Assembly: GCA_000182565.2 (NCBI GenBank)
Contig: KQ257461.1
DNA length: 64,000 nucleotides
Source of the DNA: Spizellomyces punctatus DAOM BR117
Taxonomy: Eukaryota
Reading direction: 5' to 3' (one strand)
Shown here piece after piece: positions 1 to 64,000 of the stretch. A model generated the notes under the pieces. It worked only from the letters and a program-made list of their open reading frames with translations. It had not been told where the DNA came from and searched no databases. Each line of letters begins with the position of its first letter. Within the stretch, counting starts at the first letter, position 1. Position numbers and translations under genes: made by a program.

Positions 1-293
1 ACTAGTGTGGATACGCTCGACCGCTTTCGTACAAATTTGAAATAGTTTCACTTCCCGTCTGACCCTACCTGTCGGGTCGTAGAGGACCGATCTGTTATAC
101 TTTAGTATTGCATCATAAGGACACTTTGCTAGTAGATAGGTGTTTAGCCTGCTCACTTTTATCGATAAACTCCCAGGACTCATCACGCGCTTGTAAAACG
201 AACGTGATCAGGTTAGCGGCGGCTTCGTTTCAGCCGTATGGAAAGTCTTTCATGGATTCGTGTCTAGAATACACTTTACGTTTGCTATAAAGC

Positions 294-1133
294 TTATGAT
301 TTTGAGCAGAAATAGAACAAGAGAGAAACTGGCACAAACCCTATCACGAAACTGAGCAAGGCAGGGGCCAATGGTCCCCGTGCCCTCCAGAGGCCACCGA
401 TTTTCAAGGCTAGGCTGGCAACCGCTCCTATGGTAAAGAAAAGGTTCGCCCCAAACGACAGCTTACTGTCCGTTATCGCCTTCTTGGTCCATGTGGTCTG
501 ATACAACCCGAGGCCAAATTGTGCCCCGGTCAGACACAACGGAATGAGAACGGAGACAAAGTAGTCTCGATAGATCCTCGCTTTCGTCACAAACAGGTCA
601 TGCGAATCGTCGCGACTGACATAAACTGCCACGACAATTGATCTTCCTTCAACGTTGTAAGAATACTTTGATCGGGGAACGAGGAACCCCGTCTTGTCGT
701 GAAGCTGCTTTTCCCGCTGGAAGCGGTGGCAGTAAATATTTGCGCGAACAAGGTGCTGTACTTGAATAGGGCTGAGCGACGTGCGTAGGAAGTGTCCCAT
801 GTCGAACAGCTTTGAGAGGTCGGATTCCAAGATGTGCAGGCTGGCTTCAGCGTATTGAAAAGCTAGCACGCTATGGTTGAACGCCTTGCAAAACAGCATC
901 TTCTTTCTGACACTGCCGTCTGCCCAGTATACAATATGGTGCAGGATCTCTGGAGGAAGTCTCTTGCCCATCGTGATGCAGCCGGAAGAGATGGGGTCAG
1001 ATGAGGGGGGATTTTCCAGATGGCTATCATATGGACTGCGGGTGGCAGAATGGAACGATTTCCTCTTAAGTTTGATCACGTGATCCAGATTGAGGCCATC
1101 TGGCCACCAGGGCCGAGGGTAAACAAGGAACAA
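294..1133 (-). CDS. Hypothetical protein with an F-box-like segment and C-terminal hydrophobic (TM-like) helices; true start uncertain (possibly the Met near 972)
   Basis: The ORF contains KRLPPEILHHIVYWADGSVRKKMLFCKAFN (F-box-like LPxEIL). The C-terminus has about three hydrophobic stretches. The segment is shared with the adjacent ORF. Confidence 0.4.
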   Translation of the reverse strand: MFLVYPRPWWPDGLNLDHVIKLKRKSFHSATRSPYDSHLENPPSSDPISSGCITMGKRLPPEILHHIVYWADGSVRKKMLFCKAFNHSVLAFQYAEASLHILESDLSKLFDMGHFLRTSLSPIQVQHLVRANIYCHRFQREKQLHDKTGFLVPRSKYSYNVEGRSIVVAVYVSRDDSHDLFVTKARIYRDYFVSVLIPLCLTGAQFGLGLYQTTWTKKAITDSKLSFGANLFFTIGAVASLALKIGGLWRARGPLAPALLSFVIGFVPVSLLFYFCSKS

Positions 1134-1146
1134 TCATGTAGTCTTC

Positions 1147-1815
1147 TTATACAGGAATAATGTCTTCCGGTGGGGGAAGGTGAGCCCAAAAGTAGAACTT
1201 CCTGACTTCCCGGGGCACCATAGCTAGGCCCCATAAAACAGACTTAAAGTCGGTCGCATCGACAAGTGTATCGCGAATTATGGAACAGATGATGGGTGAT
1301 TTGATCTCTCCGTCAGAGTTTTTGTACCATCGGAAAAGGATCCGGTCTCCGTCTTCCACCAAGGAGGACCGTCCAACCTGGCCAAGCATCGTCGAAACTA
1401 CGCGGTTGGGATCCCCGTGAGATTTTGTAATTTTCATCCTCCAGAATTGCAAGGAACTTGCGATAATCTCGGCTGCATCCGGCGACAGCGTGGGGTCAAT
1501 TGCGGTTGCGAGTTCCGTTACGGCGTCGAGAGTCCGATATTCAAGCTCATGTCCCTCTAGAATGGCTAGACCTGTCCGAACGATGCGCTGGAAAGGAACA
1601 GCGCCAGTGTTATGCAGAAATGCCTCTTGAAAGGCTGCTACAAGAAATTGCCGGTGCACCAGGCTGGATTCAGCGTATCTGAAAGCTAGCACGCTGCGGT
1701 TGAACGCCTTGCAGAACAGCATCTTCTTTCTCACACTGCCGTCTGCCCAGTACACAATATGGTGCAGGATCTCGAAAGGAAGTCTCTTGCCCATTGTGAT
1801 GCAGCCGGAAGACAT
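1147..1815 (-). CDS. Hypothetical F-box-like protein, paralog of 294-1133 at its N-terminus
   Basis: Intronless 222-aa ORF starting MSSGCITMGKRLPFEILHHIVYWADGSVRKKMLFCKAFN. About 150 bp (1662-1812) is duplicated at 839-989. Confidence 0.45.
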   Translation of the reverse strand: MSSGCITMGKRLPFEILHHIVYWADGSVRKKMLFCKAFNRSVLAFRYAESSLVHRQFLVAAFQEAFLHNTGAVPFQRIVRTGLAILEGHELEYRTLDAVTELATAIDPTLSPDAAEIIASSLQFWRMKITKSHGDPNRVVSTMLGQVGRSSLVEDGDRILFRWYKNSDGEIKSPIICSIIRDTLVDATDFKSVLWGLAMVPREVRKFYFWAHLPPPEDIIPV

Positions 1816-1975
1816 GGCGTGGTGGTGGGTATTCTTCCAACTTTTTCGATTGAGGTGACGGCTCGGAAACCCGCGCGGGTCAATTTGGTATTAATCACGT
1901 GAAGGTTCGGGCTAGAATGTCGTTATGGTGTGAGCGCCTTCCCCACATACCTTCGTCCACTTCCCTACTGTTGCC

Positions 1976-3070
1976 ATGCACGTCTTCGTGCACGACGCCA
2001 GGTCCTTAAAGGACGTGCTTGTCGACTTCCTAAAAGTAGCGAGATTCTTCAAGGTACTTCTGTGTTCAAAGTCTTCATCGACGCAAAGATTCCGTTTGTA
2101 CAAAGCGACATCGACGACGACGAAGACCTACTTCCCCCAGCGTATTTCGAGCCCGACTCAGCAAACGTCCTAGCCCGCCTGCAAGAGATAAACGATGTCT
2201 TCCTTGCGACCACCTGGGGACACCTTAATGTCATGTGCGTTGAAGGCCCTTGGCTATACGTAAAGGGCATTGATGCACACCCAAAGTGGCAGGCCGCAGT
2301 CATATCCGAATTGACGCCCGCTGCGTTGCCCAATCTCCCCGACTTTATTGAAAACAGGGCAGCACTCACCCGCATTGATATCCAATTCGTTGGCCTCACA
2401 ACCGTCCCTCGTCCTCGCAAGCACCATTTTCCGCCATCAAAATCTCCTAGACGTCACCTTTAGGTTGCCATCTATGACCGACCGCAACGATGCGATATGG
2501 GTGGCGGACCTTATGCAAGCTCTCGCTCGCAAGGTTAACATGCGATTAAAGTTGTACCTGGACGAGACCCTGACCACTTTGGGGACGTTGGCCGAGATCA
2601 TGAAGTCCATGTCGTTGCCGAGCAATAGTATGAACTCGATTCAACTCTTGACTACCACGACTAAAAATGGGACCTCCTCCCTAGTGCTGAGCGTCGACAA
2701 AATCAAGCCCCACGTCATCGAAACCCTCATGGTCAATCTTACCTTTTGGCCCCACCATCCCTTGTTCGCCTCCGCGCTGAACGGTGTGCGCACAGGGAAA
2801 GACGACAGGCCTTGTTTTACTGCAGTTACTCCCAGGTCATCCTTCCACATTCTTCATTCCGCCCTGCAAAATGACGGGCTGCGAGTTTACCAGGTTCTTA
2901 TTCTTGACAACCTGATCCGTGCCGGCGGTGAATTCAATCAGGTGCTTCGAGTCCCGCCGGTGGCTCTGGATAATAGATATCTTGAGGGAATCTTTGATCA
3001 ACGCCGAAACGTCGTCCATCGGAACGATTGGCACAAATCCTCCTGCTCATCGTTGCGCATCTCCTCTTAA
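1976..3070 (+). pseudogene. Possible frameshifted hypothetical gene (overlapping ORFs 1976-2173, 1930-2463, 2348-3070)
   Basis: Three overlapping protein-like ORFs alternate between two frames. No family recognised. Confidence 0.25.
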
Positions 3071-3699
3071 CAGATGCTGATACAAATGCATGCTGGAAGA
3101 TTACGTCGCTGATACCCTTACTCTTGTGAGAAATAGATGATGTTGTCGCTGGTCGTAGATTCGGAATGGGTTCACGCATTCAACTGTTGTACGAGGGGGG
3201 ATTTCCCCTCGTGAAGCACTGGGAGATATCGCCGTCGTCTCTGGGCTATCGTTAGCCCATCCCAACATCGGCCGATCTGAAATCGGATCTCATGGCCGAA
3301 AGGTGCTTTCTCCAAGAAAAATCTTTCAGTCTTCGTTTAGGCAGGCACATCTCTGATGCTTGGTGATGGGAGATAGTACGTATGGCGGTTCTCTGGACCA
3401 AATCTTGTTATTGGTGATTTCGGTCTTCTGCTCTTCTCTTGCACTGTAGGAGAGACATCCCTGGTTTGATTTTTTTCGAGTACCGATGGAGCCCTTGCCC
3501 TTTAGTAAAGCATACGCCTAAAAACTGGCCCTGCGCATCAGGTCAAAATCGTATTGCTGATTGCCCGGCAAGACGAGACCTGTTCCATCGGTGTTGGAAA
3601 TGATTCATCGCTGGATCCGTGAAAGATTGCCAGAGGAATACCAGTTGCAACTCTTTGCCCTCCTCTAATATTTTAAGTTGCCGCTCGCTTATTTGCATA

Positions 3700-4200
3700 C
3701 CACTTCAGAACCATTGGCCATCCATTCTCCGGTTCCGGACTGTGGCCATCAATTTCCCAGATCCCGCAAAAGAGTTGTGCTCACCGACTGCCACTCAGCA
3801 TCATCCTTCAGGAGATCGCAGAGACGGCAGGCCAGCTAGCCATATTCCTAATATCTGAGTGGTGGTAGAGGCCAACACCTGTGACCTTGCGTTTATTAAT
3901 TGCCACGTCTTCTTCATTGTATTCTTCCGAGGAAGCGGATCTTATTCACTGCAAAGTGATACTTGACTTCAAGCTAGTTGGGCCTTATCCGTGCGACCCG
4001 GAACAGATGCTCCAACCGCACTTCAAAAGAATCTGAGTATGCGATAATGTCATCCACATACATGGGAAGTCCATGGAGGTAGCGAAGACAGTGTAGTCCT
4101 TATGGACTTTCTTGATATCGATATGGCAGAAACCCCTTGCCCGAGCCTCATGGATGTCAACCACAATTCTTTCAGCAAGGTACTCCATGGTGGCATCCCC
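3700..4200 (-). mobile_element. Highly degenerate Ty3/gypsy reverse transcriptase remnant
   Basis: Minus-strand translation across frames gives ARGFCHIDIKKVHKDYTVFAT, LPMYVDDIIAYSDSFEVRLEHLFRV (YVDD, ~3990-4070), FAVNKIRFLGRI and LCDLLKDDAEW, in RT order. Confidence 0.7.
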
Positions 4201-7056
4201 CTATACTCGCCGCAAAATCAGGCATCCGTCGCGTTTCTCTGGCTAGCGTCATCCTCTAACAAGCATAACGACCGAACTTCATCAGCAAGCAAGCCAATCA
4301 CTTACGCATTCATGGGCATCCACTCCGTGAAACGACGGTCACAGGCAGTCACAAAAGTCATCCATGTCTCTCGCGCACTCACGCTCCATCACTTGTGAAC
4401 AATACTATCCCACCAGAGACAAGACATTTGCGCAACCCTCTCATGTAGTAATATCATCGATTTACACTCGCAAGCACAAGGACAATATCTCGCCGTTCTG
4501 ACTTACCATGCAAATCATTACCAAGTCGGCAAAGACAACAACTGCATTAACAGGCCATGTACGGTGGTACTCATGACCATCAGTCCTTGGACCTTCGCAA
4601 GGAACAGGAGGAGGTGGCGCTCGCATGGATCATGTCCATCCGGCGCTTCGAGCGGCATTATGGCCATTCAATTTAGCTCTTTAAAATGCACTTCCGAAAC
4701 CATGAGACAAGGCCGGCAATGTGGAGGGGATACATGATGGCGTTATATCAAAGTTCCATCGCTAGTGTTTGGGTATGGATCACGGTCAGAGGCAGCTCTC
4801 TGTCATGCATCAAGACGCGTGGGTCGGATAAAGTTAAAGGTAACTGTAGTAGTGATCCATGCTCGTATAAGTCACATCGGGCTAGACTATCTACGGTGTA
4901 CAGTACTTTGCAAGCAGGAATCGATTGGCACATAACCACTCTGTACAAGATGGAACCTGACAGCCACGCGATAAGCAGATATCCAAAGTCGAATCCGCTT
5001 TGTGAAAAGTGGACCTTTGCCACGCCGCTTTGGGCCATACGATGCAGTAAAGTGGCCCTGGCTTGAGGAATCGGACCAGGTCGTCTCTTATACGGGGGAG
5101 GCGACTATGCATACCAGAACCATGCAGACAACGGTACCTTCAACTTTTCTCGGTCATCACAGAGATTGGACCCAATTATCCTGGAAAGCGATTGCTGAGA
5201 AGTGCCGGGTCTCGGCCAGCAACGATGTGCGCTGCACCAACGTAAGATCACACACTCAACGACGAAACAAGGGTCCCATGCATTAATGCAAGAAGGAGCT
5301 CTCGGACGGTAAAAGGTGTATACTCAAATGAAAGTTGAGGTCGCGGATGGAAGTCGTAACATCATGGTCAGGAACGACCATCACTTGAAAGAAGACAAAG
5401 TTAAGCTCTTGCCGGTCGGTGTCTCGGCTGCTCCACGAAAGAAACACCAATTGCCGTGACAGAGACACAGGAAAGTGGCATATTCTCGCAGTCGCTACTG
5501 AGAGGGATTCCCACGGACAGAAGCCGGAGCCGAGATCTGTGAAATGGAATTGTTATCTGGCGATAAAAGATGCGCTACCAAGGAGCGCAAAAGTGAACTC
5601 TCCTGAACGATGAGTGCAACCCAGCATAAGTGTTGCTGAATGGAAGCGGTGTAGAGGCATTGATGAAAGGTGCAGCGACAACGAGCATGTGATAAACGCC
5701 AGCGGTATTGAATCGCAACTTGCATCAACAGAGAAGCTCAACGGACGGCATATGCCGGCAACGCAAAGAGGTAAGGAAACTCTCATATACTGGTTTCCTG
5801 CGTGATTGAACTACTCTGAAGGGCATTCAAGAGCAGAGGGATAAGAGCGTGAGACAAGCCATGCATCTCACACTAAAATGTTTGAGTACGAATGGGGCAA
5901 TGTGGTACGTGTTAGACAACTGGCTATGTCGCTGCTTCCGCCGCTCTTCGCCAAGCAAAAGGCATATCAAATGTGGAAAAGTACAAGTGATATTTCTCTG
6001 CACAATTAGTGCTGTCCCTGTCTCTCTGGTAATAGATCACCTTCCCACGACCTCAGCAGCCAGGAGAATTTGGAAACTGAGCTTGCAGCTGCCCGACAAG
6101 AAAATGCATGGCCGCTTTGTCGCACGGTTTTGCATGCGTACCAGTATCTGGGCGTCGTTTCAATTGTGGCCTTCAACACCATCCACCATCTCTCAAACGC
6201 GATGGCATCTCATGTCCAAGTACTGCTTATGGGTAATTTTGGTATACGTGACTAGTGCTGACCTAAGCAATTCTGCTGACATGGTCTTAAGACACGCTTC
6301 GTTGCACTGTTTGACGCTGATGAGGCATGTTCGTAAAACGATTACCAACGGTTTGCAACAAGTCGAAATTTCTACGTTTGAGGTTGAAAACGGACTTGTC
6401 ACCGTTTGTCATTTTGGGGCCACAACATGATCTCAATAGAAAGAAGGAGGAATGGTTGAGTGGAAGGTCGTGCCTTTGCCGCGTTCTGTAAAAGGAAGAC
6501 CAGTGGGCTTTGCCGTAGAGGCGGTTATTTCCAACAGCGATTAGAACCCATCCACTGTTTTAATTCTGCACGCGACTTCTTTCTCGTCGTCGTCGTTCTT
6601 GTTTATTCTAGACTTTTGTATGGAGAACACTTTATAATATTGTTCAAGATGCTTCCCATGATCATATGCAAAGCGTGACGTTGGTGCGAGTAGTTTGTTG
6701 GCTAGTTGGAATGAATCAAATGGAAGATTTGGGTCCGTCTAATGAAATCTCTTTGCATACGTTCCTCCTTGTAAACCAAAGGGGCGCGCACCATGGATGT
6801 CGTACGCCAAAAAGGCTCCGACTTGTCCGATGTTACCAACAATATTAGCAATAACAGTCGTAAGCTACACATGGCCCCTGCAGGGGGATCCTTACGACTA
6901 ACTCTCTATTGAATAGATTCGTACGGCAAGCTTGGTGCTATTGTGTGGACGCGTTTCTCCACTTGCCATGTGGTTAGACTGTTGTGATTTCGCATTCTGA
7001 TCAAAAAAGGTTCACGCGGGCATTCCGGGATTCCGAAGGGCAAACCGACGACCATG

Positions 7057-7108
7057 GTGTCCGAGTGTGTGTCCGAGTGTGTGTCCGAGTGTGTGTGAGT
7101 GTGTGTGT
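7057..7108. repeat. 12-bp minisatellite (GTCCGAGTGTGT)x3 grading into (GT)n
   Basis: Directly visible. Confidence 0.8.
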
Positions 7109-8077
7109 AGGAGGTAACAGAAACTTGCCCGCCGCAGCGCTTGCCCGCCAATGCGCGGTTTCACCAAAGCATGCCTGTTAGGTTCCCGCTTTAACAACAC
7201 TATACAAATGGATTTGGGCTTATCGCTCGTATGTATATGCACATGGTGTGCGTGTATTCATGTTCCATAAAACCGGAACGCCTGATGTTAATCCTAATGG
7301 AAACACTGCTACATCTGCACTGGTTCCTTCTCAAAAACTTTGATCTACAATCACACTTGTCATCGTGAAAGCTAGCATGTCCAACAAACTCGTTCATTGT
7401 CGTCGTCGTCTCGTCGCCCCCCAATGCCCTTTCCTCCTCAAGGCCCTTCCTGAAAACCCCCCAAGACCCCCATGGGGGGCAGCTGGAAAGCGGAAGCGGG
7501 TCCCATCGGTTAAAATCGACTTTGATGTACAATAAACTTTTTTTTTCTTATTACTTTTTACGTCATGGGCCATCAAAGAAACGGACCAGGTGACTTTTGC
7601 CAAGACACTTCCATCTCCGTGTTTCTGTACACCAAGTGAGATTTTTACTACCCTTGTACCAGCTGGTAACCTCCTGTCGATCTTTTTTTTCATTCCCACA
7701 TTTTCCACGAAAAATTGCATGGTTGTTGCTCTTTCAAATTGTATCACGGGACAAGCCGTTACACCGTGTGACGCATTTCCAACAATTTGGAAATAAGCGC
7801 GGTAGGGGATTCCAAGGGGTCGTTCCAAACTATCGGTCCCAATGAAGCAAAAATGCCAAAATGCATGTTGTACAAGGAGAGAATAAAGGGGGAGAATACG
7901 CGCAAAAAAAAACCTGAAAAAAAAAGAAATAAAAAGCAGCAAGAGAATTTTTATCTCCCAATGCGTGGTTCATTTGTCCCTATTTGGGCAATGCAGAGCG
8001 TTGGCTTCCAATTGGCCGCTGGGGCTTTGCGACTTAAAAATTCCCACGCTTCCGTTAAGTGCTTTGAGGGAATTTCT

Positions 8078-8145
8078 CGTTGTCGCCGTCGTCGTTGTCG
8101 TCGTTGTTTGTCGTCGTGGTCGTCGTCGTCGTCGTCGCCGTTGTT
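8078..8145. repeat. Imperfect (GTC/GTT)n trinucleotide microsatellite upstream of the 8661 gene
   Basis: Directly visible. Confidence 0.75.
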
Positions 8146-8660
8146 GGACATTTGAAAAGGCGAGAGTTTTGAACGTCACCCGCCCGTGGCGACCATCATC
8201 ACCACACACATTACAGCATTATCATTGCTACGGAAACGCTCGTCCCATTGGACCACCTTGCCTGTGTGCGAGTTCTCGCGTCGGTGTAAAATTATAGATG
8301 GTTGCCCTCACGGCGTCTCCACCCGTCTTGTTGACGTCGTCCTTTGAGCATTCACTGCGACCTTGTTCGGATGTGGTATGTATTCCTCATGAAAATGCTT
8401 GTTTATTTTCATTGCTGGTCGCTGTTTTCCACGTGGCATTTGGGAAACGCTTGGTCATTTTGCAAAACGGGACAATGCGCGCAAGGCTCGCCCAAGCACA
8501 TTTCGTTAATGTGGGCGGGTCTTGGCTGGGCCGTGGACGGGCTGATGTAACCTGCTTTTTGGTTAAATGGCATTGGAATTTTCAGAAATACTGATCTTCT
8601 ACCTCTTTTGTTTTCTCTACAAAGCAGGGCACGGGAACGCAACTCGTCACGACGCATGCC

Positions 8661-10407
8661 ATGACCCACTCTTACGAGCTCGATAGCCACCACACTTCAG
8701 ATGAACACTTTGCAGAACTCGAAGCAAGTGACATCGGCGCACAATTTGATGGACTTTCGTCCGTACACAGCGAACATGTCCCGTCTCCGCACTCACCGCA
8801 CGAGTCGCTCCCACATTCACCCTCTGTCGCACACCTCGTAGCTTCTCCTGTCCGGCTGGCATCGGACGGTGCAGACCGCACGACAGACTCTGACCTTCAG
8901 CTGAAGCAGGAAACACATCAGAATGGGGATTCATCACAGCAGCAGCAACAGCAGCAACAACACCAAGAACAACAACAACTACAACAAGCAACCCATCATC
9001 ATCAGCAGCAGCCTGATCTAAAGATAGAGGGACCCTACCTCTCTGATGTGATTCCATCTACCCTAAGTCTACCACATATGGGTGAACCTCCTCTCCATCC
9101 CTCGCATCCGCACCAGCACGCTCACCCTCATCACGATCCTACATCCACATTTTCTCATTTTGCCGCGCCAGCCAGCACGCATATGCACTCTCCTGCTCTG
9201 CAACCCCATCGAACAGGCCGTGCGCGTGCTCAAACGTTCCATTTCGGATCACCCGCAAACGTTACCTACAGTCCAATGAGCACGTATGCTCCATTGACAC
9301 AACAAGTTTATTCATTCCCGTACTCCTCGGGACGCTTTCAATACCAAGGCATGTCCCAATCCATGTCACCGCTTGCCACCGTCCCAGAGCACCCGCTACC
9401 ACCTATCTCAACCACACAGCAATTGTCTCCGCACGAGCACATGTTTACCATTCCACCACCGCCCCTATCCGACTCTGACCGTCCGGTTTTGCAGTTCCGA
9501 CATCAACAGCAACAGCAACAGCATTTTTTCCACGATGGACAGCAGCGCATGCGGCGCTCACCACCAGCCATGACGCGTCAGCGAAGTAGCAGTGACCAAG
9601 TCATGCGGCCTAGCACGCTGTTAGTCGACACGGGCATGGCACGACGTCCCTCGGTCATGTCCTACAACGGCGCCATGGTGTCCCCTTTGGGCACGCCAAC
9701 ACCCGATCCTTATGAGGGACATATGAGCGTGTCCGCGGGAGCCATTATGATGGGTGGGCATATGGGAAGCCTGGGAGACCCGTTAGGACAACCTATGGGT
9801 TACGGAACAGGATATCTCAATCCGGCCCACCTATCTCAACCCCATACTCGTCGACGCGCACCATCCGCTCCACTGATTCCTCATCCATCCTATTTCCACA
9901 CTCCGGTCGCATCCCCCAGCGAATCGTCGAGCCCTCACGACAGTCCTCAAATGCTCCACTACTCCACAGACCCTTCGTCCACCCCGATCATGAACCCTGT
10001 CGACGAAGACTTTAAGCGGCGCATACTCCAACTCAAGTTTGAAGAACGCGAAATCGCCATCGACTTCTTAAAAGATCAAGCTAAACAGGCTGGATTCTCC
10101 GTGTTGGTACGCACGAGTCGACCGGACTACGTGGTCATTATTTGCAATTGTGGGCGCCGGGTCAAGCAAGTGGAGGGGGAACGCAAACGGAAACGGAAGC
10201 GAAAGACGGCCATGACGGGATGTGAGTGGCATGTGATTTTGTTTCGGAGGAATATCCCTGGGTAAGTTTTGCATATTTTTGATCATGGTTGGAGCTTGTT
10301 GTTGACTCGTTTTTGCGTCGTGTAGGAGCACTGCACCTCGAATGTGGGAGTTTCGAGCGAGCAGTAAAATGGAGCATAACCATCCACTCAACCTCAACGA
10401 TGACTGA
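8661..10407 (+). CDS. Putative transcription factor with Q/H/P-rich region and C-terminal FAR1/AFT-like (WRKY-GCM1 fold) zinc DNA-binding domain; exons 8661-10261 and 10326-10407
   Basis: Motif FEEREIAIDFLKDQAKQAGFSVLVRTS...ICNCG...KTAMTGCEW. Splicing the GTAAGT...TAG intron 10262-10325 restores ...MWEFRASSKMEHNHPL (C..C..HNH). Confidence 0.8.
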
Positions 10408-11350
10408 GCTCCCAACCGGGGACCCATGTATTTGAGATTCCTTGTCAATTTAACACTCCTTTTTTTTTGGAATATCCTGTTTGGAGATTTTGTCTGTAGG
10501 CCTCGTGCTGTTCTAGTTTCAAAGCATACCCAGTGTGTAGCTTTATTGTAGAGTTTTTTTTTGTATTGTCATGTTGACTGTGGGGATTTTAGATTTTTTT
10601 AGACTTTGTGTATAGCCCAGGTGGATGGACAATAGATGTTCGAGTTGTGAAAGATGAGAGATGTTATATCCCAATGCAAATGGGCACGGTGATGAGTGTG
10701 TGGTTCGGATGCTACAACGTTTTGTAATCGCACAATCAAGTCAGTTACCGTATGCACAACTCAAGAAGCATTGGATTGATAACGCAAAGGGCCATAGTTT
10801 AAATCTGGAGCAGGAAACGAGTTTTTGTGAACACATGCAGAAAGTGTTTCAGAGCCCGAATTATCGCAACGATCATCATCACGCAAAGATGATGTGCCAA
10901 GGAAAAATCGATCAACATCTAAACGAGCACCTGCAGCGTTTAACAATCCCATGCCATCACGACAAACAAAATGGATGGTATCAAACATGGCTTTATCCCA
11001 TATTTTGCATACGAACACAAAATCAGCAAAGAATGCCTTTTGCGCAACTCGATTTGCACAAAGTTACAAGGCAAGGGACAAAGCTCAGGACAAAAAAAAA
11101 ACGGTATCAACCATGTTATTCAAGGTATCAACCGTGTTATTCAAAAACAACGGTTTTAATGATAGCTAACTACTATATCCACATGAGAAAATACATTATA
11201 AAGTGTGAAAATAAATGACTTTGGGCTACTGGTTTTGCGTTTTCACACACCAAAGAAAACACACACACACATACAACACACAGACTGGTACAATCCATTC
11301 TATTCCCGTCCCACCACCATCCCTTCCACAACCTGCTCCTATGTTGATGT

Positions 11351-12487
11351 TCAAGGCCCACCATCAATTACAGGTAAAGAATGATTATGCTCCATTTTAG
11401 GGGTTGCCCGAAACTCCCACTTTTTACCACCACTCCTGAACAAGACAACTCGCCACTCACACCCCGTCATAGCCGTCTTGAACCTCCGATTCCGTTTCCG
11501 TTCGCCCTTTAATCTCTTGAGGCGTCTCCCACAATTACAAATCACGACCACGTAATCGGGTTTAGAGGTACGCACCAGGACGGTGAAACCAAAGTTTTTC
11601 GCCACGGTCTTTATGTATTCTATTGCGGGATCTTTGGTGTCGAATGTTTGGTTCAAGAGGGCTGATTTAAAGGTGTGAGGATCGTATGGAGTGTAGCCGT
11701 CTGGCAGTGGGGTGAGACGGGGGTTATACCGGTAGGATTGTTGACCTTGTACTTGGGGAACAGGAGGGATATTGGGTTGTTGTTGGGGAGACGCATGATG
11801 CGAGTAGATGCGCGAATACGGGAGTGTAAATGGACTTGCACCTGCACCAGCTGACGGCGTTGGATACATGAGAGGATCCGAGGGTATCATGGACATGTGA
11901 GAATGCTGATGATGGGAATGATGTTGTGGTTGTTGCTGTTGCTGTTGCTGTTGCTGCTGTTGTTGTTGTTGTTGGGAGTGATGATGATGAGAATGTGTTT
12001 GATGTTGTTGATGGTGATGCGATGGATGGGTATAGGCTGAAGAGGATGAAGCCGCGGAAGAAAATATAGATGCATCTGGATAGTTGACGTTGAGTGCAGG
12101 ATCATAGGTTCCAAAGGCCGACTGAGGTGTGTGGTGGGGCGTCTGCAATTGCTGTGGCTGAGAATGCGATCCAAGCGGAGGAGACGAATGCGTGTGATGA
12201 TGCCGTTGAGAGGTGTAGGAATGTGTCGTGTCAAATGAGCGTTGAAATGCGGGCAGAATCACCTTGCTGGTTGTGTTTGTAGTCGTGTCTGGGAGGTGCG
12301 AGGAATGATAGGAGGAATGAGGGCGGAAAGAGTACATATCTTGAAGAATGGGGGCAGGATGCGAATAGGAATCGGTCATCGTCAAATGTGGAATAGACAG
12401 TCGATTCGTTTGATACAGTGAGGACGACGACGATGGAGAGGATCCAGTCGTGGGAGCGTTGTTGAGAGCAGCGAGAGCGAGGGACAT
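11351..12487 (-). CDS. Paralogous FAR1/AFT-like transcription factor with poly-Q/H tract (intronless CDS)
   Basis: FDTKDPAIEYIKTVAKNFGFTVLVRTSKPDYVVVICNCG...KTAMTGCEWRVVLFR...WEFRATPKMEHNHSL. ATG at 12487. Confidence 0.8.
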   Translation of the reverse strand: MSLALAALNNAPTTGSSPSSSSSLYQTNRLSIPHLTMTDSYSHPAPILQDMYSFRPHSSYHSSHLPDTTTNTTSKVILPAFQRSFDTTHSYTSQRHHHTHSSPPLGSHSQPQQLQTPHHTPQSAFGTYDPALNVNYPDASIFSSAASSSSAYTHPSHHHQQHQTHSHHHHSQQQQQQQQQQQQQQQPQHHSHHQHSHMSMIPSDPLMYPTPSAGAGASPFTLPYSRIYSHHASPQQQPNIPPVPQVQGQQSYRYNPRLTPLPDGYTPYDPHTFKSALLNQTFDTKDPAIEYIKTVAKNFGFTVLVRTSKPDYVVVICNCGRRLKRLKGERKRNRRFKTAMTGCEWRVVLFRSGGKKWEFRATPKMEHNHSLPVIDGGP

Positions 12488-13944
12488 CCCAATTCGATCT
12501 TTGATGGGTTTCAGAGAGAAAATAAATAAAGCAACCACACAGGGATTGCATCCACAGGGAATCGAACTCTAGCAAAATGACTTGGAATGCACGAAGTGCC
12601 CTTAATGCATTCAATCCGGCCTCTGTCAGAAAAGAGAATCCTCAGCCAGGAGAATTCCAACCGGTCTTTAAGAACACTTGCACAAGTGTTCCAATTTTTT
12701 TGGTTGTCAATTCACAGCTAGCCTTTCGAAAGAGACGGCGGTAGGTGATGCTCTTGCCGTCGTCGTAGTCGTCCCGTCACTTGTTTCAAGAAACAGGGGA
12801 AGGGTCGACCAGTTTGCGTTCGTTGACGGCGCCGGTTGAGGGCGCCTTTGACTTGCAGTCCGTTGTTCAGTCTGCGCCTGCGTCCGTTTGGTCCTGTTAC
12901 GTCCGTTAACGTCCGTTCACTCTGCTCAGTCCGTTGACTGCGAGTGGAATTCCTTCTGCAAAACGAGCGGGGGAACGAGAGCTCAGTATATATATGTAAT
13001 AGTATGTCCGTGTCGTGACATCTCAAGATATATAAACAAATAAAAGTCAAACGGTAAAACTTGGTCCACCCACAACGCGTTTGAAACACGCCAACTCTAC
13101 AGTTTTTTTAAGACAGTTCTTAACTCACATGGACAACAGGCTTCAAGGCAAGATAAAATACGCGAGACCAGCCGAACTTGCAAATTAGGCGCTGATTTCT
13201 ACGTTTTGAATTGAGGGGGCAGGCGGGGCATCAGGCACGTTCGCCTTTCCTTTTTAACCGTCTACTACTACGATAATGCACAGATTCGGCACCCAATGGT
13301 AAATGGGGAACCCGAGTTGCTTTTCTCGGGTCAAAAAATGCTGACGCCGTGCTTGTCGTCAAAGAGTAGCTATAAGGATTGGGGATCCCACTTTTTAGTG
13401 GCGTTTGACTGCTTCGAGGCCTAACGATAGTAGACGGAAACGCATGGCCTCATGGGCCATGAGCATCATTACCCATCCTGGGCAGCGAGATGTGTAATGA
13501 TAGTGCTAGGTAAGTAGGCTCTGTCCTACGAGTTCCCCACTCGCGTCGTCTTTGTCCACAATCCATGCTTTCCTAAAATTAACACGAAATCGGCTCAAGA
13601 CAAGAAACAGAACAAGAGAAAATCTGGGGCGGGGAACCTGTTCAAAAGCCCAGATCGGAGAGGAGTTGGGGATGGCTTTTGTCAAGGGCACGCGCCAAAA
13701 CGCAAACGCAACAGGCCGAAAACTTCACACTTACGCTCGGCTCCCCAAAAGCCCCCGGTCGTGCTTTGCCACATGGCAGCCACCCGCGAGCCACTGTGGC
13801 TTACTAAGCATCCAATTCGTATCGAATATTTGATATCAGCAACATTGCAGTGCGTGCGTCCAACCAGGTTTGATGGTATGGCCTAGGAATTGTTGAATAA
13901 TTGCAACCACAATGGGCCGGTTGAAACCCGCTTCTATGCTCATC

Positions 13945-14033
13945 CGATCACATATTCGATAGTGCGGAGCCGATGGGTATTGGCACTAGCACCCGCACCA
14001 GGGATTGAACCGGCGACAACCAGTTCGGAAAAG
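13945..14033 (-). ncRNA. Fanzor omegaRNA: ~74-nt scaffold (14033-13960) plus flank-derived guide TCGAATATGTGATCG (13959-13945)
   Basis: Begins ~15 nt after the Fanzor stop and overlaps the right TIR. The sequence TTTTCCGAACTGGTTGTCGCCGGTTCAATCCCTGGTGCGGGTGCTAGTGCCAATACCCATCGGCTCCGCACTA closely resembles my recollection of the SpuFz1 scaffold. Exact RNA ends are inferred. Confidence 0.85.
13960..13989. repeat. Right terminal inverted repeat of the Fanzor element (includes terminal TA)
   Basis: TAGTGCGGAGCCGATGGGTATTGGCACTAG; inverted match to 41873-41902 with one mismatch. Confidence 0.93.
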
Positions 14034-14047
14034 GTAATCTAACTAAT

Positions 14048-14112
14048 CTACGCTACGGCTGGAACACCCCTGCTGAACACTTTTGGTCTACCGTGTCCAT
14101 CTAACATTGATT
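14048..14112 (-). pseudogene. Detached C-terminal codons of the Fanzor ORF
   Basis: Joined to 39921 across GATT, it reads ...WNRDMLSTCNMLMIMK-SMLDGHGRPKVFSRGVPAVA*, with the TAG at 14050-14048. Confidence 0.9.
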
Positions 14113-14717
14113 TGTAGCGAACGACTCTGATAAACCGGTTCGCTCTGTAGCGAACGACTCTGATAAACCGGTTCGCTTAAAGGCATCAGGTGACCATGAT
14201 TGAGGTTTCCGCAATTGCAACCTAAGCTTCGAAACCCCTGAGATCAAGCTCGGTTCTGGGCTACACCAGCGCAGCGCAAAGGATACGTTACACAGCCATG
14301 ATTGATCATGGCGATGGTCCGAGATGGGAAGATCGGACGCTGCCACCCTAATGAAGGCTATGGAAACTAGTGTAGATGTTACCATAGCATATTCTTGTAT
14401 AAAAAGAGGAATTCAATAAAATAAGTCAGCGGGCAGAAGCCGTAGCGACACAAAATCCCCATAACTCACTTCTCAACTCCAATCTTAGGTTAACAGGAAC
14501 CTAACAGAGCGCTTCAATGGCCTGATCACCCATACCGAAGCCTCTAAATCCTGCTCGGTTCACGACTAACCGACTCTCCTTGCCTCTCACCCTCAAGTCG
14601 CTACCGACGCCCAAAGAAAGGATTTGGAGACTACGATTCCTAGTACGGACACCCATACAACCTGCTAGGAGACCCAAGTTGTCTTTACCGTAGTCTACCA
14701 ACAAAAAATCCATTACA
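14113..14717 (+). repeat. LTR-A (5' of A1), first 33 bp tandemly duplicated
   Basis: TGTAGCGAACGAC...CCATTACA, with TATAAAA and AATAAA inside. Homologous to 22735-23306, 31410-31981 and 39348-39920. Confidence 0.92.
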
Positions 14718-14728
14718 TGGTGGAGAAG
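14718..14728 (+). promoter_or_regulatory. Primer-binding site, tRNA-Ala-like (TGGTGGAGA)
   Basis: Immediately follows the LTR terminal CA. Complementary to the ...TCTCCACCA 3' end typical of tRNA-Ala. The same site occurs in copy A2 at 31401-31409 (-). Confidence 0.7.
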
Positions 14729-14871
14729 TGCGACGAACTGCCTTCCCCTCTCAAATTCAGCTGAAAACCTTATTCGGTCGTACCGAAACTCTTGCACAAA
14801 CCGAGATCCGCTCAGGTAGCTACTCGGAAACCTTTTCTCTCGTTTCGGAAACAGACTTCACGAAACCGAGA

Positions 14872-17800
14872 ATGATGCCGGTCGAACGCTCTCCAACGCG
14901 AGGCTGCTCACCTGTGATCCAGACTCGTAGTCAGGGTCCTGCGGAGGACGTTGAAGTCCCTCCCGCAACATGCCCAAGGCGTTCAGGGACCACTTCCGTC
15001 GAACCGGAAGCCCCTAACTTGGCCACGATGGCCTCTGAAGTGGCAGCATTAAAAGAAGACATTGCCCGCTCGACTGCTGCAATGCAGTTGGCAACTCAAA
15101 ATCTTACGGAACAGCTTCATAGGCTTTCCGAACGTCAGACAGCGGCGGATGAGCGCCTCGCACGAGCCTTAGAAGCCCTAGTGCATCGCCCGCTGCCTGA
15201 ACAACCTCTCATAGCACGAGCTACAAGAGAACGGTCCGCAACCCCGTGGGAAACGTCGGACACACCAAGGGAGCATACCGAACCAAGTTTTTCAGGTCCG
15301 GTGCCTCCAATCCAAGTGCCAGCGGCCCCGTGGGCCAGCGACACCAAGGTCGATTCCTTGAAAGCAAAGGACGTACCCGAGTTTACGGGCAAAAGAAACC
15401 AAGACATTGAAGAATGGCTCAACAAAGTCCAACTTCTTCAAAATGTTAGCGCAATGTCGGATGCCAGGATGGTACAGCTCCTACCAGCCATGATAGCCGA
15501 GAAAACCCCTGCCGACGCTTGGTTTTACACTCTGGAAGCCCAGGAAACTCGCTCGTGGACCTGGAAAAGGTGGAAAGAAGAACTGCTTCGAGAGTTCCGA
15601 GATCCCCTAACCGAGTCCAAGCGCAAAACCGAATATGTGTGCTGCCATGCAAACCCCAAAGAATTTCGCAGCTTTCTCGCGTTCATTGACCACAAAACTC
15701 ATCTCCGGCGCCTCGCATACGGCGACCGGGCAAACATAGAATGTCCTGCTGACCAGCATTTTGACCTAATAGTTGAACAATTGCCCAGCGACATCCAAAT
15801 CATGGTCAAATCCTGTAATGTCATGAACCTGACCAAATTAAAAGACTTCCTGCGCCTTTATTTCAGCTCTGATGACACCAGAAAATGAGACCCTTGCTAC
15901 AGCGGTGCTGCAGAAGCTCAGAAGAAGTCACAAAAGACCGGAACTGACAAAGGCCCTAAGCAGACGGCTCAACATAAAACTGGAAACCCCGAAAAGGGTT
16001 GCGACGGCCCTCAGAAGATGGTTCTGGACCCCAACACAGAACCACCGGCACCCTGCAAATTCTGTCAGAAAAAGCATTGGAATGTTTTCTGCTGGCAGAA
16101 CCCGAACCGAAAAGATCCTGAAGATGGAAAGAAGGGACCATACGGAGCACCCATGCCCGCAGGTTGGAAACCCAAACAGGAGTCCAAGAAGTCGTACATA
16201 GTGGAGCTGGACTCGACGTCCGCTACCACCGAGACTCTTTTTTCGGCTTCGGAACTGGAAAGGACAGCCGCCGCTAATCAAGGATTCCACACCATCGGAT
16301 TCTTTCATTCACCCGAGCACTCGGAATCAACAATTTTGATGACCGCACCTCTTTCCGAGGTCACGGTGACCAAGGAAGAGGACCCCCACATGCCCACGCA
16401 GGGCTGGGACCAAGTCTGGGACAACATAGCCATCATCTGGGGCACCCCGCAAGTGGCTCTGATGATGGGCAACAACCCCCGCGCGCTCAGCTTCTTCGCC
16501 AAAGAACCGAAGCGAGGCGCCGGGCACCTCGGGAACAACCCCTACGCAGTTGTGTGGAGTTCCCACCACCTCTACATCGCTGCCGCAGCCAAAGCTGACA
16601 AGGATCGAATCCTGCGAAAAGTCCGAGAAGACAGTACCCCTTGTTTGATCCTCCTTGCCTGGATAAGGCTCGACGAGCATGAGAAATTCTTGATGTGGAG
16701 CTCCGAAGATCCTGTTATCTTTGATTCTTACGCCAACCTGCAACTGGTGGCATTTCTCCTGACAGGCAATATCATTCGCTCAGACTATTATTATCATCAC
16801 AGAAACCCCAAATTTCTGCACGTTAAAGACCATCCACGTCTCCAAAGACATGAAGAGAGCGAACGGACGTGTATAGTCATGCTGGCTATCGAACAAGTTG
16901 CTCGCCAGAATAAAACAACAAAACCACAAAATGACAAATCTAGAGAGCACTTTGAGAGTGCGATCAAGGCTACGGAAGCAACAAGTAACGACATCGCGCC
17001 CCATTTCGAGGTCATGGTGCCTTCCATCAATGCCTTCTACTCGGTAGATTTAGGCGATGTACTCAAAAGCCAGACCAAGACCCAAACGCAGCCTTGCTGG
17101 ACGCTAGCCGTCATCGCTCAGCTCTGGGCACCTGTGGTACTAGACACAGGAGCCTGCGAGTCTCTGGTTTCCGACACGTACCAGGGCCTTCTGTTCTCCG
17201 AAACTGATTTGCAGGATGCGGAAACGATGGCTTTCAAAGGCATTGGTGGACGTATCTCATCTACCAAGACAGTATGCCTCAAAACTTCCCTCAGAGGCCG
17301 CGGAGGAGAATACCTGACTTTCCGCGCCTATTTCCGAGTCATTGCATACGGGAAACCTCTCATCATCCTAGCCAATGACGTTCTGGGACATCTGAAACTC
17401 CAAACCTTGGTTCAGGAACCCCCATTACCCAGTTTCGTGGTGATGCTCAAGAATCCGGACATCCTTATCCCTTGCTCCATAACAGATGAGCTGGACACCG
17501 ATCACATGCGCAGCATGCCATACAAGACCAAGCAGGGTGAATTCATGAAGGATGCATCAATGCCACGGCTGACCAAAGCCAAAGCTCAGAAGTCTAGATT
17601 AACCATGTTAATCATGGGACAGACGCGCGTGGCAGCCCAAACTTTTCTCATCAAAAACCCTCTTGACGCCACCGCTGCTAGCTCAACGGTCCTGTTAGGC
17701 CTCAAACTGTCCACCGCGACCCATAATTCGGTTGCGGACCCCGAAGAGAACATTTCCAAAGAAGAATGGCAGACACTTCGGAACAAATGGAACCTCGACT

Positions 17801-20800
17801 CTACGGAGAGGGCTCCAGGGGCCTTCGAAGCCCAATTAAAAGACGCGGAACGTTTCCACGTCGATCTCAAGCGACCCAAACCCATGGTCTGGGCCCTAAT
17901 CAACATTCTACGACACTTCCATCAAGCCTTCAGCTATGAGGGTCATCTCATAGGGAACTACACCAAGATTCCTTATGCGCCTCGATTTATCTCGGCTCTG
18001 CCACCCCTTTCGAGGCCACGGTCATACTCTCCGTTGGAGCGGACAGCCCTCGAGACGGAGCGAGACACCATGATGGGGCTTCAGAGGTGGAACGAACCAC
18101 CGAAGTAACCTTCGCCAGCGATCCTGTTATCATTCGCTATGCAGACAAACCCCCGCGCATAGCCTTCGACTATCGCCGAGCCAACGACTGCATGGCCTGG
18201 GATCCATATCCCTTTCCCATCATGCTCGACATCCTGAACTGGATCGTCGCAGTCCCATTGCGATACATATCGGGAGGTGACGCAAACAAAGGATTCTACC
18301 AAATTGCCATCACCAATGCGTCGGTATGCAAATGGCTCGCGCTCAGACTCCATGACGGCATCTACGAACCACTCTTTATGCCCTTCGGACCCAAGACTGC
18401 CCCCTCGCACTTCTGTCAGGTGATGGACGACACCTTGGGTCCCTCCAAATGGCAAAATATCAACAACTTCGTCGACGATATCCACACACGAGCGGAGACA
18501 GCCGCGGAAGCCCTAGACGCCATTGCAGACTGGCTCGACCGCTTTTCCAGAGCCAAACTCACCCTAAGACTCGACAAGTGTCAATGGCTCTTTCACCAGC
18601 TCACGGCCCTCGGTTTCGTTGCCTCCTCTCAGGGTCTCGCTACTGATCCAGACAAGGTCGCAACCATAGTCGATTGGCCACGACCCAAATTCATAGGTGA
18701 CCTATGGTCATTCGTGGGTCTCCTAGGGTTCTATGCCCAATTCATTTCTCGCTACGCGGAACTCGTCCGACCCCTGCAAGACGCTATCCAAGAGGGCGTT
18801 CGCGAATACCGAGACCTTAAAAAGGGTCGCACTGACCCGAAGAAAGGCACTGAAAAGCTCAATTCACCATCCATGCTCGACACGGCGGTGGCCCCTACAA
18901 TCACAGCCACCGGAGCCTGATTTGAGGTTTCGCAACATCCGAAATCTAGCTCCTCAGACCTACCGGTGGTCAATCTACGCCAATCATCGCTGGCGGACTT
19001 ACCCATTGACCCCTTTTGTGTCGGACGCCTTGCTTGCAAGCGCCCCGACCAAGGTCTGCACAGATTTATCGCGAAGCGTGAAGTTTCATGGACCGATTCC
19101 CAAAACTCTGCCTTCGCAGCCGCCAAGCAGGCTCTGACAACAGCTCCAGTGCTCGCGGCACCCAGAAAAGGGTTCCCCTACACCCTTCACAGTGACGCTT
19201 CCTACACAGCGTTTAATGTCACGCTCGAACAGTTACAGCCAGATGCTTCTAAACGCCCGCTGTGCTACCATTCCTGAGGCACCACCACCTCGGAAAAGAA
19301 GGCCCCCCCTGTCAAACTCAAGGCCGGATGCCTCATTTGGGGCCTCGGAAAACTCCGCCCATACCTTGAAGGCCTGCCTTTCACGGTCATTACTGATCAC
19401 CGAGCTCTTTTGTGGCTCGCTAAATACAAAGGCGAGAACCGTAAGCTTCTCCGCTGGGCCCTCGATCTTAGTTACTGGTCTGAATGGATGACAATCATTC
19501 ACAAACCAGGACGTTTTCACATTGTTGCTGATACACTTTCATGGCTACTAGGAGCGGAAACCCTACTCTGCTCCACCGCGACCCAAATATGGGTGTCGAA
19601 ACGCGGAAGACGATGGCTGCGCACCACACCAGCTGCTCTCGCACCTTCCTCGACACTGGCAGATGCCGTCTTTCGTCTGGCCTTACAGCCTGCACTCATT
19701 GCCGCCATCCGCGCTGGCCTCACCGGCCAGCTCCACCCCATAGCCCAACAGGCCCGCACGCTCCTATGGGAGACCAGCCCCAACACCTACACTACAGCCG
19801 ATGCGCACTTTCTTCAGGACTGGCAATGTGCAGATAACCTGCTGTGGCACCGTTTTTCAGTCTCCGAAGACCTTTGGTGCCTCTACGTGCCCCCTGCTTG
19901 CACCCCCAAGGTGCGCAAGCTTTTTCACGAGGGGGGAGGACACTTCGGATTCGAAAGAACCTACGCCAGAGCCACAGCACAAGTCTGGTGGCCAAAGATG
20001 GCACAAGATTTCAGAAAACATTGCGCAGGATGTGAAACCTGCCAACGCTCAAAAAGGGTACCGCAACTGATTCCGGGGTTGTTGAAACCCATACCACCAG
20101 CTCCGGGACGCTGGACAGTCATCACGACTGACTTCGTAACCAAGCTCCCACTTACTTCCAGAGGGTACGATGCCTTTTGGCTAATAGCTTGTAAATGCTC
20201 AAAGAGGATCCACATATGGCCCCTCAAGAGCACCGCGACAGCTACTCAGGTCGCAGAACTATTTATAGAATGCTACATCCCATTGCACGGCATTCTGGAG
20301 ACTATTATCTCAGACCATGACTCCATCATTGAAAGGCTGTCAGAAACCAGAAATGCAGATGTGGAAGAGCTCTGTAAACATCTCGGAGACCTAAACATCC
20401 TTATCCGAGATCTGATGATTGAGGCCCAGGATTCACAGAAAAGATATGTGACAGAATTCTTCTGTCAGTGCTATGGTTATACTGGTTAGATGTGGTTCCA
20501 AACTAGTGGTCACATGACTTTGCTGATGGTGTCAACATTCATTTGACCAGAATTAGATAAATAAGCAGATTTAGCCATTTCTGGCTAAATTAGATGAGTA
20601 TCCTGACACACTAGCATCTGCCCCTTTCAATCAAGTGGCACAGTGTATTTAGGATGACTTGTCTCACTTGTGATTGGCTATAAATGGTGCAATAGGCTGA
20701 CAAATAGTTTAGGATGACATGTACAAGATCTGATTGGTTGCAAATGGTGCAATAGGCTGACAAATAGTTTAGGATGACATGTACAAGATCTGATTGGTTG

Positions 20801-22677
20801 CAAATGGTGCAATAGGCTGACAAATAGTTTAGGATGACATGTATGAGTTCTGATTGGTTGCAAATGGTGCAATAGGCTGACAAATAGTTTAGGATGATGT
20901 GGGTGAGATCTGATTGGGTAGTTAGGATATAGCATTTGTCAGCCCCTTTGTCTATAAAAAGAGGACCTCTCTGAGGCCCCTCAAAGGAAAATAACAAGTA
21001 GTAACCAAGTCTTCCCTAGTTTTCTGTTGTCTTCTTGTCCCTGCTAGCCTGTTACAAGATACTATGATTTATCACAACAACATTTGGAGTTCCGGAGAGG
21101 AGATAAGGTGCTTCTGAGCATGAAAAACCCAGCAGGGTATGAGTCCAAGATCACTCCAAAATGGCTGGGACCAGTCACAGTGACTGACTGTAACCTTCTC
21201 TGTGACAACTACGAGTGAAAACTGCCAGATAAGATGAGATGACTTCATCCATGGTTTCACATATTGAAATTATGTCCATACCAGAAGCCTGTCGATGCCG
21301 AAACTGAGGAAAGGATCGCGGAAGCACAAATGGAGGATTCCGACACTTCAAAAGGCGAGTTCGAAGTGGAAGCGATAGTAGACCATCGAACCAGGCGCAG
21401 AAAGCGTCAATTTCGAATACGTTGGGCCGGATACCCACCCCATGAGGATACCTGGGAACCAGAGGAAGCCCTAACAGAGGCTTCCGAAGCCTTAGAAGAG
21501 TACTGGAGATCCAGAGCTCCCACTAGCGCACTAGTAGAGGACTCCTTGGTAGTCAGCTTTGCAGGCGATGCCCTGGCTTACACTTCCGACCACCAATGCT
21601 TCACAATTTATCCGGACAATAGCTCACGTGATAATCACGCCCTCTCACCAGAANNNNNNNNNNNNNNNNNNNNNNNNNNNNNNNNNNNNNNNNNNNNNNN
21701 NNNNNNNNNNNNNNNNNNNNNNNNNNNNNNNNNNNNNNNNNNNNNNNNNNNNNNNNNNNNNNNNNNNNNNNNNNNNNNNNNNNNNNNNNNNNNNNNNNNN
21801 NNNNNNNNNNNNNNNNNNNNNNNNNNNNNNNNNNNNNNNNNNNNNNNNNNNNNNNNNNNNNNNNNNNNNNNNNNNNNNNNNNNNNNNNNNNNNNNNNNNN
21901 NNNNNNNNNNNNNNNNNNNNNNNNNNNNNNNNNNNNNTACCCTTGAGGAAGGCTATCCCTGGTCAGAAGTAAGCGACGCTTCGCTGCCGAGACTCTATCG
22001 AGCGGCTCGGAGCAGCTATGGCCACCTGGGTCGAAGTTTGGATTCGTGAGCTGTTCGAAGACCCAAACAAACCCCTCGAACACTATCATGGTGAAGATTG
22101 GGTGGTTGACGGGGCTTCGAAGCTGTACGCCACGAGCCAGCCCCTCACGATGCATATTGCGGAGCCCTACAGTAGGGCTTCCGACGGCGGTCAAGCAGCT
22201 GTCGGTATCGTCGCTGATGCAAAAAAGATCGGGAAGAGATTACGGGACGTACCCTGCGCCGCCTGGCTTGATGCTGGGGTCCCTCAACATGCGGCCGGAA
22301 ACCCCAAAACGGCCCGCTTCACCCTCTGGCCTGATCGCGAGGCCCACGATTTTGCGGACATAGCCATCGAAGCCGCGAGAGCAGTGTTGTTAAAGCTAGC
22401 CAACGCAGCTGAAACCACAGAAGAGCAGCTCCGTCCCAAACATCGGGAGCACGCCTATTACCACTTTCGAGCGGTTAACTTGAAAAGGGCCGCAGAGACG
22501 TTCACAGCCCTCTACGTAACCCGAGCCAACGGTTCCAGGACACCTGGAACCCTGGCTCCGGAAGCCACTGACCAAATTTGGTTCTGCGCAAACATCATGG
22601 GGCGCACTACCATAATCTGGATGATCAACGAAGACAGCCTTGAAGCTGACGATGACTATCCAGTTGCGTCATGGTAG
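14872..22677 (+). pseudogene. Family A gag-pol (Gag, CCHC knuckle, Dam-like insert, aspartic protease, RT, RNase H, partial integrase, chromodomain, C-terminal extra domain), disrupted
   Basis: Motifs CKFCQKKHWNVFC, VLDTGA, FDYRRAN, PFGPKTAP, FVDD, LHSDAS, H..GGHFG..C..C, TDFV and EVEAIVDHR...RWAGY...DTWEP. Stops at 15886, 18918 and 19275, a 1-bp frameshift near 18092, and an LTR-B insertion. Confidence 0.88.
20447..21056 (+). mobile_element. Solo LTR of family B (610 bp) in the A1 integrase region
   Basis: TGTGACAG...GTTACA flanked by a 5-bp AGATA duplication; internal 60-bp tandem repeats. Confidence 0.92.
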
Positions 22678-22734
22678 AAGCGAGGTTCGGGCACTCACAG
22701 ATGAGTCGCCGAACCTTCTTTTTCGAAGGGGGGA

Positions 22735-23306
22735 TGTAGTGAACGACTCTGATAAACCGGTTCGCTCAAAGGCATCAGGTGACCACGATTGAGGTTTCCG
22801 CAATTGTAACCTAAGCTTCGAAACCCCTAAGATCAAGCTCGGTTCTGGGCTACACCAGCGCAGCATGAAGGATACGTTACGCAGCCATGATCAATCATGG
22901 CGATGGTCCGAGATGGGAAGATCGGATGCCGCCACCCTAATGAAGGCTACGGAAACTAGTGTAGACGTTACCGTAGCATATTCTTGTATAAAAAGAGGAA
23001 TTCAATAAAATAAGTCGGCGGCCAGAAGCCGTAGCGACATTAAATCCCCACAACTAGCTTCTCAACTCCAATCTTAGGTTAACAGGAACCTAACAGAGCG
23101 CTTCAATGGCCTGATCACCCGCACTGAAGCCTCTAAATCCTGCTCGGTTCATGACTAACCGACTCTCCTTGCCTCTCACCCTCAAGTCGCTACCGACGCC
23201 CAAAGAAAGGATTTGGAGACTATGATTCCTAGTACGGACACCCACACAACCTGCTAGGAGACCCAAGTTGTCTTTACCGTAGTCTACCAACAAAAAATCT
23301 GTTACA
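22735..23306 (+). repeat. LTR-A (3' of A1), preceded by PPT GAAGGGGGGA
   Basis: Homologous to 14146-14717; followed by CTGG. Confidence 0.92.
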
Positions 23307-25685
23307 CTGGGATTCTCTGGGTTTCTGGGGTTCTCTGGGATGCTGGGGTTCTCTGGGGTTCCAGGTAAAGTCCATGGATAGTTAAAGTCTCAGGGGTGGT
23401 TTCAGGTGGGTCCAATAGGTCCAAGGGTTGAATAACAGGAGAGTGTACCAGGTGGTGGGTGTCAGGGTGGTGGTTCTTGATATCTTCCCCAGTAGAGGCA
23501 GAACCTCTATCTTCTACTGAGTCTGCTTGCCATTTCCCTGCTGCTTGGTCTTCAAGGGGCATAGGGGGGCAATATGGCCTGGTTTTCTGCACCTGAAACA
23601 GGCTCCCTTCTTTCTGAGCTCAGTCTTCTCAGCCTCAGTGAGTTTGGAGAGAGGCTTCCCAGAGTTGGTGGATATACTATCTATCTCCATAGGGACTACT
23701 CCAGAGTTCTCAGTCTTAGGGGAGTAGTAGCTGGTGGCCTGGCTTCTTCTCTGGTAGCTGAACTGGATCTGGTCAATCCTATCAGCTGTTGCTGCAGCTG
23801 TGGCTAAGTTGATGGGTGGGNNNNNNNNNNNNNNNNNNNNNNNNNNNNNNNNNNNNNNNNNNNNNNNNNNNNNNNNNNNNNNNNNNNNNNNNNNNNNNNN
23901 NNNNNNNNNNNNNNNNNNNNNNNNNNNNNNNNNNNNNNNNNNNNNNNNNNNNNNNNNNNNNNNNNNNNNNNNNNNNNNNNNNNNNNNNNNNNNNNNNNNN
24001 NNNNNNNNNNNNNNNNNNNNNNNNNNNNNNNNNNNNNNNNNNNNNNNNNNNNNNNNNNNNNNNNNNNNNNNNNNNNNNNNNNNNNNNNNNNNNNNNNNNN
24101 NNNNNNNNNNNNNNNNNNNNNNNNNNNNNNNNNNNNNNNNNNNNNNNNNNNNNNNNNNNNNNNNNNNNNNNNNNNNNNNNNNNNNNNNNNNNNNNNNNNN
24201 NNNNNNNNNNNTCCTAATCTCTTCGACATAGGTGGTGGCTACTAACAGTTGGCCTTCTGGTGATAGATCTGCAGCTGCCTGGAAGTACTCTTCAAGTCTG
24301 AGGAGGTATGTCCTAATCTCTTGGACATTCCTGTTGCCTTTGTAGGGCTTCAACTTGCTTTGGAGGACTTTTACCAGGGATTTATCTACTCTGGGTTGGT
24401 ACTGAGCAGTGGCTGGTGTGGTGGAGTTCAGCTGCTGGAGCTTTGCTTGATAAAGCTCCTGCCTGACCTGGTCTATGTCAAGCTCAGCAATGGTGTTGAA
24501 GAGAATCTCTTCCTGGCTGGTCATGGTGGTAATGGGGTGGAGTCTTGGGTAGTTACAATATTACTTGTAACAACAACAATAGGGTGGGTCACAGGCCCAA
24601 GAGATGCAATGTTACTTGCAGTCAAAATAGGGTGGGTCACAGGCCCAAAATATGCAATATTACTTGCAAGTACAACTGGTGGGGAGGATACAGGGGGACT
24701 CTACAGCTTCTTCACAATCCCACAATAGAAAAACTCTATCTGTTTTCTCAGAGCTTCTGATGCTAACCAAGTGGTGTGTCTGGTGGTAGTTCTGGAGGTT
24801 GTGCTGGGGGTAGGTTTGTGGTATGGGGTGGTGTGGGCTGGTCTGTAGGAGTCCTTGAGGGGGGGTTCTGGGCATAAGTTGGGCCTGGGATAAGAGGCAG
24901 GGGTCTTCTGATATTACTCAGAAGGACTAGGGCAGGGTCTGGGGTCTGGGGTCTGTTGGTCTTCTGATATTACTCAGAAGGTCTAGGGCAGGGTCTGGGG
25001 GTCTGGGGATCTTAGCTTCTGATCTCTCACAGAAGGTCTAAGAGTCTGGGGTTGTTGTCTAAGGTGGTGCTACCATGTAACAGGCTAGCAGGGACAAGAA
25101 GACAACAGAAAACTAGGGAAGACTTGGTTACTACTTGTTATTTTCCTTTGAGGGGCCTCAGAGAGGTCCTCTTTTTATAGACAAAGGGGCTGACAAATGC
25201 TATATCCTAACTACCCAATCAGATCTCACCCACATCATCCTAAACTATTTGTCAGCCTATTGCACCATTTGCAACCAATCAGAACTCATACATGTCATCC
25301 TAAACTATTTGTCAGCCTATTGCACCATTTGCAACCAATCAGATCTTGTACATGTCATCCTAAACTATTTGTCAGCCTATTGCACCATTTGCAACCAATC
25401 AGATCTTGTACATGTCATCCTAAACTATTTGTCAGCCTATTGCACCATTTATAGCCAATCACAAGTGAGACAAGTCATCCTAAATACACTGTGCCACTTG
25501 ATTGAAAGGGGCAGATGCTAGTGTGTCAGGATACTCATCTAATTTAGCCAGAAATGGCTAAATCTGCTTATTTATCTAATTCTGGTCAAATGAATGTTGA
25601 CACCATCAGCAAAGTCATGTGACCACTAGTTTGGAACCACATCTAACCAGTATAACCATAGCACTGACAGAAGAATTCTGTCACA
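23307..25685 (-). mobile_element. 5' half of Ty3/gypsy family B: LTR 25685-25076, PBS, repeat-rich leader, gag, start of pol
   Basis: The LTR appears identical to 20447-21056. PBS TGGTAGCACCACC at 25075-25063. Leader has ~57-bp and ~48-bp tandem repeats. Confidence 0.9.
23514..24524 (-). CDS. Family B Gag with CCHC zinc knuckle (spans an N gap)
   Basis: KPYKGNRN...YLLRLEEYF, VPMEID and CFRCRKPGHIAPLC. Confidence 0.8.
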   Translation of the reverse strand: MTSQEEILFNTIAELDIDQVRQELYQAKLQQLNSTTPATAQYQPRVDKSLVKVLQSKLKPYKGNRNVQEIRTYLLRLEEYFQAAADLSPEGQLLVATTYVEEIRXXXXXXXXXXXXXXXXXXXXXXXXXXXXXXXXXXXXXXXXXXXXXXXXXXXXXXXXXXXXXXXXXXXXXXXXXXXXXXXXXXXXXXXXXXXXXXXXXXXXXXXXXXXXXXXXXXXXXXXXXXXXXXXXXXXPPINLATAAATADRIDQIQFSYQRRSQATSYYSPKTENSGVVPMEIDSISTNSGKPLSKLTEAEKTELRKKGACFRCRKPGHIAPLCPLKTKQQGNGKQTQ

Positions 25686-28600
25686 TATCTTTTCTGTGAA
25701 TCCTGGGCCTCAATCATCAGATCTCGGATAAGGATGTTTAGGTCTCCGAGATGTTTACAGAGCTCTTCCACATCTGCATTTCTGGTTTCTGACGGCCTTT
25801 CAATGATGGAGTCATGGTCTGAGATAATAGTCTCCGGAATGCTGTGCAATGGGATGTAGCATTCTATAAATAGTTCTGCGACCTGAGTAGCTGTCGCGGT
25901 GCTCTTGAGGGGCCATACGTGGATCCTCTTTGAGCATTTACAAGCTATTAGCCAAAAGGCATCATACCCTCTGGAAGTAAGTGGGAGCTTGGTTACAAAG
26001 TCAGTCATGATGACTGTCCAGCATCCCAGAGCTGGTGGTATGGGTTTCAGCAACCCCAGAATCAGTTGCGGTACCCTTTTTGAGCATTGGCAGGTTTCAT
26101 ATCCTGTGCAATGTTTTCTGAAATCTTGTGCCATCTTTGGCCACCAGACTTGTGCTGTGGCTCTGGCGTAGGTTCTTTCGAATCCGAAGTGTCCTCCCCC
26201 CTCGTGAAAAAGCTTGCGCACCTTGGGGGTGCAAGCAGGGGGCACGTAGAGGCACCAAAGGTCTTCGGAGACTGAAAAACGGTGCCACAGCAGGTTATCT
26301 GCACATTGCCACTCCTGAAGAAAGCGCGCGTTGGCTGTAGTGTAGGTGTCAGGGCTGGTCTCCCATAGGAGCATGCGGGCCTGTTGGGCTATGGGGTAGA
26401 GCTGGCCGGTGAGGCCAGCGCAGATGGCGGCAATGAGTGCAGGCTGTAAGGCCAGACAAAAGACGGCATCTGCCAGTGTCAAGGAAGGTGCGAGAGCCGC
26501 TGGTGTGGTGCGCAGCCATCGTCTTCCGTGTTCCGCCACCCATATTTGGGTTGCGGTGGAGCAGAGTAGGGTTTCTGCTCCTAGTAGCCATGAAAGTGTA
26601 TCAGTGACAATGTGAAAACATCCTGGTTTGTGAATGATTGTCATCCATTCAGACCAGTAACTAAGATCGAGGGCCCAGCAGAGAAGCTTATGGTTCTCGC
26701 CTTTGTATTTAGTGAGCCACAAAAGAGCTTGGTGATCAGTAATGACTGTGAAAGGCAGGCCTTCGAGGTATGGGCAGAGTTTTCCAAGGCCCCAAATGAG
26801 GCATCCGGCCTCGAGTTTGACGGGGGGGGCCTTTTTTTCTGAGGTGGTGGTGCCTCGAGAATGGTAGCACAGCGGGCGGTTAGAAGCATCTGGCTGTAAC
26901 TGTTCGAGCATGACATTAAATGCTGTGTAGGAAGCGTCACTGTGAAGGGTGTAGGGGAACCCTTTTCTGGGTGCCACAAGCACTGGAGCTGTTGTCAGAG
27001 CCTGCTTGGCGGCTGCGAAGGCAGAGTTTCGGGAATCAGTCCATGAAACTTCACGCTTCACAATAAATCTGCACAGACCTTGGTCCGGGCGCTTGCAAGC
27101 AAGGCATCCGACACAAAAGGGGTCAATGGGTAAGTCCGCCAGCGATGATTGGCATAGATTGACCGCCGGTAGGTCTGAGGAGCTAGATTTCGGATGTTGC
27201 GAAACCTCAAATCAGGCTCTGGTGGCTGTGATTGTAGGGGCCACCGCCATGTCAAGCATGGATGGTGAATTGAGCTTTTCAGCACCTTTCTTTGGGTCAG
27301 CGCGACCCTTTTTAAGGTCTCGGTATATGCGAACGCCCTCTTGGATAGCATCTTGCAGGGGCCAGATGAGTTCCACGTAGCGAGAGATGAATTGGGCATA
27401 GAACCCTAGGAGACCCACAAATGACCATAGGTCACCTATGAATTTGGGTTGTGGCCAATCGACTATGGTTGCAACCTTGTCTGGATCGGTAGCAAGACCC
27501 TGAGAGGAGGCAACAAAACTGAGAGCCGTGAGCTGGTGAAAGAGCCATTGACACTTGTTGAGTCTTAGGGTGAGTTTGGCTCTGGAAAAGCAGTCGAGCC
27601 AGTCTGCAATGGCATCTAGGGCTTCCGCAGCTGTCTCTGCTTGTGTATGGATATTGTCGATGAAGTTGTTGATATTTCGCCATTTGGAGGGACCCAAGGT
27701 GTCATCCATCACCCGACAGAAGTGTGAAGGGGCAGTCTTGGGTCCGAAGGGCATAAAGAGTGGTTCATAGATGCTGTCATGGAGTCTGATCACAAGCCAT
27801 TTGTGTACCAACACATTGGTGATGGCAATTTGGTAGAATCCTTTGTTTGCATCACCTCCCGATATGTATCGGAATGGGACTGCAACGATCCAGTTCAGGA
27901 TGTTGAGCATGATGGGAAAGGGATATGGATCCCAGGCCATGCAGTCATTGGCTCGGCGATAGTCAAAGGCTACCCACGGGGGTTTGTCTGCATAGCGAAT
28001 GATAACAGGATTGCTGGTGAAGGTTACTTCGGTGGTTCATTTCCACCTCTGAAGCCCCATCATGGTGTCTCGTTCCAGCTCAAGGGCTGTCCGCTCCAAC
28101 GGAGAGTATGACCATGGCCTCAAAAGGGGTGGTGGAGCCGAGATAAATCAAGGTGCATAGGGAATCTTAGTGTAGTTCCCTATGAGATGACCCTCATAGC
28201 TGAAGGCTTGATGGAAGTGTCATAGAATGTTGATTAGGGCCCAGACCACGGGTTTGGGTCACTTGAGATCGATGTGGAAACGTTCTGCATCTTTTAATTG
28301 GGCTTCGAAGGCCCCTGGAGCCTTCTCCATAGAGTCGAGGTTCCATTTGTTCCGAAGTGTCTGCCATTCTTCTTTGGAAATGTTCTCTTCAGGGTCTGCA
28401 ACCAAATTATGGGTTGTGGTGGACAGTTTGAGGCCTAATGGGGCCGTTGAGCTAGCAGCGGTGGCCTCAAGAGGGTTTTCGATGAGAAAAGTTTGGGCTG
28501 CCACGCGCATCTGTCCTGTGATTAACATGGTTAATCTAGACTTCTGAGCTTTGGCTTTGGTCAGCTGTGGCATTGACACATCCTTCATGAATTCACCCTG

Positions 28601-31600
28601 CTTGGTCTTGTATGGCGTGCCATGCATGTGATCGGTGTCCAGCTCATCTGTTATGGAGCAAGGGATAAGGATGTCCGGATTCTTGAGCATCACCACGAAA
28701 CTGGGTAATGGGGGTTCCTGAACCAAGGTTTGGAGTTTCAGATGTCCCAGAATGTCGTTGGCTAGGATGATGAGAGGTTTCCCATATGCAATGACCCGAA
28801 AGTAGGTGCAGAAAGTCAGGTATTCTCCTCCATGGCCTCTGAGGGAAGTTTCGAGGCACACTGTCTTGGTAGATGAGATACGTCCACCAATGCTGTTGAA
28901 AGCCATCATTTCCACATCCTGTAAATCAGTTTCGGAGAACAGAAGGCCCAGGTATGTGTCAGAAACCAGAGACTCGCAGGCTCCTGTGTCTAGTACCACA
29001 GGTGCCCAGAGCTGAGCAATGACAGCTAGCATCCAGCAAGGCTGCATTTGGGTCTTGGTCTGGCTTTTGAGTACATCGCCTAAATCTACCAAGTAGAAGG
29101 CATTGATGGAAGGCACCACAACCTCGAAATGGGGCATGATGTCATTAATTGTTGCTTCCATGGCCTTGATCACACTCTCAAAGTGCTCCCTAGATTTGTT
29201 GTTTTGTGGTTTTGTTGTTTTATTCTGGCGAGCAACTTGTTTGATAGCCAGCATGACTATATACATCCGTTCACTCTCTTCATGTCTTTGGAGATGTGGA
29301 TGGTCTTTAACGTGCAGAAATTTGGGGTTTCCGTGATGATAATAATAGTCTGAGTGAACAATATTGCCTGTCAGGAGAAATGCCACCAGTTGCAGGTTGG
29401 CGTAAGAATCAAAGATAACAGGGTCTTCAGAGCTCCACATCAAGAATTTCTCATGCTTGTCGAGCCTTATCCAGGCAAGGAGGATCAAACAAGGGGTACC
29501 ATCCTCTCGGACTTTTTGCAGGATTCGATCCTTGTCAGCTTTGGCTGCAGCAGTGATGTAGAGGTGGTGGGAACTCCACGCAACTGCATAGGGGTCATTC
29601 CTGAGGTGCCCAGCACCTCGCTTTGGTTCTTTGGCAAAGAAGCTGAGCATGCGGGGGTTGTCGCCCATCATCAGAGCCACTTGCGGGGTGCCCCGGATGA
29701 TGGCTATGTTATCCCAGACTTGGTCCCAGCCCTGCGTGGGCATGCGGGGGTCCTCTTCCTTGGTCACCGTGACCTCGGAAAGAGGTGCGGTCATCAAAAT
29801 TGTTGATTCCGAGTGCTCGGGTGAATGAAAGAATCCAATGGTGTGGAATCCTTGATTAGCGGCGGCTGTCCTTTCCAGTTCCGAAGCCGAAAAAAGAGTC
29901 TCGGTGGTAGCGGACGTCGAGTCCAGCTCCACTATGTACGACTTCTTGGACTCCTGTTTGGGTTTCCAACCTGCGGGCATGGGTGCTCCGTATGGTCCCT
30001 TCTTTCCATCTTCAGGATCTTTTCGGTTCGGGTTCTGCCAGCAGAAAACATTCCAATGCTTTTTCTGACAGAATTTGCAGGGTGCTGGTGGTTCCTTGTT
30101 GGGGTCCGGAACCATCCTCTGAGGACCATTGTGACCCTTTTCGGGGTTTCCAGTTTTATGTTGAGCCGTCTGCTTAGGGCCTTTGTCAGTTCCGGTCTTT
30201 TGTGACTTCTTCTGAGCTTCTGCAGCACCGCTGTAGCAAGGGTCTCATTTTCTGGTGTCATCAGAGCTGAAATAAAGGCGCAGGAAGTCTTTTAATTTGG
30301 TCAGGTTCATGACATTACAGGATTTGACCATGATTTGGATGTCGCTGGGCAATTGTTCAACTATTAGGTCAAAATGCTGGTCAGTGGGATATATTATGTT
30401 TGCCCGGTCGCCATATGTGAGGCACCGGAGATGAGTTTTGTGGTCGATGAATGTGAGAAAGCTGCGAAATTCTTTGGGGTTCACATGGCAGTGCACATAT
30501 TTGGTTTTGCGCTTGGACTTGGTTAGGGGATCTCAGAACTCTTGAAGCAGTTCTTCTTTCCACCTTTTCCAGGTCCACAAGCAAGTTTCCTGGGCTTCCA
30601 GAGTGTAAAACCAAGCATTGGCAGGGGTTTTCTTGGCTATCATGGCTGGTAGGAGCTGTACCATCCTGGCATCTGACATTGCGCTAACATTTTGAAGAAG
30701 TTGGACTTTGTTGAGCCATTCTTCAACATCTTGGTTTCTTTTGCCCATAAACTCAGGTATGTCCTTTGCTTTCAAGGAATCGACCTTAGTGTCGCTGGCC
30801 CATGGGGCTGCTGGCACTTGGATTGGAGGCACCAGACCTGAAAAACTTGGTTCCATATGCTCCCTTGGTGTGTCCAATGTTTCCCATGGGGTTGCAGACT
30901 GTTCTCTTGTAGCTCGTGCTATGAGAGGTTGTTCAGGCAGTGGCACTAGGGCTTCTAAGGCTCGTGCGAGGCACTCATCTGCCACTGTCTGATGTTCGGA
31001 AAGCCTATGAAGCTGTTCCGTAAGATTTTGAGTTGCCAACTGCATTGCAGCAGTCGAGTGGGCAATGTCTTCTTTTAACGCTGCCACTTCAGAGGCCATC
31101 ATGGCCAAGTTAGGGGCTTCCGGTTCGACGGAAGTGGTCCCTGAATGTCTCGGGCATGTTGCGGGAGGGACTTCGACGTCCTCCGCTGGACCCTGACTAC
31201 AAGTCTGGATCACAGGTGAGTGGCCTCACATTGGAGAGCGTTCGACCAGCATCATTCTCAGTTTCATGAAGTCTGTTTCCGAAACGAGAGAAAAGGTTTC
31301 CGAGTAGCTACCTGAGCAGATCTCGGTTTGTGCAAGAGTTTCGGTACGACCGAATAAGGTTTTCAGCTGAATTTGAGAGGGGAAGGCAGTTCGTCGCACT
31401 TCTCCACCATGTAATGGATTTTTTGTTGGTAGACTATGGTAAAGACAACTTGGGTCTCCTAGCAGGTTATGTGGGTGTCTGTACTAGGAATCATAGTCTC
31501 CAAAATCCTTTCTTTGGGCGTCAGTAGCAACTTGAGGGTGAGAGGCAAGGAGAGTCGGTTAGTTGTGAACTGAGCAGGATTTAGAGGCTTCAGTGCAGGT

Positions 31601-31981
31601 GATCAGGCTGTTGAAGCACTCTGTTAGGTTCCTGTTAACCTAAGATTGGAGTTGAGAAGCTAGTTGTGGGGATTTAGTGTCACTATGGCTTCTGCCCACA
31701 ACTTATTTTATTGAATTCATCTTTTTATACAGGAATATGCTACAGTAACATCTACACTAGTTTCCGTAACCTCCATTAGGGTGGCGGTGTCCGATATTCC
31801 CGTTTCCGATCATTGCCATGATCAATTATGACTGCGTACCATATCCTTTGCGCTGCGCTGGTGTAGCCCAGAACCGAGCTTGATCTCAGGGGTTTCGAAG
31901 CTTAGGTTGCAATTGCGGAAACCTCAATCATGGTCACCTGATGCCTTTAAGCGAACCGGTTTATCAGAGTCATTCGCTACA
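25686..31981 (-). mobile_element. 5' part of family A copy A2 (LTR 31981-31410, PBS, decayed gag-pol from 31255 to the integrase)
   Basis: Inverted homolog of 14146-20446 with many additional CpG-type transitions. Confidence 0.92.
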
Positions 31982-32320
31982 CCAGAATCCCAGAGAACCC
32001 CAGAAACCCAGAAAATCGCAGGACCCCTGAGAACCCCAGAATCCCAGAGAACCCCAGAAACCCAGAGAATCCCAGAACCCCAGAGAACCCCAGAACCCCA
32101 GAGAACCCCAGAATCCCAGAGAACCCCAGAACTCCAGAGAACCCAAGAACTCCAGAGAACCCAAGAACCCCAGAGAACCCAAGAACTCCAGAGAACCCAA
32201 GAACCCCAGAGAACCCCAGAACCCCAGAGAACCCAAGAACCCCAGAGAACCCCAGAACCCCAGAGAACCCTAGAACCCCAGAAAACCCAGGAACCCCAGA
32301 GAACCCCAGAACCCCAGACC
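31982..32320 (+). repeat. 18-bp coding tandem repeat (CCAGAACCCCAGAGAACC; PEPQRT), about 19 units; continues at 23307-23363 on the opposite strand
   Basis: Directly visible. Confidence 0.9.
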
Positions 32321-35300
32321 ACCCAGGCCACCTACCAAGAAAGCAAGATCCATGTAGTAGAGGTGGCTCCATACTCTTTAAGTACCCCCAAAGGGCCAAG
32401 GATTCCCCGGAGTCACTTGCTGACTGTGCAAGGTAGAATCCAAGGAATCCCAGTAACCATTCTCCTGGATAATGGGGCAAACCAACTCTATGTGTCACAG
32501 TCCTTTGTCAAGAAGGCACAACTGGTGACTCATTCTCTCCCTGGAGCAGAAATCTCTATGGCTGATGACAGAAAGCACCAAGAAATAGGCTTTGTCAAAG
32601 GTCTTCAGTACTCAGTAGGAACCTACACAGAACAGTCAGACTTTATAGTAGCCCCAATCAAGTTTGACTTGATCCTGGGTATACCTTGGTTTGCCTGGAG
32701 GAATCCCAGTATCAACCACAACAAGAACACTGTGACCTTCACCACCTCCCAGCACCCCAGAGTCAGATGGTTTGTTAAGCAGGCCAGCTCTTCCAACAAA
32801 TCCCAGAAGTCCAATCTTATCACCATGGTATCAGCAAAGATGTTGGTCAGAACACTGAAGAAGAGGACAGCAACAGCTTTTGCTGTGTATCTCAAGAACC
32901 CTCAAGATACCAGCACCCCTCCAGACACCATGGATTCCAAAGTCACCAAGCTTCTTGAAAACTATCAAGATGTCTTTGTGGAAGAGCTTCCCCCAGGACT
33001 TCCCCCTGAGAGAACAGTGGATCACAGAATTGAACTCAGTGCCCCCAACCAGACCCCCTGGAGACCAACCTACCACCTCTCTTCTTTGGAGTTAGAAGAA
33101 CTGAGGAAGCAGCTGTCTGAACTTCTGGAGGCAGGCCACATCAGACCATCCAAGAGCCCCTTTGGAGCACCCATCCTCTTTGTCAAGAAGAAAGAAGGGT
33201 CTTTGAGGATGTGTGTGGACTACAGGGCTCTGAATAAAATCACCATCAAGAGCAGATATCCCCTCCCTAGGATTGATGAGCTGATGGACAGACTGAATGG
33301 AGCCCAGGTCTTTACCAAGCTGGATCTCAAGTCAGGCTACTACCAGATCAGGATCCACCCAGAAGACATCCCCAAGACAGCTTTCAGAACCAGATATGGT
33401 CACTTTGAGTTCCTGGTCATGTCCTTTGGAATGACCAATGCCCCAGCCACTTTCATGACTTTGATGAATGATGTTCTAAGACCCTTCTTGGACATCTTTG
33501 TTATTGTCTACCTAGATGACATCCTCATCTACTCCAAGACCCCAGAAGATCACCTGGACCACCTCAAGCAGGTTCTGCAAGCCCTCAGGCAGAACAAGCT
33601 GTATGCCAACCCCAGCAAGTGCCAGTTCTTCAAGCAAGAAGTAGAGTTTCTTGGCCATGTAGTCTCACATGAAGGAGTCAGGCTTGACCCCAAGAAAGTG
33701 CAGACTGTTCAAGAATGGCCCACCCCTCAGAGCGTCACTGAAGTCAGACAGTTCATGGGCCTGGTGAACTACTTCCATAGCTTTCTGAAGGACCTGGCAG
33801 AGCAAGCTGCACCATTGACAGACCTGTTGAGAAATGACAAGCCCTGGACCTGGTCTGAACCTCAGGAGAAAGCTTTTCAGCAGCTGAAGGATATGGTCAC
33901 CAAAGCCCCTGTACTCAGACCCTTTGACCCAGCCTTGCCTACCACTGTCTTCCCTGATGCCTCAGGCTATGCAGTTGGAGCATGGCTTGGACAGGATGAT
34001 GGGAAAGGCATGAGACCAGTTGCCTACCACTCCAGGAAGATGGCTCCAGCAGAGACCAGATATGACACCAGACAACAAGAGCTGTTAGCCATCCATGATG
34101 CCCTCAGAGTTTGGAGGCCCTACCTGGAAGGAACCCCCTTCAAAGTTATCTCAGACCACCAGTCCCTCAAGTGGCTACAGAACCAGCCCTTCTTGACCAG
34201 AAGACAAGCCAGATGGGTCATGAATTTCCAATCTTTTGACTTTGAGATTGGCTATGGCCCAGGAAGACTCCACACAGTGGCAGACATCCTGTCTAGAAGA
34301 CCAGACCTGGCCCCAAGATGCATCAAGTGCAAGGCCTTGGTGACAGCAGAGTTGAATGCTGTGACCCACACCACCAGCACCCTTCAAGAGAGATTGAAGA
34401 CCAGTACCACAGAAGACCCAGAACTTCAAGAGCTCATCCAAGCTTTGGATGACCCCAGGAGACCAGAAGACCAGCAACAAAGGCTCAAATACCTCAGCCA
34501 TCAAGATGGGTTACTCTATTTCCAGGACAGGATTTTTGTTCCTAGTGACCCAGACCTAAGGTTGAGCCTACTCCAAGAAACCCATGACACTCAGTATGCT
34601 GGACACTTTGGCATCACCAAGACCCATGATGCCCTAGCAAGGCATTACTACTGGCCAAGGATGTACAAGGACATTACGAAGTATGTCAAGTCTTGTGATT
34701 CCTGCCAGAGAAGCAAACCTAGTCAGCAACCACCAGCAGGCTTGCTGCAGCCCCTCCCAGTACCTAAGACCAGATGGAGCCAGATTTCCATTGACCTGAT
34801 CCCTGACCTACCTGTGACTTCCTCTGATCACAATGCCATCTTTGTCATTGTTGACAGATTGTCAAAGAGAGGCCACTTCATCCCTACCACCACCAGAGCC
34901 TCAGCCAAGGACCTGGCCCTGCTCTTCTTGAAGCACATCTTCAAGCACCATGGCCTCCCAGAAGTGATTGTATCTGATAGAGACACCAAGTTCACCAGTT
35001 CATTCTGGTCCAACTTGATGCAACTCTTAGGCTGCAACACCCTCCTAGCCACTGCAAGGCACCAGCAGACCAATGGACAGGCAGAGAGAACCATCAAGAC
35101 TTTGAAGATCTACCTGAGAGCTTTCCTGCAGTACAACATGAAGAATTGGGAAGATCTTGTACCCTTTGCTGAGTTTGCCTACAACAACAGTATCTCAGAA
35201 ACCACAGGCTTTACCCCATTCTACTTAGAGAATGGCCAGCATCCCAGGACCCCAGCAACACCACCAGGAGAAAGCAATGATCCTGAAGCAACAGACTTCC

Positions 35301-35607
35301 ACCAGTATATTCAGCAACTGCTTCAAGTAGCCAAGGATAACATGATACTGGCCCAAGAAAGACAAGTTCAGCAAGCCAACAAGTCTCTCAGCAAGGCCCC
35401 AAGCTACCCCTTAGGCTCCAAAGTTTGGCTATCTAGAGAAGGTATCACCCCAGAAGAAGAAGCCCAGAGGCCAGCCCAGAAACTTCTTCACCCCTGGCTT
35501 GGACCTTACAGAATCAAGGCCAAGGATGAATTTCAGAATTACACCCTGGAGCTCCCCAGCACCATGAAGATTCATCCAGTGTTCCATGTGAGACTCCTCA
35601 AGCCTTA
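31982..35607 (+). CDS. Family B Pol (PEPQRT repeat, protease, RT, RNase H, integrase, SH3-like), open frame, 3'-truncated
   Basis: Motifs [63 protein letters not shown] and HPVFHV. Confidence 0.92.
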
Positions 35608-38600
35608 CTTACCCATTGACCCCTTTTGTGTCGGATGCCTTGCTTGCAAGCGCCCGGACCAAGGTCTGTGCAGATTTATTGTGAAGCGTGAAGTTTCATG
35701 GACTGATTCCCGAAACTCTGCCTTCGCAGCCGCCAAGCAGGCTCTGACAACAGCTCCAGTGCTTGTGGCACCCAGAAAAGGGTTCCCCTACACCCTTCAC
35801 AGTGACGCTTCCTACACAGCATTTAATGTCATGCTCGAACAGTTACAGCCAGATGCTTCTAACCGCCCGCTGTGCTACCATTCTCGAGGCACCACCACCT
35901 CAGAAAAAAAGGCCCCCCCCGTCAAACTCGAGGCCGGATGCCTCATTTGGGGCCTTGGAAAACTCTGCCCATACCTCGAAGGCCTGCCTTTCACAGTCAT
36001 TACTGATCACCAAGCTCTTTTGTGGCTCACTAAATACAAAGGCGAGAACCATAAGCTTCTCTGCTGGGCCCTCGATCTTAGTTACTGGTCTGAATGGATG
36101 ACAATCATTCACAAACCAGGATGTTTTCACATTGTCGCTGATACACTTTCATGGCTACTAGGAGCAGAAACCCTACTCTGCTCCACCGCAACCCAAATAT
36201 GGGTGGCGGAACGCGGAAGACGATGGCTGCGCACCACACCAGCGGCTCTCGCACCTTCCTTGACACTGGCAGATGCCGTCTTTTGTCTGGCCTTACAGCC
36301 TGCACTCATTGCCGCCATCTGCGCTGGCCTCACTGGCCAGCTCTACCCCATAGCCCAACAGGCCCGCATGCTCCTATGGGAGACCAGCCCTGACACCTAC
36401 ACTACAGCCAACGCGCGCTTTCTTCAGGAGTGGCAATGTGCAGATAACCTGCTGTGGCACCGTTTTTCAGTCTCCGAAGACCTTTGGTGCCTCTACGTGC
36501 CCCCTGCTTGCACCCCCAAGGTGCGCAAGCTTTTTCACGAGGGGGGAGGACACTTCGGATTCGAAAGAACCTACGCCAGAGCCACAGCACAAGTCTGGTG
36601 GCCAAAGATGGCACAAGATTTCAGAAAACATTGCACAGGATATGAAACCTGCCAATGCTCAAAAAGGGTACCGCAACTGATTCTGGGGTTGCTGAAACCC
36701 ATACCACCAGCTCTGGGATGCTGGACAGTCATCATGACTGACTTTGTAACCAAGCTCCCACTTACTTCCAGAGGGTATGATGCCTTTTGGCTAATAGCTT
36801 GTAAATGCTCAAAGAGGATCCACGTATGGCCCCTCAAGAGCACCGCGACAGCTACTCAGGTCGCAGAACTATTTATAGAATGCTACATCCCATTGCACAG
36901 CATTCCGGAGACTATTATCTCAGACCATGACTCCATCATTGAAAGGCCGTCAGAAACCAGAAATGCAGATGTGGAAGAGCTCTGTAAACATCTCGGAGAC
37001 CTAAACATCCTTATCCGAGATCTGATGATTGAGGCCCAGGATTCACAGAAAAGATATGTGACAGAATTCTTCTGTCAGTGCTATGGTTATACTGGTTAGA
37101 TGTGGTTCCAAACTAGTGGTCACATGACTTTGCTGATGGTGTCAACATTCATTTGACCAGAATTAGATAAATAAGCAGATTTAGCCATTTCTGGCTAAAT
37201 TAGATGAGTATCCTGACACACTAGCATCTGCCCCTTTCAATCAAGTGGCACAGTGTATTTAGGATGACTTGTCTCACTTGTGATTGGCTATAAATGGTGC
37301 AATAGGCTGACAAATAGTTTAGGATGACATGTACAAGATCTGATTGGTTGCAAATGGTGCAATAGGCTGACAAATAGTTTAGGATGACATGTACAAGATC
37401 TGATTGGTTGCAAATGGTGCAATAGGCTGACAAATAGTTTAGGATGACATGTATGAGTTCTGATTGGTTGCAAATGGTGCAATAGGCTGACAAATAGTTT
37501 AGGATGATGTGGGTGAGATCTGATTGGGTAGTTAGGATATAGCATTTGTCAGCCCCTTTGTCTATAAAAAGAGGACCTCTCTGAGGCCCCTCAAAGGAAA
37601 ATAACAAGTAGTAACCAAGTCTTCCCTAGTTTTCTGTTGTCTTCTTGTCCCTGCTAGCCTGTTACAAGATACTATGATTTATCACAACAACATTTGGAGT
37701 TCCAGAGAGGAGATAAGGTGCTTCTGAGCATGAAAAACCTAGCAGGGTATGAGTCCAAGATCACTCCAAAATGGCTGGGACCAGTCACAGTGACTGACTG
37801 TAACCTTCTCTGTGACAACTATGAGTTAAAACTGCCAGATAAGATGAGATGACTTCATCCATGGTTTCACATATTGAAATTATGTCCATACCAGAAGCCT
37901 GTCAATGGCGAAACTGAGGAAAAAGTCACGGAAGCACAAATGGAGAATTCCGACACTCCAGAAGGTGAGTTCAAAGTGGAAGCAATAGTAGACCATCGAA
38001 CCAGGTGTGGAAAGCATCAATTTCGAATACATTGGGCTGGATACCCACCCCATGAGGATACCTGGGAACCAGAGGAAGCCCTAACAGAGGCTTCCAAAGC
38101 CTTAGAAGAGTACTGGAGATCCAGAGCTCCCACTAGTGCACTAGTAGAGGACTCCTTGGTAGTCAGCTTTGCAGGCGATGCCCCAGCTTATGCTTCTGAC
38201 CACCAATGCTTCGTGGTTTATCCAGACAATAGCTCACATGATAATCATGCCCTCTCACCAGAATGAAAACCAGCTTCATGTGGCTTACCTCACCAGTCGA
38301 GAATGCCACACCAAGCCTCCCGATCATGCTTATGTGTGTCCGAGCTGTCAAAATCAGCTGGTGATGACCTTAAAAGGATGCCCCTGCTTGCCCCCCCTCT
38401 TTTTTCTTCTTCAACTACTGACAACCTACTTCCCTTACAGACCTACTCTGCCTCGCAAACCTTTTCTATTGACACCAAAACAAAAGCTTTCATTTCCAAC
38501 ACCATGACCACCAATATCCGATGACAACAAGGAGTCAGCATCCTCTCTACCCTTGAGGAAGGCTATCCCTGGTCAGAAGTAAGCGATGCCTTTGCTGCCG

Positions 38601-39920
38601 AGAACTCTATTGAGCGGCTCGGAGCAGCTATGGCCACCTGGGTCAAAGTTTGGATTCATGAGTTGTACGAAGACCCAAACAAACCTCTTGAACACTATCG
38701 TGGTGAAGATTGGGTGGTTGACGGGGCTTCGAAGCCATACGCCACAAGCCAGCCCCTCATGATGCATATTGCAGAGCCCTACAGTAGGGCTTCCGATGGT
38801 GGTCAAGCAGCTGTCGGTATCATTGCCAATGCAAAAACAATAGGGAAGAGATTACGGGATGTACCCTGCGCTGCCTGGCTTGATGCTGGGGTCCCTCAAC
38901 ATGTGGCTGGAAACCCCAAAATGGCCCGCTTCACCCTCTGGCCCGATTGCGAAGCCCATGATTTTGCAGAGATAGCCATCGAAGCCACGAGAGCAGTGTT
39001 GTTAAAGCTAGCCAATGCAGCTGAAACCACAGAAGAGCAGCTCCATCCCAAACATCGGGAGCACTCCTATTACCACTTTCAAGCGGTTAACTTGAAAAGG
39101 GCCGCAGAGATGTTCACAGCCCTTTATGTAACCCAAGCCAATGGTTCCAAGACCCCTGGAACCCCAGCTCCGGAAGCCACTGACCAAATTTGGTTCTGCG
39201 CAAACATCATGGGGCGCACTACCATAATCTGGACAATCAACGAAGACAGCTTTGAAGCTGATGACAACTATCCAGTTGTGTCATGGTAGAGACAAGGTCT
39301 CAAACACTTGCATGCAAGTTGCTGAACCTTCTTTTTCGAAGGGGGAATGTAGCGAATGACTCTGATAAACCGGTTCGCTCAAAGGCATCAGGTGACCATG
39401 ATTGAGGTTTCCGCAATTGTAACCTGAGCTTCGAAACCCCTGAGATCAAGTTTGGTTCTGGGCTACACCAGTGCAGCACAAAGGATATGTTACGCAGTCA
39501 TAATTGATCATGGCAATGATCAGAAATGGGAATATTGGATGCCGCCACCCTAATGAAGGTTACAGAGACTAGTGTAGATGTTACCATAGCATATTCTTGT
39601 ATAAAACAACAAATTCAATAAAATAAGTCATGGGCAGAAGCCATAGTGACACTAAATCCCCAAGAAACTAGCTTCTCAACTCCAATCTTAGGTTAACAGG
39701 AACCTAACAGAGTGCTTCAACGGCCTGATCACCCACACTGAAGCCTCTAAATCCTGCTCGGTTCACAACTAACTGATTCTCCTTGCCTCTCGCCCCCAAT
39801 TCGCTACCGATGCCCAAAGAAAGGATTCGGAGACTATGATTCCTAGTACGGACACCCACATAACCTGCTAGGAGACCCAAGTTGGCTTTACCATAGTCTA
39901 CCAACAAAAAATCCGCTACA
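35608..39920 (+). mobile_element. 3' part of family A copy A2: duplicated RH-IN segment (35608-37056), LTR-B (37057-37666), chromodomain, extra domain, PPT and 3' LTR-A (39348-39920)
   Basis: 35608-37056 is nearly identical to 27134-25686. LTR-B is flanked by AGATA. LTR-A ends CTACA and is followed by GATT. Confidence 0.9.
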
Positions 39921-41737
39921 GATTTCATGATCATCAGCATGTTGCAGGTGCTCAGCATGTCCCTGTTCCAGTAGCACATCGTCCAGGCTTGCTGACAGTT
40001 AGGGTTGGTACAACCCAGCAATCCATGGACTTTTTCAATCTTGCCTTTGCAATGGCACCAAGGTCTTGAATGAGGTCATGTTTTGAAGCCTTTTTCAAGG
40101 AAGTCAGCAGATGAGGCCAAACAGTGAGGGCAGGCAGATGAGGTCTTGTACTTGTCAAGAAGGAAGCAGTTGATCCTGTTGCGCTTAAAGAGGGTGCACC
40201 AACCTTTCATCTTTGATGAGGTCTGAAATCTTGCAGTTCAACCAGCATCACTCCAATCACCCATCACAATGGTGAAGTTCCCAAACTTGTTGCGCATGTT
40301 GGATATGAGGTTTGATTCACTCTTCTGACAGTTTATAAATGCATGCCACTTCCACTGTGTGTGGGCAGGATGTGAGTAGAACTCCTTTCAACAATCTGAA
40401 TCTGCACGGCAAATGAGAAGGTAGTGAGTAAAGTCCATGAGGTTCATTGTCTTGTGAGATGGTATTCATGATTCTATGAGGTCAATACCGCCGGCTTTCA
40501 TCTGCTGCCATTCTTTTGCAAATCGACAGCTTCCAGTCTCCACGGCTCACTGGTTGGCAGTGTAGTGAAATGTCGTGCCATTACTGTCTTGGCAGTAGAG
40601 AATGTCATGCTTGTTTGGGTCGATAATGATGACATTCTCTGCTGCTCAACAAGCAGGCAAGTTGTTCTCCACATATACTGCCTTCACCTCAGCTTCTAGG
40701 GTCTTTGCTGACTTCTTCCCTCCACTGCTGTGCTTTCCATACTTGTCAGCTTCAGGATGTTTCAAGTAAACTGACACTGAGGTGCCATCCATCGTGATCG
40801 AGCCTTCAAACTGCATATCACAGCAAGACCGAAAAGCCTTGGTACATAGATTGCAGATGCGCATCCATAAATCGACCTTCTCTATGGCTTGTGCTTCTTG
40901 GCGGGTGATGCAGAGGATGTGGGCATAGAGAATGACCATGTTGATGCAAATATGGGACTGAATCAGTGACTGATGAAGAGGGATTGCACTGAACCATCGA
41001 AATCCATGCTTTTCATATAGGCTTGACAACTGACAGTAGGCAGGGATAAAGGACATTGGATCCATGACAACTGCATAGGTGAGTGGATGGTCAACAAGAA
41101 AAGGCAGATCAAGTGACCAAATCTCTTCTAGAAGTTCACTCTCTTCAGCAGTTAAGTCATTGAGTGACTTGGGCACAATATCAAAAAGGAAAATTGACTT
41201 CAAGTAGCAAAGACGAGCAAAGAAAGTGTTTCACGCATCACTTTTCAGTCACTGCTTCTGTCCCTTCACATCAAGCCACAGATTAATGTACTGAAGGAGC
41301 ATCTGCATGAAATGCTCTTGAACATTGACTTTCAGGTTCATCATCATACTTGCTGTCAGGTAATTGACTGATTGCTGCTCACCTTGTAGATTTGGGTGAG
41401 CAAAGCCAATGATTTGGCAGTACCATTGAACATATGGCAGCAAACAATCCCGCCATGCCTTCTTTGCTTCCTTTCTTGGATGCCAAGCCTCCCCCTTGTT
41501 GAGAAGATAGAGAATCGCTTCGATGGTCTCCTCATTCACAGTGAAGGTTGGTGCAGATAGGATGTAGAATTTGAGAGCATGGGAAGCATGGTTGGTGAGT
41601 TGATGGATGATGGTGATGTAATCTAGAAGCCGTTGGTGATAGTTTGGCAGGAAAGCTTTTGCAAAGGAAGTCTTGTTGCAGGTATGTAAGGTGGGTTTGT
41701 CGAGTTTTTCAAGCTTTTGCTTCTTTTTTGGTGGCAT
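39921..41737 (-). pseudogene. Fanzor1 (TnpB-family RNA-guided endonuclease) ORF body, inactivated
   Basis: Starts MPPKKKQKLEKLDKPTLHTCNKTSFAKAFLPN. Contains SITMDGTSVSV, RuvC-I VIIIDPNK (D at ~40620), IVMGDWS, RuvC-II LLDKYKTS (E to K), a Zn-finger Cys pair CTNPNC and RuvC-III WNRD. Several in-frame TGA stops. Confidence 0.93.
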
Positions 41738-41872
41738 TGATGATATCTGTGGGAAAAGATGAAAGCCTGGGAAAATGGGCAACGACAACTTATATAGGAT
41801 TTTTTGGATCAAACCATAGTTCATGAGTCTAAATCGAGTAAAATTATGATTAAATTGGTTGGAATCTATGTA

Positions 41873-41902
41873 CTAGTGCCAATACCAATCGGCTCCGCAC
41901 TA
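41873..41902. repeat. Left terminal inverted repeat of the Fanzor element; the minus strand reads CATA (41904-41901) at the boundary
   Basis: CTAGTGCCAATACCAATCGGCTCCGCACTA followed by TG. Confidence 0.93.
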
Positions 41903-42981
41903 TGAAATTGTATCACTTATGCTATTGTGGATGGAAAGAAGAAGGTGAAAGCAGCGACTGCACTTGTGCATGGACCAGCAGCGCTCCTAGTTTTGGGTAT
42001 TTTTCAAGAGTATTTCGAACAATTTGCAAGACTGGAGCCAATTGGGGACAAGGGTTTCCTTGTAAGGGATGCTCGCAGGGAGATAGGTCTCCCCGTATGG
42101 TGAAAATCTCACACCTATTCCATGTAATGTATTCTCTGGCAAACCATGTTAAATGTGGCGATAGGATATCGGTCACATTGGCTATTATGGCACTAGAACA
42201 GGAGCCAAGGAATATCAACTGTCTGGCAGATGAAAACCTCCTTGCGCCACAATTTGAGAGGCAAACGATCCTTCTTACCATGGTCCCCAAGGTTTTGACC
42301 ACATGCATGATAGCAATATTCAAAACAATGTGCCGACCTTATCATCTACGTCTAACCCACTCAGCTCATCCATAACCCTGTCCATAACGTGCATTATCTT
42401 TGGAGATGTACCCTTTCTGCATGCAGGGCCCAAAGAACTTTCTAAAAAACATGCAGGTATGTTACCATGGAAATTCCAGTGCTGAGAATTATAATACAGA
42501 ATGGGGAACTACCAGTTTGTAGTCATCTAAGAGTTTGGTAACAAAGTGTAGGCTTCGTACCAACCAAAACAACTCAGGAGTGATCATAAGAACGTTATGC
42601 TCGAGGTTTTGCAGGTATATGTGCCAAGAAACGTGTACTATGCAGGAATCTTGATACGGAGGACGGAATATGGTGTCCTGCATGATCTCTGGCGAATAGT
42701 TGGTGAACGTCGAATAAGGTTATAGTTGATGATCCACACGCGCTGTTGGTCATCGTCATTTGTTGACACACGATGGGTTTACAAGAAAAAAAAAACAAGA
42801 AACGCAGCAATGACAAACAGAAAGAGCACAGTACCCAGACATTATAAATTACGTTTCCCATGCTCTAACCACCACCATCCACAACAAAAAAAACAAAAAC
42901 ACACACACAAGAACAAAACAATAGAACTCTCCTACAGGCCGTCCATTATAGTGGGCAAAAGGGGGGTTTGAGTGTTTTCTT

Positions 42982-44609
42982 TCATTTTAGAAACTTGGAA
43001 GCGACTTCGTAGAGGAGAACAGAGCGTGTTCGTGAGATTTTAGGGGCAAAGCTGGGGGCTTTGTAAGAGGCTCTTTCGCCATTTACCACTAAAGCAACGT
43101 ACGGGTTAGAACAACCATACAAAAGGCAGTCGAAACAAAACCAAATCAAATATACTCACACTTGTGTAAAAAGAAATCCCTACTGACAGCATCCCGTCCA
43201 AACACACAGGGCTCTGGTAAATCCGGCGTAAACCCAGGTACCCCGCTCTTTGGCGCAACCGTCAACCGATACCGGTCGCCCTCCACTGGACTCACGACAG
43301 CCACAACATGATTCTGATGGGACGTGATAGAAGACAATTGGAAGGGGGAGTCGGATTCAGAAAAGATGATGATGACAATGTCGTTGCCAATGTGGCGTTT
43401 GCGTTCGAGTTGCTGGCGGTCACCGGGGATGTAGGGGAGGAGGGTGGAGACGTGGAACATGATTTCATAGCCTTGCCATTTTGTGTAGATGGAGTGCGTT
43501 CCTGTCATGTTGCCTAAGGAGTTGGGTAAGAAAGCGCGTATTATAAGTGAGTGTATAGACATTGGGATGTAAATGCGAATGTATACATACTTCCGCTCAC
43601 GTCGAGACCCGCACGATACCCTTTCCAACCTCGGAGTTCTATTGTCTCGCCAAGAAAGTTTAAAAATTCCTTAAACTTGGGTGAAGCATTTTCTAGTCCA
43701 CAAAGATGTCAACATTTCCCAACAGAAAATAAATTTCACTCATGGTAATCAAGAAACTCACCCGCGCGGTTCGAAAACATTTCCTCCTCAGAGCACTGGC
43801 CAGGCCCTACATATGCAACCCCAAACTTGTAAGACCGTATCACCTGTCGCTCCTCCATGGCCAACAATTCGTTTCCCAGATTCGGATCCTTGCACAACCT
43901 CAAATTCGGTACAGGTATATTCCTCGAAATGGATTCCATGAGATTGTTTACGCTTGGACCAAGCCCAAAGGCCTTGCGCCACCATGCGATGGAAATGCCG
44001 CTGCTAGAGACGGAGAGCCGCTCGCTGCCGGATGTGGTCCGGACGAGAGCTTTGTAAGTGTCGCTGTCTCGGATGATGGAGATGGCGAGCGGGCCGCGAG
44101 GTGAGTCGAGGGCGAGGTAGTTTTGGTGCGCTAAAAGAGAAACGAGGATTAGCTATGAGCAGAATCGGCGGTTATCTCCTATAAACGCAAACAGACGCTT
44201 GGATCGGTTCAATGTTCAAGCCCCCATTGAATGGCCATCCATCTGTCTGTTTGTTCCCACACACTGTGTCTCCTGATCCAAACGTGTCACTCGCCAGAGA
44301 ATCTTTTGCCTTTCCAGTCTCCCTCGCTGCAGTATACTGCAAACTCCCTCACGTTGCCACGAGTAACTCTTGGTCATTCATACAATTCCGCAGCTCATCT
44401 CCTTCTTGACTCTTGGTCGCCAATGGTTCCCAGTCAACGTCTCCACGCTCGTGCGAAAACAAAAACTCACCCTTGCCAAAGAAATTATCACGATACCATA
44501 TGATATCTTTCTCGCACTCTTGCAGCAAGGACTCATGTACACCCGTAATCTTTGCATTCGGGTTGGTCGGGAGGGGCATAAACTCTGAATTCCCCACATT
44601 GACCGACAT
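42982..44609 (-). CDS. Rap/Ran-GAP domain protein (RapGAP family), multi-exon
   Basis: YKFGVAYV...SEEEMFSN, FKEFLNFLG...GYRAGLDV, EIMFHVSTLLP...RKRHIGNDIV and VNGERASYKAP, in exons separated by GT-AG introns. Start is uncertain. Confidence 0.88.
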
Positions 44610-45463
44610 GGTTAACAAGGAACTGTTGGTGTTGGGTAGAGGGCTACGCTCCTTGTGTAAGTGTGTGGATGGGATGGGGAGCGGAGGAAAAAGTAAAAGT
44701 GAATGGATGGGAATGGCGGACTGGGTGCTTGGGGGTCCGCTTGGGTATTATGTTGCTATTTTTGTAGCGTGTAAAGTCGATTTGCTCTATGCGTTACGTA
44801 CGCTCGCACGTGTCTATGCTTCGCTTTGCCCTCCTCCTCCTCCTCCTCGTCAAGCGTCTTACGCTCGTGCCATCGTCTCCGTTCGTCGGTCTCGTTTGTC
44901 TATTCCGCCGTCCTTTGTCGTCGTTCGTTGTCGAAACCCCCGTCCGTTACCTGTGCGTGAGCGGAGTCCCAAAATGCATTACCTAAACGCACACAAAAAA
45001 GTCCAAAATTTGCTTATGACGAGATCTTCTGATTTCCATTAAGCTTTATATGGCAATGGTTCCAACCGCCGCTGGCTGGCTTCTTTACGGTTACATTCAT
45101 TTCAAAGGATATAAACTCCTCCATTTTTGCATATCGTTTAGTAGATGCGGAGGCATGGGATTGTGCCTTGGCTGGGTCCGTTTACTATGGTCCATGCGAA
45201 TGTATGTTAAATAAGCAATAAGGTTATTTGGCGGGGGGCCATAGCATGTAAGGGAGCATCACCGACAAATACATTGCATGTGTGGAGGTGCACAGGTAGT
45301 CATGATATATCAACGTAACTAACATGATATTATTGGAACACCTACGCTGCACGCAAGGATAATGCGTAATGCGTGTATAATGTCATGAACCCTTCTCAAA
45401 TTCTTTACACAGGTCGATGCACCTTTGGACCTTGGATTGATGTCAAGTATCCGAATGCCTTCA

Positions 45464-45952
45464 TTACACCACGCCACTTTCCACCGCCCTAAAACCCACC
45501 TCTGCACTTACAACTACCACTCCCCAAACCTTAACCCCCGCAGCACCTTCCAACGTAAACTCTACAGGAAAATTCTTCGGGGCGGGAGATGCATGCGAAA
45601 GCGTACTGCTTCTTCCAAACCCCGTACAATCCAACGTTTCCGGCCCCCCATCCAATGTCTTGTACAAGGCATTATCCACCTTCCAAGTTCCTACATGCTG
45701 TTGTGCGTCGATGGTAGGAGCAGCGTAGAGGAGGAGTCCCGCGAATGTGCCGGTGCCATTGAGTGTGACGGTGGTGGATGTGTTTGTTTGGGTTGCTGTG
45801 AGAGTTATAGGGAGGGTTGGTGCGAGTGTGCCCATTGCCCCTACGGCGGCAATGGGATCTGGAGAGGCAATGCAGGTTCCGGCTGAGGTTGGGTACGATG
45901 TCGTGAAAGGCAGGAGTGCCACAAGAGCAAGTACTAGAACGGTATACTGCAT
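45464..45952 (-). CDS. Small secreted Reeler-like domain protein
   Basis: Signal peptide MQYTVLVLALVALLPFTTS, then YPTSAGTC, FAGLLLYA, VGTW and C...TLSHASPAPK. Confidence 0.7.
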   Translation of the reverse strand: MQYTVLVLALVALLPFTTSYPTSAGTCIASPDPIAAVGAMGTLAPTLPITLTATQTNTSTTVTLNGTGTFAGLLLYAAPTIDAQQHVGTWKVDNALYKTLDGGPETLDCTGFGRSSTLSHASPAPKNFPVEFTLEGAAGVKVWGVVVVSAEVGFRAVESGVV

Positions 45953-46806
45953 GTTTGATCTGTGTCGATGAGTGACGAATGGTGTCATCTCCTGTATGGT
46001 TTTTTATACGATAGTACCTCCACACACAAAAGGGCGGAGTCTGGCTTACCTAACCTGGTGTCCCTTCGGGTTGACACTAAAGGGCTGAACTGCAAATGAT
46101 TCCCATCAAGGTTTGAAGAGTGACGATGCGCGTCTGCATTGAAATCAGCATGTGGTAATGTGCAGTGTATTTGGCAGGGATATGAACTTTATGCATTTGG
46201 GTGCTACAGCGTATGTGGAAACACAAGCGTTTTCGCATTCCATGTAAGTAAGCACTGTACCAGCGAGTGCTTAACCCTCTGAAGAGTTGGTTCTCTGGGC
46301 ATTCGCAGGCAGCCATGGGCAGACAGCCGTGGGCATTTGCCAAGCAGCCAATGATATGGCAAATGTACAGTGTCATGACACAGCAAGTAGAATAAACCAC
46401 GCCAAAAGATAACAGCGTCCTAGAGACATTTAGCAATTTTATCCTCTGTTGGTAGAGCACAGTTGTTCATCATCCTACCCTAAAAAAACCGTCTTCCCAT
46501 CCGTCCAGGCGTGAAATCCCCGCTGTGGGAGGGCGATCGTTGATTACGCAATCATATGCATTCCAATGTGGAGCCAATGGCTGTTGAGGAGCAAACGCAA
46601 GATCTGTTGAAGGAAACCTTTTGGCCAAATCTGCAGTATCGTTTGGGTGAAGAAGTGGTCTTGTTGGCGTTCCCCAGGAGTAGAGACGGTATATTTTGTA
46701 AGGGCAGGTTCTTCTTTCTGACTGGCAATCCTTTTCGACCTGTTTTGGATGCTCAGCGTTCCGCTTTGATCTCTCCAAACCTGAACCGGAGATCGCGTAA
46801 AACATC

Positions 46807-49800
46807 ATGTCGTTCCCCATCGAAACGCCATTTCCCCTCGATATTCCACCCACAGTCCGCCCCGTATCCCATCACACCGACTCAACGGCCCCCCTACCCA
46901 CTCACAGCCGCTCCCCACCCCTCAGTGGCATTGTAGGTCTCTCCAAACTCTACCCGCCATCGTTCATTCTATGGCGATTAATGAATGATGGTCGGATCCT
47001 GGAATTACGAAGGGTGTTTACGGCTTCTCAGAGAGAGGATGGTATATCCCTTGATATCCAAAACGATCTTCCTACTGTGACGCATACCAATACACCTGTT
47101 CAAATCACGTTCCCTACACCAATATGTCCGACGCCGCGAGTGTACCTCTCAAACGACGGATCCGAAGTCCGTTTTCAGGGTGTGAGTGCCTGTGGGACGT
47201 TGTGGACTGCCTCATTTCCTACTCCAGATGTGTTTTATGAGCAAGGGTGGAGGAGGAGGGTTGTGAAAAAGTATGGGATAAAGTTGGTCAGCGGGCAGAG
47301 GGTGAGGGTTGTGCAGTTTCCGGATGAGAGGTGTGTTGTAGTTGGGTGTGAAGGTGGAGCGGTTGTAGTGGTTGAAAGGAAGGAGGATGGCCAGAATGAG
47401 GGTGAGTGGTATGTCTTATCATGCTTCCGAAAGCAGATGCTAATAGAATGTCGTGAATCGATTATAGAAGATACCTACTTGGAACACCAATTGGTTGAAA
47501 CAAACTACATCCAACAACTGAAATCTGCAACCCCGGCCCGTATCAAAAACTTTTTGTCACCCTTCCTGGGCGCATCCCGGGATACAACACCCGCAAGCAC
47601 GGACGGCCGACAGCCTATCGCGTTGAATTCTGTTCGGTTCTATGAATTTGTTTTGTGTCGGGATCGACAGCTTCAGATTTGGAACCTGAAAACCAAAAGC
47701 AAGTGGAAGACGATCGCGCTTCCTTTGGATGCACCGCAGCGCATGGGCAGTGCAAAAGAAGAACCCAAAACGGGACACCTTACCGACCCAACACCCCGGC
47801 ATTATATCCAAGTGTTTGATTTAGAGCAGTATGAGACGGTCATGGGCGCTTTTTCAATGAGGGGGGTGGAATTCAAGGTGGCTGTCTATGTTCCCCCGGC
47901 TGAAGATGGCGACCCATTTTTTGCCATATATCGGGGAAGGATTGACCAGTATGGTGATATGCAAGAGTTTGCATTAGCATGTACGAAACATGTTCCCTCT
48001 TGCGAGGAGGAGCCGGTGCCCCCAGAAGGGTCTACCTCAGAACAGATGTCAATCCGTTCACCGCAACCAGAAACACTTATTGACTTTGTCATCGTGGATA
48101 ACGCCATGACGGCGAATGCATACGCATGGTGGATTTGGGGATTGTGGGAAAAGGACGGGGAGAGTGTGGCACGATTTACGCAACTATGGCAAGTGGACGC
48201 CGATGACCCCAACGCAGTGATTTCACCAAAAGCCTCCGAAGGCAGATGGACTACGGTTTTACAGGGCTGCTCCAAACCCCTTGATCTGACCGCTGGCCTC
48301 TCTGAAATGGATATTTTGGACTTCATTTGTTCTCGCGAGCGATATTCGGAAAATACTGTTCTCAAAGCTTTGGGGCGGTATGAGACGCAGACTGCAGCCA
48401 TGTTCCGGGATGGACGTCGCGCCAAAGGAGACAGACCCGAAGCGCTGAGGCAAGCTGTGCAACAAGTCATAATGCCAGAGGGCGAGAGAGATGGCGAGGT
48501 TGCATCCAGCCTGAAGAAACTGATTCAACTCTGTGAGGACGTGCATAAACTGGGCAACAGCCCGTGTGCCATTGAATACGATCGGTCTGCAGGCTCCATC
48601 ACGATCATAAAGCGCGGTGTCCTCGTCGCCGTTCGTGACTCCGATCCAGCAGAGTTGATACGCGGTATTCAAACAAGAGTGGTGGATCCAGCCGACTTTG
48701 CGATTTTCGGATCCCCGGTCATGGATGAAGAGGCCTCGTCATTTTTTGGAAATCCTGAATTGAGGGAGGGACTCACGGCCTTTCTTGGCGTTGTCGAATG
48801 GGTCCGTACTCACGTACCCCCATCTGCACTCCGGGGTATTGAAAACAGAGTAAAAATGATTGTGGCAGACGGTGGTGGCCAGGACATTAGTGCTTTATCT
48901 TCCCAGCTTCTTCGAGAGTTCCTTCACCCGCTCACAACCAGCGTTGACTTTACGAAATTTGAGCAGCGTTACCGCAATATCCCTCCACGATTCGTGGAAA
49001 TCTTTGTGCAGCTTCTCCTGGGTATGCCTGGTCGAGATTCACTGGACATGATGGGCACTGTACCTGGAACTTCCAGCGTTTTCTCCAATACGATTATTGC
49101 GACTGCTTTTGAGCGTATTGCGATGGATCGGTATCGAATGATCAAGGATACACTGATGGTACTGTTGGTGGCTCTGTTCGTCTGCAAAGAGGTAGTAGAA
49201 GGAGATGTCTTGTCCGTTTGCTTCTCCGGCTACTATGCTTGGCGGGCAGCGTACTGGATGGGTGTGACCCGGGTTCAAGCCGCCAACCCTCCCTTAGGGC
49301 CTTCCTTGCCTCAACCGGAGCGGATTGTCACCCATCTCCTGTCACAGGCCTACCGGCCTCCCCTGGATTTCGAAGCAACAGATTACACAGCATTGATTCC
49401 GAAAGCTGTTGGGTGGTTCTCGTGGTCCACAGGGTTTTCTGGACCCGATTTTGGAGAGATTGCTCGCGTGACAAACAGAATCATAGGATTGGGTACCCCC
49501 GAGTCGGTTCGGGAGATTGTGTTTGGTCTACCGCTTTCTGCTGCTGTGGCGTATTTACGAGGACGAGTATATGTAGAAGAGCAGGATTGGGACTCAGCCA
49601 AACGGAGTTTCGAGGACGCTGTCATGAGCTTTGGCGAAAATGTCCCTCTGGCTGGAAATGATTTGACTGTGATTGTCCCTGATGAAGTGATTGATGGTGG
49701 TCGAACGGCGTATTACCGCCATCTTACCGATTTGTTCATGGACCAGGGTGCCAAAGTGCTTGTCATCAAGTATGGAAAGGAGGTTCTTCAGCGGTTGACT

Positions 49801-51613
49801 GGAGAGGTGCGTTTTCCTTCCTTGTTGAGATCCACAAGAAGAAGCGTATTCATTGATGGTTGCAGACTGCGGAAGTGAACAAACTATCAGAGGCATACAT
49901 AAAATCCCTCCGCAAGGCCATATTTATGTATAGCCTCGACCTGAAATCTTGGCAGGACGCCCACAAAGCTGTCCTGACCATGCCCGATCGTGCCACGTAT
50001 GTATATAGCCCTTTCCGGTCTCCCTATGATCAACGACTAACCTTTGGTTTCCCAGCCGTCTCGTCTGGCTCAAAAGTTTAGTCTCGGCTCTCGCAGAGAA
50101 CAACTGCATTGATGAGTTATGCAATGGGTTGACATTCAATGGCCTGATTGAGGAAGTAGAGTACGAGCTGATAGCAAAAACGAGGGTCACGTCCATAGAA
50201 AGGGGTGTGAAAGAGACCGGACCGAATTGGCATCGCATTTTGTATACTTTCTACATTTCTAGAGGGGATTACAGAAATGGTGAGTTTGTGAATTGGATGG
50301 GTGTAAGTGCGCTGTAGCTGATCTCCGTATTTCCCGGTTTGGGGGATTAGCGGCTTCAACCATGTACATTTACGCACACCGCCTCAACCGCCTAAGCGAG
50401 GGACTGCACGGAACAGGTGTTTCTATGCACAAGGTCCTTGTAGAGCAGGCCCGAAGTTATTTGGCTGCAGTAACTGCCCTCAGCATGGTCCCCGAAGATT
50501 TTTGCTGGCTTGTTGCACCGGAACGTGACGGAGAGTTGGGTGCGGAGAGGGTATGTACTATGAGTGTTCTGATTTCCTGGGGGGTCATTTTTATCCTGTC
50601 CGATTTTTGAAAAACATTTTTGGCTTACAGGTACGAAAGCGTCGACGTGTTGAGAGTGACCAAAGACGTCGCCACCTCATGTCCATTGTTCAACTTCCCG
50701 ACCTCCGCAAGGAATCCGCCTTAGCACACGCCAAACTCCACCTCCATTCCCCGGACCTTGACCAAGTCAGCGTCGGACTACCATATCCCGAAGATGCCCT
50801 TGTGTTGTATGTTGAGCGAGAAATGTATGAGGAGGCATTGACCCTTGGACGGCTGTTTGAGTTGGATTTGACTAGGGTGTTTGAGAGTTTGGTTGAGGGA
50901 TGTGTTTGGATGGACCGAGGGGCTACCGGGTGAGTTTACATCGTCTTGCTTGGGGGTGTGCGCACGCTAATGAACAATATGTAAGGGGTTTACCTGCATC
51001 AGACACGACGGCTTCTTCCGACCATGCGTGGGATGCACTCAAAAAGTACTTAGAGCGACATGACAGCGAGGAAACAGGGTTCAAGTACCGCAAAGCGGTG
51101 ATTGATCGGGCGTTGTTTTGTGATCGAGAGGTCAAGTTACCTTTATGGTTGACTAGAGTTTACAAGGTATGCGCTCCGTCTCTTTGCCGTCGAAAAATGG
51201 ATACTCATGACCTTTTATCTTGAGCAGACGCATTTCCCGGATGATTTAATCAGAATTTACCTGAAGCACGATTTAGTGGACCAAGCCGCCAAGTTTACCA
51301 TTCAGTATATCCAAGAGGTATTTTTGCGCAACCAATGCATTCTGGCTATCGTATCTCACTTTTTGAACAGCAACAACATCCGCGCCCAACTCATCAATCC
51401 TTCACCCGCTGGCTTCCGTACACCCTCATCGACCGTATCATCACCGACCTCCAACAACGCAATGACAAGAGGGACCAAGATGTTTTGGCTGCGCTCACAG
51501 AATATTTTCGATTTGTGGGGGCCGAGAGTGAGGAAGTGTTGAGGGGGTATGCAGGAAAGATTGGAATAAATCAGGGGGAGAGTGAGGTGTTGAGTAAGAG
51601 TATGTTTTTGTAA
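46807..51613 (+). CDS. NUP160: Nucleoporin Nup160/Nup120 family, multi-exon
   Basis: Large protein with a beta-rich N-terminus (FVLCRDRQLQIWNL) and helical C-terminus: YYRHL, WHRILYTFYISRGDYRN-AASTMY, YLAAVTALSMV, LPLWL and WLPYTLID. Exon boundaries are approximate. Confidence 0.8.
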
Positions 51614-51772
51614 AAATAATGTGGATGGAGATGTCCATTTGATATTTCTTATGTGTAATTCTTTGGAGTGCAGTGCATCTGCCTTGCACACATTTCTTTT
51701 CAATTCAAAAAGATCTGCTTGCAATTGGAGCATCTTCTAAAGAGAGTAGATATGAGTATTGTTCAGAGTATT

Positions 51773-52207
51773 TGTGAAAGGGATGTCTAGCAGAGGGACT
51801 TCGCATGTAGATGATTGTATTGCACATGACAGGATAACCTAGTACGGTCAGGTGACCTAGTAGATCAGGCCATGCTGGACTACAAGCTGTAAAAAGGTTT
51901 TTCAGACTAGTTGTAGGTCTTAGGATAGATATAAATACAGGAGCCCCAGGGCCCCCGGAACAAGGACAAGCTGAACTGTAGATGACAATACAGTATGGAT
52001 TAACTCAGATATATAAGATGGACAGTTAGTTCTTAGTATGGTGTAAAGCTGTATACTAATCCCTACACAGGATCCCACTACTAGCACCTGTCTTACTGAG
52101 GTACAGACAGACTAGGCCATAGGTACTGCCATATCACCTAAGTCACTGGATAGAGTTACCCTCTACTACAGCACTCCAGCTCTTGCCCAGTAGTTAGGAT
52201 AGTTACA
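51773..52207 (+). mobile_element. Putative solo LTR of a third family (435 bp)
   Basis: TGTGA...TTACA termini, internal TATAAAT, CpG-depleted, flanks GTATT/GTATG (4/5 match). Confidence 0.5.
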
Positions 52208-52980
52208 GTATGGTAGATTCCATGGCCTGAACCTATGAGAGGACAGTGTACTTGTGTCAACATCTTGTCATGCATTGAGCCATGCACCACCACCCTTTCA
52301 CATATTCTATGTATAATTACTGCATACAGAAGTTTGGGACACAGCTACATTACTGTAGTACTAAAAGCCAAAGAAATATCACTCAAGCATCTAAGACTGT
52401 ACAGACTTTAATTCCATCATAGAGACAAAGTTACCAAACCTTAGATATACTATATTCAGGGTAGTCAGTTATGTAATATTTAGTATAATTATCTTACTGG
52501 TTAAGAAAATTGCACATTAGACCAATTAGAAAGCAATATTAAAACTTATATTATTAATTATTAAATACTAAAAAAGGTTAATTAATACAGCTTTTAAGTA
52601 CAAACATACTGCAGGTAAATAGTGAAACTCAGTACTATAATTATAGTTCAATTTAAGTATTGCCCCAGGTGTAAAGCTTTGTAACTATATAATATAGATA
52701 CAACTATATATTACTTAGTAGCTATAGAATAGTACAGTTGTAAATATCAAACTCATGACCAGTAGATACACCCATAAATGCCCTAAGCTAGCTCTCAGAA
52801 TCCTGTCTTCTTGCCAAGAGGAAGTGAACCACACATATCTTGTGATTAGTTACTTCAAGGCTAAATTCCACTGCACAGATGTAAATAAGTAGTTCAAAAA
52901 ATACTATGACAAGCTTGTAGTCATGATCTAACACTTCCCAGAACTATCTTGGTCTTGTCACTAAGTGAAGAAAATGCCAT

Positions 52981-54758
52981 TGTGACAGAATTCTTCTGTC
53001 AGTGCTATGGTTATACTGGTTAGATGTGGTTCCAAACTAGTGGTCACATGACTTTGCTGATGGTGTAAGCATTCATTTGACCAGAATTAGATAAATAAGC
53101 AGATTTAGCCATTTCTGGCTAAATTAGATGAGTATCCTCCACACCAGCCACTGCTCAGTACCAACCCAGAGTAGATAAATCCCTGGTAAAAGTCCTCCAA
53201 AGCAAGTTGAAGCCCTACAAAGGCAACAGGAATGTCCAAGAGATTAGGACATACCTCCTCAGACTTGAAGAGTACTTCCAGGCAGCTGCAGATCTATCAC
53301 CAGAAGGCCAACTGTTAGTAGCCACCACCTACTTGGAACTCCATGCTGAAGTCTGGTGGCAAGCCATGTCAAGACCCACCCAGTAGGATCCCCTCTCAGA
53401 ATCCAGTCTTGGGATCAGTTCAAGAGAGCCCTTCAAGAGAACTTCCTCCCAGCAAATGCCACCAGAGCAGCAAGAGACCAGTTGGCCAGGCTCAAACAAC
53501 AAGGCTCAGTAAAGGAGTAGCTGAACCAGTTCAATACTTTATGCCTTCAGGTGGATAACTTGTCAGAAGCTGAAAAGTTTGACAAGTTTATCAGAGGGCT
53601 TAAACCCAGGGTTCAGGAACAACTGGAGCTTCATCCCACCAGTACCATCAACTTAGCCACAGCTGCAGCAACAGCTGATAGGATTGACCAGATCCAGTTC
53701 AGCTACCAGAGAAGAAGCCAGGCCACCAAGACTGAGAACTCTGGAGTAGTCCCTATGGATATAGATAGTATATCCACCAACTCTGGGAAGCCTCTCTCCA
53801 AACTCACTGAGGCTGAGAAGACTGAGCTCAGAAAGAAGGGAGCCTGTTTCAGGTGCAGAAAACCAGGCCATATTGCCCCCCTCTGTCCCTTGAAGACCAA
53901 GCAGCAGGGAAATGGCAAGCAGACTCAGTAGAAGATAGAGGTTCTGCCTCTACTGGGGAAGATATCAAGAACCACCACCCTGACACCCACCACCTGGTAC
54001 ACTCTCCTGTTATTCAACCCTTGGACCTATTGGACCCACCTGAAACCACCCCTGAGACTTTAACTATCCATGGACTTTACCTGGAACCCCAGNNNNNNNN
54101 NNNNNNNNNNNNNNNNNNNNNNNNNNNNNNNNNNNNNNNNNNNNNNNNNNNNNNNNNNNNNNNNNNNNNNNNNNNNNNNNNNNNNNNNNNNNGCAGACTG
54201 TTGCTCCACCACAGCTGAGAACATGCACGGGTGCTAGCAGTGGTGAGCTTAATCTTACATTGTGGGAGTGTGACAGAATTCTTCTGTCAGTGCTAGGGTT
54301 ATACTGGTTAGATGTGGTTCCAAACTAGTGGTCACATGACTTTGCTGATGGTGTCAACATTCATTTGACCAGAATTAGATAAATAAGCAGATTTAGCCAT
54401 TTCTGGCTAAATTAGATGAGTATCCTGACACACTGGCATCTGCCCCTTTCAATCAAGTGGCACAGTGTATTTAGGATGACTTGTCTCACTTGTGATTGGC
54501 TATAAATGGTGCAATAGGCTGACAAATAGTTTAGGATGACATGTATGAGTTCTGATTGGTTGCAAATGGTGCAATAGGCTGACAAATAGTTTAGGATGAT
54601 GTGGGTGAGATCTGATTGGGTAGTTAGGATATAGCATTTGTCAGCCCCTTTGTCTATAAAAAGAGGACCTCTCTGAGGCCCCTCAAAGAAGAATAACAAG
54701 TAGTAACCAAGTCTTCCCTAGTTTTCTGTTGTCTTCTTGTCCCTGCTAGCCTGTTACA
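52981..54758 (+). mobile_element. Deleted and gapped family B sequence: partial LTR (52981-53138), gag and start of pol (53139-54092), N gap, 490-bp LTR (54269-54758)
   Basis: Homology to LTR-B and to gag 23514-24524. No matching TSD, so the two sides of the gap may be different insertions. Confidence 0.8.
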
Positions 54759-55129
54759 GGGGCTGATCCACTTCTGCACCAGCTTCTCTGGCTCTCCTTT
54801 GCCAGTAGGCATCTGAATACCACTGTGATTCAGGAGCACCTTGTTGCTGTTGACATACAAGCATAAATGACCATATATAATTTGCAATTATGTGACATGC
54901 TGGAATGTCATTAGATAGTTCACATCTGATTTGCCTAAGTTACAAGATGGGAAAATGGACTTGAGTGATCAGAATGATCACAGACACATGAGGGAATGAA
55001 TTAAAGGGGTAAATTATAATGTAAGTGGTCAGACACAATAACTGAAGTGCAGCCTGTATGCTTCTACACTTGGGAGATATAGAGGTATGCTGCCTGCTTT
55101 GCTGTAACTGTGCTGCTGCCCATGAGATA

Positions 55130-55560
55130 CTGGCTCACCCACAGTATGCCAATGTGCTGATGGCACAGGGAGAGATTGCAAAAGTCCAACTGCATGTGCA
55201 TGTAACTTCATCTGCTAACAATTTCCACAAGCTAAAAACATCTGACTTGATCCTAGGCCAGTAAAACTGAGATAGTAGACCACTTTATGTGGAGCTCCAG
55301 AATGTCCACCATGGGGCAACTCATCATGCAATTGAGCCAGAATAAGACCATGTAAAGCATTTGGTATATACAGTAATATAGAGTACTATAAGATGTGCAC
55401 AACTCCCTTGGTATCATAGGCCTTTTGGAACTAATTCCTATATTAAGAACCAGTCTTAAAGACACTCAATACCAGAGTCCCTTCTCCTCCAGCAACATCA
55501 TCATCTTAAACCTGCAGAAATGGTAGTTGTTGCAGCTGATATTGTCCATCATAATTTTTA
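55130..55560 (-). mobile_element. Degenerate LTR-retrotransposon debris: Ty3-like integrase Zn domain and a copia-like Gag N-terminal fragment
   Basis: LYIPNALHGLILAQLHDELPHGGHSG..., YWPRIKSDV..CGNC..GLLQSLPVP and NNYHFCRFKMMMLLEEKGLW. CpG-depleted. Confidence 0.6.
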
Positions 55561-56239
55561 GCATAAAGATCCATGTTGGACATCTAGTGCCTGATTTGTA
55601 GATGTTTTGTTGGTGGGGTAAGGGGAAGACCAAATGGTAGAAAGTCTGGTAGAATGGTCAGTTGATAATAGCCACCTGGAAAGATATTTGAAGCCAGATA
55701 AACTGGTCAGAGGTATGAGGCCTTAGAACCTATTGTGCAGAAGGCAACCCATCACAATTAATGTAAGGGTAGGATATATAGGAATGGATTCTGTTACTCT
55801 CTGGAATTCTGGGATAAGATCTTAATACTGCTCAACTTTATATGATAGCCTGCTTTGTAACACTGAATCAACTGGCCATGACAGAGTATGATTGGTCTGT
55901 GGGCTGCTGAATGGAGAGTTTGGTTAGTTCTTTCATTGTGTGTCAAGTGGTGTCATCGTATGTTAGTTTGCGACATCCCCGGTGGTGGTAGAACACCTAT
56001 CAAACCCGGTTCATGCTTGGGTGACTATCCGGTGAAATCATCGCTGGAGGTAATGTAGAGTCCGATCATTCACGTGATGTCTGAACGAGATGCTCACCTA
56101 ATCACCCAGGCTGGTGGTGAGTCATTTTTGTTCAAGCTGGGACGTGGGGGTTTCCGACCAGTTCATCAGCGAGTGATCTCTGGCATTGGTCAAAGGAGTT
56201 TCTACTAGATACGCATATAGACAAGAAACTCTCACAAAT

Positions 56240-59200
56240 ATGCCACCCGCGAAACAGGGACGGGAGCTCCCTTCCAAGGAGAGTGCCATGTTCAAGTCAA
56301 TTCTGGTACAATCTCCTGCGGACATGTTCAGTTGCCATCTCGCTGATCAGTGACTTCTTGCAGAAATTCTACGAGCATAAACAATATAAGAAGGGGTTGA
56401 AGCAGGCGGAGCAGATTCTGAGAAAGTTTCCGGAACATGGTGGTACGTGGTGACCTCCTAAACGTGTCGAATGTCTGGAATGAATGAATGATTCACAGCT
56501 TCTGGTGTGCACAGAAACTCTAGCTATGAAGGGGCTCTTTCTAAGCCATTTGGATCGGAAAGAGGAAGGATATGAATTTGTCAAGAAAGGCTTGAGGAAC
56601 GACCTCACGAGTCATACATGTACGAGGTGGAGGCTACATATTCCACCGCACAAATCCTCATATTCCTAAGCCAGGTTGGCATGTATATGGTTTAATGCAT
56701 CGAGCGGATAAGAATTATGAAGAAGCTATCAAATGCTACGTCAATGCTTTGAAGTTCGACAAGGTTCCTCAATTAATTGCTGACATGTTTGAAGGGGCGC
56801 CCATAACTCACTGGCTCTTGTTATCTAGGAAAATATGCAGATCATCAGAGATCTGTCGTTACTTCAGATCCAAATGCGAAATTATGAGGGCTTCAATGTG
56901 CGTCAGTTATGTGATGAGGCGGTAATCTCATCGGCATACTGACGATTTTCCAAAGGAGACTAGACATCAACTCCTTTCTCTGCGGCCGACAAACCGCATG
57001 TATTGGGTTGGACTGGCTATCTCATATCACATGCTTCAAAAATATGATACAGCGTTGAATGTCTTATCCGCGTTCGAGGAGAGTCTGAAGGTGGGCACAG
57101 AAGACAAGTTGGCTTCTTTTCAGGAGATCATCTCATGGAATTCCTGTCGTGAAGGAACAACCGGATGTTGCTGATTTCGAGAATAGTGAAATGCTCATGT
57201 ACAAGAATATGATAATTGAGGAAAGCGGGGACAACTTGAAGGCTCTAGAGCACTTGGAGGACATACGGACCAGGGTGGTGGACAAACGGTCATGGAGAGA
57301 GTCTAAAGGTATCGCCTGAGCAAACTACTAACAGTGTAGAGAACGGTCAATGCTAAAAGGAACACATAGCCCGGGTGCTGCTAAAAGCTAACAAACTCAC
57401 GGAGGCCGAAGTCGAATACCGTCAACTCTTGGATCAAAATCCGGACTGCCATGCGTATTTGGAAGGCCTCTTGCGAGCACGTTCGCTAATTGGAGGTATG
57501 GGCCATCGTCGTCGCGATTGCTAAGCGGAACGGAGCGGAGTTGGTAATTTTATCATAAAGGCTCTGCAGACTTGGACGTGACCCAGATGGAGAAGCTTTT
57601 CCGGTTGTTGAATGAACTGGGCAATAAATATCCTCGATCGCATGTCATCAAGCGTGCGCCACTGAAATACGCAAAGGGTACGTGAACTAGAATTCGACGA
57701 TCGATACATGCGAAGCCGACCTTACGATGTCTCTCGTCAGCCGACAAATTTCGGGAATTGGCCGATGAGTATCTCAGACCGATGTTCCGGAAAGGTGTAC
57801 CATCTCTGTTCGTTAGCATAAAGGATCTGTACAAGGATGACGGAAAAGGGCAGATTGTGGAGGACCTGGTTTTGGGATATCGAAAAAGCTTGAAGGAGGC
57901 GCAACGATTTGGCGAAGACGACGCACTCACGGAACGGGAGCCACCTACTGCATATCTATGGGTGCTGTACTTCCTGGCCCAACATTATGACCATAAACGG
58001 AATACGACCACGGCTCTTCAATTGATTAACGAAGCTCTAGTACATACACCGACTCTTGTTGAGCTCCTGATGACGAAGGCACGGATATACAAGGTAAGTC
58101 TCGGCATTGTAGCATATCCTTGGTTTTTTATCAGAAACTGAGAGCTGCATCCAGCACGCGGGCGACGAAGAGACAGCTGTAACAATAATGAACGAAGCCC
58201 GGGAAATGGACCTTCAGGATCGTTACATCAATTCTAAATGCACTAAATATATGTTGCGAAACGATAGATTGGGGGAAGCCGAACAAACGATTGCTCTATT
58301 TACAAGGGTGAGCATCAACTTGCTGATATATACCGACTACTATTACATTGAGTTTACGACTATGTTACGTAGAGTGAATCACTGGACCCTCTAGCAGACC
58401 TAGTTGACATGCAATGTATGTGGTTCGCCACAGAATGCGCGAAAAGCTATGTGCGGCAGGAGCAATATGGACGAGCCCTCAAGAAGTTACATCAGATTGA
58501 ACAGGTGAGGAACATTTGAGGATTAATGAAGCGTCCGGAGGCTTAGATAGTAACAAACCAGTAGCATTTCGTTGACATCTACGACGATCAATTCGATTTC
58601 CATTCATATTGTCTACGTAAAATGACATTACGCTCGTATGTAGAACTACTCCGAGTCGAAGACAAGTTAAGATCACACCCTTTCTACTTTGAGGCGGCAA
58701 CCCTCGCTGTGCAAGTGTACTTGGAATTGCATGACAAGCCAAAGGAACACAGTGGGCGTGAGGATGCATCCAATGGTTCGTTATAAATGTTGCAGTCGCG
58801 TGGCCGCTATAATCTTACGCATACACGTTCGTGCTACCAGCCAATGTGTCTGATTCTGAACGTAAGAAAGCTGAGCGGAAAGCACGGAAGTTGGCCCTCA
58901 AAACTCAAAATGATAAAGCGGCGGATGCTGGCAGTAATAAGGACAAGGCTGATGTGAACGGAGAAAAGTATCTTGCTGCTGACGATTACCTTGAAGAGGC
59001 TATGAGGTTTTTGAGACCCTTGTTGGACCTGGGATCCGAGAGAATAGAGAGTCAGGTTCTTGGGTGTGAAGTGTTCCTCAGAAAAAGTAGGTCTCTGATT
59101 CCGATTGGACTGGAAGCAATGCCTCAAATTATTTCCCTTGTTTCCAGAGAAGTACCTTCTGGCTCTGCGTGCGCTCAAGAAGGGCACCGCGATTGCTCCA

Positions 59201-59672
59201 AACCACCCGGACTTGCATCGCAACGCGGTGCGATTTTATCTCGCCGTAAAAAGCGAGCCCATAGACAGCATTCATCCTCATGTGCGGACAGTGCTGGAGG
59301 AGGAGATGGGACAACTTTTCAACGGAGTGAAAGACGCCAAAGAATTTAATGCAAAGTATCTCAAGAATTGCAAGGGGAATGTGGAAAGCCTTTTGGCTGC
59401 CGCAGAAATGGATCGGTTGTGCGGGGGTGACGGGGTGGAAATTTTGGAAGAGATAGTAACGGGAGAAACCAGAGATCTGACGCTTGAGGTAGGCTAAGAG
59501 TCCGTGTGTCAACAAGATGCTAAAGCTGACTGATGTCCACTGGATGCAGACTGCAGTAAAGGTCCACATGTCTTTAGTGACCACATTTTCGGACTTGAAA
59601 AAGGCGGATGATTTTGAACTAAAATGTCGGGAACGGTTCCCGCTTGCTGGATATTTTGAGCCAACAGATTGA
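56240..59672 (+). CDS. NAT1: N-terminal acetyltransferase A auxiliary subunit (NAA15/Nat1), many exons
   Basis: [70 protein letters not shown] and [12 protein letters not shown]. Confidence 0.95.
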
Positions 59673-60901
59673 TTGCAATTGTGCTTGTTGTAGCTATTAT
59701 CGTAGAGGGGGGCACTTTGGTATTTTATTGGCAAGGGTCTGAATGTTAGCTCAGTAGTTTGCCAGGATGGTGAATTGGAGACTGACTAGTCTATCCAGTT
59801 AACGCCAATCATTCTTTGGTAGCCTTTACGTGGTTAGACCTCTCTAGTGTTCTCATGGAACGCCTCTGATCCTCGTGGCATTTCGACATGTAGTTAGTTA
59901 TTTCTAGTTGGCGTGGTGCCTGTCGAAATGGAAACTAGAAGGAACACATATAAAGCATTTTCTCAAATACCCTGAATGGGCTCGTGTCAATTATGCCGCA
60001 TTTTTGTGTTAGAATGCGGTAAATCACTCATAAGATTCATAAGAGCCCGTCAAAGCTAATCCAGTCGGAATGGGCAACAATAATCTTCCCGGTCGTCTTG
60101 CCCTGGTCGTCTGGCTGGAATATGTCAGCTGTCCAGCATCCTGCCATCCTGCCATGCTCCCTCTGTCTGTGTGTGTGTTGTGTGTGTGTACAGTAGCTGT
60201 CAAGTGAAAGCAAGCCAGAAAACGGCGGCTACTTTTTTCCCGAGCCATATGTGGAGGGGTGCCAATCATTACGGGAGTTCACGCGTTTTGGAGACCGCGT
60301 AAACGGGAGTGCTGAGGTTAGGCACAAGTTATCGATGATCTGATGCGGGGGGAGAGCAGCCTTGGTGTTTATTTACAAGACTGAATTTGAATATGGATTC
60401 TGCGCCTATCAGCCTTCCATCTGCTATGGTCCGATTATCCGACCATTCGGCAACACGAAATAATCAGATTCATCCGGGGTACGCAGAGTATTTAAAAAGA
60501 ACCGCAAGAGCCAGATAGCCCGCCACAGTCCCAATTCCGTCTTTTGTACAAGTACTGTTAACGCACTTGCTGTCAACGCACTTTTAGAATTCCAAGTTGA
60601 CATACGATACCTTTTTTCATTGTAAGTCGCCGCTTGGTAAAGCGATGAGCCCACGTCCATTTTTGTCCAAATCTCCTGCAGATCTATATGAATGAGTCAT
60701 TTGGCCGAATCGCGTGGTTGTTTATATCAGTGCGCAGCTCATCGGCTTTCCCTTCCTAGTGGTTTCTTTCCGACACCCGTTTTCCTAGTTTGTTCACCTC
60801 TAGCATAACACAGTAGGTATGCTGCCGGCTCGACACTTGGTTGATCGTAGCTTTACTAACGCTATCATAGGATATAGTACCTCCCGGCTGCGTCAGCAAC
60901 A

Positions 60902-63900
60902 ATGTCTGCCAAGCCCATTCGTGAATACGACGGAAAGCACCTTCTCGCCTACTGGCTCCCACGACTGACTCACCCAGACGCTGAATCTTCACAGCCAACT
61001 TCGCCCGCAGAAAATGGCTCCTATCCGAACATAAAAGACTCTTCTCCCGCTTTCCTTGCACCAAACCGCATGGTCCATATTTCGTTTGATGTTTCCCTCG
61101 TAGAAAATGAAACTGTATTCAAAAAACACGTCGAAGAAACTTTCGACAGGGCAGAGAAAGAAAATCCTTGGGTAAAGGAGGACAAATTGGTTTGCAAGCC
61201 AGATCAATTGATAAAGCGGCGAGGAAAGAATGGCCTGTTGGGTATTGGGCTGGATTGGAATGGGGTTAAAGAGTGGATAAGGACAAGAGCGGGCAAGATT
61301 TTCAAGGTATTCGTCTCTTCGTCTTATTGGAGCCTAAGCGAGAGCCTTAATTCATTTTTGCCATTATAGCTCGAGAAAACTGGTGGCCTTCTGCACACCT
61401 TCTTAGTGGAACCTCTTTGCATCCACCCTCCAGAGTCCGAATACTACGTTGCCATCAATTCTGTTCGTGAAGGAGATTGGATTCTTTTTACGCATGAGGG
61501 AGGCGTTGACGTCGGTGATGTCGATGCGAAGGCACGGAAGATCTTGGTTGAAGTCAACAAACCATTCCCAACTGCGGAAAAGCTTTCAAAGGCACTCTTG
61601 CATGGTATGCTGAGTTACACCACTCGTGTTCAACGACGTACTGAATACAATTCTTTCAGACGTCAAGTCTGATTCCCAGAAGGCGACGCTCGTCGACTTC
61701 ATCACTCGTCTCTATGCGGTTTACACTGACCTTCAATTCACATATCTGGAAATCAATCCTCTGGTGGTTTTAGAATCCGTAGATGGAAAGGCACCGCAAG
61801 TTTTCTACCTGGACCTTGCCGCAAAACTCGATCAAACTGCTGAATTTGAATGTGGAAAGAAATGGGCCATTGCTCGGCAACACGCCTATCCACAGACTGG
61901 AACCAGCCCATCATGGGGACCCGCTATTGAGTTCCCGGCTCCGTTTGGACGAGAGCTTACCAAAGAAGAAGCTTACATCGCTGACTTGGATGCTAAGACC
62001 GGAGCATCTTTGAAACTTACAGTTTTAAATCCCTCCGGTCGGATATGGACTATGGTTGCTGGTGGAGGTGCATCAGTGGTATATTCTGACGCCATTGCAG
62101 CCCTTGGTTATGCCCACGAACTGGCCAACTACGGTGAATACTCTGGCGCTCCATCGGAGTCTCAAACGTACGAATACAGTAAAACGATTTTGGACTTGAT
62201 GACCCGAGGAGCCCCTCATCCTGAAGGAAAATTCCTTTTCATCGGAGGAGGTATCGCGAACTTCACCAATGTTGCTGCAACGTTCAAGGGCATTATCCGA
62301 GCGTTGAAGGAATACCAGCGGTCTTTACAAAACCACAAGGTGAAGATCTACGTTCGCCGTGCCGGTCCAAATTATCAAGAAGGACTTCGTCTTATGCGGA
62401 CACTGGGAGAGAATCTGGGGGTAGATATCAATGTCTTTGGGCCTGAGATGCACGTGACAGGTATCGTTCCTCTCGCCTTGAAGGGCATTCATTCCCAATC
62501 GCCAAATCCTACTGCGGCTGTGGAATCGACGGGCAATGGGCTTTTGGATATCTCAACGCCAACACCACCTCCGGTTGCATTGGACCGTGTTGGTGGGATG
62601 GCAGGTGCAACACCCAACGAAAACGCTGCTGTCACTAAGGCAACAAGTCCCGCTCTCCCTCGTTCGGTCGTGCCCTTCACGTCTCGAACTCGTTCTTTCA
62701 TCTACGGGATGCAGCCTCGTGCGGTCCAAGGCATGCTGGATTTCGATTTCATGTGTAATCGTGAGCAACCCTCTGTTGCATGTATGATATACCCCTTCGG
62801 CGGCCATCACGTTCAGAAATTCTACTGGGGCACCAAGGAAATGTTGGTGCCGGTGTACACAACAGTCACCGAAGCCATTGAAAGATTTCCAGACGTAGAT
62901 GTTGTGGTCAATTTTGCATCCTGTAGAAGGTATGTGCGCAGATCGAAAGCAATAAGTTCCAAATGCGTTTTTAACCAAGGCTCGATTGTCAGTGTGTATG
63001 AGAGTACTCGCGAGCTTATGCTGTACCCTCAACTGAAGACGATAGCGATTATTGCCGAAGGAGTGCCGGAGAAGCGCGCTCGCCAGCTCCTTCACGAAGC
63101 TCAAGAAAAGGGAATTCTTATAATCGGACCCGCCACTGTCGGTGGCATTAAGCCAGGATGCTTCAAGATTGGAAACACCGGAGGAATGATGGATAATATT
63201 GTGTCCTCCAAGCTTTACCGCGCCGGTTCCGTTGCTTATGTCTCCAAAAGTGGCGGAATGTCCAATGAGCTGAACAACATCATATCCCGGGCCACTGATG
63301 GAGTCTACGAGGGCGTTGCTATAGGTGGTGATAGATACCCAGGATCAACATTCATTGACCACATGCTTAGATACGAGAAGGATCCAGCGGCCAAGATTTT
63401 GGTCCTGTTGGGCGAGGTTGGTGGAGTTGAAGAGTACCATCTCGCGCAAGCCGTAAAGGACGGACGTATCACCAAACCCGTGGTAGCGTGGTGCATTGGA
63501 ACTTGTGCAAAGATGTTCACAACTGACGTCCAGTTCGGGCACGCTGGAAGTTTTGCCAACTCTGACCTCGAAACGGCGGATGCGAAGAACTCAACTCTGC
63601 GCTCTTCCGGTGTGATCGTCCCAGAAACGTTCGAAGATCTTCCAGAAACCTTGCATAAGGTGTACACATCTCTCGTCGCTAACAAGACAATTGCACCCCT
63701 CCGCGAACCGCCGGCACCCAAAATTCCCATCGACTATTCATGGGCGCAAGAGCTCGGTCTCATCCGTAAGCCAGCCTCGTTCATTTCAACTATTTGCGAT
63801 GACCGAGGGCAAGAATTACTGTACGCTGGAATGGCCATTAGCGAAGTTTTCAAGGAAGATATTGGCATCGGTGGCGTGTTGAGCTTGCTTTGGTTCAAGA

Positions 63901-64000
63901 GACGGCTGCCTGCCTACGCGTGCAAATTCATCGAGATGGTTTTGATGTTGACAGCGGATCATGGCCCAGCTGTAAGTGGAGCGCATAATACAATCGTGAC
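60902..64000 (+). CDS. ACLY: ATP-citrate lyase, single-chain form, multi-exon, 3'-partial
   Basis: [47 protein letters not shown], then in the same frame MLDFD, GPATVGG, QFGHAG and ADHGPAVSG. Confidence 0.96.

Follow-up and report, generated by a model that had tools for sequence, protein, structure and literature searches.

What remains of a guide RNA once its nuclease gene has died and been parted from it? The 64,000 nucleotides of DNA analysed here (the window) raise this question through the right-end, guide-RNA module of one dead SPu-1/Fanzor1 transposon of the chytrid fungus Spizellomyces punctatus. A preliminary description of the module had proposed that its omegaRNA could still load Fanzor protein from other loci and direct the cleavage of alleles free of the element, which would protect the retrotransposons now lying inside it. 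We asked whether the junctions, the broken gene, the scaffold and the available reads favour such a homing device, a guide without a target, or a passive relic.

Element ends, empty site and guide

The transposon is bounded by two 30-nt inverted repeats, a left (5') SPu-1 repeat at 41873..41902 (minus strand), with 1 mismatch to the right one, and a right (3') repeat at 13960..13989 (plus strand), which includes the terminal TA at 13960-13961; 29/30 positions of the two are identical. Within the window we found just two copies of the 25-nt repeat core, 13962-13986 (+) and 41876-41900 (-), where 100 shuffles predict 0. Scanning the window with the full 30-mer (TA plus repeat) at up to 9 mismatches picked out the right end at 13960-13989 with 0 mismatches and the left end at 41902-41873 with 1, and nothing else, neither ghost ends nor additional SPu-1 ends. 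Judged from its sequence, the element is not a chance arrangement: the repeats enclose an SpuFz1-like ORF, and the scaffold is preceded by 20 codons whose translation agrees with intact paralogs at the C-terminus.

On the minus strand, the left junction reads CAATTT-CA-TA-GTGCGG. Its CA (41904-41903) and TA (41902-41901) make up CATA (41901..41904), which equals the SpuFz1 TAM, and the TA serves both as a putative target-site duplication and as the first 2 nt of the 30-nt repeat. On the same strand, the right end closes with ...GGCTCCGCAC-TA, and TCGAATATGTGATCG(G) comes next at 13959-13945, from which a 15-nt flank-derived guide can be read (13945..13959, minus strand). The sequence statements of the preliminary description, namely that the scaffold ends in the right TIR and runs into flank, that the left flank ends in CATA, and that the empty allele is CAATTT-CATA-guide, are correct to the base; with the element and one TA removed, CATA directly abuts the 15-nt guide sequence. 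The locus is thus a clean worked example in which TAM and protospacer are readable straight from the junctions. At the occupied site, the protospacer is preceded by ACTA, not CATA. A search for TAM plus guide (up to 3 mismatches) across the 64-kb window returned the occupied site as the sole match and, because this site has ACTA instead of CATA, the module has nothing to cut within the window. As a separate observation, 13820-13834 (+) in the flank matches TA plus guide at 13947-13961 (-) in 14/15 positions, inverted and 126 nt apart. For the window, the match has a BLAST E of 1.9; CGTA rather than CATA stands in front of it, and this likeness is probably chance.

This arrangement is well described for the family. 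SPu-1 was reported with TIRs and putative TA duplications (Bao & Jurka 2013), and Saito 2023 describes a conserved CA upstream of the 5' repeat and a CATA TAM in which mutation of any base abolished cleavage; the legend of its Extended Data Fig. 3a places TAM boxes in the locus scheme. The TSD belongs to the scaffold in Fanzor1, with guides reaching ~15 nt past it (Yoon 2023), and a 2026 review (PMC13565253) that sets out a restorative-homing model counts the 5' TSD towards the TAM and places the 3' TSD in the scaffold. Our copy resides in the same genome as the SPu-1/SpuFz1 family, and shares with it near-identical, TA-ended repeats and the CA before the left repeat. The CATA TAM and the flank-derived guide given in the preliminary description agree with Saito 2023. 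The same sources show that CATA next to the guide in the empty allele is nothing peculiar to this locus but belongs to the built-in SPu-1/Fanzor1 architecture of every copy. Likewise, the layout, the logic of TAM and guide, copies interrupted by Ty3 and the idea of guides acting in trans are already in print for this genome. In this view the element went into a CA|TA site, its 3' TA became part of the scaffold, and CATA plus protospacer is the footprint that the insertion left.

The layout also invites comparison with TnpB/IS200-IS605 homing, in which, as here, the left junction carries the TAM and the right flank supplies the guide, so that an emptied donor site becomes the nuclease target and the occupied site is immune. 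For TnpB such homing is an established model; for Fanzor it has been proposed (PMC13565253; Saito 2023). Applied to this locus, the model would mean that the orphan omegaRNA is still made, loads SpuFz1 from a paralog and cuts alleles carrying CATA plus TCGAATATGTGATCG, whose repair restores or spreads a 28-kb composite. The junctions would suit this model, given that the empty site regains TAM and protospacer and the filled site has no TAM. The comparison has limits, however. IS605 is excised without a scar by TnpA and has no TIR or TSD, whereas SPu-1 carries TIRs together with a putative TA TSD, the 5' TA belonging to the TAM and the 3' TA to the scaffold; according to the passages of Saito 2023 and PMC13565253 on this point, no transposase is known for SPu-1 and homing is not shown for any Fanzor. 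Since Saito 2023 reports that no transposase flanked by SPu-1 repeats was found in this genome, excision is unsupported, and excision of a 28-kb composite would be less likely still. No empty allele is known either, although protection of the 28-kb island would depend on excision or on such an allele, and on a transposase as well.

The interrupted Fanzor1 gene

The main part of the Fanzor1 (SpuFz1-like) pseudogene occupies 39921..41737 (minus strand). Two open pieces of the ORF matched chain 8gkh_P, the solved Spizellomyces punctatus Fanzor1 chain, in a PDB sequence search (41252-41872, E 8.7e-88; 40649-41230, E 2.9e-90), and Pfam gave no family for the two open Fz fragments at E 0.001. Across 41737-39923 we found a single reading frame with eight stops, every one of them TGA. 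Its read-through translation, with X at the stops, aligned to residues 2-604 of 8gkh_P at 1072.9 bits, and all eight X positions fell on Arg of SpuFz1. The nearest database proteins are paralogs from S. punctatus DAOM BR117 (74-79% identity), and the name S. punctatus is carried by 18/30 proteins at E up to 1e-20. The severed end of the ORF lies at 14048..14112 (minus strand) and consists of the 20 final codons, SMLDGHGRPKVFSRGVPAVA, and a TAG stop at 14050-14048. This tail (14110-14051) has 19/20 residues in common with one paralog (P0003) and fits the C-termini of the intact paralogs.

Decay of the coding sequence is concentrated at arginine codons. Compared with the consensus of 7 paralogs, 464/530 clear columns are identical, and 32 of the 66 differences change Arg to Cys, His, stop, Trp or Gln. 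At the 47 columns with a consensus Arg, the pseudogene has 10 CGN, 5 AGR, 21 TGN and 11 CAN codons, and its eight stops are CGA-to-TGA changes. The column of the catalytic Glu (E541, numbered per Saito 2023) holds Lys in the pseudogene and Glu in 6/6 paralogs having the column. Both catalytic Asp columns are kept, and the intact paralogs (627-638 aa) retain the D, E and D columns. With eight in-frame TGA stops and E541K, the Fz1 gene of this element is, as read from its frame, dead.

The two parts of the gene are separated by a nested Ty3/Gypsy LTR-retrotransposon island within the Fz coding sequence (14113..39920, plus strand), delimited by its LTR boundaries and a GATT duplication. An LTR start, TGTAGCG, lies at 14113 and an LTR end, CGCTACA, at 39920, and the 4-bp duplication GATT is present at 14109-14112 and 39921-39924. 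Deleting 14113-39920 and one GATT restores the Fz frame. The LTR edges, the paired GATT and the restored frame together indicate that a single Ty3/Gypsy integration split the gene, at a point 20 codons before the Fz stop, where the island now measures 25.8 kb. In DNA run X16, 7 reads depart from the reference exactly at 14112 (agreement 1), and we read these as insertion-free paralogs that run on into Fz coding sequence. The island contains four LTR copies, matches to RT, RNase H, integrase and chromodomain on both strands, and two assembly gaps (N runs at 21654-21937 and 23821-24211); its segments 20447-21056 and 37057-37666 are 100% identical. It was therefore right to call the omegaRNA orphaned from a decayed Fz ORF, with this island between them and eight TGA stops on the far side. 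Saito 2023 lists 11 loci with extra genes, such as Ty3/Gypsy, within the repeats, some of them inside the Fz gene; compared with the SPu-1/SpuFz1 described there, our copy is a pseudogene with 25.8 kb between its omegaRNA and the main part of the gene. The history suggested by these features is that integration of a Ty3/Gypsy element, 20 codons short of the Fz stop, created the GATT duplication, and that the element would later have grown to the nested island, cutting the RNA module off from the gene.

Several details of the island were observed in passing. At 14113-14145 the first 33 bp of the LTR stand in tandem ahead of a full LTR that begins at 14146, and the remaining three LTR copies have a single start. 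A tandem array of 18-bp (8+10), GGGTTCT-like units at 31925-32361 abuts an inverted LTR at 31981, and a similar repeat follows the LTR ending near 23309. Such repeats beside LTRs hint at rearrangement or at a common insertion context inside the island. An open 1755-aa Ty3/Gypsy pol ORF (protease, RT, RNase H, integrase) spans 31832-37096, and its DNA at 32000-35000 is almost without CpG (o/e 0.02-0.03 per kb), so that this element has either adapted to avoid CpG or lost its CpGs with the frame unbroken.

Scaffold, CpG content and reads

The omegaRNA scaffold (13960..14033, minus strand) comprises stem-loop 1, a linker and stem 2, and ends in the right repeat plus TA. It is 74 nt long from 14033 and 75 nt from 14034, which leaves the 5' boundary uncertain by 1 nt. 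For the 90 nt at 14034-13945 we predicted a fold in which a linker joins stem-loop 1 to a long stem 2 closed by an 8-nt hairpin loop (-30.1 kcal/mol, z -2.55), and 2/200 shuffles folded equally well. Saito 2023 describes an omegaRNA conserved region of ~75 nt, which begins just behind the stop codon and closes with the 3' repeat, within an RNA of 88-90 nt that carries 14-15 nt of guide beyond it. Numbered from 14033, our scaffold has U5, C6, C7, U16, G17, U18, C19 and G20 as named there and a C in place of G22, so that 8/9 named nucleotides agree. The published scaffold (75 nt) differs from ours, which bears U instead of C at 14022 and, when U5-G20 are aligned, falls 1 nt short; the length difference from the Saito 2023 scaffold sits near stem-loop 1.

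Among the listed DNA-read differences, 14022 is the sole scaffold position at which this copy is in the minority (G in 791/952 DNA reads). The change turns CpG into TpG on the RNA strand and a C-G pair of stem 1 into U.G. The U of this copy is common to 11209/16705 RNA reads, which makes the change compatible with a stable RNA. According to the folding model, the scaffold is structurally near-intact, and its published-type fold speaks for the homing model. DNA depth was ~1170 on the scaffold and ~15-25 in unique flank, a ratio that suggests some 50-60 mappable scaffold copies.

By eye, the motif GGTTCAATCCC in stem-loop 1 (14004-14013, minus strand) resembles a tRNA T-arm or Pol III B box, and this likeness is all that would speak for a tRNA-derived or other small-RNA relic instead of an omegaRNA. 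The dominant RNA variant alters two bases of the motif, 14005 and 14007. ARAGORN found 0 tRNA genes in the window and Rfam, at its gathering score, no match; with the limit relaxed to E 10, Rfam placed nothing on the scaffold and gave two chance-level matches in the flank (CRISPR-DR15, E 1.5; snoZ40, E 2.3). Furthermore, the place of the feature between the Fz stop and the right repeat, together with its fold, fits the published omegaRNA (Saito 2023). A tRNA or tRNA-derived identity is effectively refuted by this context, and we give it next to no credence.

Does the base composition indicate that the RNA has been maintained? The preliminary description had pointed out that the RNA keeps its CpGs while the ORF decayed, and the contrast itself holds (CpG o/e 0.97 for the scaffold vs 0.26 for the Fz ORF). 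CpG loss affects 1/7 sites in the scaffold, the single lost one being 14022, and 32/42 CGN in the ORF (Fisher p = 0.003). However, the loss in the adjacent LTR is 3/31, indistinguishable from that of the scaffold (p = 1), and CpG o/e is 0.83 in the functionless coding tail and 0.89 in the unique right flank. Because tail, adjacent LTR and flank retain CpGs equally, retention in the scaffold is no evidence of selection on the RNA, and the contrast cannot be taken as a sign of RNA maintenance. It is real yet regional rather than RNA-specific, which also counts against the homing model.

The regional pattern can be followed along the window. In 1-kb bins, CpG o/e is 0.76-1.06 over 12-20 kb, a stretch that includes the first LTR and gag, and 0.02-0.99 over 20-43 kb, where only the 22-kb bin (0.99) exceeds 0.67. 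The LTR adjoining the RNA has 28 CpG and the LTR adjoining the ORF 15. The non-transposon left flank has an o/e of 0.49 (41905-42400), or 0.38-0.61 per 250 bp across 41905-42500, as if the decay extended ~600 bp past the element. The CpG-decay domain thus spans ~20-42.5 kb, non-transposon flank included. A 2025 survey (PMC12695648) reports that 5mC in Spizellomyces is confined to transposons; given this confinement, deamination in a methylated domain is the likely cause of the CpG decay, and the omegaRNA side, in CpG-preserved DNA, may be unmethylated. Elsewhere in the window, a second CpG-free block at 52000-56000 (o/e 0.00-0.07 per kb, GC ~0.40-0.43), with a 100-N gap at 54093-54192, has repeats in common with 20.4-21.1, 23.3-25.7 and 37.0-37.7 kb.

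To look for RNA from the locus, four public runs were mapped on 13700-14250 at 80% likeness. Among the runs catalogued as containing this stretch, none is labelled as RNA. RNA run X15 contributed 17184 mapped reads, drawn from 60-nt first mates (~6% of the run) that stop short of the guide when they begin at the 5' end, 14033. Depth reached 15575 at 14004-22, 12893 at 14023-41 and 4596 at 13985-14003. The direction of the scaffold reads is probably omegaRNA sense, since it is the same as that of the sense LTR reads. The majority of reads part from the reference at 13996 and 14041, and 245/17184 are at least 99% alike, LTR and repeat reads counted in. At three positions, the letters of other copies make up 95-99% of the RNA reads: 10987/11545 reads at 14005, 9486/9701 minus-direction reads at 14034 (215 with this copy's letter) and 7546/7656 reads at 14038 (110 with this copy's letter). 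Some of these 215 and 110 matching reads could come from here, but they need not, because this copy's letter is shared by 47% of genomic copies at 14034 and 95% at 14038.

No X15 read is assignable to this copy among the 60-nt first mates (~6% of one run). Scaffold-direction depth was 0 over the upstream LTR at 14118-14250, and depth was 0 in both directions at 13890-13946 in the same first mates; there is no sign of read-through from upstream. The RNA-labelled runs X19 and X21 (contigs) had nothing on 13700-14250, which is not proof of absence. As an observation in its own right, a very abundant RNA of other loci matches only the 46-nt stretch 13996-14041 (minus strand; stem-loop 1 and 5' leader), and 14038 is G in 7546/7656 RNA reads vs 26/494 DNA reads. 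This RNA may represent a ghost-type omegaRNA subfamily dominated by a few loci.

Relic, orphan guide or homing device

The genome offers both proteins and precedents for action in trans. Saito 2023 lists 42 Fz loci (Supplementary Data 1 and 2) and 134 gene-less ghost loci, shows that ghost omegaRNAs are active in trans with SpuFz1 in HEK293FT (human) cells, and proposes a trans-acting guide repertoire from gene-less loci. Ghost Spu-1 elements resemble our copy in that no working Fz gene accompanies their omegaRNA in cis. They are ~550 nt long in that study, with repeats differing at 7 positions and a 3-nt bulge in stem 2, whereas our copy has the Fz-type repeat (29/30 between its ends) and the 8-nt loop, and its fold is that of the canonical, not the ghost, omegaRNA of Saito 2023. 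Unlike the ghost family, it became gene-less through insertion and decay, not by family membership.

These precedents lend some weight to a neutral alternative, in which the module is weakly transcribed and loaded in trans as a member of an orphan-guide pool, with no target in the genome. At 14034 and 14038, up to ~1-2% of the RNA reads on the scaffold show the letters of this copy, and the window search recovered only the occupied site. Against this stand the commonness of the same letters among genomic copies and the extent of the target search, which spanned the 64-kb window. We regard the neutral alternative as unlikely, with a modest chance of being correct. The homing model draws on the same intact paralogs and trans-active ghosts (Saito 2023), but faces the lack of any read assignable to this copy and the zero depth on either side of the scaffold, and we consider it improbable. 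Marginally less probable still is its most explicit form, in which a promoter in the 79-nt gene remnant or in the scaffold would act within an unmethylated pocket, the RNA and the paralogs would cut haplotypes with CATA plus TCGAATATGTGATCG, and homing would copy the transposon together with 26 kb of retrotransposons.

The explanation that we favour, with good though incomplete confidence, is that the feature is a decayed SPu-1 right-end module, stranded by Ty3/Gypsy and lying outside the CpG-decay domain, and most likely a passive relic. The gene side would have decayed within the CpG-decay domain, in a pattern that fits 5mC-driven C-to-T change. The omegaRNA side lies outside that domain and for this reason kept its CpGs, as did its functionless neighbours. 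Intact paralogs could in principle load even a relic module in trans. Counted against the relic reading, and compatible with a live function, are the almost undamaged scaffold, the intact paralogs and CpG-preserved surroundings, the ghost omegaRNAs working with SpuFz1 (Saito 2023), and the RNA reads with this copy's letters, including the shared U at 14022.

If true, the homing idea would make this the first natural Fanzor guide to bring about the homing of cargo that it does not encode. It would bear on what Fanzors do in their hosts, with retrotransposons hitch-hiking on an OMEGA guide. On present evidence, the locus is a decayed copy of the ordinary kind, and its family has been described from this genome before (Saito 2023). 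It also illustrates that CpG retention beside a decayed gene can be regional, and should not be taken as selection on the RNA.

What the first reader, a model, noticed from the sequence alone, without database searches (positions are those of the whole stretch)
13960..41902. Complete Fanzor RNA-guided nuclease transposon hidden by a 25.8-kb retrotransposon nest
Seen: the decayed TnpB-like ORF at 41737-39921 (-) stops at an LTR end followed by GATT. 26 kb away, the first LTR is preceded by GATT, and beyond it the frame resumes (SMLDGHGRPKVFSRGVPAVA*). 30-bp TIRs (29/30) ending in TA bound both ends. Removing 14113-39920 and one GATT leaves ~2.1 kb. Known: Fanzor1 proteins are eukaryotic RNA-guided nucleases, and SpuFz1 sits in a TIR element of this type, so the system class is described. 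This split copy would be missed by searches that look next to the ORF.
Basis: partly seen in the sequence, partly recalled or inferred. Interest (0 to 1): 0.9.

Follow-up and report, generated by a model that had tools for sequence, protein, structure and literature searches.

The report
Dead Fanzor transposon split by retrotransposons
This is a mutated, non-functional copy of the already well-studied SPu-1/SpuFz1 Fanzor transposon of the chytrid fungus Spizellomyces punctatus, cut in two by a 25.8-kb pile of Ty3/Gypsy retrotransposons, and loci of this kind have already been reported for this genome.

Summary
30-nt inverted repeats (29 of 30) at 13960-13989 and 41873-41902 bound one SPu-1 element. 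Its Fanzor1 reading frame (41737-39921, minus strand) is interrupted 20 codons before its stop by 25,808 bp of Ty3/Gypsy sequence flanked by a GATT duplication. In-silico excision gives 2,131 bp and a 625-codon frame whose tail matches paralogue C-termini (19 of 20). A paralogue contig from a public run continues past 14112 with letters 26 of 30 identical to 39925-39954.

It is not a working nuclease. It has 8 in-frame TGA stops, catalytic E541 is changed to K, and 36 of 39 arginine losses are CpG-deamination types.

The flanking genes are identical to SPPG_06453 and SPPG_06460. The window is therefore S. punctatus DAOM BR117, the genome in which Bao and Jurka (2013) defined SPu-1. Saito et al. 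(2023) counted 42 Fz loci there, including loci with Gypsy/Ty3 inserted in the Fz gene.

The insert is two Ty3 families plus a probable inversion, and it holds two assembly gaps. The kind is already known and the interest is low. One detail is worth noting: CpG decay stops exactly at the insertion point, so the severed 153-bp ωRNA end is undecayed.

The parts
13945..13959 (-). Predicted 14-15-nt guide of this copy's ωRNA (unique flank just beyond the right-end inverted repeat)
   Evidence: Position inferred from Saito 2023, section 7: the ωRNA is a 75-nt scaffold ending at the 3' inverted repeat plus a 14-15-nt variable extension. Expression from this locus is not shown.
13960..13989 (.). Right-end (3') 30-nt inverted repeat, ending in TA
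   Evidence: 29 of 30 against the reverse complement of 41873-41902.
13960..14034 (-). Predicted 75-nt ωRNA scaffold, undecayed (6 CpG kept)
   Evidence: [quoted passage not shown] It folds into two hairpins, the second with an 8-nt loop: -30.1 kcal/mol, z = -2.55. DNA reads of an independent run pile up about 48-fold over single-copy depth at 13964-14107.
14048..14112 (-). Last 20 codons and TAG stop of the Fanzor1 frame (severed C-terminal tail)
   Evidence: 19 of 20 identical to the P0002 C-terminus. TAG is at 14050-14048.
14109..14112 (.). GATT, left copy of the target-site duplication of the Ty3 insertion
14113..14145 (+). 33-bp extra copy of the LTR start (block S1)
   Evidence: The first 32 nt are identical to 14146-14177 (family D9). 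Origin unexplained; possibly a scar of the inversion.
14146..23306 (+). Block A: complete chromodomain-bearing Ty3/Gypsy element (572-bp LTRs, RT, integrase, chromodomain). CpG-rich. Contains gap 21654-21937.
   Evidence: LTR pair 94.6% identical, or 98.2% without CpG-type changes. Pfam RVT_1, Integrase_H2C2 and Chromo. CpG o/e 0.79-0.96.
23307..25075 (-). Block D': 5' part (leader, gag-like ORF, start of the proline-rich repeat array) of a second Ty3 family, inverted. Contains gap 23821-24211.
   Evidence: Inverted match to the repeat array at 32057-32120 (I25). CTGG at 23307 is the reverse complement of CCAG at 31982. CpG o/e 0.00-0.02.
25076..31981 (-). Block B: inverted copy of the first family, from its 5' LTR to the position equivalent to 21056
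   Evidence: 94.8% over 6,913 bp to 14146-21056. 99.85% over 2,060 bp to 35607-37666.
31982..35606 (+). Block D: protease-RT-RNase H-integrase of the second Ty3 family. Open frame, almost CpG-free.
   Evidence: Pfam RVP_2, RVT_1, RT_RNaseH, Integrase_H2C2, rve and SH3_Tf2-1 in ORF 31880-37099. Only 28-30% amino-acid identity to block A pol. 4 CpG in 3,625 bp.
35607..39920 (+). Block C: 3' part of a first-family element, with 3' LTR at 39348-39920
   Evidence: 96.4% and 90.5% to 18997-23306. Its LTR is closest to the LTR of block B: 17 non-CpG differences.
39921..39924 (.). GATT, right copy of the target-site duplication
39921..41737 (-). Main part of the Fanzor1 pseudogene (605 codons, 8 TGA stops, E541K)
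   Evidence: phmmer against the PDB: 8GKH SpuFz1, E = 0, 1,073 bits, query 2-604. 498 of 621 aligned residues identical to P0003. CpG o/e 0.09-0.48.
41738..41872 (-). 5' untranslated part of the element
   Evidence: Lies between the left-end inverted repeat and the ATG at 41737.
41873..41902 (.). Left-end (5') 30-nt inverted repeat, ending in TA
41903..41904 (-). CA immediately upstream of the 5' inverted repeat. With the terminal TA it spells CATA, the SpuFz1 target-adjacent motif.
   Evidence: The window reads TG at 41903-41904 on the + strand. The conserved CA and the CATA motif are from Saito 2023, sections 7 and 8.

Best explanation
This is a full-length but dead copy of the SPu-1 transposon of Spizellomyces punctatus DAOM BR117. 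SPu-1 is the element that encodes the RNA-guided nuclease SpuFz1 (Fanzor1).

Proposed history:
1. The element inserted at a TA. Its left end abuts CA, which gives the CATA motif.
2. Later a chromodomain-type Ty3/Gypsy retrotransposon integrated into codon 606 of the Fz frame and duplicated GATT.
3. That retrotransposon then acquired a segment of a second Ty3 family and a further copy of its own family.
4. The array was rearranged, most economically by one inversion between two oppositely oriented 5' LTRs. The result is a 25.8-kb insert.
5. The Fz coding part, the older retrotransposon blocks and about 1 kb of the right flank then lost most CpGs by C-to-T transitions. This is the signature of 5-methylcytosine deamination. 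It produced 8 CGA-to-TGA stops and the catalytic E541K change.

The 153-bp right end (coding tail, ωRNA scaffold, inverted repeat) lies on the other side of the insert and escaped this decay.

Shown: the anatomy, the homology, the colinearity, the mutation spectrum and the species. Inferred: the order of events, the inversion, and methylation as the cause.
For: Homology:
- 8GKH SpuFz1 scores E = 0 and 1,073 bits over query residues 2-604. Parasitella Fanzor 1 scores 1.3e-31.
- 30 database relatives were found: 17 named S. punctatus DAOM BR117 (best 79% identity), 4 Fimicolochytrium jonesii, 9 unnamed.

Anatomy:
- Inverted repeats 29 of 30. GATT on both sides.
- The rejoined element is 2,131 bp. 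Published sizes are about 2.1 kb (Saito 2023; Bao and Jurka 2013, passage).
- The tail is 19 of 20 identical to the P0002 C-terminus.
- CA lies upstream of the 5' inverted repeat, as published.

Colinearity in other copies:
- One contig of run X1 matches up to 14112. It then continues with 30 letters of which 26 equal window 39925-39954 (compared by eye).
- 7 raw DNA reads of run X18 show the same first 8 letters, with one difference.

Decay:
- All 8 premature stops are TGA at SpuFz1 arginine positions. 36 of 39 arginine losses are R to C, H, Q, W or stop. E541 is AAG after GAC. D383, N385 and D606 are kept.
- CpG o/e is 0.09-0.48 along the ORF, against 0.91 in the left fragment and 0.98 in the left flank.
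- 5mC is 'confined to transposons' in Spizellomyces (PMC12695648, section 9, passages read).

Species and single locus:
- 534 of 534 residues identical to SPPG_06453. The match to SPPG_06460 is identical except for one unspliced 22-residue stretch (evidently an intron) and the ORF end.
- The 'palustris' orthologues g08381 and g08385 are each recorded on a contig of 20,456 bp.

Insert:
- Block alignments, Pfam domains, two families with 28-30% pol identity.
- CCAG/CTGG junctions.
- The LTR of block B is nearest the LTR of block C (17 non-CpG differences). The two LTRs of block A are nearest each other (10). The other four pairs show 17-26.
Against: - Two N runs lie inside the insert, so its internal order and the physical linkage depend on scaffolding.
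- Among the 8 contig pieces shown, none bridges 14112/14113 (67 pieces were not shown). The junction is supported there only by continuous raw-read depth (26-68 against about 18 in the single-copy flank) and by the absence of any reported joint.
- Simple reciprocal recombination does not explain the 33-bp extra LTR start (14113-14145). It also does not explain the 2,060-bp inverted duplication at 99.85% identity (25076-27135 and 35607-37666). That duplication could be gene conversion or an assembly artefact.
- The CCAG/CTGG match lies in a repeat array where CCAG recurs, so it is weak on its own.
- The strong CpG contrast between the two Fz halves could in principle mean different histories.
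- Methylation of this locus was not measured here.
Confidence: 0.92

Rival explanations
1. The two halves belong to different SPu-1 copies, or to different loci, and were brought together by scaffolding across the gaps or by ectopic recombination between retrotransposons.
For: Two N runs lie inside the insert. The two halves differ sharply in CpG decay, 0.91 against 0.09-0.48. No bridging contig appears among the 8 pieces shown.
Against: The same 4-bp GATT sits at both outer LTR ends, and the reading frame continues exactly into a paralogue-like tail (19 of 20). That would require two independent insertions at the same nucleotide of two copies. The unique flanking genes on the two sides are neighbours in a sister species: g08381 and g08385, each recorded on a contig of 20,456 bp. 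The CpG contrast follows a regional gradient that also covers the retrotransposon blocks and the right flank.
Confidence: 0.04
2. The copy is still a working or recoverable Fanzor system that was merely hidden by the insert. This is the sense of 'complete' in the first reader's title.
For: Both inverted repeats, the full ORF length without frameshift, the Zn-finger cysteines, D383, D606, the TAM-reading residues R96, Q129, Q130, N133, R291 and Y345, and the ωRNA region are all present.
Against: There are 8 in-frame TGA stops and E541K in the RuvC triad. RNA- or DNA-contacting arginines R157, R260, R268, R407, R420 and R481 are changed. The ORF is physically split by 25.8 kb. No locus-specific RNA was seen.
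Confidence: 0.02
3. The eight TGA codons are read as a sense codon (recoding) rather than being decay.
For: All 8 internal stops are TGA, none is TAA or TAG, and the frame is otherwise uninterrupted.
Against: Each TGA sits where SpuFz1 has arginine. The TGAs are part of 36 CGN-to-TGN or CAN changes at arginine codons, with a general excess of TpG+CpA (o/e 1.5-1.7) and loss of CpG. The flanking genes of the same window translate with the standard code, 534 of 534 identical to the database protein.
Confidence: 0.01

Closest known systems
SPu-1 / SpuFz1 (Fanzor1) elements of Spizellomyces punctatus DAOM BR117 (Bao and Jurka 2013, PMC3627910; Saito et al. 2023, PMC10432273; PDB 8GKH)
   Same: Same genome. 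30-nt inverted repeats with terminal TA and CA upstream of the left end. About 2.1 kb after excision. A single ORF colinear with SpuFz1 over its whole length (80% identity). An 88-nt stretch between the stop and the element end that holds the ωRNA scaffold.
   Different: 8 TGA stops, E541K and many CpG-type substitutions. The ORF is split 20 codons before the stop by 25.8 kb of Ty3/Gypsy sequence.
The 11 Fz loci with extra genes between the inverted repeats, 'including Gypsy/Ty3 inserted ... in the Fz gene' (Saito et al. 2023, section 7)
   Same: Exactly this architecture: Ty3/Gypsy inside an inverted-repeat-bounded Fz locus of this genome.
   Different: I could not tell whether this locus is one of the 11, because Supplementary Data 1 and 2 could not be opened. 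The paper's main text does not describe the internal structure of such inserts or the CpG decay.
Ghost Spu-1 elements (134 loci with ωRNA but no Fz gene; Saito et al. 2023)
   Same: The severed 153-bp right end is, like a ghost locus, an ωRNA scaffold with its own flanking guide and no usable Fz gene beside it.
   Different: Its inverted repeat is of the Fz type (29 of 30 to its partner), not the ghost type, which differs at seven positions. It arose by interruption, not by internal deletion. Its predicted second hairpin has the canonical 8-nt loop. Expression was not shown.
Ty3/Gypsy chromoviruses and nested or rearranged LTR-retrotransposon arrays
   Same: 572-bp LTRs with TG...CA ends, a 4-bp target duplication, a polypurine tract before the 3' LTR, RT-RNase H-integrase-chromodomain order, and insertion of elements into one another.
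   Different: Nothing unusual for the class, apart from the unexplained 33-bp LTR-start duplicate and the near-identical 2,060-bp inverted duplication.

Membership tests
Fanzor1 / SPu-1 element | Full-length sequence homology to SpuFz1 | tested here: met
   phmmer against the PDB: 8GKH, E = 0, 1,073 bits, query 2-604. 498 of 621 aligned residues identical to P0003 (SPPG_07727, 638 aa).
Fanzor1 / SPu-1 element | RuvC catalytic residues D383, E541, D606 (SpuFz1 numbering, Saito 2023) | tested here: not met
   D383 and D606 are kept. E541 is K (AAG). The homology is not in doubt, so this marks a dead member and does not argue against membership by descent.
Fanzor1 / SPu-1 element | [TS][TS]-x-x-C4 zinc finger followed by RD (Bao and Jurka 2013 motif) | tested here: met
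   The alignment shows KTSSACPHC, GLLGCTNPNC and WNRD aligned to the SpuFz1 motifs.
Fanzor1 / SPu-1 element | Uninterrupted ORF | tested here: not met
   8 in-frame TGA stops and a 25.8-kb insertion.
Fanzor1 / SPu-1 element | 30-nt terminal inverted repeats, TA ends, CA upstream of the 5' repeat, about 2.1 kb | tested here: met
   29 of 30. TA at both ends and TG (= CA on the minus strand) at 41903-41904. 2,131 bp after excision. Published features read.
Fanzor1 / SPu-1 element | [quoted passage not shown] | tested here: inconclusive
   88 nt lie between the stop and the element end. The fold has two hairpins, one with an 8-nt loop, z = -2.55. The region is family-conserved in DNA reads. No reference ωRNA sequence was available for alignment. 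The abundant RNA in run X17 comes from other loci: 14,729 of 17,298 laid reads are only 90-95% alike. It carries G at 14038 in 7,533 of 7,632 RNA reads, against 26 of 493 DNA reads.
Ty3/Gypsy LTR retrotransposon (the insert) | Direct LTRs with TG...CA ends and a short target-site duplication | tested here: met
   Four 572-573-bp LTR copies. GATT at the outer ends.
Ty3/Gypsy LTR retrotransposon (the insert) | Protease-RT-RNase H-integrase order (integrase after RT) | tested here: met
   Pfam on ORF 31880-37099: RVP_2 at 187-291, RVT_1 at 435-594, RT_RNaseH at 683-786, Integrase_H2C2 at 890-948, rve at 971-1054. Chromo domain in ORF 21264-22049.
Ty3/Gypsy LTR retrotransposon (the insert) | Primer-binding site and polypurine tract | tested here: inconclusive
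   TGG... follows the 5' LTRs, and a purine run (GAAGGGGGGA or GAAGGGGGAA) precedes the 3' LTRs. No tRNA match was tested.

The most novel reading that the evidence does not exclude
The Ty3 insertion turned the severed 153-bp right end into a stand-alone, undecayed ωRNA gene, in effect a ghost locus made by interruption. Fz proteins from the intact copies could still load this ωRNA and direct it against the empty allele: CATA followed by the sequence at 13959-13945. In this reading the exact coincidence of the CpG-decay boundary with the insertion point also shows that 5mC-driven decay in this chytrid is set by the local repeat context after the split, and that it spares short transposon fragments.
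Probability: 0.15. Interest if true: 0.35.

Novelty: already known. Interest (0 to 1): 0.15.

Why it matters
It matters little for discovery. SpuFz1 is the best-characterised Fanzor. Its element family was defined in this very genome, and Ty3-interrupted Fz loci there are in print.

The locus is still a tidy worked example of three things:
- How a retrotransposon pile can separate a Fanzor gene from its ωRNA end.
- How CpG-to-TpG decay, consistent with the transposon-confined 5mC reported for Spizellomyces, kills such a copy through CGA-to-TGA stops.
- How sharply that decay can be bounded. Such a boundary could serve as a natural marker for the extent of methylated domains in a chytrid.

Tried and rejected
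Searches and look-ups that gave nothing:
- Pfam-A gave no meaningful hit for the pseudogene (only DUF7537, E = 0.14). It also gave none for the intact paralogues P0003 and P0001.
- Rfam found nothing in 13700-14200 at E up to 1. In 13900-14112 at E up to 10 it found only a chance CRISPR-DR15 match at E = 1.1.
- ARAGORN found no tRNA in 13800-14200. I ran it because the scaffold contains a T-arm-like GGTTCAATCC.
- Exact look-ups of four window ORFs were not in the collection.
- No whole genome is held for the window.

Sequencing runs:
- No RNA holder was listed by the run search.
- Run X22 laid 0 records.
- I found no evidence that this locus's own ωRNA is expressed. The RNA pile-up at 13988-14059 comes from other loci.

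Ideas considered and dropped:
- TGA recoding: see the rival explanations.
- Selection on the ωRNA as the reason the left fragment kept its CpGs: 3 of the 9 kept CpGs lie in the coding tail outside the scaffold, and the left flank is equally undecayed. A regional explanation fits better.
- A simple nest of successive insertions: two blocks are inverted, and the second-family segment has no LTRs at its borders.
- Testing the inversion by reading gag-pol continuity across the rejoined second-family halves: the gag-like ORF ends at 23514, before the junction, so the test carries no information.
- The second-family remnant at 52-56 kb could not serve as a reference for that junction, because an N run (54093-54192) sits at the equivalent place.


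Full report
**Observation.**
The window has two 30-nt inverted repeats, at 13960-13989 and 41873-41902. They agree at 29 of 30 positions and both end in TA. No other match to either repeat occurs in the 64 kb at up to 7 substitutions.

On the minus strand an ATG at 41737 opens a single frame of 605 codons with 8 stops. That frame runs to 39921. There it meets the end of an LTR (...CGCTACA at 39920) followed by GATT. At the other side the first LTR (TGTAGCG... at 14113) is preceded by GATT.

Removing 14113-39920 and one GATT in a script leaves 2,131 bp. The frame then continues for 20 codons to TAG at 14050-14048. That 20-residue tail is 19 of 20 identical to the C-terminus of the intact paralogue P0002. 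It is also close to the C-termini of P0001, P0003 and P0004. The description is correct at the stated coordinates and far beyond chance.

**What the split gene is.**
- The read-through translation (X at stops) matches the cryo-EM construct of Spizellomyces punctatus Fanzor 1 (8GKH) with E = 0 and 1,073 bits over residues 2-604. It matches Parasitella parasitica Fanzor 1 at 1.3e-31.
- The large protein collection returned 30 relatives: 17 named S. punctatus DAOM BR117 (best 79% identity), 4 Fimicolochytrium jonesii and 9 unnamed.
- Pfam-A in the copy on hand gives nothing for this copy and nothing for the intact P0003 and P0001 either. That check is therefore uninformative.

**Colinearity with intact copies.**
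- A global alignment to SpuFz1 (P0003, 638 aa) has 621 aligned positions with 498 identical. The only gaps are short and in frame.
- Independent support comes from public runs laid on 13700-14400. DNA reads of run X18 pile up on 13964-14107 at about 48 times the single-copy depth, as expected for a repeat family.
- One contig of run X1 that matches up to 14112 continues with 30 letters. Of these, 26 equal window 39925-39954 (compared by eye). Seven X18 reads show the same first eight letters with one difference.
- So in other copies the sequence left of 14112 runs straight into what here lies 25.8 kb away.

**Species and locus.**
- The ORF at 8661-10262 is 534 of 534 identical to SPPG_06453.
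- The ORF at 46807-49875 equals the Nup120/160 protein SPPG_06460, except for one unspliced 22-residue stretch (evidently an intron) and the ORF end.
- Both proteins are from S. punctatus DAOM BR117 and are recorded on a contig of 964,001 bp.
- Their orthologues in Spizellomyces sp. 'palustris' (g08381 and g08385, 91% and 89% identical) are each recorded on a contig of 20,456 bp, presumably the same one. Here the two genes are 36.5 kb apart, and 27.9 kb of that is the element with its insert.
- This argues that both halves lie at one locus and that the insertions are lineage-specific. That is an inference, because I could not read the 'palustris' DNA.

**State of the gene.**
- It is dead. All 8 premature stops are TGA, and each sits where SpuFz1 has arginine.
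- Of the 56 SpuFz1 arginines that align, 17 are kept. 36 are changed to C, H, Q, W or stop, with codons TGY, CAY, CAR, TGG or TGA. 3 are changed otherwise.
- Catalytic E541 is K. The codon is AAG after GAC, which is again a CpG-type change.
- D383, N385, D606, the zinc-finger cysteines, the RD motif and the TAM-contacting residues are kept.
- Nucleic-acid-contacting arginines R157, R260, R268, R407, R420 and R481 are lost.
- CpG observed/expected is 0.09-0.48 along the ORF, with TpG+CpA at 1.5-1.7.
- This is the signature of 5-methylcytosine deamination. 5mC is reported as 'confined to transposons' in Spizellomyces (PMC12695648, section 9; passages read). Methylation of this locus was not measured here.

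**The element ends and the ωRNA.**
Saito et al. 2023 (PMC10432273; sections 7 and 8 read) describe:
- 30-nt inverted repeats;
- a conserved CA upstream of the 5' repeat;
- a CATA target-adjacent motif;

Here CA lies at 41904-41903 on the minus strand. With the terminal TA it spells CATA. 88 nt separate the stop from the element end. The predicted scaffold (14034-13960) plus guide (13959-13945) folds into two hairpins, the second with an 8-nt loop: -30.1 kcal/mol, z = -2.55. That matches the paper's description of the canonical form.

By analogy with TnpB homing, the empty site (left flank ending CA, then TA, then the right flank) would carry CATA directly before the guide match. This is inference.

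The Ty3 insertion lies 64 nt upstream of the stop. The ωRNA region is therefore not split; it is separated from the gene.

**RNA evidence.**
- RNA reads of run X17 are very deep at 13988-14059, up to 15,752. Their first mates lie on the minus strand, while first mates over the LTR lie on the plus strand.
- However, 14,729 of the 17,298 laid reads are only 90-95% alike.
- They diverge from this copy outside 13996-14041.
- They carry letters that are rare among the DNA copies: G at 14038 in 7,533 of 7,632 RNA reads, against 26 of 493 DNA reads.
- They therefore come from a few other loci. Nothing shows expression of this copy.

**The insert.**
It is not a simple nest. Its blocks are:
- S1: a 33-bp extra LTR start (14113-14145).
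- A: a complete chromodomain-type Ty3/Gypsy element (14146-23306) with 572-bp LTRs, CpG-rich.
- D': the inverted 5' part of a second Ty3 family (23307-25075).
- B: an inverted first-family copy, from its 5' LTR to the position equivalent to 21056 (25076-31981).
- D: protease-RT-RNase H-integrase of the second family (31982-35606). It has only 28-30% amino-acid identity to block A pol and 4 CpG in 3,625 bp. Its frame is nevertheless open and fused in frame to the next block.
- C: the 3' part of a first-family element, ending with the LTR at 39348-39920.

Several facts point to a specific history:
- The outer end of the 3' LTR of A abuts CTGG. The outer end of the LTR of B abuts CCAG, its reverse complement. 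Both lie in the same proline-rich repeat array.
- After CpG-type changes are removed, the two LTRs of A are closest to each other (10 differences). The LTR of B is closest to that of C (17 differences). The other four pairs show 17-26.

The most economical history is as follows. An old first-family element X inserted into Fz and made the GATT duplication. X came to hold a second-family segment. A younger first-family element Y inserted into that segment in reverse orientation and made the CCAG duplication. An inversion between the starts of the two oppositely oriented 5' LTRs then produced the present order. I give this about 0.55.

Three things remain unexplained:
- the 33-bp S1 block;
- the lack of LTRs at the borders of the second-family segment;
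- the 2,060-bp inverted duplication at 99.85% identity (25076-27135 and 35607-37666). That could be gene conversion or an assembly artefact.

Two N runs (21654-21937 and 23821-24211) lie inside the insert.

**A sharp decay boundary.**
- The left Fz fragment (153 bp) keeps 9 CpGs, o/e 0.91. Six are in the scaffold and three are in the coding tail.
- The first 200 bp on the other side of the insert has one CpG, o/e 0.09.
- In the ORF, 10 CGN arginine codons are kept against 36 lost.
- Decay also covers blocks B and C (0.41-0.56) and the first kilobase of the right flank (0.59). It does not cover block A (0.79-0.96) or the left flank (0.98).
- Most decay therefore happened after the split and is regional.
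- Selection on the ωRNA is not needed to explain the kept CpGs, because the coding tail kept its CpGs too.

**Comparison with what is known.**
- SPu-1 was defined in this genome as about 2,100 bp with 33-bp inverted repeats and putative TA duplications, in 17 full-length copies (Bao and Jurka 2013, PMC3627910; passage read).
- Saito et al. searched the same genome by inverted repeats. [quoted passage not shown]
- So the kind of locus, and the search strategy that finds it, are in print. Only their supplementary tables, which I could not open, can say whether this very locus is listed.
- A full-text search for Spizellomyces with CpG and deamination gave 3 papers. By their listed titles and abstract starts, none is about Fanzor pseudogenes. 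I read passages of only one of them, PMC12695648.

**Verdict.**
This is a dead member of a known family in the genome where that family was defined. Interest is 0.15.

Noticed in passing
window 31982-35606 and 23307-25075: A second Ty3/Gypsy family is almost free of CpG: 4 CpG in 3,625 bp, and 1 in the 1,378 non-gap bp of the inverted part. Its protease-RT-RNase H-integrase frame nevertheless stays open for over 1,200 codons. This looks like a lineage that lost CpGs while still under selection, not a randomly decayed copy.
   Followed up: partly
window 31925-32361: An 18-bp tandem array encodes a proline/glutamate/arginine-rich repeat (PEPQRT-like) at the start of the second family's pol frame. 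Its inverted counterpart lies at 23307-23361.
   Followed up: no
window 25076-27135 and 35607-37666: A 2,060-bp inverted duplication at 99.85% identity lies inside the insert. The blocks around it are only 94-96% alike. It could be gene conversion between inverted repeats or an assembly artefact near the gaps.
   Followed up: partly
window about 51500-56000: Another retrotransposon remnant lies here: Retrotrans_gag at 1.8e-13 and Ty3_capsid at 1.6e-07, in frame 3 with stops read as X. CpG o/e is 0.02, there is a 100-N gap at 54093-54192, and stretches resemble the gag-like part at 23307-25075.
   Followed up: partly
window 41903-42900: The first kilobase of unique DNA to the right of the element is also CpG-depleted (o/e 0.59, TpG+CpA 1.34). 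The next kilobase is 0.85, and the left flank is 0.98. This looks like spreading of the decay domain beyond the transposon.
   Followed up: no
window 13988-14059 (reads of run X17): A very abundant RNA, depth up to 15,752, shares only a 46-nt core (13996-14041) with this copy. It carries variants present in about 5% of the DNA copies. It probably comes from a few highly expressed ghost-type or other-subfamily ωRNA loci elsewhere in the genome.
   Followed up: partly
window 46807-49878 and 8661-10265: The flanking host genes are the nucleoporin Nup120/160 (SPPG_06460) and a FAR1-domain protein (SPPG_06453). Both are CpG-normal and intact.
   Followed up: yes

Follow-up and report, generated by a model that had tools for sequence, protein, structure and literature searches.

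The closest described system is the Spu-1 family of Fanzor1 transposons in the chytrid Spizellomyces punctatus, for which 42 Fanzor (Fz) loci and 134 'ghost' loci, the latter with inverted repeats (IRs) kept and the gene absent, are reported in the accessible text of Saito et al. (2023, PMC10432273). The native omegaRNA is described there as a 75-nt scaffold with a 14–15-nt guide, detected as an RNA of 88–90 nt, and its structure as two stems and a linker, where the protein grips U5, C6 and C7 and C6 pairs with G20. In the structural descriptions available to us, U5 stacks on a Trp of the Fanzor protein, and stem-loop 1 comprises seven base pairs in three Fz1 structures and is bound by the RuvC/TNB domains (Xu et al. 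2024, PMC11423790). A CA motif and a CATA TAM are described for Spu-1 elements, and the guides of the omegaRNAs listed as ID19 and ID16 are the 14–15 nt that follow ...CGCACTA (PMC10432273, accessible text). For TnpB, the accessible text of Nety et al. (2023, PMC10278001) reports that the omegaRNA can come from one transcript that also bears the ORF.

We analysed a window of 64,000 nt, which is the whole stretch of S. punctatus DAOM BR117 DNA introduced above. From its letters, a preliminary description had placed an omegaRNA locus with the geometry of a tRNA just past a Fanzor stop codon, and had proposed that the guide RNA may be expressed from an internal type-2 RNA polymerase III (Pol III) promoter captured from a tRNA. 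If true, such a self-contained promoter would explain the persistence of the guide RNA in copies with a dead nuclease gene, would provide a route of guide RNA expression independent of the nuclease mRNA and would supply editing tools with a compact native cassette for expression. As set out below, the omegaRNA gene is an already published and catalogued example of a known system, and we consider it probable that its tRNA-like look arises from coding sequence, a spacer and a conserved hairpin with its linker, and that the RNA is made from longer sense transcripts.

Identity of the element and its omegaRNA gene

On the minus strand, the TAG at 14050–14048 closes a frame of only 42 codons, the translation of which ends in KSMLDGHGRPKVFSRGVPAVA before the stop. 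The 21 codons from 14113 to 14051 matched the C-terminus of SpuFz1 at 18 of 21 residues (PDB 8GKH chain P, 1012–1032; E 5.7e-6), and the main part of the ORF was found on the far side of a retrotransposon nest (Table 1). There, the frame from 41737 to 39923, with TGA read as X, was collinear over its residues 2–604 with 8GKH chain P 396–1011 at 1072.9 bits, and this homologue also aligned to the Parasitella Fz1 9CF0_P at 112.9 bits. The gene adjacent to the omegaRNA is a homologue of Fanzor1 (RuvC and zinc ribbon), but a pseudogene. It contains eight in-frame TGA stops, all of them aligned with Arg residues of SpuFz1, and Lys takes the place of the RuvC-II Glu (LLDEYKTS). With these eight stops, the loss of the catalytic Glu and the splitting of the ORF by the Ty3/gypsy nest, the Fanzor gene at this locus is dead.

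No TnpB/OrfB family was found in Pfam scans of 13, 18 and 127 ORF translations, some of which were repeated and from which RuvC/zinc-ribbon fragments shorter than 75 aa were left out. The Fanzor was missed in these scans because its stops cut the RuvC/zinc-ribbon part into pieces of less than 75 aa, while the N-terminal pieces have no Pfam family. A reading in which no Fanzor is present here, suggested by the 42-aa ORF entering the LTR and the blank Pfam result, was dropped when the repeat and the read depth led to the gene at 41737–39921.

The repeat in question is a 34-nt stretch at 13959–13992 that was found again, inverted, at 41870–41903. When public reads were mapped to 11300–14400, the segment from 13959 to 14112 was multi-copy, with DNA contig depths of 580 and 176 against 21.5 in the flank and a ChIP DNA depth of 148–169 against around 30 in the flank. 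The mapped reads broke at 13959, other copies carried on past 14112 with different letters, and a 77-nt contig of high DNA depth spanned 13959–14033. By its sequence features, this segment represents the right end of a decayed Spu-1 Fanzor1 transposon.

The scaffold was identical, letter for letter, to the published S. punctatus omegaRNA ID19 when the two were compared by eye over the whole scaffold. ID19 was also the only row of the published omegaRNA table to match the motif TTCCGAACTGG, and the locus itself, with the same flank, is printed in the accessible part of Supplementary Data 1 of PMC10432273. On the Fanzor strand, the order is the stop (14050–14048), the scaffold (from 14033, 14 nt after the stop) and the IR (13989–13960), and the scaffold starts with C1 U2 U3 U4 U5 C6 C7, of which U5, C6 and C7 agree with the numbering of the paper. 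The predicted fold of the scaffold had an energy of −29.7 kcal/mol (z −3.43), with stem-loop 1 at positions 8–27 and an 8-nt loop in stem-loop 2. This fold agrees with the published architecture and numbering, that of G20 included; its stem-loop 1 had 8 bp versus 7 bp in the published structures. The placement of an omegaRNA locus just past the Fanzor stop of a Spu-1 element, as given in the preliminary description, is thus confirmed by the identity to ID19 and by the 8GKH_P alignment.

Table 1. Coordinates of the features of the Spu-1 element in the window, with the basis of each
Feature	Position	Strand	Basis or remark
omegaRNA guide, ~14 nt of flank just outside the right end	13946..13959	-	Length inferred by analogy with ID19 and ID16
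omegaRNA scaffold, 74 nt: 5' tail, stem-loop 1, linker, stem-loop 2	13960..14033	-	Identity to ID19 and fold
Right-end IR, 30 nt; most of the 3' half of stem-loop 2	13960..13989	-	Inverted copy of 41873-41902; matches the 'end' feature of the type locus; read-depth boundary at 13959
B-box-like GGTTCAATCCC: 3' strand of stem-loop 1 (GGUUC) and linker (AAUCCC)	14001..14011	-	Fold
Stem-loop 1 (scaffold positions 8-27; loop 14018-14015)	14007..14026	-	Predicted fold
TTTT run (scaffold U2-U5), between the boxes	14029..14032	-	Sequence
A-box-like TAGCGTAGATTAG: 2 nt of a Val codon, Ala codon, TAG, 5 spacer nt	14043..14055	-	Upstream of the mature 5' end at 14033
Fanzor stop TAG	14048..14050	-	Frame reading and 8GKH_P alignment
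Last 20 codons and 2 nt of the Fanzor ORF	14051..14112	-	Severed from the remainder by the retrotransposon nest; match to the 8GKH_P C-terminus
Nest of Ty3/gypsy chromoviruses in the Fanzor ORF	14113..39920	.	25.8 kb; 4-bp direct repeat GATT at 14109-14112 and 39921-39924
Main part of the Fanzor1 (SpuFz1-like) ORF, pseudogene	39921..41737	-	Collinear with 8GKH_P 396-1011
Left-end IR, 30 nt (41902-41873), and conserved CA (41904-41903), jointly CATA	41873..41904	-	Sequence reading

The nest that splits the ORF contains at least three Ty3/gypsy pol regions between 14113 and 39920, and its far LTR end was also identified. The LTR pair at 14146–14445 and 22735–23034 was 94% identical, and the LTR opens with TGTAG at 14113, where its first 33 bp are duplicated in tandem. 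A TGG primer-binding site follows the 5' LTR copy and a polypurine tract precedes the 3' LTR copy, with ORFs for reverse transcriptase, RNase H, integrase and a chromodomain between the two.

Promoter-like motifs and tests for a tRNA

The resemblance to a tRNA gene had been built on four motifs of the minus strand, namely an A-box-like TAGCGTAGATTAG at 14055–14043, a B-box-like GGTTCAATCCC at 14011–14001 and, between them, TTCCGAA at 14030–14024 and TTGTC at 14019–14015 as the likenesses of an anticodon loop and a variable loop. All four were found in these places. T(14055) and G(14010) are separated by 45 nt, which maps tRNA position 8 to position 53, exactly as had been claimed, and the reported overlap of the A-box with the Fanzor stop also held. 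Each of these 'tRNA parts' corresponds to something already known. The A-box lies 10–22 nt upstream of the mature 5' end of the omegaRNA and takes 8 of its 13 nt from the Val-Ala-stop codons; the 'anticodon loop' is the 5' tail of the omegaRNA together with the first bases of stem-loop 1, and the loop of stem-loop 1 accounts for the 'variable loop'.

The box consensuses are TRGCNNAGTGG or TRGCNNAR-N1-3-GG for the A-box and GGTTCRANYCC for the B-box, and the C and A of the latter that are lost in the ghost copies (see below) are its most critical positions. The strict B-box was found at 14011–14001 and nowhere else in the 64 kb, where 0.45 occurrences were expected from shuffles; when the exact 11-mer was searched with up to one mismatch, 1 occurrence was found and 1.59 were expected. 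TRGCNNAR followed by GGTTCRANYCC at a spacing of 34–59 nt occurred once in the window, and at least one such pair arose in just 6 of 200 shuffles; requiring a spacing of exactly 45 nt lowered this to 5 of 200. When the loose core GTTCRANNC was used in place of the strict B-box, a pair arose in 66 of 200 shuffles. The full A-box TRGCNNAGTGG was not found in the window copy, which agrees with it at 8 of 11 positions, since TAGCGTAG is followed by ATTAG and lacks the GG. The pairing of a strict B-box with a partial A-box is rarer than chance, and this observation counts against reading the tRNA-like geometry as a by-product.

The uniqueness of the strict B-box, which sits in the omegaRNA, the rarity of the composite and the tRNA-like spacing of 45–46 nt favour a working type-2 Pol III promoter in the Fanzor-linked Spu-1 right ends, with its A-box at the stop and its B-box in stem-loop 1 and the linker. 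A precursor starting near 14065–14075 would then be made independently of the Fanzor mRNA and trimmed to the 88–90-nt omegaRNA. Against this, the TTTT run lies between the two boxes, within the unit, and no T4 follows for 209 nt beyond the right end, the next on the minus strand being at 13750–13747; an oligo-T terminator is thus absent from the vicinity, although the T4 threshold may not be that of chytrid Pol III. Furthermore, the logic of RNase P and RNase Z is inapplicable because the mature 5' end falls inside the would-be tRNA body. Taken with the data on conservation and RNA given below, we consider such a promoter unlikely.

Searches for a tRNA gave little. With Rfam, neither 12000–17000 nor 13960–14090 alone (131 nt) yielded a tRNA (RF00005) match at E ≤ 10. 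ARAGORN at default found 0 tRNAs in the window, and none was called at this site at thresholds of 95% or 90%. At 85%, 11 calls were obtained in the window, c[13992,14058] not among them, and only at 80% was a tRNA-Arg(CCG) called at c[13992,14058], as one of 51 calls in the 64 kb. The 74 nt proposed as the tRNA-like unit folded with a z of −1.49, and 20 of 200 shuffles folded as well. The statement of the preliminary description that the stems pair poorly and do not make a working tRNA is therefore borne out, and a relaxed tRNA search of the kind it had suggested, run on this locus with ARAGORN and RF00005, returned nothing above noise level.

These results also bear on descent. The scaffold, or just the spacer together with the scaffold's 5' half, could stem from a captured tRNA gene or from the head of a tRNA-derived SINE that no longer acts as a promoter, which would account for the A- and B-like motifs at tRNA spacing and for an acceptor-like pairing of CCGTAGC with GGTGCGG (6/7) that is present both in the relaxed ARAGORN call and in the 74-nt fold. 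However, that call was at noise level, Rfam gave no match, the fold was equalled by one shuffle in ten, and the 3' 'acceptor' strand is actually the 5' strand of stem-loop 2. Moreover, both Parasitella Fz1 omegaRNAs (2/2) have the common tail, a 7-bp stem, a UUAUCG loop and the CAAU linker, with GGTTC absent; stem-loop 1 and its linker are therefore older than the Spu-1 family. We thus regard the claim that the scaffold was captured from a tRNA as very improbable.

A strict B-box match could act in yet another way, by binding TFIIIC without transcription ('extra TFIIIC' type) and exerting an effect on chromatin or on retrotransposon targeting at Fanzor elements. In line with this, Ty3/gypsy insertions are reported in 11 of the 42 S. 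punctatus Fz loci in the accessible text of PMC10432273, and in the accessible supplement the Fz-locus file contains the word 'ty3' 45 times and the ghost file once. However, ghost loci split by a large insert may just be uncatalogued, and the Ty3 insertion points in Fanzor are scattered in the window and in the supplement loci accessible to us (residue ~91 and residues ~234–242 in two supplement loci, and residue ~617 in the window). The elements of the nest also carry chromodomains, which in such elements usually signal heterochromatin targeting. We judged an effect through TFIIIC alone to be exceedingly improbable. Two related candidates were rejected. Pol III-directed targeting of Ty3 to the omegaRNA was ruled out by the scattered insertion points, with no clustering upstream of the omegaRNA, and a role of the B-box motif as a primer-binding site was ruled out by the position of the real one after the LTR at ~14718, the motif itself lying outside the LTR.

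Conservation across copies and RNA evidence

We searched the accessible text of Supplementary Data 1 (Fz loci) and Supplementary Data 2 (ghosts) of PMC10432273 with each motif split at each block phase, motifs running across line ends being uncounted. The canonical GGTTCAATCCC, searched at 10 of 10 phases, matched 26 times in the Fz-locus file, with 0 matches in the ghost file, and the ghost-type GGTTTATTCCC, searched at 8 of 10 phases, gave 53 matches in the ghost file and 2 in the Fz-locus file; GGTTTATTCCC was also present in 4 of the 4 ghost scaffolds listed in the accessible text of the paper. The conservation of the B-box across copies, on which the preliminary description had staked its proposal, therefore holds for the Fanzor-linked copies but not for the ghosts. 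All 26 matches in the accessible Fz-locus file have the B-box unchanged, and the variant GGTTCAATTCC of ID14 stays within the B-box consensus, observations that count against a by-product.

The C-to-U change of the ghosts leaves a G-U pair with G8, and Ghost1 and Ghost2 additionally swap G13/C22 for A/U (by eye). Across these copies, the B-box positions track RNA pairing rather than the promoter consensus. In the ghost copies of the accessible supplement, C56 and A58 of the B-box and the GG of the A-box are lost and the spacer is ~10 nt shorter, yet the ghost omegaRNA regions are described as strongly conserved, and ghost scaffolds function with SpuFz1 under a U6 promoter (PMC10432273, accessible text). 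A B-box was also ruled out as a general feature of Fanzor omegaRNAs, as the core GTTCRANNC was found by eye in 6 of 20 listed omegaRNAs (5 from S. punctatus, which are of one family, and 1 of the 2 from Mercenaria); this count and the Parasitella homologues, which have no B-box, speak against a Pol III promoter.

The A-box was compared in 17 Fz right-end passages of the accessible supplement. Ten of them read TAGCNTAG-ATT-GG, which fits TRGCNNAR-N3-GG, a pattern whose like has a chance of ~0.4% of landing in the 26-nt spacing window. Four, the window locus among them, have ATTAG instead of ATTGG, and the other three, including the type locus ID16, have insertions of 7–8 nt between the stop and the spacer. 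In ID16, the A-box is broken and the T-to-G distance is 53 instead of 45. The spacer itself consists of short TAG-containing repeats of variable copy number. The expected conservation of the A-box was thus found as a pattern in 10 of these 17 right ends and failed in the 3 with insertions. Better A-boxes in 10 of 17 accessible sister copies than in the window copy are a further observation that counts against a by-product.

The full A-box in these 10 right ends and the 26 B-box matches favour a Pol III promoter, which could be extended to cover the ghosts. In that form, the promoter evolved or was retained in the Fanzor-linked copies, where the last codons and the stop, together with the ATTGG spacer, make up the A-box, and stem-loop 1 and the linker the B-box; the ghost subfamily lost the promoter and relies on read-through. 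We assign this extension a similarly low probability.

In the omegaRNA direction, the depth of RNA run X20 was 15 at 14083, 17 at 14068, 55 at 14034 and 126–143 at 14022–14005. The depth was flat across the predicted Pol III start and rose between 14068 and 14034, which places the apparent step at the mature 5' end rather than at that start. These RNA data provide weak evidence. X20 is not a 5'-end library and no sharp 5' end was listed in it; its reads are up to 60 nt long and stem from many source copies, and those covering the scaffold are nearly all from other copies, 599 of 620 lying only partly on the stretch to which they were mapped. Its strand assignment was inferred from the plus-strand LTR, which gives first-mate-on-plus reads, and from the shape of the omegaRNA peak. 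Ghost-type letters were present in 38 of 143 RNA reads at 14007 and in 43 of 142 at 14005, showing transcripts with the lost B-box positions, which again counts against a Pol III promoter.

The RNA per DNA depth, as ratios from mapped reads, was ~5–9 times higher in the scaffold than 35–50 nt upstream. This rise could reflect an own promoter of the omegaRNA, Pol II or cryptic, lying either in the spacer or within the final few hundred bases of the Fanzor gene and separate from that of the mRNA. The retention of conserved omegaRNA regions in ghosts that lack the Fanzor gene fits such a promoter, as does the higher activity obtained in human cells with a 275-nt 5' extension, though the construct was U6-driven there (PMC10432273, accessible text). 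However, a stable, protein-protected product of a longer transcript would leave an identical depth profile, the mapped X20 reads gave no listed start site, and in the accessible supplement the ghost and Fanzor copies have little in common upstream of the scaffold except the TAG-rich spacer. We consider an own promoter of this kind quite unlikely.

Expression in a heterologous host bears on the same question. In yeast, the ORF with its 3' IR under one GAL-GAPDH (Pol II) promoter gave an omegaRNA of native size for 20 loci from ten organisms (PMC10432273, accessible text); a separate promoter is therefore dispensable, though one may still exist. The annotated SpuFz1 mRNA reaches 143 nt beyond the right end, and the mature omegaRNA terminates in the variable flank and not in oligo-U (PMC10432273, accessible text). 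Transcription of the omegaRNA in its native host is described neither in the accessible text of PMC10432273 nor in the titles and abstracts of the literature on Fanzor and Pol III, which comprised only reviews and editing or engineering studies; that a native promoter is undescribed in these sources leaves room for one transcribed by Pol III.

In sum, the internal type-2 Pol III promoter of the preliminary description is disfavoured, although not refuted, by the position of the A-box ahead of the mature 5' end, by a TTTT run that lies between the two boxes and by the flat RNA depth. We prefer production of the omegaRNA from longer sense transcripts, with a tRNA-like look of other origin. The 'A-box' would then represent the Val-Ala-stop codons and, after them, a TAG-rich spacer prone to slippage, the 'anticodon loop' the single-stranded 5' tail gripped by the protein at U5, C6 and C7, the 'variable loop' the loop of stem-loop 1, and the 'B-box' the 3' strand of stem-loop 1 with the conserved CAAU linker, the tRNA-like geometry being a by-product of these other constraints. 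The omegaRNA would be cut or trimmed, as TnpB does with its own mRNA, from longer sense transcripts that come from the Fanzor gene or from outside and run through the right end. Its ends would be set by the protein footprint, and the processing may, by analogy with TnpB, be performed by Fanzor itself.

Comparison with known systems

The useful outcome of this analysis is that the tRNA-like look of the locus is accounted for by coding sequence and known RNA structure, and the point that remains is the above-chance pairing of A and B motifs in the Fanzor-linked copies. The arrangement first proposed for this locus, with an internal A/B-box promoter driving a small functional RNA, is that of the viral MHV68 tRNA-miRNA and BLV miRNA units. 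In those units, Pol III dependence has reportedly been shown experimentally and oligo-T terminators are present, whereas neither was seen in the window.

Like tRNA genes and tRNA-derived SINEs, the window has a match to the B-box consensus, an A-to-B distance of 45 nt and an A-box that is partial here but full in 10 of 17 accessible sister copies. In contrast to them, it shows neither a cloverleaf nor a covariance-model score, its unit contains a T4 and has no terminator nearby, the 5' end of the mature RNA falls between the boxes, and the ghost subfamily has lost the boxes.

The agreement with the SpuFz1 omegaRNA of Spu-1 (PMC10432273, accessible text; 8GKH) is much more extensive, as the RNA is likewise placed between the stop of the Fanzor gene and the right IR of 30 nt, its two stems and linker are shared, and the left end carries the same CA/CATA. 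The window differs from the SpuFz1 system in its Fanzor gene, which is dead (eight stops, Glu to Lys) and is split by the 25.8-kb nest, and from the type locus ID16 in a spacer shorter by 7 nt and a stem-loop 1 shorter by 1 nt. A likeness also extends to the TnpB omegaRNA made from tnpB mRNA (Nety et al. 2023, PMC10278001, accessible text), in which the 3' end of the nuclease gene likewise encodes the guide RNA, which reaches the transposon end; the two differ in that the TnpB scaffold begins inside the ORF, whereas that of Spu-1 begins 14 nt after the stop.

Probable ghost-type letters in the RNA reads, and tRNA genes near some Spu-1 ends

At position 14007 of the window, a G-to-A change was carried by 38 of the 143 RNA reads versus none of the 501 ChIP-DNA reads, and it was absent from all DNA contigs covering the site. 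We think that the letters at 14005 and 14007 in the RNA reads represent the subfamily of ghost copies, Spu-1 elements that keep their inverted repeats (IRs) without the Fanzor gene. Reads (38 nt for DNA, 60 nt for RNA) were mapped with an identity cut-off of 95%, at which two mismatches would drop the shorter DNA reads below the threshold yet leave the longer RNA reads above it, so that the ghost G-to-A change would be seen in RNA only. The same RNA-to-DNA difference at 14007 may instead reflect RNA editing, or a difference between strains.

In supplement files 5 and 6 of PMC10432273, some Spu-1 ends lie close to annotated tRNA genes, such as a tRNA-Thr gene 66 nt from a ghost IR; text counts there gave 14 occurrences of the word 'tRNA' in the Fanzor file and 36 in the ghost file.

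The retrotransposon nest and the Fanzor pseudogene

Because one 4-bp direct repeat bounds the entire Ty3/gypsy block, the sequence indicates that the block started from one insertion event. The 5' LTR opens with a 33-bp unit present twice in tandem (14113-14145 and 14146-14178), and the 3' LTR holds a single copy of this unit. Each of two different gypsy copies contains four 60-nt repeats in tandem (20648-20947 and 25215-25514). Two of the three assembly gaps fall within the nest.

In the Fanzor pseudogene, every one of the eight in-frame stops is a TGA facing an Arg codon of SpuFz1, the Fanzor of PDB 8GKH, and numerous further Arg residues are replaced by Cys, Trp, His or Gln. This pattern, one of C-to-T substitution at CpG on both strands, suggests cytosine methylation as the driver of the decay. 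The RuvC-II catalytic Glu has become Lys.

For the 405-codon open frame, no Pfam family was found. An inverted partial copy (9960-10401, plus strand; 55% identical) lies ~1 kb away, and RNA reads and RNA contigs span 11300-11721.

Coordinates of features in the window
Feature	Position	Strand
Open frame, 405 codons	11354-12568	minus
Nest or array of Ty3/gypsy chromoviruses	14113-39920	
LTR-like ends in nest	near 14597-14728, 23186-23308, 31399-31503, 39800-39920	
Ty3/gypsy pol region	17940-20489	plus
Ty3/gypsy pol region	25643-28036	minus
Ty3/gypsy pol region	31832-37099	plus
Fanzor pseudogene (SpuFz1-like; compared with SpuFz1)	39921-41737	minus
Assembly gaps (runs of N)	21654-21937, 23821-24211, 54093-54192	

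A B-box-like start in a Mercenaria omegaRNA

MmeFz2 of Mercenaria belongs to the animal Fanzor2 family. In the supplement of PMC10432273, its omegaRNA ID88 begins with GGTTCGATTCT, and the paralogue ID89 has GGCTCGATTCT. The ID88 start agrees at 10 of 11 positions with the consensus of the B-box, an element of type-2 Pol III promoters.

Follow-up and report, generated by a model that had tools for sequence, protein, structure and literature searches.

A conserved extra domain of chytrid Ty3/gypsy chromoviruses, apparently inactive and possibly a relic of a DIRS-type adenine methyltransferase

The closest systems described are the DAM-LTR elements, Ty3/gypsy retrotransposons with a Dam-like domain derived from DIRS elements, which were reported in a bioRxiv preprint of May 2026 (10.64898/2026.05.21.726589). 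According to the text of this preprint, there were four or more transfers of the domain (DAM) from DIRS to Ty3/gypsy elements, most of them in hosts that have AMT1/6mA, and five DAM-LTR lineages are named (chlorophyte, chloro-ochrophyte, ichthyosporean, Pyropia and Euglena). Its main text, figures and supplements aside, mentions neither fungi nor chytrid nor Spizellomyces. The screen was an hmmsearch at E ≤ 1e-5, and the text describes nearly all DAMs as keeping a conserved Asn-Pro-Pro. It also describes a conserved catalytic pocket, with no activity measured in E. coli, and proposes either direct 6mA deposition or the recruitment of the host's AMT1.

It is debated whether the Dam-like domains found in DIRS and DAM-LTR elements are enzymes at all. 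The function of the DIRS methyltransferase (MT) domain is listed as unknown (PMC3266345), and one group considers the domain likely inactive and suggests that it binds template transcripts (Iyer et al.; PMC4738411). [quoted passage not shown] As for the host of the element studied here, Spizellomyces punctatus is described as having high 6mA, and its clade as marking genes with 6mA and transposons with 5mC (PMC12695648). The original prediction, made from the DNA alone, had stated that early-diverging fungi use 6mA on active genes, which agrees with the genic 6mA described for this clade.

We analyzed a stretch of 64,000 nucleotides from S. punctatus DAOM BR117 (contig KQ257461.1 of assembly GCA_000182565.2), which we call the window. 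The element that hosts the domain is a Ty3/gypsy chromovirus of a Spizellomyces-type chytrid, with paired LTRs and matches to the Pfam families RVT_1, RT_RNaseH, Integrase_H2C2 and Chromo. Its parts follow the chromovirus order LTR-gag-PR-RT-RH-IN with a C-terminal chromodomain, PR being placed by its D-T-G motif and by alignment alone. In copy 1 (family A, plus strand), the 5' LTR (14146..14720; repeat families D4/D5) aligns by blastn with the 3' LTR (22735..23310) at 94.4% identity over 576 nt. The ORF list gives a Gag (capsid-like) ORF at 14872..15885, its start taken as the first Met of the translation; it has no significant Pfam family and is closed by an in-frame TGA (15886-15888), a stop common to copy 2. 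The next ORF (15889-18108) encodes a CCHC-type zinc knuckle, C-x2-C-x3-H-x4-C, at 16054..16092 (amino acids 56-68, read from the translation), then the methyltransferase-like domain (16405..16839, approximately 145 amino acids; delimited by phmmer and BLASTP relatives, alignments and tblastn) and the aspartic protease region (17095..17460). The latter has no Pfam protease match and was assigned through its D-T-G motif (LDTGA at 17140-17154; D419, nt 17143-17151) and a BLASTP alignment to P0006, a Geranomyces gypsy polyprotein. The reverse transcriptase (17940..18920; Pfam RVT_1, E 2.7e-10) lies in another frame in copy 1 owing to a 1-nt indel relative to copy 2 near 18091, where the inverted-repeat arms break (18091/18092). 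Further downstream are RNase H (19089..19472; Pfam RT_RNaseH_2, E 5e-14; RT_RNaseH, E 7.8e-13), the integrase H2C2 zinc-binding domain (19887..20057; Pfam Integrase_H2C2, E 1.7e-18), beyond which the integrase core (rve) has no Pfam match, and the chromodomain (21360..21509; Pfam Chromo, E 6.9e-17). An assembly gap (a run of N at 21654-21937) lies just 3' of the chromodomain.

Copy 2 spans about 25051-31981 on the minus strand. Its domain (29294..29728, minus strand) was located by tblastn and by the inverted-repeat arms, and its protein is 91% identical to that of copy 1. A window-wide tblastn finds the domain only in these two places, at 16405-16839 and at 29297-29728. The original prediction had put the second copy at about 29365-29730 on the minus strand; the copy is real, and only its coordinates need correction, being 2 nt out of frame (in frame, 29363-29728). 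A DIRS element was sought in the window as a comparator, and none was found among the 29 long ORFs.

The segment 16405-16770 (plus strand), which is the core of the domain, translates without a stop into WDQVWDNIAIIWGTPQVALMMGNNPRALSFFAKE...LQLVAFLLTGN, exactly the peptide quoted in the original prediction. Its placement there, inside a Ty3/gypsy polyprotein between the Gag knuckle and the protease, is borne out as well: the domain is discrete and conserved, with the CCHC knuckle upstream and the DTG protease downstream. In a library-wide phmmer search, gypsy polyproteins of Geranomyces (Spizellomycetales) match at E 2.3e-19 and 3.9e-17 with approximately 34% identity, the alignments beginning at the first residues of the segment. 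In all four Geranomyces proteins (P0005, P0006, P0008 and P0009) the domain immediately precedes the protease. Compared with P0006, the domain shows 35% identity, the linker behind it 15% and the protease 47%, so that the possibility of a segment unconstrained among its relatives, raised with the original prediction, is not borne out. An alignment of four sequences of the domain has 38 invariant columns. Judging from these alignments, the extra domain is real, discrete and constrained. Word-indexed protein searches, restricted to near or longer lengths and run up to E 10, returned chytrid gypsy proteins only. One further protein, P0007 (5,097 amino acids, repetitive), was dropped, as its match (E 2e-6) falls outside the segment.

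The motif W-G-x-P-x-I-D-L-F-A-[D/N] is found in all four Geranomyces relatives, and V-A-L-M-M stands in place of IDLFA in both window copies. The catalytic triplet NPP[YF] is absent from all five full-length members, the two window copies included. N-P-P is invariant in our alignment of 11 phage Dam proteins (HP1, SO-1, Vibrio K196, Stx2a phage, PHB07, T1, phiCT19406C, Ab9, PK3.5, UE-S1 and Vibrio 1.205.O), and the residues under it are A-A-A in the window copies, H-V-A in P0005, H-V-H in P0006 and H-I-H in P0008; in P0009, a fragment of 72 amino acids, the region is deleted. The claim that the SAM-site D and the catalytic PP are replaced in both copies therefore holds in alignments to relatives and to phage Dam alike, and the proposed look for relatives with DxFA or NPP had a divided outcome, D-L-F-A being kept in Geranomyces and NPP in none. 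The phage Dam consensus of 11 sequences reads FGFxLDxAA ... DW ... WxNPPYS ... WVxKA ... TVVML, and the chytrid consensus shows the same order of blocks (WGLPxIDLFA ... SW ... LYAHVx ... RVLDKV ... ALILV). Because none of the known full-length members retains NPP[YF], the domain is predicted to be unable to transfer methyl groups and looks catalytically dead. The original prediction compares the segment by eye with a longer DIRS MT/phage Dam pattern. The likeness to the DIRS1 MT domain, D-L-F-A in the Geranomyces relatives against the published DLFAS, is one of published motif and description only.

Compared with the DAM-LTR elements, the chytrid element shares the Ty3/gypsy backbone, a chromodomain as in the chlorophyte DAM-chromovirus lineage, a polyprotein with an added Dam/DIRS-like domain and a host clade with AMT1-type 6mA. 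It differs in that its domain would escape an hmmsearch at E ≤ 1e-5, having no Pfam Dam match at E ≤ 10, and in that Asn-Pro-Pro is absent. The position differs as well: DAM sits between integrase and reverse transcriptase, the only position described in the text of the preprint (10.64898/2026.05.21.726589), whereas the chytrid domain sits between knuckle and protease. Unlike the DIRS1 domain, it stands ahead of a protease, and the element around it has LTRs together with an integrase zinc finger and a chromodomain.

The original prediction called the domain Dam/DIRS-type methyltransferase-like, a captured pseudo-MTase, and this part of it found no formal backing: the tests for a Rossmann methyltransferase match or fold (Pfam, hhalign, shuffles and Foldseek) passed no significance threshold. 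With Pfam at E ≤ 10, there was no Dam or other relevant match for the segment, a 250-amino acid region, copy 2, P0005 or P0006; HP1 Dam, the positive control, scores 7.1e-75, and the matches to Glyoxalase (E 0.088) and Tugs (E 0.12) are noise. PHROGs gave nothing and NCBIfam only an irrelevant sigma-factor match (E 0.097). Sequence searches of the PDB, whether the query was the window region or the chytrid profile, returned response-regulator noise only (E about 1), and none of 50,697 phage records matched the P0006 domain in tblastn at E ≤ 10. In hhalign, the chytrid family against the 11 phage PF05869 Dam proteins reached a probability of 0.4% (P 0.14), the sole local alignment covering the first motif (motif I region). 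Local, relaxed and global modes and 12 subset combinations were not significant (best subset P 0.042); in relaxed mode the two families stay collinear for 120 columns, with H-V-H under N-P-P. When the phage Dam HMM was scored against shuffled sequences, 145, 180, 155, 600 and 1000 of 1000 shuffles equaled or exceeded the scores of the five full-length sequences, and the two halves of the domain taken separately were not significant. The 72-amino acid fragment P0009 alone stood out (1 of 1000 shuffles).

The Atlas, in which scores below 0.9 count as leads only, placed the P0006 domain near a PF05869 Dam cluster (14% of members; score 0.88; 173 shared features) and a PCIF1_WW cluster (96%; score 0.86), the sole named families among its nearest clusters and both below 0.9. 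The DIRS MT domain is tied to these same two families in the literature (10.64898/2026.05.21.726589; PMC4738411). PF05869 Dam, with Haemophilus phage HP1 orf13 and phage T1 Dam as examples, resembles the chytrid domain in its conserved blocks, which come in the same order, and in this Atlas cluster; it differs in having the N-P-P that the chytrid domain lacks, and neither sequence nor profile comparison shows a significant similarity between them. The likeness to PCIF1/CAPAM (PF12237), a cellular enzyme that actively methylates RNA caps and has a WW domain, consists of the Atlas neighbor and a structural match described below; the chytrid domain differs in having no Pfam match, no WW domain and no NPPF motif. 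The Atlas neighbors of the window sequence are beta-propeller families, also below 0.9, and the window's own sequence gave no methyltransferase signal with any tool used.

The AlphaFold model of the P0006 domain has a pLDDT of 57.6 and a pTM of 0.59. Its better-predicted C-terminal half shows strand-helix-strand-helix and then a beta hairpin. Among the 48 Foldseek matches listed for this model in the PDB, about 29 are SAM-dependent methyltransferases by a reading of their descriptions, including E. coli Dam (2ore). In BFVD, a phage “DNA N-6-adenine-methyltransferase” is at rank 3 (E 0.13, prob 0.72) and a giant-virus PCIF1 at rank 33. None of the matches in either database reaches E ≤ 0.001, the best being 0.16 (PDB) and 0.05 (BFVD), with TM about 0.3. 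No member of PF05869 has a solved structure. The window domain was modeled at a pLDDT of 40.3; its Foldseek list (KH, V-ATPase, DriD, with 3 of the 44 matches listed methyltransferase-like) is meaningless.

An alternative reading is that the domain is peculiar to Spizellomycetales gypsy elements, without methyltransferase ancestry, and that its Dam/DIRS motifs arose by chance; it could be an extension of the nucleocapsid or the protease, or a host fragment with a different fold that was captured. Every formal homology test is non-significant, both structure models are of low confidence, and the window's own model and Atlas neighbors point elsewhere. Moreover, alpha/beta topologies of the Rossmann type are common, and six rows make a shallow alignment that could readily produce one. 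Such an origin is nevertheless unlikely, because several independent weak leads converge on a family that had been named beforehand: the Atlas clusters of PF05869 and PCIF1, rank 3 in BFVD, the methyltransferase-rich PDB list, the hhalign alignment on motif I and the DIRS1-specific DLFA(S) in four of four Geranomyces relatives.

A methyltransferase fold could also have been taken from a host gene, PCIF1-like or for another amino-methyltransferase, rather than from DIRS. The PCIF1_WW cluster at 0.86 would fit this origin, as would the presence of many non-Dam methyltransferases, Trm11, TrmK and RumA among them, in the sub-threshold PDB matches, and Iyer et al. count even the DIRS MT domain among the members of the PCIF1 clade (PMC4738411). 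We consider it improbable: W-G-x-P-x-I-D-L-F-A agrees with the DIRS1-specific DLFAS, and the preprint text treats the DAMs borne by transposable elements as one clade passing between DIRS and LTR elements (10.64898/2026.05.21.726589).

On balance, we regard the domain as probably a relic of a DIRS-type adenine-methyltransferase domain, an ancestry that we infer from leads below statistical significance. A DIRS-type (Dam/PCIF1-like) N6-adenine methyltransferase domain would have been captured by an LTR lineage before the Spizellomyces and Geranomyces elements diverged, making it a fungal counterpart of the DAM-LTR retrotransposons. NPP[YF] would have been lost in all full-length members, and the family in the window would have lost the D-L-F-A cofactor-site motif as well. 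Since the domain was conserved despite the lost triplet, it may have had a non-catalytic role in the active ancestor, its alpha/beta scaffold being kept as a binding module in Gag-Pol within the particle. Candidate binding partners are the RNA or cDNA of the element, or a protein partner from the host, for example its AMT1 6mA machinery. We hold this predicted binding function, like the binding of nucleic acid or 6mA put forward in the original prediction, with less confidence than the ancestry. It is likely that the domain is an inactive variant of the DAM-LTR/DIRS-type domain that has not been described before, and the data support this kinship in part. More tentatively, and with some doubt, the Spizellomycetales chromoviruses might form a sixth DAM-LTR lineage, a fungal one, that lost the triplet long ago while selection persisted.

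If the DIRS-type ancestry is correct, a conserved lineage without the catalytic triplet would be a natural case of separation of function, favoring a non-catalytic role. It would mean that DAM domains borne by transposable elements can act without methyl transfer, for example by binding RNA/cDNA or 6mA-marked DNA or by docking AMT1. Fungi would join the hosts of DAM-bearing LTR elements, and HMM screens with strict thresholds would be missing divergent DAM members. The chytrid host has strong 6mA and is genetically tractable. Should the kinship not be confirmed, the finding reduces to an uncharacterized conserved domain in the gypsy elements of chytrids, a result of modest interest.

Both copies in the window are pseudogenes, with stops or a frameshift. 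Between them, 103 of the first 108 differences are transitions, and 85 of 115 transitions lie in a CpG context; both are dead copies that have been eroding through CpG deamination after insertion. As a test of constraint, dN/dS between the two was dropped, since differences that arose by this post-insertion decay are uninformative. An unconstrained spacer or decayed sequence with an accidentally open frame, to which the pseudogene state of both copies, the 12 synonymous and 10 non-synonymous codons by which they differ in the segment and an overlapping antisense ORF might seem to point, is refuted and scarcely credible, because homologues in another genus (E 1e-17 to 1e-19, 38 invariant columns) occupy the same site before the protease with more than twice the identity of the adjacent linker, and the differences between copies are CpG decay. 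The antisense ORF that overlaps the segment 16405-16770 is 150 amino acids long.

The segment that the original prediction took to be methyltransferase-like (16405-16770, +) translates without a stop into the peptide given there and forms residues 173-294 of a 739-codon open frame (15889-18108), downstream of a knuckle, C-x2-C-x3-H-x4-C (residues 56-68), and upstream of a protease motif, L-D-T-G-A (residues 418-422). The second copy claimed for it exists, but was placed 2 nt out of frame; the in-frame copy is at 29363-29728 (-), and tblastn with the domain finds these two copies only across the 64 kb window. They belong to a Ty3/gypsy chromovirus. Copy 1 has LTRs at 14146-14720 and 22735-23310 (94.4% identity), and the element matches the Pfam domains RVT_1 (2.7e-10), RT_RNaseH_2 (5e-14), RT_RNaseH (7.8e-13), Integrase_H2C2 (1.7e-18) and Chromo (6.9e-17). 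Copy 2 (about 25051-31981) is inverted.

Is the segment conserved among relatives? When 1.84 billion representatives were searched exhaustively with phmmer, residues 100-340 matched four proteins at E<=0.001. P0004, which carries the name Spizellomyces punctatus DAOM BR117, is a further copy of the same family (86% identical) and matches the C-terminal part only. The other close matches are from Geranomyces michiganensis and G. variabilis: the gypsy polyproteins P0005 (E 2.3e-19) and P0006 (E 3.9e-17), each with 34% identity. P0007, an unrelated repetitive protein of 5,097 amino acids whose match falls outside the segment, was dropped. Word-indexed protein searches added two more Geranomyces proteins, P0008 and P0009, and no relative outside Spizellomycetales. 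The species names of the close matches place the window in Spizellomyces or a near relative within this chytrid order. The P0005 and P0006 alignments begin at residue 171-174, the start of the segment, and end at about residue 320; the same protease follows the domain in all four Geranomyces proteins. An alignment of four sequences has 38 invariant columns. Compared with P0006, the segment is 35% identical and the 24 residues after it 33%; identity then falls to 15% in the linker before rising to 47% in the protease, which delimits a conserved unit of approximately 145 residues (16405-16839). An unconstrained segment is contradicted by the E-values of these homologues and by the contrast with the linker; on these comparisons the domain is genuine and selection has acted on it. 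In both copies an antisense open frame of 150 codons overlies the segment (16327-16779, -; 29354-29806, +); it is probably accidental, because the conservation with Geranomyces is that of the sense frame.

Where the window has W-G-T-P-Q-V-A-L-M-M-G, its Geranomyces relatives carry W-G-x-P-x-I-D-L-F-A-[D/N]. DLFAS is described as a conserved pol motif particular to DIRS1-like elements (PMC2685390). Beginning with phage HP1 orf13 (Pfam PF05869 at 7.1e-75), we built a set of 11 phage Dam proteins. Their consensus blocks are, in order, F-G-F-x-L-D-x-A-A, D-W, W-x-N-P-P-Y-S, W-V-x-K-A and T-V-V-M-L, with N-P-P invariant in all 11. The consensus of the chytrid domains (window copies and Geranomyces relatives) has the same block order: W-G-L-P-x-I-D-L-F-A, S-W, L-Y-A-H-V-x, R-V-L-D-K-V, A-L-I-L-V. 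A relaxed hhalign run aligns the two sets collinearly along 120 columns, with H-V-H beneath N-P-P. At this site both window copies have A-A-A, P0005 H-V-A, P0006 H-V-H and P0008 H-I-H, and in P0009 this part is deleted. The catalytic triplet is absent from all five full-length members, and D-L-F-A is additionally gone in the window family. The predicted replacement of key residues in both copies is borne out under this alignment (V-A-L-M-M, A-A-A); among the relatives, D-L-F-A is kept in all four Geranomyces proteins but N-P-P in none.

Formal tests of methyltransferase kinship all fell below significance. No chytrid sequence has a Pfam match to Dam at E<=10; for the chytrid domain PHROGs returned nothing, NCBIfam only one irrelevant sigma-factor match, and neither a tblastn search of phages nor sequence searches of PDB gave anything relevant. 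The hhalign comparison of the chytrid and phage Dam profiles is not significant (probability 0.4%, P 0.14), its one local alignment covering the first motif block, and the best of 12 subset comparisons reaches P 0.042. With the phage Dam HMM, 145 to 1000 of 1000 shuffles scored at least as well as the five full-length chytrid domains, and the halves scored separately were not significant; only the 72-residue P0009 fragment stands out (1/1000).

No member of PF05869 has a solved structure. AlphaFold, given an input alignment of six rows only, reached pLDDT 40.3 for the window domain, and pLDDT 57.6 and pTM 0.59 for that of P0006, in which 48 residues, mostly in the C-terminal half, have pLDDT 70-90. 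The order in this half (strand, helix, strand, helix, beta hairpin) is the one that a class I methyltransferase would show in its second half. Against PDB, Foldseek gave nothing at E<=0.001 for the P0006 model (best 0.16). Neither the Rossmann methyltransferase hit nor the fold asked for by the original prediction reached significance. About 29 of the 48 PDB matches listed are SAM-dependent methyltransferases by description, including E. coli Dam (2ore); the count includes fibrillarin, DOT1L, TehB, SAMTOR and DhpI, which are methyltransferases. In BFVD the best E is 0.05, named methyltransferases are 7 of the 50 matches listed, and the third-ranked entry is a phage protein named "DNA N-6-adenine-methyltransferase" (E 0.13, prob 0.72). 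The window model retrieved KH, V-ATPase and DriD entries from PDB, with 3 of the 44 matches listed methyltransferase-like; this list lends the methyltransferase no support, as expected at that model quality.

In the Protein Atlas, the P0006 domain lies nearest to two unnamed eukaryotic clusters, commonest in Mollusca, followed by a cluster with PF05869 Dam in 14% of members (0.88); a PCIF1_WW cluster also appears (0.86). All these scores are below 0.9 and so leads only by the Atlas's own grading. The window's 241-residue region gave beta-propeller families, also below 0.9, and no support for a methyltransferase. Both named leads for P0006 are families to which the literature ties the DIRS methyltransferase domain: Dam (10.64898/2026.05.21.726589) and PCIF1 (PMC4738411).

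We somewhat favor a DIRS-type methyltransferase origin of the domain: the relatives keep D-L-F-A, the blocks are collinear, and several weak leads converge. This origin is not proven, since the formal tests, run against phage Dam proteins and against family, phage and structure databases, all fell short. Dam-like domains in LTR elements of the Ty3/gypsy type ("DAM-LTRs") are the subject of a May 2026 preprint, which reports no fewer than four captures from DIRS elements, hosts that mostly have AMT1 and 6mA, an Asn-Pro-Pro motif kept in nearly every domain, and no measurable activity in E. coli (10.64898/2026.05.21.726589). Its main text names five lineages, none fungal, and mentions neither fungi, chytrids nor Spizellomyces; the chytrid domain would fail its hmmsearch cut-off (E<=1e-5). 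Our literature search on Dam or adenine methyltransferases in Gypsy LTR retrotransposons found no further relevant paper. If the DIRS-type origin is true, the domain would be a fungal, catalytically dead DAM-LTR variant in a new polyprotein position. The domain may have had a non-catalytic binding role in Gag-Pol. In the view of Iyer et al., DIRS methyltransferase domains are probably inactive and may bind template transcripts (PMC4738411). In S. punctatus, genes carry high 6mA and transposons carry 5mC (PMC12695648).

Both element copies are dead, relics at this locus. Copy 2 (25643-31483, -) has eight internal in-frame stops, all TGA, ahead of a terminal TAG. Copy 1 has the TGA after gag, common to copy 2, and an RT frame change, a 1-nt indel between copies at about 18091 (+) / 28041 (-); protease and RT parts share one frame in copy 2. 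The common TGA (15886-15888, +; 30245-30247, -; context AAA TGA GAC in both) separates a capsid-like gag ORF from the zinc-knuckle ORF, and a knuckle after the stop is unusual. It could be an inherited nonsense mutation, which a CGA to TGA change at CpG would yield, or serve for programmed readthrough. Over 2204 aligned bases, 121 positions distinguish the copies. Transitions make up 103 of the first 108 differences; 85 of 115 transitions fall in CpG context, and most of these read C-to-T or G-to-A when going from copy 1 to copy 2. This pattern fits 5mC-driven decay by deamination on transposons, to which 5mC is described as confined in S. punctatus (PMC12695648). Because the copies differ by CpG-type transitions, the codon changes between them in the segment (12 synonymous, 10 non-synonymous) are put down to neutral decay since insertion, and their comparison was rejected as a test of constraint.

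The integrase ORF has the H2C2 zinc finger and no Pfam match to the integrase core; it enters a low-GC stretch (0.39; 20380-21240, +) with 60-nt tandem repeats that recurs at 25051-25685, 37057-37666 and 54269-54761. This may be an internal deletion or foreign insertion common to all family-A copies (those of this element). A 1,755-codon open frame (31832-37096, +) begins in the copy 2 LTR read in antisense, crosses an 18-nt tandem repeat (31925-32361; PEPQRT-like repeats in translation), and holds a complete second gypsy family (protease, RT, RNase H, integrase, SH3) that lacks an extra domain ahead of the protease. From there it continues without a frame change into a third family-A copy (35607-37691), of which it enters the RNase H-integrase half and which is 99% identical to copy 2. 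The arrangement is either chimeric, a nested insertion or due to faulty assembly. N runs mark assembly gaps at 21654-21937, just past the copy 1 chromodomain, 23821-24211 and 54093-54192. The transposon nest is flanked by host gene fragments: Rap/Ran-GAP (43149-43670, -; 2.8e-39), nucleoporin Nup120/160 (46801-49875, +; 5.5e-43), NatA auxiliary subunit (58813-59346, +; 1.4e-13) and ATP-citrate lyase (60878-63998, +; Citrate_bind 1.1e-92).
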